Source: Psammoneis japonica (Eukaryota). Taken from it: 64,000 nucleotides of DNA. The translations under genes were made by a program, and so were the position numbers. This document shows, piece after piece, positions 1 through 64,000 of the stretch. The stretch spans positions 62,001 to 126,000 of the forward strand of contig QPGO01000194.1 of NCBI GenBank assembly GCA_008632985.1, read 5' to 3'. The notes under the pieces are model-generated. The model was not told the origin of the DNA, ran no database searches, and saw only the letters and a list, made by a program, of their open reading frames with translations. How positions within the stretch are numbered: position 1 is the stretch's first letter; each line of letters starts with the position of its first letter.

Positions 1-299
1 GACAGCTCTGTGGCTTTGTCACCAACATGGGAGTTGGGCCACACTGTTGGTGCCTTTTAGGATGAGCAGCACAGGAATGCTGTTGGCAACAACAGCATGA
101 CTTGCAAGTGGATTGTCCAACCCTGGTGCTGGAATGGACAGGTGCAGAACTTTCAGCATGATGGAGCTTGGGACCACCACAAGAGCCACCGGGTGGCAAG
201 GATGGACGCAAGCTCAGGGGCTTCCCATGGTGGACATTTGGTGGACACAACACAAAGGGCTGCAAGATGCTCATCAATGTGGGTGGGAGCCAGTGGAGA

Positions 300-1360
300 T
301 CACCAGTCTACAAAGAGAGAGGTTCAAGAGGTGACATGGAGAGAGCTTTTCCCAAAGGCAAAGTTCCTTGTCAAGGCAGACATGGCAAGCAGTGGCAAAG
401 TGTCATGGCTCATGCGGAAAAAGATGGCTGGTGGCAGTTTCAGCAAGGACAGGATTGCAGGAAGACTGGGCAAAGAAGAAAGGAGTGCATTGTGAATGCA
501 GTCAATGCAAAAAGGAACACTGTCACTCAGACGACAATGGAGAGTGCAATGGCTGGCAAGTGTTTTGTGATGCACGGCATGTTGAGTGAAGTGATGCTTA
601 ACACGACCCTTCTTTGGTGCAGTTGTGAGATGACAGAGCAGCAAGCCAAGGAATTGTGCAGTCAGAAGAGAGCTGCTGCAGAAAACCAAAGGAGGAAGAG
701 GAAGAAGAAGGCACAAGTGGAGGATGAAGAACCGCTCCTCCTGGCAACTTGGGATGATGAGACAGTGGACACCATTGTGGGGGAGAAGTGAAAGAACAAG
801 GAAGCATGTGCATGGTTCTACAATGACATCCTTAAATTCATGAAGACTGCAGTGTGGAGAAAGAAGGTGGAGCCGGGTGAGACCAAGGCTCCAGATCTAA
901 CTGTGGCAAGCAACAAGGCTCTGGGGCTGCTGACATTGGAAAACCACTGGAAGATTTGGGAGCACAAGGCCCTTCATGACAAGATTGTTGGAGGGGGGGC
1001 AGACACAGGGGACAAAGAGGAGGTGCAGTTGAAGCCATCACCCAACTGCATGGACCCAATGCAACAGCGTGACTCATGGAGTGATGAAGGAACACTGTGG
1101 TTCAACACCCCACTTGAGCAAGTGAAGGAGGGCAGGGCAAGTGGGGAAGGTGTGCAGTTCAACACACATGGTGCAGCAGCAGCGAGAAGAGGGAGAGCAA
1201 TGAAAAGGGCAAGGGAGCAAAAAAGAAGAAAATGCTGGTGGAGAAGGAGGCAAGGAAACAGGCAACAACAGAGCTTTCTAGTGACAATGAGGAGGACAAG
1301 GAAAAGAGGAAATGGAAAAGGACCAGAGCAACAAGGACAGCAAAGAAGAGGAAGAAGGAA
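300..1360 (+). pseudogene. Hypermutated relic of a probably TE-associated ORF, function unknown
   Basis: Protein-like segments across frames (TVASNKALGLLTLENHWKIW; WSDEGTLWFNTPLEQVKEGR). Apparent 67-nt intron 556-622 with GCAAGT donor (expected GTAAGT), CTTAAC branch point and TGCAG acceptor. Confidence 0.4.
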
Positions 1361-1744
1361 TTGAAACATTGACCAAGAATGAAGAAGATGAAAAAATGGG
1401 GCAAACTCTGGTGCAGTGAGGGAGCAGAGCCTGTTGTCAATGTGAGATTGGAAAACAGCAAAGCAATGCATTGGTGTTCATTGAAAACATTTACAAACTG
1501 GGAATGCAGCAATTCAGTGTTCATTGAGAGATGTTTCATGCTGTGGATTGACAAACAACTTGTGCCACACATTCCAAAAACAACATTGAATGTGTTTGTT
1601 GGCATCAATTGTTTTTGTCAAAAGGCTTTTTAAAGTCAAAAGTCTGCGGGCAAACAAGGAAGGCAATCTGAAGGGGAAATGGGGTGCATTTTCACAGTTG
1701 GTGGTTTTGTCTCATGGGACATGATGGTGGGGCTCCACAGCAAC

Positions 1745-2590
1745 ATTTTTTGTCTTTCATGTTTGATGAATTGTCACCACACACACAACTGTCAAGGTTT
1801 GAAACAATGGAATTTTGTGCTGCAATGGATTAAAAAATGACTGGGAGCAAGGTGGTCTGGATCACAGCAGTGCATGCTCTGATGAGGTTGGTTGGTGCTG
1901 TCATGGGGTTGTTTGCTTTGCTCTGGAGTTTGGAAGTTCAAATCTAATCTTGTTGGGGATGAGGTGACAAGGGGCCACAATGCCACAAGCAAGATCAACC
2001 TTGCAGCACCCTGCAACAGTTCTTAGAGTGTTTCTTGTCAGGGTCTGCCAGAGAACACTGGTGTCTTCTGCTGGCAATTGTTGGGTTGGTTGGTGCACCA
2101 TTGTGGGATCCCAGCATGCAGCAGACTTGGCTTTCTGCTGCTGTTGGGAACAAGGTGACATGGGGCCACATTGCCACAAGATCAACTTTGCAATGCTCAG
2201 GCACAGTTCTCCAAGTGTCACCTGGGGTCCACCAGAGACCACCGATGCCCTCAGCTTGCAGCTGTCAGGTTGGCTGGCACCATTGTGGGATTCATGCTCT
2301 CTGGAATTTTTGCAAAAGTCAAGTCTGTCACTGTTGGGGACAAGTTCTCAAAGTGTTGCCTGGAGTCAACTGGACATTGCCAGCACACTCAGCTTGCAGC
2401 TGTCCTCAGGTTGGTTGACACCATCATGGGGCCCTTTTGTTCTTGAGTTTGGAAGTTCAAGCATGCTGCTGTTGGGAACAAGGTGACACCGGGCACAACA
2501 TCACAAGATCTGCACCCATGGCCAGCCAGATGCTGTGTCAGTGTCCTCAGCTTGCAGCTGTTGGGTTGGTTGGTGGCATGGCCATTGTGC
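1745..2590 (-). repeat. Diverged inverted copy (~4 units plus flank) of the ~187-bp satellite family at 19.7-23.9 kb
   Basis: cctggggtccaccagagaccaccgatgccctcagcttgcagc (2221) matches the reverse complement of ~23221-23270 (ccctgggctccaccagagaccatcatcattgccctcatcctgcagc). The flank ttttgtgctgcaatggat resembles the reverse complement of 23755-23790. Confidence 0.75.
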
Positions 2591-3399
2591 ATGTGTGAAT
2601 CAGCTGCAAAGCAGCCCCACAGACACAAGCAAGAAACAAACTGCACGGGCCAGCACAAATTGACTGTGATCACAGAAACTGAGAAACCACAAAGCTTTTT
2701 CAAAAACACATGCACTGCATCTGATGGAAACAATCATGTTCAACATGATCCAGCTGCTTCACAAATGACAACCTGCAAGCAAAATGCTTTGGCAATGAAG
2801 ACCAACAACAAAATGATTCATTGAAGTTGACTCAAATGGTTTGAAACTTTGAAAATTGGGAATGCAACACAAGGCTTAAAACAAAAAGAACAACTTGCAA
2901 AATGACAAAGGCAATGAGTGATCACCAGGCTAACCAGCTCAGCTCCATGGCAAAAAGGCACATCATTGTGCCACACAAAGCAGCACAAAAACACAAGATG
3001 CATCCAAGCAGCACACAAACAATGGCAACATTGCAGGAAGGTGCCAACAATGCACCAGGACCATGCACACACCAACAAAGAAATGCCATGGGAGAGGTCA
3101 AAAGTGCAACATGGGAGCTGCCAAATGACAACAAGTGGAACCTTTTGCACTTTTTTTGTTTCTTGAAACTCAGGCAAGTTGGCAAAAACAGCCAAGGACA
3201 AGAAACAGAGTGCTGCAACATTGCGCACAGGTGTCAGCAGATTGTGCCACACTTGCCAAAGAAAACATGCCAAACAGAAACTGTCCTCTGCCAGGGAGTT
3301 TTGCTTCCACATCATCTCACAATGAAAAGCTGCAAATTTCAAACCTCTCTTTTAACACTGAACATGAGATGCTCTCACTGATGCTTCTGTTCCTTTGAC

Positions 3400-5100
3400 T
3401 GCAACACAATTTGCAGATGAGCACAATTGTGGTCTTGCAATTTTTTGTCAAACACACCACTGTTTGTGGCTTTTAAAAACTTTTCAGCAATGAACAATCC
3501 AGTTCGCACATCTCTGTGATTTTGTGATTCATTTCCAACTCCGATGTGACTCAAGTTGAAGGTGCATTTCTCATGGCTCCTCGGATTGATCCTGTGCATG
3601 ATGCTGTGCCAGATGTCAAGTCTCCACAATGCTTTTGGGCCATGTCTGCACGGCCGTTGCTGTGATTTTGACAAAAATTCTCATCACCCATGAAATCAGC
3701 AATTTCAAGATGGATTTGTGCAGACATGCAACACAAGTCAAGTCGACCATGGGATTGGTTGTGGTGGTGGCAACATTTAACACCAAATGCAAGAAACACC
3801 TGGAGTGCATGTTAAAACCTCATCATGATCATGAGGTGGCTGTGGGCACTAAAACAAGGGATCTTCATTCAATGCCTTCAATCATCATCTGAACTTTTTG
3901 CTCAATTTCTTTGTTCCTTCTGCATCTGACATGACAGCAAATGTTTTGAAGGTCTAAAGTGGGGTGCACTGTGCAGGCACCCATGACTTGGACATGTTCA
4001 ATGAAGATGACATAGAAAGGCATGAGCTCTTTCTTTGGAAACATTTTCCATGTCAAAAACAAAAGCAAACGCGGCAATCCTTGCTTTCAAGATCGTTTGT
4101 GACAATCAAATCAACTCAATGCCGCCTTAATCCATCCAAAAGTTCCAATCAATGGCTCAAGCGCCTCACTCCATGCCTGAATGAGACAATCCTGGGCAGT
4201 TGTCAGGTGCCAAAAATCTGTGGGAGTTTCTGAGGAGCCACAAGCAGTTGGACCTTGGATCCTGTGAATGTGCCAGCTCCCACCAAATTGATTCAGAGCA
4301 TGGCTTAAATTGTTCATGTTGTCTGCAAACAGGCATTTTCAAGCAGTCAATGCTTCTAAGATTGTGGGATCAAACTGCAGAAAATGCTGCCAGTGACAGG
4401 CAAATGACAACAGCTGGCCGGAACCTTTCTGTTGGACACCATTCTCATCATTTTGCATGTGCTGAACGATGCATCATTTTTTAACAACATAGATTGAACA
4501 CTTTGTAGAATGGCACAGGAAGCATCTGCTGTGCAGAAGGATGTCCAGCATGAGCCATGGCAAAAGTCAACAAACACAATTGGCAACATTGAAGCCCAGA
4601 AGTGGGATTGATCCAGTTCTTGGTGTGTGCAGGCAGTTCTCTCTGCAAGGCTCCAAGTGCTGGAAATCATTGCTGCAATGATGAGAACAGCTTTGTTAAA
4701 GATCCACATGACAAACAAGCATGGACCAGTGCTTTTAATTGCCAGTTGCAGCTGGGAGTCATCTCCCATCTTGCAAATTGTCTCCAGTGGCAGATTCACA
4801 GAATTGTGGGTCCACCAGCTTGCGGGTCCTCGCATCCTTGAATTGCTCTTTTGCTTCCTTGCCTTGCCCAAAGTTGCTTCCTTCATTGCCCAAAGGTGCT
4901 GCACAATCATTGAACAACACCTTCTCCAGGATTTCTCCACATTCTGAGTTGATCAGGCAGTTGCAACAGGACCAAGGCAATGGATGCACTTTTGCATGAG
5001 CTTTTGGTTTTGGCTCAGAATCACCTCCCATGACAGTTGGGATGTTTTCCCCTTCATCTTGATCACAAATGTCAACAAGGGATTGTTCTTCCATGCCACA
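3400..5100 (-). mobile_element. Possible Zisupton/DUF6729-like transposase relic
   Basis: Minus-strand fragments FLQFDPTILEAL and WRLDIWHSIMHRI resemble, in the expected order, the F.S.D..IL..LP and RLDIWH.M.R motifs of DUF6729/Zisupton-type transposases. Heavily frameshifted. Confidence 0.35.
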
Positions 5101-5499
5101 CCTTCAACAATGGACCTTGAGAACATTGCCTGAAGTTGTTGGAAGCAGCAACAATGGGTGAAACATGTTGGCGACAGCAAAAAAGTCATTTTTTGCTCTG
5201 CAAGTGGCAAAAGCAGCAATGTTTTAGCACAACATGTTAGATGCATGAGTCAACAATGAGATCAAACCAATGCATTGTCACTTTTGATGCAAGAATGCAA
5301 GCAACAATGTTTTTGCTGATGAACGGCAACTCACCATTTTTGTTCAGCAACTTTTGTGCATTTTCTGCACTGAAGCATGTTGGAGGCAGATCTGAAATCT
5401 CTGCCCCCCAAAAAGAAGGAAGTTTTTCAGTGCTGCCGTAGAATCATCCACATGGAAATGATGTCACAGTGCAAAATGCCATTTTCGCACAGCAGTGTG

Positions 5500-6200
5500 C
5501 ACTCTGCGAGCATCGTGTCTCCTGCATCTGTTGTGTTTCCTGTGAGAAAGCCATCCACAGTGGTTGCTGTTGGTTCCCTGGCATCACATGCCAAATTGGC
5601 GGAACTTCCCCAAGAAGTCAAGGATGTCTCACTTCAACCCCCAAGCATTTTTTGTGGCAACTCCATTGTTTTGTGCAATGGCAGCATCATTCACAAGACA
5701 GAGTGATTGTCTTCTCTTCCCAAGATTGAACCAATGCTGTCACCAACTCTGATGATGTTGTTGTTTGATGTGGATGACTGCGGCCACTGCATGGACATGC
5801 ACCCCATTCCCTCAACTTCAGATTTTTGGCATGGCCATCATTGATTTTGGATCTGCAACACCACCAATGCCTCCATTGTCCAAACAAGACCAACGGCAGT
5901 GGGGCAATTGTGCAAGAGGGCCATCGAGGTTTGTTGCCATCCACCTCTCCAACTCTTCCAGCGCACAAACATGATGGATCTGGTCACATCCACCCCCTTG
6001 GTTGCAGATGATGATCCAAGCCTGTCTCTTCAGAAGACATCAAAACACAGCACCAAGCATGAGAATGAGTTGGTGCAGCACACAATTGACTGCCATGACA
6101 TGCCCATGATGGGCATCCCTTTGCACAGTGTTTCAGCTCAAACGTCACTCACAGTGCACCCATTTTCTTCCAACATGGACACAACTTGTGGCTCTGTTCC
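5500..6200 (+). mobile_element. Internal fragment of the LTR-element family seen at 24779-27501
   Basis: QIFGMAIIDFGSATPPMPPLSKQDQRQWGNCARGP aligns with QIFGSAIENFRHTMPPILPLSEQDQWKQGSCERGP at ~26225-26330. Confidence 0.7.
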
Positions 6201-6299
6201 CTCTTCTCATTCAAGCATCCATGTTGGATCAAGGTGCATTGCATCCACTGGTTTGACTGGTGTGTTGTGTGTGCCATCTTTTGGCCATTTCTACCTGCA

Positions 6300-9200
6300 T
6301 GTTGACACTTGCATCTTGCAGTTTTTGCCATTGCTTTCAAGTGATTGTCCTGCAAGACATGTCCAAGACTTGCCAAAATGTCTTGACAAATGCCTTTGTT
6401 TGTCACAGGGCCACATTTGCAATTGTCGTCATCCAAGGACCACCACCCCAAGCCTTTCAATGACTTCAACTGCAAACCACAATCAACCGACATTCTTTCT
6501 GCTTTTTTTCTTGAAGAACCTTTGTCATTGATGACGTTTCATCCAATGGCATCCACTGCAGTTGCTGTTGAGCCTCCCTGCCATCTGTGAGAGACTTGTG
6601 CAACACTTGCGCACATTGACTGGGATTTTCTCATGACTTTGGAGTGTTTGCATGATAGAATCACTCTCCTGCTCCTCAAGAATGCCACAATGGCAACAGT
6701 TCTCCAAGATGCATCTGGCCTGATCAACCCCAAAACTGCTGGCACTCCCGATGTGATGCAAGTTTGGCTAATTTTTGAATCAACTGCTCTGAGCATTGAT
6801 CATTTGGGGGCATCAACAACACATGCTGATGATGCACTTGGTGTGGATGCTCAGATGGATCCCACGAGTGCAAATTCACAGGATGTCAAGTCTGCCATGT
6901 CTGACATTTAAAGTTGATGCTGGCCGGCAATCTCTTCTCAGCAGCCATTTGACTTTGAATCCCACTGAACAGTCCCACCCATCTCCCAGGGCCGGGAAAC
7001 AGTGGCACCATGCATGCTCCCTTTTCTGCAAAGATGATTCATTGGAATTGTGACATCCTCCAGGACAGTGGGCAGTGCTGGCAACCAAGGTGCGCATGTC
7101 CCACACAGCACATTACAAGCCTTCAGAAGACTGTCTCTGCATTTGTGCAGATTCAGGTTTTCAGACATTTCCAGTGATCAATGGATGCACTGTGACTGCA
7201 GATGCTTTGGAGACAGTCTCCAATGTCTCTCCTGCAGCTTCCCCAGCATTGGCACATGCCACCTGCACCAGTTGTTGGCAAACAACTTCCCCAGGCACAT
7301 TGGTTTCCCTGCCATCTGCTCCTCTGGCTCCCAACAATTTCATGGCAATGTTGCAATCTCTCCCCAAATGGGAGTCCTTGTTGTTTGGTGATTTGACCAC
7401 ACACATGTCAGTGTTTGAGACTGCAGACCTGCTTGTCCATCATTGTGCCACTGTGGTCAGTGATGGATCTGTTCTTAATTTTCTGGGTGCATTTGGTTGG
7501 ACACTTGCAGTTGACGGCACTCCATTGGTGGATTGTGCTGGCCCAGGCAACTGGTTTTCGTCAATCATCTTACCCAGCCGAAGTGCGCGGAATGTTGTCT
7601 TTCCTCAATTTCTTGTTTCAGTTGATGCAATGTTGTTGCAAAATGCTTGCCAAAGGTGCGGACATGCACTGTGATGACTCCTCACTTGTGTGCAATGTTT
7701 CCAATTTCCGGGCTTCTCCCTGTTTTGCCAATGATGAGGCAGTTCAAGGTGCCAGAGACTGTCAGCAGCAACATCACATTGCCGGCACTCTCTCCACAGA
7801 TTGGGATGCATTGCATGAAAGTTTTCATTCCATGCAACAAATTTTGAAATGTCTCATGATGAACAGCATGGCACCAACGTCTCTGTCCACCAGGTCAAGG
7901 GACACCAAGATGACATGACACCCATGGATTCCTTGGCCTTGGCAGCTTGGTTGAATGTCAGAGCCAACAGGCTGGCAGGGCAGTGCCAAGGTCATTGCTT
8001 TGGAGACATCCTGTTTGTGCCTTGCATGCCTCATTGCAATGCCAACCTGATTGTCAATGGTGCCACAATGTCAGCCAAGCACAAGCCGGTCATTTGATGT
8101 GATGCATCCAGCCTGGCTCTGGTTTGTCACATGAAAGACAAGCATGGATGGTCTGACAAAATCTGTGGGATGATCAATTGGGAGGCACGTGCCAAACCAA
8201 TGTCTTGAAATGTCCACCGGAAAGTTGGCACTGTCAAACTGGTGCAGGAACTTCTCCCAACAAACAAAACTGTCCACTGGTGCAACCCCACTCACCCAGA
8301 TTGCTGCATTCACTGTCAAGATCCAATGGAAGACAGAGACCACATTCTTTGTTGTCCACACAATGAGGCATGGCACCAAACATTTCTACAAGGACTGTGC
8401 AAGAAGTGCAATGACATCTGTGCATCCCCATCTTTACGTGATTTGATTCTTTCTGCCATGAAGTCGTGGTTCCAAGTGGAGTTGCTTTGCGCCAATGACC
8501 TTCATCACAGTGTGGTGTCAGTCTTCCAGTCTCAGGAGCAAATCAGATGGCATCAGCTGTTCAATGGATGTTTTTCCAAAGCTTGGAATGTGGCTCAAAC
8601 CTTGCATCTGTTGACAAGCAGCACTCATCAGAACCTCTCTGAACATGAGAAGAGATTGGATTGGGCAGCTGCCATCGGCAATTGCATTTGGGAGCAGTGG
8701 TGGGAGTTGTGGGAAAACGCTTCATGGTTCAGAAACAAGGCAGTCCTCCCAGCGTTGGGGTGCCAAAGTGGAGGTGAAAGCTGTGTGCTTGAGATCAGAC
8801 GATTGTCTGGCAAGAGACAGGGTGCATCTGTTGGATTCGGTTGAAGAACATTTGACACATTCTGCACATTGTCTCTGCAATTGGCTGGCTGTGGTCAGGC
8901 CAATGATTGAATCAAGCATTGGAGAAGCAAAATGGTTTGCTGCAGGAGGCACGAGAACCATTGCAAGTTGTTTTGGTGTGGCATCACCCTCGCGTGATGC
9001 CAATTTGGGCCAGTTGCCATGTGCTCCTGCTGCACTGTTAGTGTGCTGGAGGTGTGGCTTGGCTTGTTGCTGGAGTTGCAGGGTGGAAGCACAGCAGCAC
9101 TTTAAACATGGAATTTTGGTTTTGTTTTGCCATGTCTGACATGATGCCCATCAGTGTGCCATCTGCTGTGGTTGATGGATCCTCAGTGTTGGTCATTGAA

Positions 9201-10800
9201 TTGGTGGCATTTTCTGCAGATGTCAGTGCCAGTCTGCTTTAGACCTCTCAGGTTTTTGGTTCTGGCAACTCCAATGTTGCATGCAATGGTGGTCATGCTC
9301 CTCCAAAGGATGGAACATGCTCCATTGCCAAGGTTGCATCTGAGCTGCTTGCCTCCTGTGCAATGCCATTGGGTGATGCTCATGAAAGCTGCAAGAAATC
9401 TGTTGATTGTCAAGTTTTTTTGCACCCGGATTTTTGGTTCGGCCGTCGTCAATGTTGGACATGCGATGCCATCATTCCTTCTCTCATTTGCACTAGACCA
9501 GTGGAAGTGAGGCAATGGAAAATGAGTGCCATGGAAAATGAGTGCCGCCAAGCATTGTTGCCTTCCACTGCGTGACCTCTTCCCTGCACCATCCAGACTG
9601 TTGGCCTGCTGTGTTGCATTTTTCATGGTGCTCTCGACCTCCCCACCATCATTGATGATGATCCTGCATTTAAGATCCGGGAGGGATCAACACAGTGCAG
9701 AGGAGGCACACAAGGCTTTTCAGTGTTTGAGATTAGACCAAGATGCCACATTTGGTGATCGGCATTTGCAAGTCCATGGATGCTCACCTGCCCAGCATTC
9801 ACCTTCTTTCTGTGTCAAGTTGCTCCAGGCTGCATCCCATTGCAGCAAAGAGGAAGCCTGCAGGTCCAACGGAAGTGGAGTGACCCTGCAAGAGGGCTAC
9901 AAAGTCTCATCACCTTCTGCCTCAACACATCTTTTGTTCACTGACAAGACCATTGTGGCATCAAATGGCATTTTTCCTGGTGCTCCCAACCTGTTGACCA
10001 TCACAGATGATGACCCTGTGCATTGTGAACAGGGGAGAGATCCCTGTGGTGCAGTGCAAGCACACAAGGCTGTTCAGCATGCAAGATTTTTCAAGCTGCC
10101 ATGTCTGATGGCCAAGACATGCACATGCTGCCATCCTCACCTGTTGTGTGCACATGTTTTTCCAATGTTGAGGACTTTTACAATGCATTTTCTTTGTCCA
10201 ATGTGTTTTTCAAGGATGAAGCAAAATGTGACAGAGGTGCTGCTTTGTCCAGTGGGCTTCTTCCATTTTATTTTTGCCACAGCATGCACCATGGTGAATT
10301 TCCATCCAGCCCCATTTTGCTGGATGAGATTCAGCAAAACATTGTGATTCACCAGAATGTCCCTGGCTTGCCTTTGCCTTCAATCATTTGTTGACCAACA
10401 GAATTCTTCCTTCAATCAAGACTCAGTTGACATGCAAGAATTGTTGGAAACTGCCTTTGATTTTTTTGTCCAAAACTTCAATGGATCAGCACATGTGCCC
10501 TGCTGCCATTGGCTTGAAGACTTTTTGGAGATGTGTCGTTGCCCTGTGGGTGGTTCTTTTGTGTTTGCGAGTTGAGCTTGGACACTTTGTTTTGTCATCC
10601 AGTCTGTTCTCACACATCATCCCTGTTCTTTTGTTGACCTTCATTGTCTTCTGCATTTTGACATTGCAGATCAGGGGAGGGTGTCAGTCTGCCTGTTGTG
10701 CAATGGACAGACTGTGTGCAGATGATGACTGGCTGGCTGGACCTCTCAGATGGGTGAGCAGATCTCTCTGAGATCTGCCTCTCATTCTCTTCTGCTGGCA
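6300..10800 (+). mobile_element. Second, diverged copy of the LTR element, interrupted by a LINE
   Basis: DALGVDAQMDP..VKSAMSD|MMPISVPSAVVDGSS aligns across the LINE with DALTVDSRMDP..IKSTVSVVEPVGKPSTDIDAGS. IFPGAPNLLTI and SNVFFK are shared. PPT atcaggggaggg is followed by TG at 10682. Confidence 0.75.
6908..9127 (+). mobile_element. 5'-truncated non-LTR retrotransposon (RNase H plus C-terminal CCHC region) with 15-bp TSD
   Basis: RNase H motifs VSDGS..GAFGW, SSY(P)AE.GMLS, (H)CDD, VKGHQDD, LNVRANRLA. Zinc knuckle C..C....EDRDHILCC, then WHQLFNG.FSKAW. tgccatgtctgacat is duplicated at 6893-6907 and 9128-9142. Confidence 0.9.
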
Positions 10801-11309
10801 CTCATGACATCATTGTCCCAATGCTTGGGGAGTCTTTCATGTTGTCATCATCATCATCATTGCCCTTTGGCATTCTGTTGCAGCCATCATGCTTGGCAAC
10901 CACACTCAGCAATCACACTCAGCAACACACCAGGATGTGCAAAATCCACACAAATTTGGAAACAATGCCCAATTTGATGATTGTTGGGATCAGGTCTTGC
11001 AAGTGCCATGAAGGTGTTGACTCGAGTGACAGAGTTTTCAAACAGCCATTTTTCAGTGATTGTCAACAACCACTGAACCACCCCCTTTGGTTTCTCAATG
11101 TTGCTTTTGGGTGTTGGAGGGAAGTTTTGCAAGTTGAGTTTTTGCATGCAATCTTTGTCATGCACATTTGAAACCTTCGTCATGAACTTGCAATGCATTG
11201 ATTGTGATCTCACAAGACAACCACAATGTGGAGCAGACTGCAACACATTTCTCTGGCTCTCACAGCCTCCATGACAGATCAACTGCAGTGCCATCAAAAT
11301 GGCATCACC

Positions 11310-12615
11310 ATGTCATCTTCCAAGTTGGATTGCTTGTCCAGGTGCACATCGGTGCAGAGTAAAATGAGGAAAGACAAGAAGAAACAGAAAAAGAAGAAAG
11401 ACAAAAATGACAAATCTGCTGTGCAAGTCATTCATGATGATGGGTGCAACAAGCTTCCTCCCATGCAAAAAAAACACAACAGTTTGGAAGAGGAGCTGGT
11501 TGTTGTTGTGGTCTCAGAGGAGAAATGCCAAAGAAGAAACAGGAATGGGAGGCAGTGGACAGTTGTGATTCTCACCCGACATGATTCTGATGATCCAAAT
11601 GACAGCAGCAGAGGAGATTTGCCACCAAGACAAAGAAAGCATCACAACTCACTGAGTGCATCACCTCCTTGCACAAAAAGCCATCAGGCAGTGACAGCAG
11701 TGCACAGGCTTGTGTGTAACATCAGATGGCAAGGATTCTCCTGCAAGAAGATGCTGGAGACATGACTCAAGTGACACCAGCTCTCCTCCTCCCAGAAGAA
11801 GGCACAGGCATGGTTCAGACCATGTGCAACAACCAGCAGCAGGGATCACATTCAGCGATTTGTCCTTCCATTGATGTGGCATCACTTTGTCAGTCATGCA
11901 GCACAATGACAAATTGGGCCAACTTGATTCAAAGTTGCAAAGAGTTCTTTTGCAGCCGCTTGGCTGGGACCCTGACAGGAGACATGAGCTTCCTCCTGCA
12001 CAAGAATGTCACAGTTTTTAGAAGAAGAGCTGGTTGTTGTTGTTGTGGATGCAGAAGACAGAAGAAATGCCAAAGAAGACATGGGAGGATGTGGACAGTC
12101 ATGATTCTGACCTGACACAATGACAGCACAGCAGAGGCAATTTGCCACCAAGACAAAGAAAGCATCACAACTTGCCAAGTGCATTGCCTCCTCCCAGAAA
12201 AAGTCATGATTCAGACAGTGGAAGCAGTGTGCAGGCTTGCAAGTGACACAGACATGACTCAGATGACAATGAGAATTCTCCTCCAAGGAGATGCCAAAGA
12301 CATGATTCAGACAACAGCTCTTCTCCTCCTGGAAGAAGGCACAGACATGACCCAGACAATTGAAGTCCCCATCTCCCCTCCAAGATGCCGCCACAGACAT
12401 GACTCTTCTGACAACAACAGCAGCTGCAATTTCTGCAAGACAGAAAACTGGTTGCAGCAGGAAAAGAAATGAGAAGCCCAACTCATGGCAGATTGACAAG
12501 TTGAGTTGAGTGAAATGCAAACTGAGTCCTTTGCATGGTGGCCTGATCATGGAGACTTAGAAGACATGAGAAAGAATGAGATTCATGCAGAAGAAACCAT
12601 GGCTGCACATTCAAT
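11310..12615 (+). pseudogene. BUD13: Hypermutated copy of splicing factor BUD13/CWC26 with an internal duplication
   Basis: MSSSKLDCLSRCTS..KKKKK..VQVIHDD matches the K..YL.RY.S N-terminus with Y->C. Multiple RHDS..SPP repeats. C-terminal EMQTESFAW..DHGDLEDMRKNEIHAEETMA resembles PLAR..DD..L....REGDPMA. 11488-11820 is duplicated at ~12022-12357. Confidence 0.8.
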
Positions 12616-12619
12616 GGTG

Positions 12620-12803
12620 TGAACAGACTGCTGGTGGGGAAAGGTGGGCAGCTGGCCATGTAGATTTGGTTTTTGGATCCAATTCTCAGCTTCAAGCAAT
12701 TGCTGAGTGCTGTGCCTGTGGCTGTTTGCAAAGCATGTTTGCAAGCAATTTTGCCAAGGCACGAACAAAGATTGTGAATCTTGGTCATTTGACCAGGTTG
12801 TGA
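12620..12803 (+). pseudogene. katG: C-terminal fragment of catalase-peroxidase
   Basis: WAAGHVDLVFGSNSQLQAIAECCAC...FAKARTKIVNLGH matches the KatG C-terminus WTA.RVDLVFGSNSQLRA.AE.YA...F..AWTKVMNLDRF. Confidence 0.85.
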
Positions 12804-13986
12804 ATGGCTCTTCTGCACCCAAGTTGAAGTCCTGCAGCAGGCAGGGAGGCAAGACATGATCACATGAGTGCTTTATGACAAACATCAATTGTGCCTGCGA
12901 AATTGTCATCCCTGTGTCTCATTGCACTTGCAGCATGGTTGTTCACAACAAAAATCAAGACATGATGAAGAAGCAACACCTCTCTTGCTGTGATGGAAAC
13001 AGTGTCTCTGGTCTTCAAGCAGCCATTGGGGTGGACTTTTCTCCTGTGCAGTTTCATCAGTGGTGCTGTGCTTGTTGCTTGCATCACTTGGGTTTGCACC
13101 TTTGCCAGGGGTGTTTTGTGTGTTGCTTGCATCACTTGGGTTTACACCTGAGCTGGGATGCATTGTCATGGTGAAACCCCCCTCCACAATTTGAAGATGC
13201 CACAGCAATCATCCTTCATTGAGCGCAGAATCCCCAAGTGTGAGTGCACGAGAAAGTTGAGGAATCAAAAAGGAAGCTGTGCACAACAAGCCAAACCAAG
13301 TTCAATGATCTGTGCAAACGGAAGAAACAACAAAGACAGCAGGCCAAGAGACGCAAAAGCAGACAAGATGTTGCCAAAACCTTTGCCAAAAAACTGCCCG
13401 GAAAATGCTCATGCACTGATTTGAGCTCCAGCAAAAAGAGTGATTCTCTTGGCAATGGACTGTGAAGAGTGTCTTCATCATGATGAGAGCAGCACGCACC
13501 ATGACAAGCCCAACAGGAACTGCAATGAATGCATTTTCACACTCATTTTCAAAGTGACACATTTTGATGCTGACCCCACAATGCTTGGGAATCCCTGCAC
13601 AAGCAAGGGCCAGACCAGCCCCAAAAGGCATGCCAACTTGTCCAATCCTGAATTGCTTGAGTTTGTCTTCACTCAACCAACATGCTGTGGATGACATGTG
13701 CATGAGGGCAAGGAAAAAACTTGAGAAAGGTGCGGCAATGCAACACTGGATGAAGGGTGCTTGAGCAGCACAGGCTGCATTTGTTTCCTTTGGCTCCATG
13801 TTCCCCTGAGTCCTCTGGCATGGGCAGTGTCATTGACAGCAACCAAGCTGTCAATGATGTGACATTTGTGCAACTCATGGGCCCAGGTGGGAGCATGCCA
13901 TGCTGGGCAGTGCTCTTCTTTCTTCAAACCAGCATGTTGTGGGTCATGAAAGAAGATCTCTGTTGCACTCAATGCAAATTGCAGTG

Positions 13987-14425
13987 CACAGCTGCTGACA
14001 AGAGTTGGTGCATCACGGCGACGTGTTGCAGCCTTTAAATGTCACAAAGGGCGTGACAAAAACAACCTTTTGTCTGCGTGCATGCTGCGTTGTGAATTCA
14101 CATGAGGAGTGGTTCATCGCAACCATTGGGCAGGAGGCCAGGGGTTCGAAACCCTGAGTGGGAGTTGTCTGCAGCAACGTTGATCACTGTCGAACGCGCA
14201 AAACTCTGTGCAGTTCTGTGTGTTCCTTTGTGCGCACCCACACTGTTCCGCCAAAACCGTGCAGTGTCAGCACACGTTAGCAAAGAGCCGCATGGACGCG
14301 TGACACATGGGAGGAGTGCAACACACAGCTGCCAACAAGAGCCAATGCATCACGGCGACGTGTTGCAGCCTTTAAATGTCACAAAGGGCGTGACAAAAAC
14401 AACCTTTTGTCTGCATGCATGCTGC
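13987..14425. repeat. ~100-bp direct repeat pair (13987-14088 and 14324-14425)
   Basis: tgcatcacggcgacgtgttgcagcctttaaatgtcacaaagggcgtgacaaaaacaaccttttgtctgc occurs twice, offset 337 bp. Confidence 0.9.
14095..14166 (+). other. Degenerate tRNA-like segment (possible SINE head)
   Basis: A-box-like gaggagtggtt and B-box/T-arm cagggGTTCGAAAccctg. No convincing anticodon arm. Confidence 0.3.
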
Positions 14426-15348
14426 AAAATGAATCAGCAGCTTTGAGACAACTGTGCGCGAGACACCTTTTGTCCTTGGCAACACAATGAGCTGGGGCAA
14501 CAGAGCAGACATTCACACAAATGTCCTGCATTGTCCTGGTTGAAGGTGCAGTCTTCATCACCTTCTGTGACTGCCCAAGCGATTGACAGACTGCGACAAA
14601 GTCGCGGCACAAGGGGACATTGCCCAACAAAGAAAGAATTTGTTCTAGATGCACAGTGTTCCATTTCCTGACCAGAGAAGCACATTCTGCCTCCCTTGGC
14701 TGCAATGGCTGCAACTGTCAGCCCTGATGTTCTTGCAGCCACATGAAGGACCCAGAGCACCGAAGTGGCCTCAAACAACTTTGAGGCATCCATGCTGTGA
14801 GAGAGAGAGCACACACAAACAGGCCTCAAAAAACTTGCAAGTCGGCACCACTCCATCAAACTCATGGATCTCACAACTGTCATCAAATGCATGGGCTTGC
14901 AAAAAGACTGACACAAATCCAGGATTGCACAAGAAGCTGAGTGAGCCCCCCAGCTGGTTTTCTTGGGCCCCGTCAGTGAAGAATGGATGAACAGCAGCTT
15001 TTGCTTACAAAACCAGAGAAAAACATCATCAGTCCTGCTCCAAATGCTGCTTTGTAAGTCAGGAGAGGAAAGTGGTGAGCAGAGTTTAACCTCTCAGCTG
15101 TCTGGCGCTAGAATAAATAGAAGGTGCTGGCTGCGTGAAACAGCACGACCATCTAAGCCCAATAGGTGAACCAACTGCGCCAAAATAACCATCGCGAAAC
15201 TTTCTTCGAACTTCAATACAACGGAGAAAACGGCCCACGCCACGTAGATTTCTACGTGTCTTGTACCACGGCGCCTCCATTGCAGACAATCTCTTCTCGT
15301 TCCAGTGCTCTCACAATTTCTGAATTGCTCGTCAGTTCACAGTCCATC

Positions 15349-16430
15349 ATGAAAATCATGAACTTTGTCCTTGCCATCATTGCCGCCATGAGCGCTGGTG
15401 CCATCATTAGCCCTCTCTCTGCATCGTTTGTTGATACGGCAAAGCGCTGCGTTGGCGCCTTGTCGATCAAGGCCACCACGGCGACCGACAGTATCGCCAA
15501 TATCAACCAAGAGCTCCTACGCAAGTTTTTGGACAACACCAGATACTCAGTTATCGATAATACCTCCAGCTACTACCATAACATCATCAGCAACGCTGCT
15601 CCCAGCACTGTTCCCTTCGATAACGCCATCATCATTTCCAGCTTTTGCGTTTATTTTGACGACGGCGACAAGTCTCCGAGTCGCGTCCAAGACCTCCTAC
15701 GCAATACTACGCCCACGATTGTACCAGCAGAAGATGCCAATGAGTATTGTGTCTATGAATATTTTGTTCAGGACGACAATGGCGACTCCAACGACAGCCT
15801 CCAGCAACTCTTTCACAACACTACTCCCGACAGCACGGTTGAAGCCAAGTCAGTCCCGTTCCAAGATACGTTCACGATATTTTTGGAGATCCAGTCGGCC
15901 TTCTTGTCGGACACGTACCGCAGCTTTTCGGATATCAAGTCGGAAGCGTTTCAGCTTTGGTCGAATCTTGTAGACGTTATTTCGAACGACGTCATCTCGC
16001 AAATCCAGACTCAGGCACGCGTTCTGCAGGAACGCGAGAATTTTTTGCCCTTTTTTCGGAACCCAATCTTGTCTAACCATCTCTCTGAGATCAAATCGAG
16101 CGTTGGACATTGGGGGAGAGAGTTTTGGAATTGTCGACAAGCTTGGCTACGCTAGCAAAGACGCAGGCCAACCTGGTTTATGAAAAGGTTTCGCAGTATC
16201 TGGACCCAATTCTGTCTGACTGTCGCTCTACGATTGAGCGGAAGGCTAAATACTGCGGAAAGAAAGTGTTTGATGCATCAATGCGTTTGATGAACGTTCT
16301 TCAAGATTCTCTACCAGTTTTGAAGCCCTGGGAAGAACCCGAGACCGCTGCTGAGGTGCCCGAACCTGGCATTGGAAGTTGGGTCACGATGTTGAAACAA
16401 ATCAGGCTCGCCTTTCGAATCGTTGTTTAA
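15349..16430 (+). CDS. Hypothetical protein with N-terminal signal-like hydrophobic segment; one frameshift near the G-run at ~16112
   Basis: Long ORF with normal Tyr/CpG content, MKIMNFVLAIIAAMSAGAII start, and a protein-like continuation in ORF 16110..16430. Confidence 0.6.
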
Positions 16431-16652
16431 GTACCTGGAGGCATTAGATATCAGGTGGGAGAGAATGCAATCGAGACGTTAGTAAGTCTCGAATAGCATC
16501 GAGGGGAATATATGTTTTAGTTAGCTTCGAGCAGAAAGTATAGTACAAGACATTAAAATTATGATCGTTCGCGTCTCTAATGGGCTCTATGTAGTTATGG
16601 TTACAGCCGATTACTAGTAGAGGGCAAACGGTGCACTCTAGTGAAACTGTAG

Positions 16653-19150
16653 CTAGCACACTCTAGTAACCCTCTGTAGGTACTTTCTAAAGAGCATGGT
16701 AGAGCGAACACAGGGACCAACGTCAAACACGGATCCTTTCCTTTTAGAGCACTTTCCAAATAGTTTGAGAAAAGCAAGTGAATAGCGATTCCACGTTCGT
16801 CGCATCACTGATGCGTCTGCTTCCTGGTATTTCTCTTCATCCGATCCAAACTCATAATCCACTAACGACACATGGTATTTAAAAAAAAGCCGCCGTATTC
16901 GGTTTTGAGTGACACAGTAGCTAATCCATCGGATGTACGAATGCAAGGACGCGTCCAGAATTAGAAAAACAAAACAAAAAATAAACAATGCTTGTTCAAA
17001 ACCCCAAAACGTACTGTACCGTGCATTCCCCGTATCTCGAGGCATATAAGACTAGCTCCTTTTTGAGGACTTCCCGCATCGAACGCCTCTGCCCGATCTT
17101 GTCAAGCTGGTTGCTTTGATCTACGCGAGGTGTCCCTTTCCTGCTGCAGCCCCAATGTTTACAGTATTACGATTATGCTCATTGGATGACCCACTAAGGG
17201 GAGAAGATATTTCTTCGTTGTCAAGTATTCGGATAGCACCGGCAGCAGAATGTGTACCGTCAAAAACTAGCTCAATTGAGCTGTTGTCAGCTTCTTCGTT
17301 AGCCCAACCAATCGACCAACTTGTAATAATTCCTAAATGATAAACGAGAGGAATCTGTGAGCATTACGAGAAAAGCATAATCAAGCAGGCATATTCAGAG
17401 GCAAACATACCCATTTGCTCTTTTTCGTATTCATTCGAGACCCGCGCATGTCGGCATGTGCGGCCATCTTCAATTGTTCCTTGGCAAAGGCATCAGTATT
17501 GTCGACGATGAATCCGATGGGAACAACAAAGGATGATGGCGAGGATGAGGTTGCACTGCTTTCCGATGAATCTCTTTCTTTTACTGGTAGGGTTTACTCG
17601 AAAGCAGCTTGTCGCGAGAGAGTAAGACATGCCAAAGAGCTTGGACCACTGCGTAGCGGAAAGTGCTGGCGAGTTATTGTCAACCGAAGGAAAGGAAAGC
17701 CTGCGTGAGGTACGGACTCGCTTAGTCTATCTCTAGGCTCTCAATCAAAAACCAATGACCGAACCGATTGCCGGAATGTCAAGTTCCACCAACGAAATAT
17801 TTTTCGCAGAGAATCGCAGAAGGCATCTAAAAAACGATCGTGTACCCCGTTGTGCATGTCATCCGCAAGGCCATTGAGTGACAGTAGCTTCAGCGTGCTT
17901 TTCCTCAGCAAGAGAATCAGAGTGCTTGCCAGTTCACCATCACAAAGGTGGTTAGAGAGCACCAGCTATTCGCTTCGGGTTCCATTGCACGTGGCGCCAA
18001 TTAGTGTTGACGTACTTAGGTAAGACCTTTATCACATGGACTCCATCTGTGAACTCTCCGGCAAAACTGCTATTCTTGAATCCAAGGAGGCAAAAATATT
18101 TTGCTGAACCAGCAGCGCATTTATCAATCAACAGAGGCAGTATCTGTCCCTCCCGTTGAAACGAAAAAGACCTTCGCTCCGGCATGAGTAACGAGCAAAG
18201 GTTCAACGAAGAATCGGGCCTGAGATCGCCGACGGGTAGGATCTGTTTTTGAAGCAGTCTCAATGTTGTTGATGATGAGTACGACTAGTATTCTGAAAGT
18301 TTGCCACGGCGTGCATAAGCGCCACAACACCATGCACCAAATCAGCATAGGACATGGCACTCGAGTCATCCACCATGGCATGACTGAAACTCGATGTGGA
18401 GGAAAATGACTATGTGGAGAGCGACTCTCTAGCAATGGCATCCACCAGTCTCAGGCCCTTGCGTGTGGTGAATTGGAATTTATGACCCTGCTGGTGATGA
18501 TTGTGATCCCAATCCCATAAATTCGTCGCCAAGTCAGAGCGAATATGACCATTGCCATCGTCAAGATGGACGCGTATCATTCTTGGTAGCAGTGTCGTCA
18601 TCGTCATTCTCGTTGTCGAGTGTCTTGGATACAAAAGAGCCGTCGACTGTTGCAGCAAACATTCGACTACTACTCGTTGTTGTATTTATTTGTTCCGATT
18701 CGTGTCGACATACTTCCGTAAGACCTTTATCATATGGACTCCATCGCGAATGCTGTTCTTCGAAATATCGAGCTCTTCCAAATCGCACCCCGAGTTTTTG
18801 AATGGCTAGTTCGAGGATAACTGCACAAGCTCCATCGCCGAGACGATTGACACTTACGTCAAGCGACTGGAGATGTGATAAAGCAGGTATGAATTGAAAG
18901 GAACTTCGAACCCGTCGCACTCAAAAGCTCTCTCTCTCTCTCTCTCGGTATGCATCAATAGGTTCCGAGTGCGAGTCTTGTGCAGGTGCAAGGTTTCGTT
19001 GCTCCGATCGCGTCACGTCCTCGGTCTTGTTGTACTGCAACAAATGGTTGTTATCACCTTAAATTCCACCACCAAGGGTATCCTCCATGCCGTCCTCGAC
19101 ACACTTGAGAATGTTCTTCATAAAGCGGTCCACGACTACTCGAGTATGTA
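16653..19150 (-). pseudogene. Fragmented gene with an LRR-like motif
   Basis: LSHLQSLDVSVNRLGDG (LRR consensus) plus several short protein-like minus-strand ORFs broken by stops and frameshifts. Normal dinucleotide content. Confidence 0.3.
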
Positions 19151-19719
19151 ATACAAAAGTGCAGTAGTTAGAAATAGTAATATTGAGTGCAAATCAAACC
19201 ACTCACAACAACGACACCAACAACGCAAGCAGACTTCACACCGTTCCTTTTGCATCTCTCTTGGTATCATCCGTCCATAATAAGCAAAGGTGTACGTATT
19301 TCAAAACACGAAATACGAAATTCCACAACGGTCTACATCGTTGAACACACGCAGTCGTTTTGACACAACAACAAACGCTGATGCCGTTCGCTGGCGCAAG
19401 AACAGGGTATAAAATGACATGGGCAGCAAATGGAAGCTATGCAGCAAACATCTATTGAAGCATCAGTCCACAGGGTTGGCCTTTTGCGCCATCTCGGCCC
19501 CCTTCAGCGGTCGCCGGTAACGCCCACCCCACCATGGTGCTGCCAGCAGTTTTCTACGCTACGCGCTGCGCGGCCGCGTTCTCGTTCGTGTCACGAGTCG
19601 CGATTGCTTGGCGGGACTCGCCGGACTGGATCGAGTCCGCCGGACCGGATCGAGTCCGCTGAGTCCCGCCAAATCGTGACTAAAAAACAGCTCTGGTCCG
19701 CACTGGTCCGTCGAGCATT

Positions 19720-22700
19720 GTAATGATTTGAGAGTGGTGGCGGAGTGTTGCAATGCCCATCTGGTGCAGTTGCAACCATCAGGCACTTTGTCCATGACAT
19801 GGTGAGAGCAGAAACTCCAGAATCCACACTGAAAGAACACCCCAATGCAAACAACCTGCCCAACAACTGCATGCTGAGGGCGCTGAAGGTCTTCAGAGTG
19901 ATGCAGGAAACATTTTGACAATGGCGGTGGAGTGTTGAAGGAATCATCTGGTGTGGGTGCAGCCCCCAGTCACTCAATCCATGAGTGAGAGCAGAAACTC
20001 CTGAATCCACAGTGAAAGAACACCCTGAGGCAAACAACCAGACCAGCAGCTGCATGCTGAGGGGGCGTTGAAATTCTTCAAAGGCACCTGGGGAACACTT
20101 TGAGAATGGCGGTGGAGTGTTGCAAGGTCCATCTGGTGCAGTTGCACCCACCAGACATTCAGTGCATGCCAGAGGGAGTGAGAGCAGAAAAGCTCCTGAC
20201 TCCTGAGAGAAGCGGCACTCTGGTGCAAACAACCAAACCAACAACTGCATGCTGAGGGCATTGAAGATCTTCAGAGGGACCCAGGGAACTCTTCAACAAC
20301 AGTGGCGGAGTGTCACTCCATCCCAGAGTGAAAATGCATGCCAGAGTGAGAGCAGAAACTCCTGAGTTCACAGTGAAAGAACACCCTGATGCAAACAACC
20401 AAACCAGCAGCTGCATGCTGCTGGCATTGAAGTTCTTCAAAGGCACCTGCAGAAAACTTTGAGAGCAGTGGCAGAGGAGTGCAAGGCCCATCTGGTGCAG
20501 TTGCAGTCACCAGACACTCAATGCATGACATGGTGAGAGCAGAAACTCCCAAATCCACAGTGAAGGAACACCCTGATGCAAACAACCAAGCCAACAACTG
20601 CATGCTGAGGGCATTGAAGGTCTTCAGAGGGACCCATGGAATGACTTGAGAGTGGTGGCGGAGTGTTGCAATGCCCATCTGGTGCAGTTGCAACCATCAG
20701 GCACTTGGTCCATTGCATGGTGAGAGCAGAAACTCCAGAATCCACGCTGAAAGAACACCCCAATGCAAACAACCTGCCCAACGACTCCATGCTGAGGGCA
20801 CTGAAGGTCTTCAGAGTGATGCAGGAAACATGTTGACAACAGTGGTGGAGTGTTGAAGGGCTCATCTGGTGTGGGTGCAGCCCCCAGTCACTCAATCCAT
20901 GAGTGAGAGCAGAAACTCTTGAATCCACAGTGAAAGAACACCCCAAGGCAAACAACCAAACCAGCAACTGCATGTTGAGGGCATTGAAGTTCTTCAAAGG
21001 CACTTGGGGAACACTTTGAGAATGGTGGTGGAGTGTTGCAAGGCCCATCTGGTGCAGTTGCAGCCACCAGACACTCAATGCATGCAAGAGTGAGAGCAGA
21101 GAAACTCCTGACTCCGGAGAGAAATGGCACCCTGGTGCAAACAACCAAGCCAACAACTGCATGCTGAGGGCATTGAAGGTCTTCAGAGAGACCAAGGAAA
21201 CTCTTTGACAACAGTGGTGGAGTGTCACAATGCCCATCTGGTGCAGTTGCAGCCACCAGACACTCAATGCATGACATGGTGAGAGCAGAAGCTCCCAAAT
21301 CCACAGTGAAGGAACACCTTGATGCAAACAACCAAGCTAACAACTGCATGCTGAGGGCATTGAAGGTCTTCAGAGGGACCCATGGAATGATTTGAGAGTG
21401 GTGGTGGAGTGTTGCAATGCCCATCTGGTGCAGTTGCAACCACCAGGCACTTGGTCCATGACATGGTGAGAGCAGAAACTCCAGAATCCACACTGAAAGA
21501 ACACCCCAATGCAAACAAACTGCCCAACAACTGCATGCTGAGGGCATTGAAGGTCTTCTGAGTGATGCAGGAAACACTTTGACAACAGCGGTGGAGTGTT
21601 GAAGGGCTCATCTGGTGCGGGTGCAGCCCCCAGTCACTCAATCCATGACATGATGAGAGCAGAAAGAAGCTCCTGAATCCACAGTGAAAGAACACCCAGA
21701 TGCAAACAACCAAATCAGCAACTGCATGCTGAGGTCTTTGAAGTTCTTCAAAAGCACCCAGGGAACACTTTGAGAGTGATGGTGGAGGAGCGCAAGGCCC
21801 ATCTGGTGCAGTTGCAGCTGCCAGACACTCAATGCATGCAAGAGTGAGAGCAGCAGAAAAACTCCTGACTCCTGAGAGAAATGGCACCCTGGTGCAAACA
21901 ACCAAGCCAACATCTGCATGCTGAGGGCTTTGAATGTCTTCAGAGGGACCCAGGAAACACTTTAAGAACAGCAGTGGAGTGTCACAATGCCCATCTGGTG
22001 CAGTTGCAGCCACCAGACACTCAATCCATGACATGGTGAGAGCAGAAGCTGCCAAATCTACAGTGAAGGAACACCCTGATGCAAACAACCAAGCCAACAA
22101 CTGCATGCTGGCTTGGGGCATTGAATGTGTCCAGAGGAACCCATGGAATGATTTGAGAGTGGTGGTCGAGTGTTGCAGTGCCCATCTGGTGCAGCTGCAA
22201 CCATCAGGCACTTAACCCATGACATGGTGAGAGCAGAAACTCCAGATTCCTCAGTGAAAGAACACCCCAATGCAAACAACCTGCCCAACAACTGCATGCT
22301 GAGGGCATTGAAGGTCTTCAGAGTGATGCAGGGAACATCTTGTGCATTTGCAGCCACAAGGCACTGAATGCATGCCAGGGCAAAAGCGGCAAAACTCTTG
22401 AGGACACCCAAGAGAAAGAACACCCAGATGCAACCAACCAACCAACCAACCCAACAATTGCATGCTGAGGGCACTGAAGGTCTTCAAAGGAACCCAGGAA
22501 ATGCTTTGAGAATGGTGACAGAGTGCTGCAAGAAGGCTCATCTGGCGCAGTTGCAGCCACCTGTCACTTCTTCCACGCCAGATCGAGAGCTGAAGCTCCT
22601 GACTCCAGAGTGAAAGGACACCCTCGTGCAACAAACCAGCAAAACAACTGCAAACTCAGAGCATTGAAGATCTTGGTTCAAGCCCAGGGAACATGCTGAG

Positions 22701-23700
22701 GTTGGTGGCAGAGTGATGCAACAACAACAAACATTTGGTCCAGATGCAGCCCCCACTCACTGAGTGCATGCCAGAGTGAGACCTGAAATTCCAACTGCTG
22801 CAGAGAGAAAGGACACACACTGGTGCAACCAACCAACCAAACAAGTGCAGTTTGAGGGCATCAAAGGTCCCTGGGGTTGTCTGGAGAGCAACATGAGAGC
22901 AGTGGTTGAGAGTTGCATGGCTCATTGGCTGCAATTGCACCCCCAAGTCACTTTGTCCATGCAAGAGTGAGCTGAAATTCCTGACTCCAGAGTGATGGGA
23001 TGGGACACCCTGATGCATCCAACCAACCCAACAACTGCAGGCTGAGAGACTTTGAGGTCTCTCAGAGGGAAAAAACACTTTGAGAAATGTGGTTGAGTGC
23101 TGTGCTCATCTTTTGCAGCAGCAAGGAGCCAGCAGCAGTTGTTTCAGTTGTGCCACAGCCAGAGCTGAAATTCCCACATTTCAGTGGGAATTGACACCCT
23201 GATGTGCAATCAGCACAACAGCTGCAGGATGAGGGCAATGATGATGGTCTCTGGTGGAGCCCAGGGAACACTTTGAAAAATGTGGTCGAGTGCTGCAGTG
23301 CCCATTGCTTGGCCCATCACAGAGCTGGGGCTTGCAACTCCAGAGAGTGAAAGCAAATGATGATGTGCAGCCAACAGATGTCTTTTGCAGACTGGGAATG
23401 TTGGTGGACTCTGGTGGAACCCATGGAACACTGTGAGAGCTGTGGTTGAGCAGTGCAAGGTCTGTCTGGTGCAGCAGTTGTGTGTGGCTGGAGCCAAGTT
23501 TTTTCATCACCCAGCTAGAAAAAAGAGAGCGAGAGTGTGACTTCAAGCTCTCCTGTCTCCAGAGTGAAAGGACAAACTGGCGCATGGCCTGCCAACACAC
23601 CAGCTGCAGACTGGTGGCAGTGACGGGGGTCTTTGATGGAACCCAGAGAACATTGAGAGAACTGTGGTGACAAAAACAACAAGATTCACACACGCATGTG
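19720..23700. repeat. ~187-bp tandem satellite (~20 units) with a ~750-bp four-monomer higher-order repeat
   Basis: The anchor gagagcag recurs at 19804, 19987, 20180, 20348, 20535, 20722, 20905, 21092, 21281, 21468, 21655, 21846, 22038 and 22229. Units become more diverged toward 23.7 kb. Confidence 0.95.
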
Positions 23701-24074
23701 CAGCATGAGATTGTTTCCTCTTTTCTCACGCAGCATGAGCACCACTTCAGAATCATCCATTGCACAGCAGCACAAAAACATGCATGGATTCTGTGTGGGT
23801 TGTTCTTTGTGGGTTGTTCATGTTGCCAGCAATTCGCACAAAAATCAAGCAAAAATCAGTGACAACATGAAGGAAAAGCACAATTAACCTGTTCTTCATA
23901 GGTTCTACATCGCGTGTTGGCGCTCGTGGCCATGACAGATTTTCTTACACAAGGAGCTCGTCATTTTACAAACAAGCAGTTTTCAGGTAAGTAGAAGTAG
24001 ATTAAGTAGATTTCGAGCTCTTTAATGAGAAAACGTCATGATGTCGGCAATTGATTTTTTCGGTGACACTTGTG

Positions 24075-24400
24075 GATGCGTTGAATTTTTACCCAACAAT
24101 TAGAGAAATGAGTTGAGAGTGGGCCGCGATTGAGAATTGCTGGGCCGCGATTGAGAAAATGAACATGCAAACATCAATCGATGAGGGCAGCCACAGCAAA
24201 AGTGTTGGATGCATTGGATGCATTGGATGCATTGAGTTGTTGCCCAACAATTGAGAAGAATGCATTGAGAGTGGGCCACAATTGCGAATTGCTGGGCCAC
24301 GATGAGAAAATGAACACACAAATGTCAATCAATGAACATTTGCGGTGGAAGCATTGGATGCGTTGATTTTTCCCAATTGGAGGAAGAATGCATTGAGCTT
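24075..24400. repeat. ~150-bp tandem duplication (about 2.3 units) with internal gcattggat repeats
   Basis: cccaacaatt...gagagtgggcc(g/a)c(g/a)att...gagaaaatgaaca occurs at ~24092 and ~24243. Confidence 0.8.
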
Positions 24401-24778
24401 TGACGAGGAGCTCAACGACCATGACCACCAGTCAACTCGACAGCATCATCCACCTGTCGTTGATGACAGTCTGACAAAGTCAAGAGCAACCCGTGGGAAA
24501 TGGCAGAATGCAAAATCCTCATTCTTGCAGCGGAAAAGGGGTCACAGTGAATCCAGTGCGTGCAAAGTCAATGGTCAATTCCGCGGCACATCCTCAGAAG
24601 CAAAAGCACTTGACAGAGTCGAAGGATGAGAAATGAGAAACTCCAGGGTGCCGTGGTGATTGAGGCATCTTGTTGGAAGGCGGTGTCGCATTGCTTTTTT
24701 CACAGTCTGCCAAGAGTGAGGATGCTGTGACCTCCTCACACTCCAAGGACTGCCGATGTCGCTGGGAACAAGTGAGTC

Positions 24779-27501
24779 TGACAGACATCCGAGATGGGGA
24801 GTGCACTCCCTTGTGTCAGACAGACTGGCATGGACAGCATGGAGAGATCCGATGATCTCTCCTTTGCTCACTTTCTTTCTCATCTAGCACATGATTGTCA
24901 TCTGCCCTGGATGTCCGTTAGATTGTCCCGACACCGCCAGTCCGTGAGGTTGTGAGCAGCAGTGCGCTGTTCCTCTTCCTCTGTGCTCATCCACTGCAAT
25001 GCCTGTTGTGTGATTTGGTGACCTTTTCTTCGTTGAAATCGTTGTCATTGTCACAGCTGTTTTTTCACCTCTCGATTTGTGATCAAACGACCACCGCACA
25101 ACACATGCCAGAGCTCTGCACAGGAATTTGATTTTTTTCCCGCGCAACCATGGTGAACAAAAATCAAAACACCGTCGATTTGACCAAGATTGAGATGATG
25201 CAGGTTGAATTCAGCCCACATGATCACTCACCCGATGCCCGCACTTTCCTGAACACCCTTCATTCGGATGCGATCCCTGCTCCTGAAGACATTTTGGATG
25301 GATTCACCCCTCAAGGCCTCAAGAGCGACGCTCTTTCCATTCTCCGTCATGAGATCGTTCAGAATCTCATCATCCCTGAAGCCACCCTGACCAAAGATCT
25401 CACACGAATTGGACCGATCATTGAAAAGGCCCCTCTCTTTGTGGCCACTCCTCAAGGCTCCCCGGTTCATCTGAACCTCAGTGCTCTTCAGAACGCTGTG
25501 GTTGAAGCAATCACAGAGAACCACAGCACCATGAAGGTGTGTGTTGGCACTTCATGTTTCCATTTCAGTCCTGATTTCCAGCATTGTGATTGCTGGGATG
25601 ACATTTCAGATGATCCGCATCCAGTCCCATCATCTGCTTCAAGTTCTGCATCCCCACCGGTTGCTGCCACAGGTCCTGCTCCTGAAGACTTTGCTGAGGC
25701 CTTAGCAACTCATTTGCCTGGTCCAAACGAGCATGGGCAAGCTGTGGCTGATGGATTGAAGAGCATTTCGAGTTCTCATGCACATGCTGAGTCCAAGTTG
25801 TGCCCAGATCCTGCCTCTGCCACCACCAGCTACAACGCTGCTGTTGCATCTCGTGTTGAAGATGCGCTCACTGTGGACTCTCGGATGGACCCTGTGGATG
25901 ACAGTTCCTTGAACATCAAGTCCACTGTGTCTGTTGTGGAACCAGTGGGCAAGCCATCTACAGACATTGATGCTGGATCCCTCGAACTTCCCACCAAATC
26001 GATGGCACTTCCTGCCGATGTCCGCTCCTGCCTGCTTGAGACCCTGAAGTTTTTTGTTTCTGGCTGTTCTGCTGTTAGATGCTAAGATGGTCACACTCAC
26101 CTCAAGGATGGACTGCCCTCTCTTACCAAGGTTACACCCAAGCTGTTTGCCACCTGCGTGCCGCCGTCATCTGACACTTGCGGATGCTGCCAGTGCTCTG
26201 TTGGTTGTCAAGTTGATTCGCACTCAGATTTTTGGTTCGGCCATCGAAAATTTCAGACACACGATGCCGCCAATCCTTCCATTGTCCGAACAAGACCAAT
26301 GGAAGCAGGGCAGTTGTGAAAGAGGGCCACGGCGTCTTGCTGCCTTCTGCCACTCCGTCTCTTTCCTCCCTTGTCAGGACCATTGCCATGTCTAAAAGTG
26401 CTTTTCATGGAAGTGTGCAAGGTTGACAATCACACCAACTCTTCCAGCACATCGTCTCTTTCCTTCGCTGTCAAGACCGTTGTTGTGTCGAGCAGCATTT
26501 TTCCTGGTGCTCCCAACCTGTTGACCATCCCCAATGATGACCCTGCATTTGTTAATCAGGGGAGGGATTCCCACGACGCAGAGGAAGCACATCAGGCCAT
26601 TGAGAACCCAATCTTCCGCCAAGACACCTTGCTTGATGATCATTTTTTGAACGCCGTGCGATGCTCACCTCCAACACGTCACTGTTCTTCCAACGTTGAG
26701 CGACTTCATGATGCATTTTGTTTCTCCAATGTGTTTTTCAAGGGCAACACAAAGTGTGGCAGAAGTGTTGGTTTGCCAGGTGGGATGCCATTGCTTCATT
26801 TTCAACGTGTCACTCGCCATGGCGGACTTCCAATTTTTGGCTCCATCTCTTCCGATGATTTTTGGCGACAGGATGACTTGCCAGAATGTCCCATTGCGGT
26901 CAATTGTTTGTGGATTGACAAAATTTTTCTTTGGTGCACGACTCATTTTGTCCAAAAGATTTGTTGGGAACTGCCTTTGATGTTTTTTGTCAAGACTGAT
27001 GCGTTGAGCGCGGGATGGATGTTTTGTTCCCGACATGCTCGTCCCTTGATGGGACACTGCCGTTGATTGTTGTTGTGTTTGTGGACCAAGTCTTGGCCAT
27101 TTCTTTTGGTGCTCTTCTTTGTTCTGCTATTCTGGTCCTCTCTTTTTATTCAGATTCTCTCTTTCTTTCTTGTTGAGCATTGCATTGCTCATCAGGGGAG
27201 GGTGACAGACATCCGAGATGGGGAGCACACTCCCTTGTGTCGGACACACTGGCATGGACAGCATGGAGAGATCCGATGATCTCTCCTTTGCTCACTTTCT
27301 TTCTCATCCAGTGCACGATTGTCATCTGTCCTGGACATCTGTTAGATTGTCCCGATGCCGCTAGTCCGTAAAAGTCATCTCGCACTGTGTTTTTGATCTC
27401 GCATGTGCTGTGGTTCTTGCAAAGGAACTCCTCTTGGTTCAACCAAATTCACTTTTCCTTTGTCAGATCCACAGTCCGGATTGTTTGTCACCTGCTCAAC
27501 A
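24779..27501 (+). mobile_element. LTR element lacking recognisable pol (probably non-autonomous), single internal ORF
   Basis: 167-bp direct repeats at 24779-24945 and 27203-27369, each starting with TG. PPT atcaggggaggg lies immediately before the 3' copy. ggttgtgagc (PBS-like) follows the 5' copy. The 3' LTR probably ends tcaaca at 27501. Confidence 0.85.
25150..27066 (+). pseudogene. Internal ~640-codon ORF of the LTR element, broken by a stop and frameshifts; no recognised domain
   Basis: ORFs 25150..26085, 26054..26395 and 26371..27066 are collinear. The same frames are conserved in the copies at 5.5-6.2 kb and 6.3-10.6 kb. Confidence 0.65.
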
Positions 27502-28215
27502 GTGTGGTTTGAAGGAAGACAATGATTTGCAGATGCCTCTCAGCAAACATCGATTCTTTGGGTGAATTGCTTGGCACAGCCCAACACGGTGCCTGTTCGA
27601 AGCGAGGTCACAGCAGACAGGCCCAGGACTGGCAGCGTTGGGCTGCAGAGGAAGGAAAGATGCGCAACTGCTTGTCGTGCAACTGCTTGTTGCTGTAGAG
27701 AAGGGTGTGCGAGGCTGGCTTAAGATGTCGAAGAACGGGGAGAGCTCTGCTTCTCCATGTTGTTGGCATTGGGAGGTGGCAAAACACGAAACATTTGCTT
27801 CTTCTTTGCAGTGGCAAATCTTTTAATCTCAACAGGTTGTCACCTTCAAATGTTCTCATGCAGACCCTCTGGTGCAACAAAGGGACCCCATTTGAGTGAA
27901 TTTCTTGGTGCGTCGCAACAAGCACATTCGAGAAGGGCGCGCTGGAGGCAAGGCTTGGGAAAGCGCAGATCTTCATCAAAGACAAATGTGTCAACTGTGG
28001 ATGTGGATGCGACGCAGAACGATGTTCGATGCGACGTCGTGCCAGACAATTTGAAAATGCACCAACACACAAGACTTCTTGTTGTTGTTTGTGCACCAAA
28101 CCAAGTTTTGCCAACTGTGGTGCTCCTTCGCAAGATGTCGAGGACTGTTCGCTGTTGTGTTTTCCTCCGGAGGAGCCACCCCAACCCCAAACGCAGGTTC
28201 CACTTTTCGCGAGTG

Positions 28216-28218
<3 letters not shown>

Positions 28219-28250
<32 letters not shown>
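28219..28250. repeat. (CT)16 microsatellite
   Basis: Direct reading. Confidence 0.95.
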
Positions 28251-28251
<1 letters not shown>

Positions 28252-28449
28252 GCAGTGGCAATTAGAGTGCAGTTTCACCGCACAGTCGGAGCAGTCAAAC
28301 CCAGCTTGATGCCACCCGCAACAAAGCAAATGCCGGCAGCTAAAAATGGTGCAAACAGAGAAAAGCCCAGAGAGTGGAATCAACACACATGCCGGTGGAA
28401 CTAGTTCATGCAGTGCAATGCCAATGAGGCAGCATTTTCTAGTTCAGAA

Positions 28450-30090
28450 CACAATGTGTGTTCTCCACCCCAATCGTTTGTTTTGCTGTTTGGCTTCAGG
28501 CATGGATCTGTGAACGCTGGTTGTGTGATCTCCCAAACTCGGAGCAATGCCTTGTGTCTTGGAACGAATCCGCATGCACCCAGCCAACTTGCTGCCGTTG
28601 CCATTCTTCTTCTCGACCGAAACATTGACGAGGACATCATCATCAAAGACACTGCAAAAACAACAAAAGCATGCTTGCATTAGTTGACGGTTCAAGGACT
28701 GAGAAACTTGACTTGTGTCAGCAAACAGACATGATGCGCCAACGCGCTGAAGGTGCGCGTAAGGACTGATCCCACAGGGGCACGCTCTCATGCTTGCAAT
28801 GCAGTGCTAAATGCATCACAAGGCACCTCGGTGCCGACAGTTTCGCGAGAAGAAGTCATTGCTCATGCAAAAGCATGCTGCGCAGTGTCCAACACGAAAA
28901 CGGGAAACAACCAGAAAGCGCATTGAAAACAAGCAATGTCTTGCCTTCTTGCAAAGAGGTTGGCGGCAAGGAATCTTCCCGTTTCTGACGTGTCATCCAG
29001 ATTGAGGCAACGCATGTTGGTCGACTCGACAAATTGATTGAGAAAATCCAACAAGCTGGGAATCGAGGTTGAAAAGGCCGCCTTGTTTTCCCATTCAAAC
29101 TCGGCCCACATGGATCGTTGAAAGGCTTCGTCGGTGCAAGTTGTGGGGCAAATGTAATCCACAATGTCCATGTGAACATCATTGAGATTGATGCATCCCT
29201 TCTCTCCTGTCGCCGTGTCTTTGAAGACAATGACTCCAAAAATGTGCCCCGTCTCTGTGGAGGAGACCTTGATGGATGTGTGGACGGTGATCTGATCGAG
29301 AGGGCCAATGTTTTGAGATTGCGGGCGTTCAACAATCTTCATGCAACCCATGGTGGTGAGCTCCACCACCAAGTTGGCTAGTGTGTTGGGAGCACGATTG
29401 ATGACCAGAATCTCCAAGACAATGCCATGATCATGGACCATGGCAAAGGCCTCCACGTGAACATCATCTGCAAACCTGCTGAGTTGGTGCACATGATTCA
29501 GTTCAGAGCTGAGCAAATCGGCAGCACCGGCATGCCAAGTGGCACGTTCCAAATCATCTCCGTCGTCAAGGTTGACTCCACCACCCCAAACAGCCATGGA
29601 ATGCAACTGACGAAAGTGAGCCAAGTCGTCAGGCTGCGCCATGGCGAGTTTGCCTGCATCGTCCTCTCCGTTGGCCAAAGCTTCATTGGTTTCTTTGTCC
29701 TTGAGCGTGTCAAGAAACTGGCAAATGTTGCTTTGCCATCGTTGAAGAGAGTGTCCTTGAGCAAAACACATGCCTTGGAGCCCAACAGTGCAAGGCAGCA
29801 TGGTGCAGTGCATCGGACGTCATTTTCTTAATCACCAAATGCATCCAATTTCAGGCAAATCTGGGAAGTTAGAATGGTTCCCGAGAGTGCGTCACCACCA
29901 CCAACTGTCTTGCGCAAATTAGGAGCATCACCCGACTCGTCCGGACAAACAGCTTTGGAGCAGACTGTTTGGGTCGCATGAGTGCCGGCGGCCAACACAG
30001 CGTTCTTAGCAATCATTTTGGGAGGCTCTTCTTCTTCGTGATTCTCTTCCTTGGCGATCAAGAATGTGGTCGGACCTGGCTGACTTTGCA
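28450..30090 (-). pseudogene. COPB1: Hypermutated 3' part of coatomer subunit beta, intron retained
   Basis: QPDDLAHFRQL, VINR..TLANLVVELTTMG.MKIVERPQ, IKVSSTETGHIFG, MWAEFEWENK, STNMRCL, FLAANLFAR|SVF.DDVLVNVSVEK, RIRSKTQGIA.SLGD. Intron at 28652-28944. Confidence 0.95.
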
Positions 30091-30099
30091 TTTTGTGTC

Positions 30100-30620
30100 A
30101 TTCACTCGTGGCAGTGATGCGTGTTGTTGATGCAGATGTGGCACTTTCTTGCTTGTGGCGCTGTTGACCTGGAAGGACAATGCTTCTTGATTGCAGGTGT
30201 TCCTTGGACGGATGCAGCGTTCATGTGGTGGCTGCGCTGCAGACCGCAGACCCCAAAAAGGCACAGTTGGGCTGTCATGGCGAGAAAATTGCTGCGTTCT
30301 GGATTGATCTTCAGCGAATGAAATGAGCAGGAGCAAATGCCAGCTGGCTCAGAACCCAAGCAGTCAACAGTGCTCTGAGTTGGATCAGCGCCTTTTTGTT
30401 CAGAAATCCAAGCATCTCCTGACACCAAGCCACAGAGAAATGTTTGGGTTGGCGACTCCACAATGCAAGCCACTGAGCCTTGAGGGCCTTGCACCCCCTC
30501 ATCCCAGATCAGCTCAAAGTGCCCCCCCCCCCGCCCCTTGGCTGCAACAAGAGAACAAGGCTGGTCCATCCCTGCACTGGCACTGAAGAGCACCAATTTG
30601 ATCAACCACTGCCTGTGCGT
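30100..30620 (+). mobile_element. Possible older fragment of the CRE-like non-LTR element 3' end
   Basis: ccccctcatcccagatcagctc and ctggtccatccctgcac resemble 31865-31930. Confidence 0.35.
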
Positions 30621-30999
30621 GGTGATCAAATGTCAACCTGTTTTGTCAAGATGCCATCAATTCCACCCTGCCAAGTTGGTCAACACCCCCCCACCATGCA
30701 GAGTTCAAATTCCATCCATCAGTGCAGGCAAAAGTTGGTTCATTTGCACCTGAGATCACCACCTCTCATTCACATGACTGCATCAACTGCATGACACCCT
30801 CTGCTTTCATTGCATGCAACTGATTCCCAACACAAAAATGTTGGTGTCCTTGTTGAACATGTGTGATTCTGAACAGCTCTTTTTCATGATTTTTCTCACA
30901 CAGTGAGCAACCTCAAAAACCTCTCATTTCTGGACACACAACATTTTGGCAATGGACAAATCACCACAAAACAGGCTTCATTGCTTTGTTTTGATTGCC

Positions 31000-31960
31000 C
31001 CAGCCAAGGGCAGTGTGGTTCTCAAGGTGCTGGAATTGGGTGTCTTCAGAATGACAGCTCATTTTGTGCTGCTGGAAGGGGACCACACATGCTCCAAGCA
31101 TGATGGCTGGATGCAATTCTTGCGACAACTCTTGCCATGGTGGCAGGACACCTCCCATCACAGTGGAAGCAGTGCACACATGCTGTGCAAGGCACTTGAT
31201 GCTAAAATTTGTGCTGCAGTCTCAAGCAACAAAATCAAGTTAAACCTTTTTGAGCTTCACACAGAAGGCCAGCCAGTGCACAGCCAAAGCTGCAAAACCA
31301 CTCAAAGTCCTTGGCAAGCAGCAGTGGCTGGGCATTTGTGCAACTGGAGGTGCAGCAGGATCTGCACAGAACCAAAGAAGTCATTCTTGCAGAGCACTGG
31401 TGGCTGGCAGGAAGCCCAGGTGCCTCCAACAACTCACAAGGCACCACAACTTCCAACATGTCCCCAAGGATGGCAATCATCATGGAGATCTTCTGGCAAA
31501 AGGATTCTGGGACTGGAGAGCAGACGCCATCACAGATGTGTTTGCACTCTGGATGCAGAGATGCAAAGTCACACCCATCCAAGATGCCACCAGCCAGAAC
31601 AAGTTCTGGCAGACCGCAAATGACAGAAACAGTGCAAATGCCTCAAGCCCTGCCTTGAGCAACATCGCTGCTTCACTCCCTTTGTTGTGTCATGCGATGG
31701 GCTGCTCAACAATGAAGCCAAGGCAAGGCAGCGCTGCATGTGATCTCTTCCAAACCCAGCCGACAAATGGCAAAAGCCACGTTCAAAGGCATGTGGCTGC
31801 ATCAATGCAAGAATGAGCACTGCTGTGGTGCAGGCGACTCACCTTTGCCTCAGGGGATCATGCACCCCTTTGTCCCAGACCAGCTCCAGATGTGTCCCCA
31901 GTGGGAGGATGGCACTGGCCTGTCCCTGCACAAACACCAAATGACACCACTTGAGCCGGA
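31000..31960 (+). mobile_element. 3' end of a CRE-like non-LTR retrotransposon with restriction-like endonuclease
   Basis: HGDLLAKGFWD..ADAITDV, FTPFVVSCDGLLNNEAK and KWQKPRSKACGCINARMSTAVVQATHLCLRGS match the typical RLE C-terminus. Confidence 0.8.
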
Positions 31961-34953
31961 TCACCACTGCCAAGACCAAACATCAACTGCCGACTTGCAG
32001 ACCATTCCCACACATGGCCCAAAGACAGCCAAAACACCATCGCTGATGTGGCAATGGTGCCAGACCTCATTTGAATGTCTCTCACAGCACGCAGATGATG
32101 AAAAAGATGTGGCTGCGGTTGTGCTTTTGCCATGAAATGGGTGCAGCAGAAGATTCTTCATGAAGACTGTGGTCAGTGCAATGCATGCAATCACAATGGG
32201 GGCAACAGTGTTGACAAAGAGACAGACATTGGCAAGAGCGTGTTTCAATTCAACAAAGTTGGATTTGTGTGTGGTGAGCAAGGACATTGTGAGCTGGGCT
32301 CTGGAGCACAAATTTGCACTGAAAGAAGAAAAGGATTCAAGTTGTTGCATGTCACAAAAGAGGGTTGGTTCAAGTTCAATGATGAGAAGCTCATTTTGAA
32401 AGGAGAGTTGTTTCATTGTTGTGTCAGTTGTGCAATCATGAGGGCACATTGGATTTCAACAGGGGTGCACTGCTGTCATGCAAACAACGGATTGGCAGCT
32501 GAGTTGTGCAGTGCCAGATGCAACAAAAAGACAAATGCAGCAGAAACACAAAAAGGAAATGTGCAATGGGGAGCTGAGTTGAAGCTCTTCCAAACAAATG
32601 AGAGTCAACTGTGAGCAAGATGCCAAGCAACAAAACAAACACTGCAAATCCTTGACACTGGAAAAATCAATTGTTGTCCTTAAATGGCAACTTTGGCAAT
32701 GCCCAATTTGCAGCTGAAAATGAGCCAGTGTCAAAGCATTGTTCAGAATCACAGCTGCAGTGTGACAGCCTTGGCTGATTGCCTTGGCTGATTTTTGAAA
32801 AATTGTGACACTTCTTGTGGAGAGTGCAATCACAGTGTAAAAATTTTGATTCTTGTTGACAGATCAAGAGGGAGAACATGTGTTTGTGGACAGACATGCC
32901 AGCTGGGCAAACTCACATGTTCGGCCCAACAAACTTTTTGGTTTGTTCTGATCTGACATTTGGGCAAAAATCCCACTCATTCAGCAACACTCTTCTTGGA
33001 TTCTTTCCCAAAAAATGTCTGAATTCTGACAGGCAATCAGACTTGAATCTCTGGAGTCCCAGAAGTGCTGTCTTGCACTCATGGGGCCAACAAAATGTTG
33101 AGAATGGATGCAAATGCTGCAGCACAACCTTTTGGCACCCAGCAGGCATTGAGATGGGCAGCTGCATCTTGTCTAAAAGGTTTTGCTGCCCCCCAACATC
33201 TGAGCAGCTAAAACAAAAGTGCCCAGCCACCACAGACTGCTGGGGCACTTCAGCCGCAGTTTGTGGCAAACTCCTGACAAGGCACTCTTGTTGTTTTGGA
33301 GCAGAAAAGAGTCATGGCATTCTCCTGCACATGCTGTGCTTGGCAGCAAGCAACATGACAAAAGCCGTCAGAGCACTTCTTGTTGGAGCAGAAATTGATT
33401 TAAAAGAGCACAAAGCTGTGCTCAGAGCCTGAGCTGCAAAAATCAGCAGCAAGACTTCAAGGACAAGCTTCTGAGTGAGATCACCAAGCAGTCTCATGTG
33501 AGCAAAAGAGGGGGTGCCTGCACTGTTCTTGCCAGCAGGGGGCGAGTCAGGGGCAAACCACTCACCTGGCTGATTTTGCTCAAGAATGGACACCTTGACA
33601 AGAGTGACCTGGCTCTAATGTGGGCACATGTGTGAGCAGGGCAACCATGTTCCCAACAACATGTGCCGTTGCCAACTCAGAAACTGAGTCAAGAGAATGT
33701 TCCAACAGATTTGCCAGAAGCACTTGACATGGGCATGGGCGTGCCACTTTTGAACAATGATGCCATGAACTGCAAAGAGTGCATGATGTTGTGTTTGCTC
33801 TTCCTCCAGAGCTTTGACACCTCTGCTGCTGAAACTGCCACCTCCACAGAGGGAGTGCATTCACCTGGTCAACAAAGCTTTTTTGTGCACATCTTGAGAG
33901 ACACATGCACATGACCAAGCTGCAGCTCCACAAGTCCCACATTGCAGTGGACAGTGGGGTTAAGACAGAGCAGTTGGGACAGAGAGAAAAGGAAGACATG
34001 AGACACACAGGCTCATCTCTGGACTGCACCAGAGGTGAAGGCTGCATGAGAGGTTGGGATGTCAAGAAATTTGAGAATCCCACAGGCAACAAACAAAATC
34101 TTTCCCACTGCAGCACAAATTCACCTGCCATTGTCATCGATTGCGAAAGACATGGGATGTAAAACCAGGTTCATTGGCATTAAACATTTCGCATTGAATC
34201 ACTCTCCATTCAGAATGTGACATGTGTTCCCCACTCTAGATTTCTTCTTTTTCGCGGCCATGTGAACCGGTGCATGATCGGTGCAAGAAATGCTGTTATC
34301 TCGTGGAGAAAACTTGCTCACTGTTGTTTTCCCTTCATGGTCATCGATGTCCTTCTTTCTCTCTTCCCTTCTTTCCTCTCTCCTCTCCTCTCCTCTCCTC
34401 TCTCCCCCCCTGGTTTTCATGTATTTATTCATTTCGCCAATAACACAAGAAACTTGCGGGCAAGAGTGGCCTCTCGAACGCAATGCGGCAATCCATCTCT
34501 ACAAGAATGAGATTTTATAACCGACAACAATAACTCTAATAAAACCACCTTATCGCCCTATTCTTCGAAAGCAACACATTCATGGTTTGACAGAGCTAGC
34601 ACAATATGAAACTTGGTTGATAGCAAAGGGAGGTCTGAGTTCACCACGACAGCACACCATTGTGCGAAACCAGCACTGCGTTACATCACCAGCATACCAA
34701 TCAACACAACACTTCATTCTCACCCACACACTGTGAGCGGTTGGTGCATGGCACCCCTAAAAGGAAATGAACACATATTTTACACATAACATCGATCTCT
34801 GTCAAGAAGGTAAACAGAAAACACATCATCAATGAGTGAACAGAACGAAAAGAAAGAAGCAAATACTCGTGGATACCCTTCATTTGATGAAATGCTTTCA
34901 AGACTTACCTTGCGAAGCGGCCACTCGGCATCCAGCTACATCCATACCGAGGC

Positions 34954-35229
34954 CTATTCTTCGTTCTTGCTGTCTGCCGCGGCTTGCTCTTGCTTCTCTC
35001 CAGCCGGGTCTTCCGCCTTGTCGGCAGTATCTCTTGCTTCTGCGCGAGGCAGCAGAACAACTTGTCGAAGAGTTCTTTGCCTTTGGATTTGGCATCCTTC
35101 GCACCCTCCTTTCCTTTCGCCTCGGCATCAGCAACGGTGTCCTTTCCTTTCTCCTTCGCATCCTTTGCGGCATCCTTGACGTCCTCGGCGGCTTCTCGAC
35201 CGGGTTCGTGTTGGTTCTTCGGTGGCCAT
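34954..35229 (-). CDS. Small hydrophilic A/D/E/K-rich LEA-like protein (apparent frameshifts)
   Basis: MATEEP..EAAEDVKDAAKDAKEKGKDTVADAEAKGKEGAKDAKSKGKELFDKLFCCL..AEARDTADKAEDPAGEKQEQAAADSKNEE*, assembled across frames. Confidence 0.5.
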
Positions 35230-35737
35230 CGTTTAGCTTGGCTTACTCAGGGAAATTGGAAAATATGTTCTGTTACAACAGGGACTGAAGTCTTGGGAAA
35301 TGAGAACGTGACAGTGATACCTGATGATGGACGACTTGACACCCAATCAACTTCGTTTTGTTCTTCGAAAGCCTTTCTCGCGGGACTTCTTTGTGAGCGC
35401 GCGCGGGGCAATTAATGCTTTTCAAAGTCGACGAAATAGAGGAATCCGATAAATAAAATAATCGAGAGCATATATACAAAAATGTTTTTATCATATTGGG
35501 ATTGCTTTTACCAATAAAATTTTGCTAATTATGTCTTTGCATAAATTAATAGACGTTCAGACATGTGAGTTTGGTTTTGGTCCCGCCCGCCCGCCCGCCC
35601 GCCCGCCACCAGTCCCTCTGACGCAGACACGCACACAACGATTTCAGCAAAATAACATCAACATCAAGATCCAATCCAACCACCAACTGCAGCCAACATC
35701 AACACCTGACACTCCAGACTCAGCCACCGAAGTGCAA

Positions 35738-36343
35738 ATGATACGTACGCCATTCAAAGTCAGCTTCCTGTCTCTTTGGCTGCTTGTAGCAGCACTCGTT
35801 GTTTCATGTTCGTCAGCCTTTGCTCCGGTACGCTCCTCGAACTCGAACCTCGCACGGCTGGTCAATACACCTTTCCTTTTTCGTCAAGCAACACGGAGCT
35901 TTCTTTCGAATGAGGATGAATCAGAAACACCTGAGGAACAAAAGCCACCTCCCATTATTGAGACAGAACCCGTTTCCACGGGAACTGAGTACCCGATCGA
36001 TTTACCGTCACCAATTTTATTGGCGACTTCGATGATTTTGGCTATTGCGTCGACAGGTGAGTAGCGGGACGAGTGCTTTTCTAATTCAAGAGATTGCAAA
36101 GATGATTTTATCTTTTGCTGATTTTTCTGTGATCTTCCCTCATTGTTTGGTTTCGTTTATTAACAAAATAGGCTCGGTTTTTGAACTTGCTGGAGGCAAT
36201 CCTCAGTATGGCTTCGAAGTCACTGCATCCGTGGCTGCTATTGGAATTCCACTCTGCCTCTTTCTATTTTACGCTGCAATTCTGAAAGGTACGCAGAAAC
36301 AGAGGAGGACGATAAGGCCTTTACGAAAAGCGGAAAGTTCTAG
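35738..36343 (+). CDS. Plastid-targeted small membrane protein, 2 exons (intron 36057-36171)
   Basis: Signal peptide ending SSAFAP, GTGAG..ATAG intron in frame, two hydrophobic segments, and one frameshift near 36295. Confidence 0.8.
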
Positions 36344-36896
36344 ACAATGCGGAATAGTGTCTTTGAATTCGATTCTCGGCCATGTTGGATCCATTGCTGG
36401 AACCGCCGAATGCCGACTGAATGATATGACGGATGCCTACCGATACCTTTTGCCAATTGCTCTCGTCTGGTCATCATCATGTTAGCGCGGTCGTCGAAAT
36501 GCTTAATTTTAGTTCAGCAACGTTGACTCCTCACTCTTCAATTATTGGGAAAGTCTTGAGCTACCTCTCAACATACCGTAGTAGTAGCTGCAAAGGCCGT
36601 TAAATTTATACATTATGGTACGGCATGTTGAGTGTGATGCATTGGCGCATCTTTGTATTTTAAATTTTGTTTTCCGGTATGCGCATTGTGTGTTGTTCCG
36701 ATAAATCTGATCCGATGAATCTTGATGAATTTGTACATTTCGATTCTCTTTTCGCTTGCTGGTTCGAGGGTTTCGTTTCAATTTGTTTGTACATGAGGTG
36801 AAATTCCACCGTCTCTCCCCAGTCTATGTGTCTATTTACATTTTGTGAAGTTTGTCGCCATTATCAGATGTCCATTCGAATATCCATTTCGACACA

Positions 36897-38444
36897 TCAT
36901 TTGTGCTCTCCGCGCATCGCTTTGAGCGCCCGTTCTGCACTACAACGTTGCTGCATCTCGAGCCGTCGGTCTAGGCGAAGTTTGCTGTACTCTTGTAAGG
37001 CTGTTGGGATATCTTGACTATCGCGAACAGAAACCGCTAGTGTAGCAGCATCTTCAAAAGCAAAGCTTGCAGCTGTTCAAAGAGAAAGAGCATTTGTAGT
37101 GAGCACAAACGATTTGACGAATACACCCAAGCTCTTTTTGTATTGTGCCGGTATCCTACCATGTCCATAAGCGGCGTTTGTCACGGAGCAAGCATCTCCA
37201 ACGAGTACCACTCTACCGTCGTCAGAAATGAGACGTAATCTGTCCATTGGAACTTCCTCGGATCGACGAACTACAATGGCATCCGCGTCAGAGTTTGCAA
37301 CCAACTCCAGCACAAGTTCACGACCTGGTGAGTCCAATCTTCTTAGCAAAGACATTACATTTTCCTTGACTAGGTCTAAATTTTCGGGATTAGAGGAAAG
37401 AAATCGCTCTCCATCTTGATCAGCAATAGATATGGACCAGTACGTGTATCGAGAGCCCGCAGGACCGGCGAAGTACGCTACTTGACCACACTTTGTAATG
37501 AAAGAATACGTTGTATTAGGCTCACAAGATTCTTCTTCACTCAGGTCAACTGGCGCCACTGCCTTGACGTTCACTCTTCCCATATCCACCATCTCAGCTC
37601 GAGCAATGTTCTTGGAAACTTCTACAGGAAGGCACACGTTGTTGTGGAGGCAATACCTAAAGATTGAATAAAGCCCGTCTGCTCCGACCAGTAGCGGCGC
37701 ATACCTTGGAGTTCCTTGAAGATCACAAATCACCTGTCCCTCTATATCTACTGGAAAAACAACACTTGCTTCATCGAAATGTCGTGATCCATACCCAATA
37801 ATTTCATCGCCGAAACCAGTGTTTAGGCAATCGGACGGAAGTTGATTAGCTAGCATTGATCGGAGAACACCCCATCGTATCAGTATCACGGGAAGATCCA
37901 AGCCATTGTCCATGGCATTTTGTGATACATTAGAAGAACCGCTCTGCGTTTGTACAGTGGTGATGTTTTTCTTGATCACAGAGCCGGCTTCAATGACGCG
38001 ATTCATTAGACCATCGCCACCAATTTCTCGCAGCGCTCGAAGTCCGTTTGGCCCGACCTGTACCGCAGCCCCAGCATTTTCTAAACAGAATTCCTCTTTA
38101 GACAACGATTCAAACACGTGAACATTTGATGCTCCTGAGATCGATCTCAGAGCTAAAGCTGTAGCGAGACCGGCAAGCCCACCTCCAACGATAACTGTTC
38201 CGTCGGCTTGATGATGCGTGGTCTCGATGGTCTCTTGATGCCTACTCTTTACAGGTTGAGCGTTTCGGATTATTTGTCGGTCGGTCGACAGCAATCTGCG
38301 AGTAGACATGAAGAAAGTAAGCGACTGATTCACACTACGGCCGAAAGTTTTGCCGACGAGAGTGCTAAAGGATTTTCTATGAAGAGTGAGCGATTCTATG
38401 CGTCCTCCCAACGTAGCCATCTGAATTACTGCTGCACATGTCAT
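36897..38444 (-). CDS. FAD-dependent monooxygenase (UbiH/zeaxanthin-epoxidase-like superfamily)
   Basis: VIVGGGLAGLATALAL (GxGxxG), GADG and LVGDA motifs. After an intron at ~37075-37160 the last exon reads AASFAFEDAATLA. Confidence 0.85.
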
Positions 38445-38979
38445 TTGTGATGGCCATTCATCATGATAGACGAGTCACTTACCGGTATGCTGATGATTGG
38501 CTTGAAGTTGAAAAGGTGAGTACGTCAGATGGCGTAAGAGAACAGAAAGCGAACACTGGATGCGATAAGTACAGAAATCGCCCTCTATTCGGAAAGGGTG
38601 TACAGACTGCAATGCTAAAACTAAAATAAATATATTCTTAATATATTGAAATGAACGGATATTAAAGTATTAAAAGCATTTCATATACATATTCAGACCT
38701 GAGATAAAATGGATTCTCAACAGCCGTTGAACGTGCAACGGTCGGGTCGTCCCGCGAGATGTCGAGAGAAAAACGGCGACAATGAGAGAACATTCAACAC
38801 ACCGTGCACGACCGAAACCCACTACTACTAGAGCATAAGCACCGTATTTACCATCAAAACGATTGATTCAATACTCGACAAGAAACAGAAAGCTCTTCAC
38901 TGTGCTGAAAAGTTGCTTTCGCCTGTCCCTCACCTTTATTTCAAATAGGAAGTAATAAAAAGTCCGCAACTCCGTCAGC

Positions 38980-41900
38980 ATGAGCTCTGTTGCAATGGCG
39001 ACGACGTCTTTCCGCGACGCTGTCGTCTCTGGAGAGTCCGCGCCTGCATCCAACCAGTCTGCCACTGAGGACCTGTTCCGACCGCCGCCAACATCAATGA
39101 CACTCGTTGCGGCGTTGATGTTGCTAGACACTCCGCTTGAACCGGGCCCCAGTGAAGAAGAAGCTAACCTCCCCCAAAGTGAAGAGCATGTTTTCCTCTT
39201 GACCCGAAAGTACCTGCAGAACTGGTTGTGCTGGGCGCTTAATCAGCCTGTACCTGATGAGGAATCGCATCGAGTTCGACTAGCGCTTCTTTGGCCGCTT
39301 CTATTCACAAATTAACGCCACCTCAGACGTCATCGGCGTATGAGAATCCAGGTCCAATCGACTCTACTCAATTATCCGTACTCGGACACCCCCTCTTGCT
39401 TCGACCAAATGTTGTCGTTGGAGCTGTTGCCGTACCAAAAGATAGCGACTCGTCGCCGCCAGATGATGTCATGAGTGATTCTGGAAAAGATGCGGATGTT
39501 GTACCTAAGAAACCACCCGCACGGAGCGAAGTTGAACGCATTGGGTGCTGCGCCGTCCCTGAAAGATTTTATGAGGTGAGAGAGTCGTGATTAGGTCTTT
39601 TTGATTTTGCCATAGTCAAGTACTTTGCTTTTCTCATTCCCCCCCTTCTAGCTCTTGCGCTCTACCCACGGCGTCGTATGTAGCGACTTGTCGTCAGTGT
39701 CATTTCAGCCGTACGAAGGAACGAAACGTAGTTCTGCCGCCGTTTATCATCACCCCATTCACTCCAACCGGCGGCAAATCTTCTCCCCGTGCGACAAATA
39801 GACCTGATAATGTCACGAAGGTTGGAGGAAGGAACAATCGGAACGTCAAAAGGACTGAATATCCCCGACCGGTGGAGTTTCGAAGAAAAGTAGTGTTCAT
39901 CAGAGCCCACATACCAACCCCAGTCTCGGGTTTGCAGTCGCCCATGTCCAAGTTGCTGCATAACGAGGAGTCACTCTCCAAGAGATTCGTTGCGGCGGTG
40001 GAGCTGTATCCGGTCAAGTTCTTGTATTCAGTAGTTTCCCTGGAAGTGAATGATAGCGTTCATCCGGCTTCATCACCACCGCAGTCTCGACCCCGCATGG
40101 ATGTTGCTAGTTTGCCAGGGTCACCTGTTTGCGGGAACACGAAAGATATGATCGCAATGCTGTCCGCTTTCAGTCCAGGCGGAAAATTACAGACCATTCA
40201 CTCAAAAGAAATGTCCGATGGTTCTCCATCCTCGCTTCAACCGTCGGAGAAGTCAGACAGTCAAGGAGATACGCCAGAAACCAAGGAGTCAGTGGTTCAC
40301 AAGCCCTCAGGCTTTCTTCTTGTGTCTCGTACTTCCTTGATTGCGGACGCGCTACAAGCTGTTTTCAAAGAAGTGACCCCAAACAAGGCAAGAACTTGCG
40401 TTCGTGTTTGGAGCAAGATGGACAAAGTTCCGGAAGGGGCGACTACAAGCGGAGATGGTTACGAGCTGGTAGACATTGACTCCCTCGATGGAAAGTTATT
40501 GTCCTTGGACGATGAACCAAAAGGACAAGAGAAGCCAGAGATGACGGTGGCGGAATGGGTGAGGCGCCAAACAGGAGAAAACTCGAGACTGTCTCTATCC
40601 TGATTGAAACGCGAGCCAATTCGTCGACGGAGTGGCCAAGAAATGCGCTTGAGTTGGAAAATCGGATTCAGGTACGATGTTCGATGATTTTTCGATGATT
40701 TATCTGTGTCATCTCGAAGCTCATCAACTGTATTATGTTGCCAACGTTAGGTAGGAGACGTTGTGGACGCGCAAGATACCGCAGGCCATTGGTTTGATCT
40801 GTGGTCAGGCAAGNCAGATGATACCGTCTGTGTTCACTACACTGGCTGGTCATCGCGGTGGGATACCAGGATACGAAGACGGGGTCGCGATACTGAGCTT
40901 GACATAAAGACCAAGGTGAGCAATGCTTTTCAGAGCTGTCTCTGCGCTGTCTCTGCAGGGCAAACGAAATGAAAGGAATACTTACTATATGCGCTTTACA
41001 CTCTCGTCTGCAGAGGGTGATTGCCCCAGCTGCTCTTTGGACTCATACCTCTCGATGGCGACAAAACGTACGAGTCGGTGACAACGTTGAGGTTCGGGAG
41101 TCTTCCTCTCTTTTTCAACGCCCGAGGTGGCTCCGAGGAATTGTGCGGGCCGTTGGAAAAGAGGGTGATCCTGAAAGAGAGACCGTTTGTGGTGCAGAGC
41201 TTGAGCTCTACGACATCGACGGAAAGATGGCGCCGCTTTTTCTTTTCAATCGAAAACAACAGGTATGATTCAATCTTAATCATTGCTATACGATACTCTA
41301 TGCAGGATCCAGTTCATCTTATTTTACTCCGCTGTGTTGTTTCTTCCTTTCTAAAACCAGGTTCTGGTTGAGGTCCCGCAAGAAAAGAATAATACCGCGC
41401 TGTCTCTCGCCTCGGTTCCAGGTCAATCATTGCCAGATTCAAGCGACAGGAAATCTCAGCAGACACCGTTTCTTCGGTGGGTATACTTGTACGGTGAAGA
41501 AATCTGTCAGAAAGGAACTCACCTGCAATACGAGGACGACACAAATCGTCCAGCTACTTTGAGCTATCTCTATGATACAACAAAGCCACCAGTGGAAGTT
41601 CTGAAGTCCTTCAACAACATACATGGAGCGGGATTTGTTAGAGGTATGATGCTTGCGACGTTTTGGTTCATGGCGATGATGCTACCACCTTCGTTACATT
41701 GCTGACGTTTTTTCTTGCATCTTGTTTGCCTGAATTAGAGTCGCTTCGTGGAGTCCCACCAGCCCCTGGTTCAGTTGGACTTCACAACTTGGGAAACTCG
41801 TGTTTTCTTAATTCGATTGTTCAGTGCCTGAATCACATCGAACCCCTCACACAATACTTTCTGAAAGGAACTTATTCGAATGATTTGAACAGAAAGAATC

Positions 41901-42931
41901 CATTGGGGAGCGGTGGTAGAGTTGCAGTGGCATTTGCATCCCTACTTAATGACATGTGGGGCGGCGAGTACTCAATACTTGCTCCCCGTCGACTTAAACA
42001 GACAGTTGGCTTCTTTGCGCCGCAATTCAACAACGTTTATCAGCACGATAGTCATGAATTTTGCTCGTTCCTGATGGACGGCCTTCACGAAGACTTGAAT
42101 CGAGTGAAGAAGAAGCCTTATGTGGAGGAACTAGAAGGGCGTGGAATGAAAGACAAAAAGGTTGCAATTGAGTCTTGGCGGAAGCATCTCTTACGACACG
42201 ATAGCGTGATTGTCGACTATTGTCAAGGGATGCATCGGTCTCATCTTACATGTCCTGTTTGTGGACGAGAAAGCATCAAGTTCGACGTGTATTCAACCAT
42301 ATCCCTGCCGCTTCCGCCTCTTAAGCCTGATCCCGTGAATATCAAGGACTGCCTTGAGATGTTTACTGCCGGTGAGCAACTCGATGATCGCAACGCATGG
42401 TACTGCCCAAGCTGCAAGAAACATGTTTGTGCGTTGAAAATGATAGCTCTGTGGTCGGTGCCTGATATACTGATCTTTCACTTAAAGAGATTTACATTCA
42501 ACACTTGCAAGACATCCGGTGGTGTCGTTCGATCAAAGATTGAGGATAAGGTGGTATTTCCTATCGATAATCTGGACATGACTGACTACATCCTTGGCCC
42601 AGTTGATGAAGACGCGCCTCCAATATACCAGCTCTTTGCCGTGAGTGAACATAGCGGACATACCGCAAATAGCGGGCATTACACCGCCACAGTACGAAAT
42701 TCGAAGGACGCACAGTGGTATCGATTTAATGACTCTCACGTTGGAAGTACGTCTGGAGAGGCAGCTGTGACAGGTGGAGCGTACATGTTGTTTTATCAAC
42801 GTCGAAAGGGATCATCGCGATGGGCTGGAATGGAGAAGGTAATGAAAAATCCAGGAGATGACGATAATGTTGACGAGGATGGATTCACGCAAGTCAAATC
42901 GAAGAAAAAACACAAGAAAAGAGTTCGTTAG
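38980..42931 (+). CDS. Ubiquitin-specific protease (peptidase C19), multi-exon
   Basis: Cys box GLHNLGNSCFLNSIVQCL, QHDSHEF, LHEDLNRV, WYCPSCK, HLKRF, His box SGHYTA, WYRFNDS. The N-terminus has a DUSP-like PGPIDS. Confidence 0.95.
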
Positions 42932-43089
42932 TTTAAAAAAGGAGTGGGAATGGAATCAAAAAGAATTACTGTGGTGAGATGCCTCATTGGAAGACCCATG
43001 CAAGGGATGAACAGAAATAATCCTTTACAGTATGAGAAGAATACCAGTAGAAAGACTAAAAGCTGGAGGTAAACTAGACAATGGGAAGT

Positions 43090-46000
43090 TTAGCTCTTCT
43101 TTCGCGAACCGGCAGCGCTCTTCTTTTTTCCGTTCGTCTTTTTTCCGTTCGCAGCCTTCCCCCCTTTAGCTGCTTTTCCCCGTTTCTTCTTCGCAAACAG
43201 AGCAAGGACCGCCTCCGAGTCCGATTCATCGCCGTCGTCATCGCTACCTTCAAGTGCAGCGTCGTCGTTTACTGCATCGAGGTCAGTAGGATCGACTTCT
43301 GAAGATTTCTTCTTTTTCTTAGTTTTGCCAACACCTTGTTCAGCAACGAGAGCCTGGCTCTTATGGCTTCCTTTGTTGTACTCTCTCGTAAAGGCCGCTT
43401 TTTGCTTGCTGTCGAGACTCGAAAAAGACTTCGCCTTAGAGTTCATCTTGAACTCGTCTAGATTTTCGAACACATCGTCACGATCTAAGCCATAATCGTC
43501 CATGAGAGATATCGCATCAGCTGTTTTTGGGCCTTCCTTGTCCGACATTAAGGAAAAGAACCTCTCCCGCAATGTCGGCACGTAGCGAAGCCTGAATTCG
43601 CGAGAATCTCCACTTACTTTGTAATTCACATGGTGGTGAAGCTCTTGGAGAAGACGGACCTTCTTGCCGCGAGTTGAGTTCTTACCCATCCATCCTGCAA
43701 ACTCAGGAAAGCCTGGAAGAAACGCCCCGCTTTCGCCACCGGCGTGATAGCCTGTTTTCACTGACAACATTGCGCACAGCGGGAGTAAGCCCCACTGTTG
43801 ATCGCCGCTGCGAACAGCATGCTCCGCGACAGCGAAATCGGACATGCTGGAGGAAGCCTCGCTCATGCTATCTAGAAAGTCGAGAACTCTGCTTTCATCG
43901 TCACTTCGCTTCGCTTCTTGATACCTACTCACCATCACCCGAAGGTAATTCTGCTGTACCATGAGCCCCATGAGGCTGTAATCAACAAGTATGCATCGCT
44001 ACGCTTATAGAGGCTATCCCTCTCAGCCTTCGCGTCTACGCCAGCCATGCCTTACGTCCTTCAACAAGAAGCTTGGTGGCATCAAACAGACTCACGCAAA
44101 GAATTTCATCCTTGCTGATTTCGCTCTTCCGGTCTTTTAAGTCTTTGTATGTCATTGAAGAATTTGACCCCTTCTTGTTTGACCACATTTGAAGGCAATT
44201 AATGACTTGTCGAATGTCGTTGCCACAAGACTCTGCAATGGCTTCAGCGGCGTTCTGCTCCACCTTCATTCCCTCCATCTCTCCAATCCTAACCGCACGT
44301 CTCGCAATGACCGTCTTGACAGGTCGCTTGTAGCGTAGATCTAGGCAGTGTGATACGAGGCTCTTCACTTTCTGACTCTGCCGATCGTTACAAATGCAAA
44401 TAATTGGTACCTTCGACGACTTGATCATCTTGATAAGTTCTGCCATTCCACTCCTATCTCCGGCACCCATCCCGTCTACCTCGTCCATAATGATGCATCG
44501 TTTCTTGACGGGTGGTGGCTTCTTGTTGGGATGAGAGGGCCCAAAGTTAAGAACTTGCGAACCAGTCACGTCTCCTAGTCCTTCTCCGAGTGCTTTCTTC
44601 GACCGTACATCAGATGCGTTGAACTCGAGAACGTCACGCCCAGCCTCCGTTGCGACCAAGATGGCTGTTGTTGTCTTACCTACCGAATTGACGGCACGAA
44701 CAGATCGTAATCAGTCAGCATTCCTACAAGCTAGGCCAGAACTCGGATTTTGAGAGAATCACTTACCAATACCCGGAGGGCCAGAAAGAAGAGCCGCTTT
44801 ACGAGGACCGCCCGGAGCCGTAAAAGTCTTGCCTTGGGCTCTAGGATTGTTGAAGACAGTCTCCCACTTCGAAAGCCCTGTATCGAAAACAAATGTGAAC
44901 AACGTAAGATTCAAATTTGAAAAATTTCAATAGACAGTTTGGAGCAAAGAAAACTTCTCACAATTTGATAACTTCTTGACAGACTCCTGGTTACCCAAGA
45001 TATCGCGAGTTGTTTGGGGAGCGTATTTGTCTGCCCAGAGCGCATTTGGCCCCATATCGGTCTTGGGAGTGGCTGGAGCTGCGCTCGCTGGTACCTTTTT
45101 AGTCGCATAAGGATTGCTTGCATAAGGATTAGCCGTGGCGCTCGCCCCGCTTTTCTTTGCCGCATTCTTGGCATAGGGGTTGAACGTCTTCGCGTAAGGG
45201 TTAGTTGGAACAGGCTTAGGTTTAACAGCAACCTCCGAATTGCTTTCAGTAGGTGGAGGGGCTGTCTTCACTCCTCTCGGGGCAGCTTTTGTCACTGAGT
45301 TCACTGGCTCCTGCGGGGGGTTCTCCGCACGGGCTTTATCACTGTATCGCTTGGCTAAACCATAGAGCTGCTCCTCGCCCTTTAGAACGATAACTTTGAG
45401 CTCCATTGCCGTCTTGTACTTTTTACCCTCATCGTAGGGACGCCCATCCTCTAGAAGATCGCCAACCACCAAATAACTAGTTCTTCCAGACACGGCGCTA
45501 GTGACGCGTCCGCCAAGCATCTTGACGTAGTCTTCGGCATCCTGCCTCGCCACGTTTGGTAGGACACCCGTGAATACAAAGGTGAGACCAGCAAGGCATT
45601 CTGGGGTGGCATCGTCGGTAGGGAATTCCTTGAGGGGCTCTGTCGGTTCCAGAAGTGGTTCCTTTTTCTTCTTCTTGGAAGACTTGGGCGTTGGAGATTT
45701 TCGTTTTTTCTTTGCCGGTGTAGACTGCCTGGACGGCGGAGTGACCGGAGAAGCAGAAATCTCCTCTGCTTCCTCTGTTTCAATACCCTTGTCAACATCC
45801 AGAGAAGGCCTGCCACGCTTCTTGTTGGTCTCTTTCTCTGTGGGGCTGAGATGAATGGGAGAAACATCCTTCCGGTCCTCCTTGGCTTCTACTTCTTCGA
45901 TTACAACATCGCTCTTGGCTTCAGGCTTTTTCTCTGCGCTCTTTGCAAAAAAGTCTGATGCCGATATTTCTGTACGACTTCCCTTTACTGCAGTACCTCC

Positions 46001-46333
46001 GCTCTTTGCCTTCTTGGCGGGAGTCGATAGGGGCTCTTGATGATTCTTGCGTTTCTTAGGAGCAGCGTCTACGTCATCCTCGCTTGAGGTGTCGTCATCG
46101 TCGAGTACAACGCGTCGTTTCGCTTGAGCCTTGGACTTGTTCTCAACACGAGTCATTACAACGTTTTCATCATCTGTCGAGGAGTCGTCGATGCTGACTT
46201 TTGCCTTTCTTGAAACTGCCGCTGTTGCTCGTGGTCCGCTAGCTTCGTCATTGGAAGAGCTCGCGGCTGGCGGCGCTTTCTTCTTTGGCTTTCCCGACTT
46301 GGAGGCCTTCCCAAAAAAGTTCCGAATATCCAT
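43090..46333 (-). CDS. RFC1: Replication factor C subunit 1
   Basis: MDIRNFF start, BRCT GLTFVFTG..GGRVTSAVS, LWADKYAP, Walker A GPPGI|GKT across an intron, IMDEVDGM, and C-terminal KAAFTREYNK. Two introns and a frameshift near 44.0 kb. Confidence 0.97.
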
Positions 46334-47257
46334 GGCTTACTTTCGGGAAGGGTTACAATACCGCCTAATCTGAAACTTTAATTGGTACTTCTGCAATGTA
46401 TCGTGGAGACCAGTGACAGCAAAATCGAACGCGACGTCAACCCGATGAATATCCGGAGAGAAGAGCGGAGAGGCGCTTTTCGACTAGAAAGAAATGAGAA
46501 GATCCTTACACAAAAGCTTCGATAACTTTAATGCAGAAACAAATTAATCTGTCGAATGGCAAAAGGGGTATTCAAAGCAACAGTTTGAGGGCATCTGTGA
46601 TTTTAGAATGCCATGGGCGGTGGCGGCCGTCAGGAAGATACCGTGTGGCAAGTTCCAAAGTGAAGCGTGAAGCACGCACTGGGGGACGTCTCTGGACACC
46701 TGCTGTCCAAAGAATCTTCTGTAGGATTTGTACTGAAAAGCGCGGTAAGCTGTTTTTGACGTCGGTGAACGCTGGACAGACTCTAAGCATTTTTCTTACG
46801 TAGAAGTACGTGAAATGTACCACAGTAGAACATAACCTCAAACGCACTGGAGGACAGGATTTCTTTGAACTGTTTTCGTCGAAAAAGTCATTCTCAAAAA
46901 CATCATTTTAACAATGCCTGAATATTTTTATATACCGCGCGGACTCGAGGCGACTCCGAACCGTCGAAAAAAATAGCGCGCGCTTCTCCCTCCAACGAAC
47001 GCAGGAAGGCAGACGATGATTTCTCATGATCAGGCGGGAAAAAGTTGGAGAGCAAAGAGCAGGCAAGGAGGCAGTAGCAATCTACTTCTAATCATCCGAA
47101 GACGAGCAGCATCTCCACAGTTGTCAGTCGCCAAGCGTGTACAAAACGTGCTGGTTCCGTCCTTCCCTGCGGTTGCGGTGTAGTTGAACGTCATTGACCG
47201 AAAGATAATAAATTGACAGAGTTTTTTCTTGCGGTCCAGTCGTACAGTTTCCAAAGA

Positions 47258-47987
47258 ATGTCGTCGAGCTACAGACAACTCAGCACGCAAGAATCTTTGA
47301 ATAATAGTTCTACAACCCAATCTCCATCGTTTGGACCCGCTGGTCGAACAAGAACAAGATCCGAGCGTCTTTCTGACAAGCTACATGCACGTAAGTGAAA
47401 TGGTTTGTGCATGTGTCGCTCCGTTTCCTGCCTGCTTGCGATGCAACGTCTCACCTGAGCGCCTATTTGTTACCTCGACTGTGGCTTAATCGACTGTGCT
47501 ACGAAACCATTTTAATAAAGTGGCTTGGATTGTATCTGCTGGACTAGTGGCACGATGGTCAGATTTCTTTCATGTAATTTTCTCGAGCAGTTCCCGAGTA
47601 ATGCGTCCAGCGCTGTATGGAGCTTTCTGCTGTTTTGGCATCAATACGGTCTTGCTGCTTTATCTGACTGTTTATCTGCACGTTGTCGTGGGGTTACCAA
47701 GAGATTCGTCTGTGTATGATGTATGGTGTCCTCGTGTTATTCCTGCAATGACTGCTGTCGGGTTGCTGTGCTTCTTATTATTGATTCGGGCGACCTTTCC
47801 CGTGTGGGGTTTCCTCGCACCGCTTGTTCTCGGAATAGAAGTAAGTCAGAAACATGCGCAACGCAGTCGCCATGAGTTATGCAATGCAGCTTACCCCTGA
47901 CTTGTTTCTCGATACATTTTTGGCGCAACCTATTTCGAACAGGCACTCGGAGCACTTTTTAGCTTGCATTTCATTCCCTGGATGTAA
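47258..47987 (+). CDS. TMEM128-like multipass membrane protein, 3 exons
   Basis: YLTVYL..G....WCPRVIP..T..G....L..A.FPVWGFLAPL..G...LHFIP pattern. GTAAG introns at ~47391 and ~47841. Confidence 0.7.
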
Positions 47988-49053
47988 AATAGCACTCTTT
48001 CTATCTCATTCCAATCAATAGAGAGTGATAGGACCATACTCCTTTCACGGTCTATAGCCTATGCGCCTTGGACGCCTCCTGGTTTGAACAACCACCGGTA
48101 GGGCTTTGCGTTGCATTCTTCGGCGCAAAACAACAACTCAATGAAGAAAAATCGAGGTAGCTGCGCCACCGCAACTTCAAAACATCAACCTTAAATTAGA
48201 GAGTAAAAAGGGTGTGAAAGAGTGTACTGCAGGGCCCCAATCGATGCGTGATTCGATTCACATCAAATAATGTGAAGTAGGCTCTACTCTAGAGCTGACG
48301 CCGGCACGGCTACCGGTATGGCATTGTTCGTCGCGCTCACGAAAAATGGCGAAGCGCATAGCTAGCTTTCACATGAACGGCCGGCTATTTCCTGGCATGT
48401 CAGGCGTGTTACTTGTCGATGATTTCCAGGTTTGCTACACAATGGTAGACGCGTTTTGTAACATCGTTACGACAAGTTTGAACAATAGTGACATCGGAAG
48501 CTCTCTCAGGGTCTATGGCCTCATTCCTCCCATTTCGTAAAGTTGCAGGAAGAACGTTTGACGGGGCAGATGATCTATCCGATTGCGTGTTGGCCTCACT
48601 CTTCCTGGAATGCTGATACACCTGTACGGATATACGCCAAAACCTGAAATTCGGCCGTCAACATTTGAAAGAGGAGTTGAAATCAAGGAATGAACGTCGG
48701 TTACATAATTTAATCTGCCACCTATGCGTGTCATCGATCCCTTGAGTGGGAGACGACGGATCATTTGCGTATTGACGCAAGCACTTGAAAACGGGTCGCT
48801 GGGGACGTTGAGAAACAAAACCCAAAGCCTCTCCAACGGTGTGTAAGATCTATTTAGGAGTAGAGGAAACGTCCTCTTCTTGAGTGGTCAAAGGATGCGG
48901 TCCGCGGGTGAAGCACTTAAGCGACAGCCGATGAGTGATGACCGACCTCTCTGAAAATACTTGAGCTGACTGGCTTTCCAGGCTGTATTTTGAACAGCGA
49001 TACCAACTTGTCAGCAAGTGGAAACAAAAAACATGGATACCGACAAAGCCTCT

Positions 49054-50270
49054 CTAGAATGAAGCAAGCCCCGAGCTCAGCCCCGAGCTCGCGCTCGAAT
49101 GCGTTTCATCTTCCTCCTCTTCGTGAATAACGTCCAAGTCTGTGCTCTGGGTACGAGTGATTTTCGTCGTCACGCTGTGGGAGTTCCGAGAACGACTTGA
49201 CGTTTCTGGCGATGGCAAAAAGTCAGCGGAATTGTCGCTGTAGACAAGCGAGTCCCCATCGTTGATCTCATCAATGGGTTGTCTTGAACTTCGCTTGTTG
49301 GCACATAGAGCCTTGAAGGAAATGATTTTGATCACAAAGCAAAGCGAGAACCCCAGAACTCCCAGAAACACCCACAACAAGATAAGACCCACTTGGTTGT
49401 TGTTGCTACTGTCGGATTGGCTTCTTGAGGTATCCACGCTCCGAAACGAAATGCCGATAACATCCTTGTTGGTGTTGTTCAGCAACAATCCCAGATCCAT
49501 TTGTCGCTTGATAATGATCTGAGTCTTTTCGCGAATTTCCAGTGCGTTTGTTCCTTCTTGTACAAAGACTGTCGCCAATCCGTCAAAGTAAAAGCAGTTA
49601 GTTTCTGGTCGGTCAGCGCACGCTAGGAAAAGAGTTAATGAAAAGAACATCAGGTGAGTTTAAGTTGTAGGGACAAAAGCATTCGACGACAAAGAAACAT
49701 ACCTCCAGCTTGAGCTATCACATCGGGAGGATAAGAACTGATTCCGTGTACTACAGACGTTTGTTGGTTCTTTGCACTTCTGCTGGAGAGAGCACACTGA
49801 GTAGGAAACAGCGCAGGCAGCAGCGCGTTTCCTACTGCTTGTTCAATATCTCTGACAACGCTGATTCGCAACTCGTCAACACTAGAGATTTCCGTTGTTG
49901 TTTCAATCTGATATGGATAGTGAATCGTGACAACATCTCCCATCCGTGCTCCGTAGTCGCCTTGACTGTTCACGCTGCACGTCTCGAGCGGTGTACTAGT
50001 TCCACCGACTGAACTTGGCTCGCTAGTGGCTGTACTAGTAGGACTAGGAGACGGATCTATGGGAGCCGCTGTTGGAGCTCCTGCCGTTGGGTTTGTAGCA
50101 GTTGGAGCGAGAACGGGTTGAGCGTTGCTTTCCTCAGGATCTTCCTTATGTCTATGGGGTGCACAGCCGTTTGGGTTAGTACACCCCAAAAAGGAATTAT
50201 CTGCCAACGTCGCTGAGAAAACAACCAGCAACGAAACGCCCGAGAGCAATCGAGCGACGCTGTGTATCAT
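49054..50270 (-). CDS. Hypothetical single-pass membrane protein (signal peptide, P/T-rich linker, TM, Ser-rich tail), 2 exons
   Basis: Two abutting minus-strand ORFs joined by an intron near 49.6-49.7 kb. Hydrophobic N-terminus and a LILLWVFLGVLGFSLCFVI TM segment. Confidence 0.75.
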
Positions 50271-51071
50271 CTTGGCACTGCGTTTCAGAATACGAAGCAG
50301 AAAGCAGAGAATCGGTGTTTATTTCAATAAAGAAGAAACAGAAAAGAAAGAAGCAGCTGGAAAAGAATTGGAAGTGCAGCGGTGGTAAAACACACTATCT
50401 TGGATCTCTCGTCAATTGAAGTCATTGAGAGCTGAGCGAAGTTTGTTGTCGACGAGAACAAGATGATCCCGCTAGAATTACAATGATTAAAATCTTCGTC
50501 AACATAGAAGCGCATAACATTCAATTTCTTAGGGCGAGTTTGCGAATATACAAAATATATCGGACAATCTAGCAAATATATGTACCTAAACAAAACGTTT
50601 TGAATTCACAACACTATGGCCAACGCGCGCATTTCGACCCTGGTACAGATCCTACTTATTCCAACGTAGGGCCCTACTTGGTGGTATTTGAAGTACCTTT
50701 CAAAATTTATGATATTAAAATGTATGAATATTAGAAATAAAACAGTAAAATTGTCTTGGCCCAGCCAGCAAGCAAGGTGGCCTCACTTTTCGCGCCCCAC
50801 AACATTTTCTTACGCCACATTCAACATTGAACATTTTTTTGATTTTGATCGTGCACGATTCCTTAGGTTCTAAGGTATGGTGTAATGGTAGACCGGAGAT
50901 GAGGAGCCTCTCAAGGATTCATTTTGTTGTTCAGCCTGCACTTCACAGTATTGACTTATGTTTGACGATGCCATTGCTAGAGGGAGACTTCGCAAAACCG
51001 TCTCCCAATCTCAACTGCCTTAGACAAAGTACTGAAACCACATCGTAAAGTTCTATAGCTATTTTTTTAGT

Positions 51072-52970
51072 TTATCTAACCCAGAAACGGGGTAGGAACG
51101 TCATTACCTGGTTGTTGAGTTGGACTCCAAGTTTGAACTGGGGTTCGTCCTCACGCACAGGTATGACTTGGTGAGGTTTAGCGCCGCCAACATCACTTAG
51201 CAAAGAGTTTGCAGCCTCGAGTCCTGATACAAACGCTCGTTCTTGACAAAGACCTTTGGCGCCATGTTCGCGTTCGCCCATGCGTACCCAGTCACCAGCG
51301 CATTTCACGTTGGGAAGGACATCCTTCCCAGCACCTTCGAGCGGTGGCCGTCTTGAGTAACTGCCGGGCGAGAACCAGCTCACTGTGCCTGGATATTTGC
51401 CTACCCAAGAATCAACCACTTTTGCATCTGCAAACTTTGGAACTGCACTTGGTAGGAGATCTTCGCTCAAGGTACGGACGATCTCTTCGTCACTCAAACT
51501 CATGAGGGAACCGGCATTGTAAAAGTCACAGGCCACTACTGAGCCGCGTGACTCATCGTCACTACTACTATCTTGAGTTTCGCCCCATAACGCTGCGTTG
51601 TCTTCTTGCAGTTGGTCCAACATGAAAAAAGTCCCTCCGGCGCCCCGCAGGGAATCAAAGCGCGAAAATACATTTGCTGGAGTTCTTGTTGGAACTTTGC
51701 GATCAAACCAGATGCGTGATGAAATGACATCGATACCCTTGAGACTAGCTGCCTTTCCAAACTCCGGAATTTTCGCCAAGTCTGGGGATGCGTTAATGAC
51801 GCTCTCCATCCCCTTGCAACCCAAAGCTAAGACCACTCCATCAACATCCTTGATCTCGTGGGTCTTTCCCTTGCCATCTTGGTACGTAATTGTGGATGCC
51901 TTGAGCTTGCTGGCATCTTCTTCTAATGATATTTTCCCCACGCGGCATCCACCAAGTACCTCAAGGTCGTACTCGTCTTGCAGTTTTGTTGCCATGGGTG
52001 CAATCAAAGAGTCGCTAACAGTACCGTTCTTAATCCATCGGACGTCAAAGCTGTCTTGGTGCGCGAGAGCATAATAGTAAAGCAATTCCATGACGACCAA
52101 TGCACTCAATTCTTCTGGTGGCTTAAACAGTCCCACCAAGAGGGTTGGCCGAATAAAGTCATCAACAAGCCTCTTGGATAGCTTGAACTGGACAAAGAGA
52201 TCATGAGCTGTCATACGGTCGTACTGCTCTTGAACTGACTCATCTCCACCCAGGCAGTCAATCGTAGCCAACAGTAAACCAACCATGGATGCACGATCAG
52301 CAAGAGGAATTCGTTCAAAGAGTGGGAAGGTCGCCACAACCTGACCAAGTGGCGAAGGGAGAGTCGGAAACGGTTCATTCGAGAACTGATTAAGAAAGGG
52401 AAGATTTCCGAATACTTCAGGAAGTTTCGCTTCGGAAAAGACAGGCGCAGTAGCCTCAAGCCCATCAGGCGAGTAAAACGATGAGTTCGTAAATGGCGTA
52501 AACACATCGTTTTCATCGAGCTTCAATTCTTCACACAAAGCATTGATGTTGGGGTAGTCTTTCCAAAAACCACGTGTTCCTGCCTCGACAGGCTTGCCCG
52601 TCTTGGAAAGGTATGGTGTGACTCCAGTTGGGTCAGGAAGAGCATCAATTAAGGTAACCTCGGCGTCAATTCCGCTTTCGCAAAGCGCCTTGGCTGCTCC
52701 CCATCCGCCCCAGCCAGCGCCGACAACGACAAACTTCTTGGTCTCCGACGCGAGCTCACGCTCCTGTTCTTTTGCCCATTCCAAGGCGGCTGATTTAATT
52801 TCCGTACCATCGCCTGGGTCTTCTTCTGTATTGCTCATTTGGACCATTGATTGTTTCCTCGAATGATCACAAAAATTACGTTCTAGCGGTCGAACCGCAG
52901 AGTTGCTTCTGACGGAGAAAGCGGCAGAAGAGGAGACGCATAGCAACGACAACAGTGCAAGAATTTCCAT
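51072..52970 (-). CDS. Plastid-targeted flavin-containing amine-oxidase/desaturase-family oxidoreductase
   Basis: Intact 632-aa ORF with a signal peptide ending SSAAF, VVVGAGWGGWGAA, EAGTRGFW, AGDWV and QERAFVSGLEAAN. Confidence 0.9.
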   Translation of the reverse strand: MEILALLSLLCVSSSAAFSVRSNSAVRPLERNFCDHSRKQSMVQMSNTEEDPGDGTEIKSAALEWAKEQERELASETKKFVVVGAGWGGWGAAKALCESGIDAEVTLIDALPDPTGVTPYLSKTGKPVEAGTRGFWKDYPNINALCEELKLDENDVFTPFTNSSFYSPDGLEATAPVFSEAKLPEVFGNLPFLNQFSNEPFPTLPSPLGQVVATFPLFERIPLADRASMVGLLLATIDCLGGDESVQEQYDRMTAHDLFVQFKLSKRLVDDFIRPTLLVGLFKPPEELSALVVMELLYYYALAHQDSFDVRWIKNGTVSDSLIAPMATKLQDEYDLEVLGGCRVGKISLEEDASKLKASTITYQDGKGKTHEIKDVDGVVLALGCKGMESVINASPDLAKIPEFGKAASLKGIDVISSRIWFDRKVPTRTPANVFSRFDSLRGAGGTFFMLDQLQEDNAALWGETQDSSSDDESRGSVVACDFYNAGSLMSLSDEEIVRTLSEDLLPSAVPKFADAKVVDSWVGKYPGTVSWFSPGSYSRRPPLEGAGKDVLPNVKCAGDWVRMGEREHGAKGLCQERAFVSGLEAANSLLSDVGGAKPHQVIPVREDEPQFKLGVQLNNQVMTFLPRFWVR

Positions 52971-53399
52971 CGTCGCAAGAGTTTCGCAGATACCGGTACG
53001 AACAACGAGGGGAATATGTTGTTATGGCGGCGGAGTAGTTAGTCTGATCTACCATACAGCAGAAAGAGGGATACAGTCAGTGCTTTGACCCTCGTCACTC
53101 GTCATCGGATGCAACGTTGATGAGCCAAAAAACAAAGAAAAATCGGAAAGTGAGCGAGCGTGATCCAGATCACGTGACGCACAGGCTCAGCGTGACGTGA
53201 GTAGAGGCCGTACAGTATTCATAGGGCTAGATGATTCAAGATGAGCGAGCTGGCGGTGATGGCCGTCCTGCCTTCATCCGGTGTTGACGATCCAAAAGGA
53301 ACAACAAGCAGTGACGACAACTAACACAGAGCGACAGAGGCATCAACTTTTTGATCGCAACACTTGCGCAACACAGATGTGTCATTACATTACAGTGAT

Positions 53400-56300
53400 T
53401 CATCACTCTGATTCTTGTCAGAATCCCGCAGCATTTTTGACATTTTTTCTCAAAGAGAAGCTGTGGCAGCTGCTGTTTTCCTGCTCAGCCACACGCCAAC
53501 AAAATGAGCGAGTGCACACTCTGGCTGGAAGGCATGCAAAGCCCATCTTGTGGGGGAGAAGCCCAAAGCACCAGGAGGGGCACTTGTTGTTGGCCTCCCA
53601 GATGAGAACCATCTTCTTTGGTGGCAAGCTGTGCTGCTCTGGGGCCACAGAGTGGCGGACGATGGCTGCCTCCCCACAGCAACCACAGGCCTTGTTTCGC
53701 AGCACGCTCGGCTTTCTCTCTGTCTCTGTGGCCTCTTTTGCATCTGACTTTGTTGTGAAAGGCAACAGATTTTTGTTTTTGCAATGCTGTGCATGAATGT
53801 TGATTGCTGAAGGTGATGGTCATGTTGACACCTTCAAAATCTCAATGGAGAACATCAAGCAAGTGACAGTGGTCATCCACTGGGTTTCTCTGCCAAAATG
53901 AAAGCGATCAAAAATGATTGCTGATGAAAACATTTTGGTCAGCAATCAAAATTGATGACTCATCACAAGCAAGCAATCAAAAATGATTGGTCACAACTGA
54001 GTCATGAGCACAAGTGTGGGTGAAGATTTGCTCAACATTTTGACAGCCAATCAAAGTTGATCACCAGCCAGCAATTTTCAGCAAAAAATGCAGCAGAAGT
54101 GATGAAAACTGACACACACAAAAAGACATTGGGCATGGTTGATTTGCCAAACAACCCAATTTCCATCACTTGCACATGAAAACACACAATGACCAAAATT
54201 TGCAGACAGTGCAGGAGGGCATTGAGCCCCTGGTCACAGCTCTTCTGCCCCCCTTCTCAGCTGCCAGCTGTCCTCTCCAGCTGTTTCAGATGTGCTCCAG
54301 CTTTGGGCAGGACCTTGCACTGCTGCTGCACTGTGACATCAAGAGTTTTTTCTGTTTTTCAAAGACAAGCACTTTCCACATTTTGCGCTCATGACAACAC
54401 AAATGGGCTGGGCATGACCTCAATGTCTGAAAAGTGCACCCAGTCAAAAATTGCATGATGTGCCTCAAGCAGCATCATGGAGGAGGAGGAGAAGCATTTG
54501 CACGATTGCCTCTTTTCCTGCTGGCAATTGCTCACATGTGTTCATGGCTCAACAGCTTTGCTGCGGAGCTTGCACACAAAAAAATTTTGCAGGCCCAATG
54601 TCGCGTGCAGCCCCACCCACCTGCTGGGGCAATGGCGCGCTCCTCTGGACAAGGCAAGGCACAGACAGATGACAGAGTTTCAATTCAGTGCGATTGCTGG
54701 GCTTCCAGAAGAGCACTGTTCTTTCATTGGCCACCCAGTGGCTGGGACTGCAGACTTTTTCATGTTGGTCAGCCAGCCAGTCGTCAGTCAGCCAGGATGT
54801 GTGGATGTTGGGATGTCAGGGTGCTGGCTGGGATGCTGGGATGTTGGCATTTGAAAGTGCGCCCCTCTGAATTTGGAGCAGCATGGGTTGCTCAGCACAC
54901 GCGAGCTGCTCAGATTCTCAGAATGATCTTTGAGATGCTGGAGTTCACGTGGGCTTCCCAAAAAATCTGCAAATTTCCCATGATGGGCTCATGGAGCACT
55001 CAGCTCTTGACAAGTGTGCTTTGTTGCCAGTTGTGGACATGTTCCAGCTCCAGGTGGGACCTCGCACTGCCAAACTGTGACATCAACAGTTTTTTGGATC
55101 ACGCTGCATGTTGCACATGCAGATGGCTGCGTGTGATGTTCCATGAAATTGTTTCATGCTTCCTGTTTTGTGCAGCCAAAGGCTTTCTGTTTTCAACATT
55201 TGTGACAATGAAAATGTGCTGGGCATGTTCTTCAATGTCTGCAGAATGTGCCCATGCAAGCTGTTGTTGATGTGCTCAAAGTGTGAAGGAGGAGACACGT
55301 TCATCAAACCGCCTCTTTTTCTGTTGGCAATGATTCACATTTTCATCACTTGACAAATTTGCTGCGGAGCTTGCACGTGGGATTCTGTGGGCACAATGTC
55401 ACATGGTGTCCCACCTGGGATTGGAACCCATCTGTGCGCGAGGCAGCCATGCCAGAAAAAGCACGCCAAGCAACAAGTGCATCATCGGCGTGGTGTGCTG
55501 TTTTGGTGGCAACTCAATGAGTCACCAACAATGCTGGTCTGCACTGCAGCCCTGAACACGGCATGAGCCATCTGGCACAATGGCGGCCCACACCGCCGCT
55601 CATGGCAGATGTGTTCCAGCCGCACGTGACACAAATCGTGTGCAAAAACGACGTTTGTGCAATTTTTGCGCAGTCACTTGCAAACAAAATTTCACTGCCA
55701 AAAGCACAGATTTATCCAAAACTGGATGTTTTGCAACACTGGCAAGACTTGCATCAGTGTTGCAATGTCATTGTTTTTGTGCCATCCATGTTTTTCATTG
55801 TGGCAAACGAGCCTCAACACAACGGACAATTTTTGGCAAAATTGTTGCGGTTGTTTGAATGTCAAATTGAGCGATTTTTTCACAAGACCTTCTGGTGGGT
55901 GTTTTGCCTGCAACCAAAAATCTGCGCTCAATGTGCTGATGCACAATCAGCACTGAGTCTGCAGAGGGAGTTCACGATGCATGTCACGTGCAGAAATGAG
56001 TGCCAACAAAAACACTGTTTGTGTGTTCATGCTCCAGACACCTGCAAAAGCTCACCCACCTGAGTGTTTCATGTTGAAATGCTCCACACATGAGAGATGC
56101 ACAACTCATGTTCAAAACAGATTGTCGTTTTGTGTGCCATCCAGGGCTGGAACATGTCAGTGGCGGTTGTGCACAAAACACACAAAGTTGAAGAAGAGGC
56201 AAGTGGCCAACGCTCCCCTTGGGCTGCTTTTTGCAGTTGCATCACACCAGCTGTTGCCAAAAGGAGCCGTGCTTGTTCTAACAGCAGCGGGGGTCATTGC

Positions 56301-56520
56301 AGCTCTCAGAGTCATTGCGCAGAAATTGCACAGAAGAGCGCCAGAAACAACTGCTGCCGGTCTGTCCGCCCTTCCACACTCGAATGTCAACTTCTCAGGA
56401 AATCAATTGAAATGTCATCTGACCAAAGGCACTGCTCTTCACCATGCAAATCAAAATGCCTTTGGTCTGATGACATTTCAATTGAGTTCCCGAAAAGTCA
56501 CCAGCTCCAATCACCCTCTC
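53400..56520. other. TpA/CpG-depleted block 3; unidentified element with a diverged internal duplication
   Basis: Same composition as blocks 1-2. ~54230-54600 resembles ~54990-55400 (ctgtgacatcaa, ctgggcatg, tttgctgcggagcttgcac). Confidence 0.7.
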
Positions 56521-56622
56521 GTATGACATTGTGTACATTTCTACACGATTCGGTGTTTTTCCTCAAATGTAAAATTCTAATTATGACTCTTCCGACATCT
56601 TCGAATGATCCTGTTGGGAGTT

Positions 56623-56663
56623 TGCGCACAAAATGCGCACAGAATGCGCACAAAATGCGCACA
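56623..56663. repeat. (tgcgcacaaaa)-like 11-bp repeat x4 at the block edge
   Basis: Direct reading. Confidence 0.85.
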
Positions 56664-58770
56664 CCTCAGCAGAAAGATACCCGGATTTTACGGAGGCAGG
56701 TCGGACGCTCCACGCCGCCTGACGGACGCTCGAAGGCCGCACATCACATCGCATCACCCCAGCCCGAAAATCGACCATGACGTCTTATTCGTTTCAAGCC
56801 AGCTGTCTCCGACAACACACTGCACACGCACCTGCCGATTCTTCGATCTTACAAATTCGTCGTTCGGCTGCAAAAGAAACTGTTCCTCAGAGCTGGGCCA
56901 GTTGGCGTCAGGTGAAACAGCAGAAAAAGCGCGGAATGAACGTTGATCGTGCTTTTGCGATAATTCGAGCTCAATCCCTCCGACAATCACGCATCACACC
57001 ACCACCGAGTAGCGTTTGTGTCGACGTTCGAAACATCTGGTCTTAAATGAGGCAGTTCGCACAAAGGTCTTTAAAAGAAAATGATGCGGGAGCTTCAGTG
57101 CCCATTGCGGATTCTTCTAGCTAGACAGCAGACAGCACATTTTTAAGAAGAGACGAGTCGGTTGCTCTGGAGCGAAAAGATAAAATCTCCAGCCAGTGGA
57201 AATCGCCGCTTGGAGGACATGCAGTTGATGACCCACCGTGTGCGGCATGTTGCAAGGCAAAGTTGAACAAACAACGGTGCAATTACTGTCCTATGTTTCG
57301 AATTGTTATCGCCGGGTCTGCGCAGCCAAGCTTGGTGCACATTGCAAAAGTGAGACTACAGTACAAGTTGACTTGGTCAGATGACGGCGTGAAACAAGAA
57401 AGCCTCTTACGGGAGAAGGGGTAGTGTTGGCACATCAACAAGAGCGCTCGTGAAAAGCTATTTCCCTTGACGATTGCTTCCAACCTACGCTTGTTGTCGT
57501 TACAAGATAGACGTGTGGCATTTTTCGAAATGAGATGGGAACCGTGGGCGCGGATGGCACAATTCAGGGGAGGCCCAGCGATCATTGGGCTGGATTTCCC
57601 GCTGTCTACAGCACCATGACCTAAACGACCCTCCCGACGTCATCAGATTTAGAGTTTCTGTGTTGGGTCGAGCACTGAGATGGTGAGAGACTTCTGTGCC
57701 AACTCATTGCACTCTTTTGTGCAACATGTCTCGAATCAGTAAGCAAGGGTTGACTAATGCAGGTGTCAGAACGATGTCCGAGCACACCGAATCGATTGAA
57801 AGGAAGAGCAAGCCTTTTTTGACAAGGCTCTGGATGTTCAATTTTCCTGTAGTATGGCGGGAGATAATACTCTTCCACGGTGGTAAGAAGAAGAATGTGC
57901 TGCAGCAGAGAAGGTCCGTTGTTGTTGAAAGGCAGCGGAAAGTCGGAAAGTTGTAGCTATACTCGATTTTTATAGATAGTTCGAATCGGTACGCTTGCTC
58001 CCGCCTGCAAGCAGGGATGTTCAGCATTGACCGTGTCTGTATGCTCCGACCCGAAAGACTTTGACGTAAATACATTGTGACTGCTGACGCCAACATTATT
58101 GGTAAACTTCGCCAAGAGTCGAGAATGGAAGGGTTTGGCTCTCGAGGAAGCAAATGCTGCAGAGCATGTGAAATCTGCAGACCCATTGAGTGTTGCGTAT
58201 TATTTCAACTATATCACAATGATATATTCTCTGCCATGAGGAGTAAGTGGAAAAAGCAGAGCTCTATCGACGCCGCTTTTCTTTCTCTGGGAAAAGGACG
58301 ACGATGTGGCGTTATCTGTAGCAAGTATCGAGTGAGTAAGGTCAATTCAGTTCGCTGTATGGAATACACTTAATTTTGTGAATGATCTATGTGGAAGCCT
58401 GTGCAGCAATTCAAGCGTAGCGTTTTTCATCCTGTGAAGCGCAACGAAACTTACCGTGTGGGTTTCCGAACAAAAACCGCGGAATGAACTATTCCATCTT
58501 AATCTAATGTACCGGCACAGTGCTATCACAATGTATCCTATGTAAGCAACACTGTTTTTCCCTGATACAATCTGGTTACTAGAATAGCAACTTTTTCTAC
58601 CCTACACTACTACTTGTGGACCGACCATGTTGACGGTGCGAGGACCATCGACAAGTTGAAAAAAGTATGGCACCAAGTGAGTACAGAAAATGAAGTTTCA
58701 GGGCTGCTTGCGATGAGTGCAGCGACATGTTTCTCTGCGAATGAATCACCACTCCATATGACAACAAATA

Positions 58771-59954
58771 CTAAAGATTCGAATTGTTGGCAGAATCGTC
58801 ACCCGCTGCATCGGAGTCCGTGATAGAATCGAGGTCATCAACCGAATACTCGCTACCGTCCGAAGAAATTTCAGACCCTAGAGAATCAGCCTTCCTTTTA
58901 CAAGGAGTGAAAACATAGGATGCTGCATCGGAGTCCGTGATAGAATCGAGTTCATCAACCGAATACTCGCTACCGTCCGAAGAAATATCAGACCCTAGAG
59001 AATCAGCCTTCCTTTAACAAGGAGTGAAAACATAGGATGCTGCATCGGAGTCCGTGATAGAATCGAGTTCATCAACCGAATACTCGCTACCGTCCGAAGA
59101 AATATCAGACCCTAGAGAATCAGCCTTCCTTTTACAAGGAGTGAAAACATAGGATGCTGCATCGGAGTCCGTGATAGAATCGAGTTCATCAACCGAATAC
59201 TCGCTACCGTCCGAAGAAATATCAGACCCTAGAGAATCAGCCTTCCTTTTACAAGGAGTGAAAACATAGGATGCTGCATCGGAGTCCGTGATAGAATCGA
59301 GTTCATCAACCGAATACTCGCTACCGTCCGAAGAAATATCAGACCCTAGAGAATCAGTCTCCTTCTTGCAAGGAGTGAAAACATAAGAGACGGCACCCGA
59401 AACGCGAGAGAGAAAAGATTCTGTGATGTAGGAATGACACACGATATACATATGTGAGTTACATGATGAAAAGAAGTATATGCCATGTATTTGATGTGCC
59501 TTTTCATTTACTTACTCCTCGGAGTTTCCATTGCCTCTTGTGCCTCTTCCTCCGTATCGTCCGCCAGGTGAGGCACCGTCTCCTCTTCTCCTTTCGAGGA
59601 TGTAAGAAGCGCAATGATCTCCTTGGTGCGATTTTCAGTCGACGACTTGAGATCAGCCTTGCTCTGCCTCATCTCAGCAAACGCTTCTTTTGCGAGGTCC
59701 TTTGCTTGGTCCTTTGCTTGGTCCTTGATGCGGGCTAGCTCGGTTTGGTAAATTTCGAAATCAAGTTGGTTCTGCTTAGCCAACCAAGCAATGGCAGTTT
59801 GATGGTTCACCGGCAGAGTGGGCACAATGGCCGCAAACATGTTTTCGGCCGGTGATGGTGCAACAGCAGCGTCAGCGGGCTCGACTACCGTTCCGGCAGC
59901 TGGCACGACAGCAGCACCGGCATTTGGTTCTACGACAGCACCCGAAGCTGACAT
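58771..59954 (-). CDS. Hypothetical protein with 5 x 39-aa acidic Ser-rich repeats; one unit carries an in-frame TAA
   Basis: Exon 1 MSASGAVVEP..ETPR; GTAAGT..CACAG intron (~59421-59515) splices in frame into SFLSRVSGAV(SYVFTPCKRKADSLGSDISSDGSEYSVDELDSITDSDAA)n. Confidence 0.6.
58805..59387. repeat. 117-bp near-perfect tandem repeat, 5 units
   Basis: Unit starts at 58805, 58922, 59039, 59156 and 59273. Confidence 0.98.
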
Positions 59955-60352
59955 GTTGCGCTTCGAGATGCAACAACTCTACAACTCTCGACGATGACAT
60001 TGTTCGGGTAGGTGTGCTTTTGGTTTTTATTTATGTCCGTTAGTCGTGGGTCGTCTGTCCACCGACCCGAATAAGTCCGGCTATCCAGCAGTTCCTCCCA
60101 GCCAGATAGAAGAAGAAGAGAAAAGGAAAAGGAAGGAAAAAATAAACATTAATGAAGGTTTGAAAGGGTGCGCTGCAGTGCCGTAGTGCGTGCAGTAGTG
60201 AAGACGGACGTAGACAGGTGCAGACGCGCCACGTGGAATTTGGTGCGAAGTGTCATACGTTTGCGTGCGCAGAAGGATGTGGATCGCCAACGGCTGGAAT
60301 AAAGCAGCACACCACACAGCAGTGAGTGCAGCTCTGTCATCACGGTGCTAGA

Positions 60353-61824
60353 ATGGCGGAGGACAACATCGTTGCGTCTGGCAAAGCAGAGGATGCAGCA
60401 GCTCCGGAAGTCATGGCAGAACTTGCGGGCGCCGAAGGCGCGGCGGCAGCTGCCATGACTGCACTTGGCGCCGAGGGAAGTGCCGAGGGTGTGTCCGTCG
60501 TGTCCAAACATGCAAGGATGTTGGAGAAGCCGGCGCAGTCCCAAACTGAAAAGAGTGAGAAAGCCGTGCCGCCGGAGCCAACCTTTCAAATTTGTGGTTG
60601 GGATGAAGCACAGCAGCTGGGTCACACCGCCGAGCAGCTCCTTGAGGCCGGTTACAAGATCGAGTTGGTGGGTGATCAGGCCACCTTTGTGAAACCGGAG
60701 GTCCCACCTTTTTGCAGCGGCAAAAGTGAGGAGGCAGCCAAGCCCGCAGCCAAAGTGGACGCGAAAGCAACGGCGGAAGAGGAAGAAGAAGGAAAGCAAT
60801 TTCCGGACCCCAACGATCTGTCATTCGACTTGTGGGACTGGGTGTTGCGGCACGAAAAATCCGATAAATTCCAGGAGTCCATGTGCCTTGTGAAGGATGC
60901 GCCGAACAATCCCGACCTCTGGCTCCCCGCGCTGGGAGAACTGGGGTGCATCAGGAGCGACCCTGAAGCCGTCGCGAATGCTCACGGCGAACACTGCAAG
61001 TGGGTGTGGAGGTGCCGCACGGAAGTCGGTGAGAGGGGCATCCCAGACTCAACGCCGAAGAGCAACAAAGGGTTCAAGACCGCCGTCGAGGCTTTCGAAG
61101 CGGGGTGGTCGCTCGCACTGGTCTGTCTCGTGAAGAGAGTAAGTGCAGAAGTGTGCACATTTGGATGAGGCGCCGTGTCACTTAACCTGCGTTGTTTTGC
61201 CTCGAAAAGTCCGTTCGCTCCGCAGGCCCCAAGGAGGTGGAGGTGGGCGAGCTGCGCGCATCGCAACGGAGGGGCGCAGGCATTGGTTTTTTTGCTTTGC
61301 GCCAGTTCCAGAAAGGCAGCACGGTTGGAATCTACGTGGGCCCCAGGGTGCCCGGTGCGACGAGGAGCCACTCGTGGCACGACCACGACAGCAAGTTTGG
61401 AGAAGACCACAGCGTGCACTGCTCCACCATCCGTGACAGCGAGGGCTGCTACGTCACAGTGGAGCCAAAACCGCTTGATTTTAGCGGTCCAGGGAACAAG
61501 AATTCCCATCCACTCTACCTCGGAATGCACTGCGTGAACGATGCCACCGAGTCATTCAAGGACAAGAAGAAGATCAAGGCAAGCCAACACGCGGACAACA
61601 ACTGCGAGTTCTACAATGACGGGTGCTTGGCAGTCACGAAGCGAATCATGCCCGGGGAGGAATTTCTCTGCAGATGCAACTTGGACGAATCGGAGAAGAA
61701 GAAGAAGAAGAGGAAGGCGACGTCGGGTGCCATGAATCGGAAGAAGAAATGTGTCTACTCCCCAAGTCGGGGGGGGAGAAGCTCTGCATCTGGCAAAACG
61801 TTTGCCGTGCAGTGTGCTCTGTAA
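60353..61824 (+). CDS. SET-domain protein, possibly pseudogenised (TpA-mutated; intron ~61139-61225 with a 1-nt phase mismatch)
   Basis: GAGIGFFALRQFQKGSTVGIYVG, LYLGMHCVND and NCEF..DG.LAVTKRIMPGEEFLCRCN (SET I..GEEL...Y, with the Tyr apparently as Cys). Confidence 0.75.
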
Positions 61825-62034
61825 ATTAGCAGCACAGTGTGTTGGTGTTTTTCAGCGAAACTGCAGCATTAGTTGGAAAGGCGTAGCCCCAGTTGTGGTT
61901 CGAAAAATGGGAACGAGGAAAAACAGAAAGTCGGTAAATTTGCGCAAATGTGGTAAATCAGCAGGCACCTGCACAGTCGCCTGAGCACAGAAAGTCAGTG
62001 AATTTATGCAAATTTAGCAAGTTATTTTGTGCTG

Positions 62035-63480
62035 TCACAGTCGCCTGAGAATGGTCTCTTCCTCTAGAGAAAGGGGGATTGAATTGTTGTTCTTGCCCAC
62101 TGCAGCACTCTTCAGGTAGAGAGACACGCAGAAGAACTCGTCGTTTGAGTTTGTCCTGCTGGAGATGCAGTGGCACTTGGTGGGGTTAAAAATGATGACA
62201 TCACCAAGCCGGAGTGCAACGGAGATGCCTTCGGCAGGGAAGCAGAAGTGCGCCACAATCCCGTCATTCATGTTGTAGCTGCCGGACGGAGGCACTCCCA
62301 CCACGGTGACTGCTGACAGGAAGAAGTCCTGGTCCCGATGGGCGTTGAGGAAGACATTGCGCCCAGCCGCCAGAGAGGAGAAAATGCCATCTGACCGCAC
62401 CAGGGATTTCCAGTTGTGAAACTTTTTGACACGAGCGACACCCTTGAGGATGGCACAGTCCACGCACTCATTGACAAGGTGCTCCATGCGTGAAAGAAGT
62501 CTGGTGAGGTGGTGAGTGTGTTGGTCGGCTGTGCCAGGCTGCTTGCAAGAAATTCGAGCATCCCTCGTGGCAGCCAGGCCAATCGTGGAACACTTGCTCC
62601 TGTCCGTCTCCATGAAGGTGACGCGTTGTTTGCTGCGCACGGTGGACTGGGCGGTGCAGCATTCTGGTGCTTCGAGCGCTCGGTGCTGAGCAACTGGTTC
62701 TGCTGGGTTGGGGGAGCTGAACACCACAGCAGAACGCGGCAGCAGGGTGCAGGTGTTGTCGCAGCGGCAACCGTCCAAGCCAAAGAAAGGCTTCAGATCG
62801 AGCACAGGGTCACAGACGAGCAGAGGAGCCAATTCGGCAAAGTCAATGTCAGCAAGACAAGGTGGTGCAGGCTGAGTGTAGTCGCCGTTATAAACTGGAG
62901 TGCGGTTGGCTGCGCAGTGTACGGAGAGACTCTTGGTGGCACACGGTGCGAGTGGAACGAGGCGAGTAATCTTGGATGTTTTCCTGCTGGCGCGGCTGCG
63001 GATTCGCCTGCGGCTGCGGTGGGCCTTGCGAAGTGGCGGTTGAGCCCTCAACACGTTCTCGTACATCCTGGTGCACATTGACGATGCGGTGTTTGCAGAG
63101 AACGTGTGTGCGAACTTGCCGGCAAATATTCCGCTGCTTGACACTGTCACTGTCGTCTCAACAGTGCCCAAAGCAGAACTCCGTCGACAGGGACCGGCGG
63201 ACTCCAGGGGAGTGGGGTCAAAACCCAATCGAGAGATGTGTCTGCTTTCCGTTGCCTCAAGAGCACCCAAAGCAAAACTCTGTTGACAGGGACCGGCAGA
63301 CTCCAGGGGAGTGGGGTCGAAACCTAATCGCGAGAAGCATTTGCTTGTTGTCGGGCTGCGAGCTGCACGTCCCAAACCCCCACACTGTCGAGACCGGCTG
63401 TAACTCGATCGCGACAAGTGCTTGTTGTTGGTGGGACGACGCAGCGAGGCACAAGGTAGTTGCGACATGGTGTGTCTCAA
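62035..63480 (-). CDS. TET/JBP-like Fe(II) dioxygenase (domain in the C-terminal ~170 aa; true start uncertain)
   Basis: HxD in LNAHRDQD, then FCFPAEGISVALRLGDVIIFNP and a distal His in CHCISSR, then VSLYLK. This is the double-stranded beta-helix layout of the TET/JBP family. Confidence 0.7.
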   Translation of the reverse strand: MRHTMSQLPCASLRRPTNNKHLSRSSYSRSRQCGGLGRAARSPTTSKCFSRLGFDPTPLESAGPCQQSFALGALEATESRHISRLGFDPTPLESAGPCRRSSALGTVETTVTVSSSGIFAGKFAHTFSANTASSMCTRMYENVLRAQPPLRKAHRSRRRIRSRASRKTSKITRLVPLAPCATKSLSVHCAANRTPVYNGDYTQPAPPCLADIDFAELAPLLVCDPVLDLKPFFGLDGCRCDNTCTLLPRSAVVFSSPNPAEPVAQHRALEAPECCTAQSTVRSKQRVTFMETDRSKCSTIGLAATRDARISCKQPGTADQHTHHLTRLLSRMEHLVNECVDCAILKGVARVKKFHNWKSLVRSDGIFSSLAAGRNVFLNAHRDQDFFLSAVTVVGVPPSGSYNMNDGIVAHFCFPAEGISVALRLGDVIIFNPTKCHCISSRTNSNDEFFCVSLYLKSAAVGKNNNSIPLSLEEETILRRL

Positions 63481-64000
63481 TTTGAAATGTGTTTCAAAGT
63501 GTGATGACGGAAGTGTTGTCGCGTTGTTTTTGTCTCCGCGGAGGGAGGATCATCCCACGGCAATCTCAGTGCGAGTTCTCGCGTAGAAGTGCGTTACGTG
63601 CCGTGCCAGCTCGTGCGTTTGAATCACACGGACACACAAGTGCGGTGACGATGAGAAGCAGTCCGAGATTCAAAACAAATTTTACCGCCTAAAGGCGTCT
63701 TATCATTTCAACGCGTCCACACATCTGTTTAAAATGACTTTGTACGTCGCTCCATGCGCAGGTAGAGGCAGCACGCCGCGTTTGAAAATTTCGCGCGCGT
63801 AGAGGGCGCGACGGTAATTTTACGCATTCTGTGCACGTCACAGTTTGGTTTGGAAACGCAACGTCTGGTCGAACCCGCTGCAAGCAAGGTTGATGTTGCC
63901 ACAAGGTTGGATGCGATGAACCATCGTTGCAGAAGTGTCAGGGAGTTTTGTCTTCAAACGGCTCTGGACTCCGCGTTCCAGAGCAGGCGTGTCTCCGGAG

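Follow-up and report, generated by a model that had tools for sequence, protein, structure and literature searches.

TpA dinucleotides are replaced by CpA and TpG in sharply bordered blocks of a diatom genome

Within a 64,000-nucleotide stretch of the Psammoneis japonica genome (contig QPGO01000194.1, positions 62,001 to 126,000; here called the window), three blocks (1-15005, about 19720-34420, and 53392-56521) are nearly devoid of TpA. The deficit is a mutation pattern and not native composition. Only TA and CG are affected, and only by transitions; TpA is lost faster than CpG and separably from it. Enzyme-driven deamination at TpA in silent chromatin, with parallel decay of methylated CpG, could explain the whole, and we give it an even chance of being right.

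Composition and borders of the TpA-poor blocks

A sequence-only reading had described TpA and CpG as near-absent, TG and CA as saturating, and the borders as sharp, and sliding-window counts within the 64-kb window agree. The observed/expected ratio of TpA is 0.00-0.15 in the blocks versus 0.5-0.8 in neighbouring genes. In 2-kb windows it is 0.03-0.09 across 1-14000 and 0.02-0.11 across 20001-34000 (seven windows each), 0.01 in the window at 54001, and 0.52-0.69 in normal windows. The corresponding ratios inside the blocks are 1.42-2.16 for TG and 1.50-2.00 for CA, compared with 0.93-1.31 outside, the values for CA and TG climbing to about 1.9. For CpG the ratio is 0.08-0.22 across most block windows, except for 0.55-0.69 in 24001-30000 and 0.35 at 54001. 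In total, the 32,722 block bases contain 127 TA and the 26,703 bases of normal DNA 1,108, which puts the density in the blocks at 9% of normal; for CG the totals are 500 and 1,541 (26%). Windows of 500 bp contain 0-6 TA in the blocks (one has 9) versus 11-40 in normal DNA. The density switches at about 15006, 19560-19721, 34422, 53391, and 56522, with borders resolved to 100-300 bp. The affected domain reaches slightly past the CpG-depleted part; in the last 1 kb of block 1 (14016-15005), CpG is dense again and TA still absent.

Table 1. Positions of the blocks, repeats, and gene relics, counted from the first letter of the window
Feature	Position	Strand	Remarks
Block 1	1..15005		About 10% of the normal TpA density kept, about 15% for CpG; window begins inside the block
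Repeat family copy	9199..10470	+	Second copy at 25997-26991, 66% identity
KLDCLSRC peptide	11322..11345	+	Followed by RHDSD/SPPRR-like repeats
KatG (catalase-peroxidase) C-terminal tail relic	12570..12800	+	AEVYA to AECCA
187-bp satellite, start of block 2	19720..23300		TpA kept 3%, CpG 10%
Decoupled part of block 2	23301..30400		TpA kept 16%, CpG 61%; multicopy families including the pair 24779-24945 / 27203-27369
Beta-COP pseudogene fragment	28486..30169	-	Orthologue residues about 430-975; one frameshift near 29760
Remainder of block 2	30401..34421		TpA kept 7%, CpG 13%; TA density back at 34422
Block 3	53392..56521		TpA kept about 2%, CpG 34%
Partly converted region	60350..64000		TpA kept about 30%, CpG at normal level, GC 55%; extends past the window end
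504-aa open frame	62038..63549	-	Small diatom family

The sum of TA, CG, CA, and TG is constant, and the gain of CA+TG equals the loss of TA+CG. YR dinucleotides account for a fraction of 0.237-0.253 inside the blocks, compared with 0.233-0.245 elsewhere, and RY dinucleotides are nearly constant as well. CA+TG amounts to 0.230 in the blocks versus an expectation of 0.137+0.042+0.058 (normal CA+TG, TA, and CG), and 23301-30400, partly converted, likewise fits the balance (0.197). CpG decay accounts for a drop in TC+GA, which does not occur where CpG was retained; T->C at TpC has left no sign in the blocks. The gains of CA and TG on one strand are similar in size and form no strand runs, the conversions being independent on either strand at each site. 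TpA loss exceeds CpG loss in every block part, and the retention values of 23301-30400 show the two to be decoupled. There TpA was lost largely without CpG loss, and in 60350-64000 without any.

The fate of a TpA depends on its neighbours. No RTAY is left in the blocks versus 338 in normal DNA (ATAC 0 versus 175, GTAC 0 versus 89, ATAT 0 versus 74), and the count is zero in each of five block parts; the greatest loss in 60350-64000 likewise concerns RTAY. Retention of TTAA in the blocks is 0.51 (51%). The rate follows the order T > C > G > A for N in 5'-T-A-N-3' and, for the other strand, A > G > C > T in 5'-N-T-A-3'; hence the complete loss of RTAY and the survival of half the TTAA. The ten context classes are reproduced by a model in which two half-sites act independently. 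The choice of product (CA or TG) per context agrees only moderately with this model (r=0.59), which counts against the main explanation given below.

The blocks consist of the 187-bp satellite, multicopy families, and gene fragments. The label "TE-rich", given to them earlier, fits only in part: among the 162 ORFs of at least 90 aa (147 + 15) searched, no reverse transcriptase, integrase, transposase, or other transposon protein domain turned up, nor any viral domain. The term "repeat-restricted" likewise holds only in part: there are many related contigs in the same sequencing run, but the whole domain is affected.

Gene relics and repeat copies

The relics were compared with orthologues at conserved Tyr (codons TAY). 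In the beta-COP fragment, 1 of the 10 Tyr columns conserved at 80% or more among 50 diatom orthologues still has Tyr (the rest being 5 His, 2 Cys, and 2 Phe), compared with 201 unchanged among 274 such columns of other residues (Fisher's test, p=7.7e-5). The replacements Tyr->His and Tyr->Cys claimed in the sequence-only reading are confirmed where orthologues carry Tyr. GTHATQTVC corresponds to GTYATQTVY, with Tyr in 98% and 100% of the 50 orthologues and window codons CAT and TGC. LAGCMRIR (codon TGC) corresponds to LAGYIRIR, with Tyr in 13 of the 25 orthologues having a residue there. The KatG tail shows one Tyr->Cys: the catalase-peroxidases compared have AEVYA at this place in 12 of 12 cases (of 29 candidates, 12 passed E<=0.01, each with PF00141). 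The peptide KLDCLSRC is present as described and resembles a BUD13 N-terminus with Tyr->Cys; a Pfam search found no BUD13 match at E<=0.01, so the name is tentative.

The 504-aa open frame is probably a TET/JBP-type 2OG-Fe(II) dioxygenase. All 30 named Atlas hits of its Seminavis homologue are Tet_JBP clusters at 0.95-0.96, with a structural TM of 0.72, and by eye the alignment shows conservation of H-x-D, H, and R. Pfam and PDB profile searches with the frame gave no match even at E<=10, and its AlphaFold model (pLDDT 33) is unusable. This copy has kept 1 of 3 conserved Tyr (the others are Cys and His) and 6 of 6 conserved Arg, and it further shows Leu->Pro (codon CCA) and Val->Ala (codon GCA). 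Pooled over the three relics, 2 of 14 Tyr columns are kept (10 His or Cys, 2 Phe) versus 253 of 339 others (p=6.7e-6).

Some counts speak against the main explanation. The two Tyr->Phe replacements are TA->TT, which is no transition. Of the 22 single-step A->G/T->C changes at nonsynonymous beta-COP sites, only 12 have a TpA context. Between the window and an expressed copy that is 10-18% diverged, only 3 of 9 such changes do, among 25 of 1,547 differences listed, which are a non-random sample. The beta-COP fragment retains an intron of 293 nt (28652-28944), whose donor now reads GCAAGA and which is skipped in spliced contigs of sequencing run X2.

The main difference among repeat copies is CA versus TG at the same dinucleotide. 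About 19 satellite units, 65-87% identical and with higher-order periodicity, alternate between CA and TG at 9 dinucleotide positions, compared with 0-3 in five control pairs. Double differences of this kind number 36, 12, and 4 in the family pairs (36 in the pair of Table 1 starting at 9199), every other class reaching at most 10. In a pair of 91% identity, 13 of the 15 differing bases fall in TA/CG/CA/TG dinucleotides. The conversions are later than the duplication of the copies. Together with the mass balance, the Tyr polarity, and the two TpA-only regions, these copy differences uphold the earlier proposal of a second T:A->C:G process at TpA, apart from CpG decay and opposite in direction to fungal RIP.

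Possible chemistry of the conversion

The process acts on DNA rather than RNA: the intron is kept, the satellite is affected, and a single strand has gained CA and TG to a similar extent. The blocks may be silent, repeat- and pseudogene-rich chromatin domains of the diatom nuclear genome, in which an enzyme would convert nearly every TpA to CpA or TpG, with ordinary methylated-CpG decay (CpG -> TpG/CpA) running in parallel in most of the same DNA. The CpG decay marks the blocks as probably methylated, and from it alone silent chromatin is inferred as the target. The adenine of 5'-TA-3' would be deaminated to inosine and read as G, possibly by a deaminase of the TadA/ADAT lineage that acts on DNA and is brought to such chromatin. 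In tRNA, U precedes the target A of these enzymes (U33-A34). Repeats and gene duplicates would thereby be irreversibly inactivated, through Tyr -> His/Cys and splice donor GTA -> GCA. Two points count against the deaminase step: A->G on one strand is indistinguishable from T->C on the other, and the +1 preference of ADAR and of fungal TAD2/TAD3 editing differs from the T>C>G>A order seen here. The chemistries listed in the sequence-only reading cannot be narrowed from sequence alone.

The TET/JBP-like family within the window favours another chemistry, which we regard as possible if rather doubtful. The thymine of 5'-TA-3' would be oxidised to 5hmU/5fU by a TET/JBP-type dioxygenase, as a mark beside 5mC in silent repeats, and occasional mispairing with G or repair to C would give T->C. 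The phenomenon itself would be unchanged, TpA being lost at the DNA level in targeted domains, and its decay would relate to that mark as CpG decay does to 5mC. The open frame lies in the partly converted region, and TpA and CpG losses are co-located in the window. This route presumes that 5hmU and 5fU would give T->C at a useful rate. The family assignment is a lead only, given the empty profile searches and the poor model, and this copy is itself mutated and may be mere mobile-element cargo. According to the available part of PMC11572971, 5hmU in dinoflagellates is the product of TET/JBP homologues, the thymines replaced had earlier been found to lie preferentially in TA and TC, and the repeats carrying 5hmU overlap with those carrying 5mC, both marks silencing TEs. 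T->C at TpC has left no sign here. Mutation in Bigelowiella natans was episodic among lines (10.64898/2026.01.13.699255), more in keeping with an induced enzyme than with a standing mark.

Other DNA chemistry or biased repair at the flexible TpA step, such as N6-methyladenine at TA followed by deamination, or G:C-biased mismatch or base-excision repair in heterochromatin, seems improbable. Like CpG, TpA reads the same on both strands and could conceivably carry a symmetric mark that is maintained, and the strict dinucleotide and flank dependence needs some sequence-reading protein; repair bias alone, however, fails to explain near-total conversion with sharp borders, and eukaryotic 6mA is described elsewhere, at ApT in active genes. 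It is very unlikely that repeat RNA was edited from A to I by an ADAR- or ADAT-like enzyme, reverse transcribed, and reinserted. Although RNA-editing enzymes prefer U before the edited A (10.64898/2026.01.13.699255, Discussion), this route is contradicted by the retained intron and by the satellite. Heterogeneous contiguous DNA over 15 kb is also affected, both products occur at similar levels on the same strand without runs, and no reverse transcriptase was detected in the window ORFs. Equally slight is the chance of a sequencing or assembly artefact, e.g., miscalled bases in heavily modified DNA. Contigs built from k-mers of run X1 (283-1132 nt, word depth 55-72) show 0-5 differences from the blocks, but the matching runs share a single sample and study and perhaps underlie the assembly itself, so they give no independent confirmation. 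The relics carry a frameshift, stops, and truncations, the copies differ mutually at CA/TG, and residual TA is flank-dependent, all of which argue for real mutation. The most improbable reading is that foreign DNA brought this composition with it, or that TA and CG were selected against; it is contradicted by the polarity tests, in which host-derived relics are in the derived state at conserved Tyr. The exact mass balance, the divergence of copies in place, and the lack of viral domains among the ORFs searched also oppose it.

Comparison with known systems

Methylated-CpG decay by 5mC deamination explains the CpG->TpG/CpA half of the pattern, but cannot remove TpA. Fungal RIP is similar in being defence-like and confined to regions; it hypermutates duplicated DNA by transitions, with a preferred dinucleotide and sharp borders, and destroys reading frames. 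It is homology-dependent, premeiotic, and RID/DIM-2-dependent. RIP changes C->T mostly at CpA and makes TpA and AT-rich DNA, whereas T->C/A->G destroys TpA here, with GC unchanged or higher. Animal APOBEC and ADAR resemble the explanation favoured here in that deaminases edit selfish DNA or RNA and prefer a certain 5' neighbour; they produce C->T, or A->I in RNA, and their changes are typically clustered and strand-coordinated, in contrast to A:T->G:C in DNA at a palindromic dinucleotide without strand runs. Base J of kinetoplastids is a comparable thymine modification of TET/JBP type. In dinoflagellates, another SAR lineage, 5hmU is an enzymatic thymine modification with TA (and TC) preference on repeats that also have 5mC, and the window contains a TET/JBP-like gene; the available part of PMC11572971 reports no mutational footprint for it, and the TpC effect is not seen here.

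The explanation favoured here, deamination at TpA, would be of the same kind as the TpA hypermutation seen to arise de novo in B. natans, in integrated DNA of NCLDV and virophages (Mettrop et al., bioRxiv 10.64898/2026.01.13.699255). Two viral insertions there held 231 de novo mutations, 230 of which were A->G or T->C, always at TpA. Both systems show these changes almost exclusively, at TpA and confined to regions, yielding TpG or CpA by strand; a long-term footprint of TpA depletion with CpA+TpG gain in clustered windows, there including RT and DDE genes; and GC raised, unlike the usual mutation bias. In line with the sequence-only reading, which knew of no description in diatoms, a literature search found no diatom report; the same signature was, however, described in 2026 in B. 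natans, so far the only report of a targeted T:A-to-C:G process, in an unrelated alga. That species is a chlorarachniophyte (Rhizaria), and the diatom is a stramenopile. In B. natans the events are de novo and regional Rho(TpA) is still 0.45, whereas the footprint here is near-saturated. The targets there are two viral insertions, one of them single-copy, compared with a satellite, multicopy families, and host gene fragments here, and in the diatom CpG decay accompanies the TpA loss. The main text on B. natans does not use the words "trinucleotide", "context", or "flank"; the clear preference for RTAY over YTAR, with half of TTAA surviving, is a new detail of TpA hypermutation.

Composition of the blocks and the rule of TpA survival

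The window comes from the nuclear genome of a diatom, and dinucleotide profiles bear out in full what the sequence-only reading had observed in it: TpA is near-absent from long stretches, CA and TG are high, and the borders are sharp. In the three main blocks (see the feature table) the observed/expected ratio of TpA is 0.00-0.15, those of CA and TG 1.4-2.2 and that of CpG mostly 0.05-0.3, against 0.5-0.8 for TpA, ~1.0-1.3 for CA/TG and ~1.0 for CpG in the gene regions between them. Only 127 TA are left in 32,722 block bases compared with 1,108 in 26,703 normal bases, which is 9% of the normal density; the corresponding counts of CG are 500 and 1,541. GC content is 0.47-0.51 in blocks and 0.47-0.48 outside. 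At each of the five borders the TA density changes over within 100-300 bp, and the neighbouring DNA is unaffected; the intact genes that adjoin the blocks encode an FAD-dependent oxidoreductase, a ubiquitin hydrolase, RFC1, and an amine oxidase. With TAA and TAG gone and TGA as the sole stop, the blocks are full of long open frames and form a trap for gene callers. Long spurious-looking ORFs, up to 317 aa, occur on both strands.

In the blocks only TA and CG have changed, and by transition. Taken together, the four YR dinucleotides make up a fraction of 0.237-0.253 in blocks and 0.233-0.245 in normal DNA, and the block value of CA+TG (0.230) equals the normal value (0.137) plus the lost TA (0.042) and the lost CG (0.058). 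Where more CpG is kept, in the middle part of block 2, CA+TG is correspondingly lower (0.197). RY dinucleotides are barely shifted, and AT, AC+GT, TT+AA, and CT+AG stay near normal while TA falls; the small remaining shifts (GC up, TC+GA down) are those predicted by the flanks of TA->CA/TG and CG->CA/TG. The TA substitutions are almost only A->G/T->C, as recorded in a long-term footprint and not in de novo events, and the dinucleotide densities restrict them to TpA. The CpG loss, with its matching gain of TpG/CpA and with 10-61% of CpG kept across block parts, is consistent with methyl-CpG decay. Loss of TpA is a process separate from loss of CpG. TA retention lies below CG retention in every block part, and the TA-poor domain extends past the CG-poor domain at three borders, including that of block 1.

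Features of the window (retention relative to its normal DNA)
Feature	Position (strand)	TA kept	CG kept	Remarks
Block 1	1-15005	10%	15%	
Block 2, satellite	~19720-23300	3%	10%	187-bp unit, ~19 units; adjoins sharp left border of block 2
Block 2, middle part	23301-30400	16%	61%	
Block 2, right part	30401-34421	7%	13%	
Block 3	53392-56521	2%	34%	
Partly converted region	60350-64000	30%	normal level	GC 55%
TA-poor, past CG-poor domain	14016-15005			
CpG-dense stretch	14016-14460			~25 CG in 450 bp within TA-free DNA, at block 1 edge; TA loss ~1 kb past CpG loss
Direct repeat	13987-14088 / 14324-14425			102 bp, 93%; block 1 edge
Host gene mosaic	11322-12800 (+)			
Catalase-peroxidase tail	12570-12800 (+)			
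Long spurious-looking ORFs (examples)	21267-22211 (-); 25132-26082 (+)			
Youngest repeat pair	24779-24945 / 27203-27369			91% identity
ORF of best in-window family	26320-27063			
Beta-COP fragment	28486-30169 (-)			one frameshift
Intron of beta-COP fragment	28652-28944 (-)			donor GCAAGA, acceptor GCAG
Spliced intron	34799-34908			canonical GT..AG
Stretch without X1 cover	33008-38343			filter may be the cause; left out of account
Tandem repeat	58805-59385			117 bp
TET/JBP-like frame	62038-63549 (-)			504 aa; in a region with ~70% of TpA lost, none of CpG

Survival of TA in the blocks is non-random with respect to its flanks. No RTAY is left in any of the five block parts, and the partly converted region, too, has lost more of this class than of any other. 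The ten context values fit a model of two independent half-sites, in which survival depends on the base 3' of A in 5'-T-A-N (A ~0.72, G 0.39, C 0.18, T 0.06), giving relative rates of about TAT 8.5 : TAC 5 : TAG 3 : TAA 1. The product found at each context (CA or TG) agrees only moderately with the half-site model (r=0.59), a correlation confounded by CpG products and neighbouring changes.

Survival of TA by flanking bases (contexts folded over both strands; retention length-normalised, blocks vs normal DNA)
Context	Normal	Blocks	Retention
ATAC	175	0	0
GTAC	89	0	0
ATAT	74	0	0
ATAA	142	5	0.03
ATAG	123	5	0.03
CTAC	160	16	0.08
GTAA	135	19	0.12
CTAG	60	11	0.15
CTAA	96	37	0.32
TTAA	54	34	0.51

Repeat copies and gene relics

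Mutation occurred in place, after duplication of the copies. In an alignment of 14 satellite units, 9 dinucleotide positions alternate between CA and TG from unit to unit, compared with 0-3 positions each for five control pairs of double transitions; a rare third state at the alternating positions is CG at some and TA at others. Three repeat pairs within the window contain 36, 12, and 4 CA/TG double differences, every other class counting 10 or fewer, and in the youngest pair 13 of the 15 differing bases belong to CA/TG, CA/TA or CG/CA/TG. Runs tests on the product along copies revealed no clustering (z=+1.7 and +0.1); as the product varies from site to site without runs, each strand was struck independently.

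The direction of change can be followed in three gene relics. The beta-COP fragment was aligned to 50 diatom orthologues; its closest relatives are diatom coatomer subunits with 59-73% identity (Attheya, Thalassiosira, Cyclotella, Odontella, Epithemia, and others). The alignment has 284 columns with at least 80% conservation; of the 10 with Tyr, one still has it (5 are now His, 2 Cys, and 2 Phe), whereas other residues survive in 201 of 274 (Fisher p=7.7e-5), and the changed Tyr codons now read CAY and TGY. The beta-COP motif GTHATQTVC, proposed earlier as a Tyr-derived string, has the counterpart GTYATQTVY in orthologues; for the companion motif LAGCMRIR the counterpart LAGYIRIR was recovered, with Tyr at that place in 13 of 25 orthologues only. 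In the catalase-peroxidase (KatG) tail, for which 12 of 29 candidates matched at E<=0.01, all with a peroxidase domain, the expected Tyr behind AECCA is present in 12/12 homologues (AEVYA). The TET/JBP-like frame keeps 6/6 conserved Arg and 1/3 conserved Tyr (the others being Cys and His), and has further changes of Leu to Pro (CCA) and of Val to Ala (GCA). Pooled over the three relics, Tyr columns are kept in 2/14 cases and other columns in 253/339 (p=6.7e-6); 10 of the 12 changed Tyr are now His or Cys, and 2 are Phe. The intron donor of the beta-COP relic is likewise the outcome expected from TpA hypermutation of GTAAGA.

Not all changes in this relic fall at TpA. Compared with the orthologue consensus, the nonsynonymous sites hold 22 single-step changes of the type A->G/T->C, 12 in TpA context and 10 elsewhere; of 13 C->T/G->A changes in the same comparison, CpG accounts for 11. 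Between the relic and the expressed beta-COP copy, 3 of 9 A->G/T->C changes are at TpA, among 25 listed differences taken from the best 40 of 1,547, a depth-ranked and unrepresentative selection. The totals from the expressed copy to the window, summed over contigs of run X2 (see below) irrespective of sequence context, are 69 AT->GC, 65 GC->AT, and 67 transversions. Given the 10-18% divergence of the expressed copy and the ranking of the list by depth, the non-TpA A->G/T->C changes probably reflect long-standing, ordinary divergence added to the targeted process.

The sequence itself was compared with k-mer contigs from two sequencing runs, X1 and X2. Contigs of X1 (283-1132 nt, word depth 55-72) agree with the blocks to 0-5 differences. 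A further 2,284 of 2,792 placed contigs are less than 99% alike, with 4-19 distinct contigs at the places listed, so this run also contains related copies. The runs derive from a single sample, probably the one used for the assembly, and thus exclude assembly error while falling short of independent confirmation. X2 acts like a transcriptome, its contigs skipping the canonical intron just right of block 2. They also skip the 293-nt intron which the beta-COP relic retains, and differ from the relic by 10-18%, which makes the relic a DNA-level duplicate of an expressed gene. Apart from these diverged contigs, X2 cover over the blocks is near nil and was not counted as evidence of silence. RNA editing followed by retrotransposition, which could also yield A->G changes in copies, is ruled against by the kept intron, the affected satellite, the presence of both products on one strand, and the lack of strand runs.

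The description of the blocks as rich in transposable elements was not borne out, no transposon domain being found by Pfam in 162 ORFs. In 147 block ORFs of at least 90 aa and 15 more, Pfam returned no reverse transcriptase, integrase, transposase or viral domain, the sole match being beta-COP. The ORF of the best in-window family has 0 relatives among 1.84 billion representatives, and no Rfam family reached its gathering score. The targets identified are the satellite, multicopy families of no recognisable identity, and host gene fragments.

Comparison with known systems

The direction was rightly described as opposite to that of fungal RIP. RIP changes C to T at CpA in duplicated DNA and creates TpA and AT-richness, whereas here TpA is lost, CpA/TpG are gained, and GC is not lowered. 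No report of TpA hypermutation, or of a RIP-like or adenine-deaminase genome defence, in diatoms was found by full-text searches of the literature. In a diatom mutation-accumulation study the bias described runs from GC to AT, and 'TpA' and 'transpos' are both absent from its available text (PMC6604790).

The same signature has been described in the chlorarachniophyte Bigelowiella natans. Two integrated viral regions gathered 231 mutations in its mutation-accumulation lines, of which 230 were A->G or T->C, all at TpA; the rate was ~6e-7 per site per generation (about 1e-7 to 1e-6), episodic and limited to some lines (10.64898/2026.01.13.699255). The B. natans genome also contains clusters of TpA-poor, CpA+TpG-rich windows, which include non-viral genes, and the authors proposed an ADAT2-like adenine deaminase; flanks, CpG, and diatoms are not mentioned in the main text of the preprint (10.64898/2026.01.13.699255). 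Common to both organisms are A->G/T->C changes at TpA confined to regions. They differ in that the B. natans mutations lie in integrated viral regions, whereas in the window a saturated footprint covers repeats and copies of host genes, with integrated viral or foreign DNA not among the targets identified.

The process in the window is a new diatom instance of a kind that has one earlier description, from 2026. Novel features are the saturation, the co-occurrence with and yet independence from CpG decay, the repeat and pseudogene targets, and the RTAY flank rule. As the single prior report found of targeted T:A-to-C:G hypermutation of nuclear DNA is one preprint on one chlorarachniophyte, the footprint in a second major lineage makes the process less of a one-species curiosity and brings it nearer to a widespread one of genome defence or heterochromatin. 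Testable specifics come with it: the order TAT > TAC > TAG > TAA, CpG independence, events independent between the strands, and TET/JBP as candidate alternative enzyme family. Genes and transposons in such blocks escape homology searches, ORF finders are biased by the loss of TAA and TAG stops, and models of GC and substitution in diatom genomics are distorted. As a natural editor of A:T to G:C in DNA, the enzyme behind the process would be of interest.

Candidate chemistry and a TET/JBP-like frame

A second T:A->C:G process at TpA, as the sequence-only reading had proposed, is supported by the mass balance, the Tyr polarity, the CA/TG copies, and the separation from CpG loss. These data show a DNA-level, sequence-reading activity which turns TA into CA/TG in bounded domains, acting on the strands independently and with a trinucleotide preference. 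A->G and T->C on the opposite strand cannot be told apart by sequence alone. The chemical step would be adenine deamination at 5'-TA, preferred over thymine oxidation because TadA/ADAT enzymes naturally act on A preceded by U and because the B. natans data suit an enzyme that is induced and acts in episodes.

The main rival is thymine oxidation at TA by an enzyme of the TET/JBP type, and a candidate lies in the same DNA. The 504-aa frame has three database relatives only, one of them from Seminavis robusta, and forms a small diatom family. Atlas, run on the Seminavis homologue, placed it with the Tet_JBP dioxygenases (30/30 named matches to Tet_JBP clusters, 0.95-0.96; structural TM 0.72), and H404-x-D406, H460, and R465, a cofactor motif (H-x-D ... 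H ... R) read by eye, are invariant in the four sequences. Pfam gave no match at E<=10 (PF12851 was sought), PDB profiles gave none, and the AlphaFold model of the family (4 sequences) was unusable (pLDDT 33). The frame is probably a TET/JBP-type dioxygenase; a mobile element may have carried it in, or it may have a part in the modification chemistry. In dinoflagellates, repeats receive 5hmU from TET/JBP homologues and carry 5mC as well, and a TA/TC preference had been found in older work (PMC11572971). No T->C at TpC was seen in the window, which is a mild point against a thymine modification of the TA/TC type.

Environmental relatives of the frame were found at 7 loci, two of them on long contigs, L001 (1-10663) and L002 (1-13776). 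TpA observed/expected is 0.45 in L001 and 0.35 in L002, CA/TG are raised, and sharp blocks are absent. The RTAY:YTAR ratio is 0.58 (106:183) in the two contigs together and 1.6 (338:210) in the window's normal DNA (chi-square p=9e-12), a baseline from which the contigs' own may differ. As a hint only, since sharp blocks are absent, the process may operate in weaker form in other organisms too.

A bolder and rather improbable idea is that TpA serves as a second 'epigenetic' dinucleotide in SAR algae. An ancient system shared by diatoms and chlorarachniophytes would read and modify RTAY in silent or foreign DNA, possibly by TET/JBP thymine oxidation instead of adenine deamination, and TpA decay would be its mutational shadow, as CpG decay is that of 5mC. 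If this were true, silenced DNA in many protist genomes would stand out on maps of TpA/RTAY depletion, and double-stranded chromatin would have a natural T:A-to-C:G editor in this enzyme.

Some smaller features of the window may be added. Reading 10501-13500 through stops in the three plus-strand frames returned neither BUD13 nor another family. The mosaic in block 1 joins unrelated host gene fragments within 1.5 kb, an N-terminus which we take to be BUD13-like and then the last ~50 residues of a catalase-peroxidase, and suggests gene-fragment capture or repeated segmental duplication. The satellite has a higher-order periodicity of three to four units, those at 19802, 20720, and 21466, for example, being alike. 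The 117-bp tandem repeat, with 5 copies at 98% identity, stands in normal TA- and CG-containing DNA; it is young and not hypermutated.
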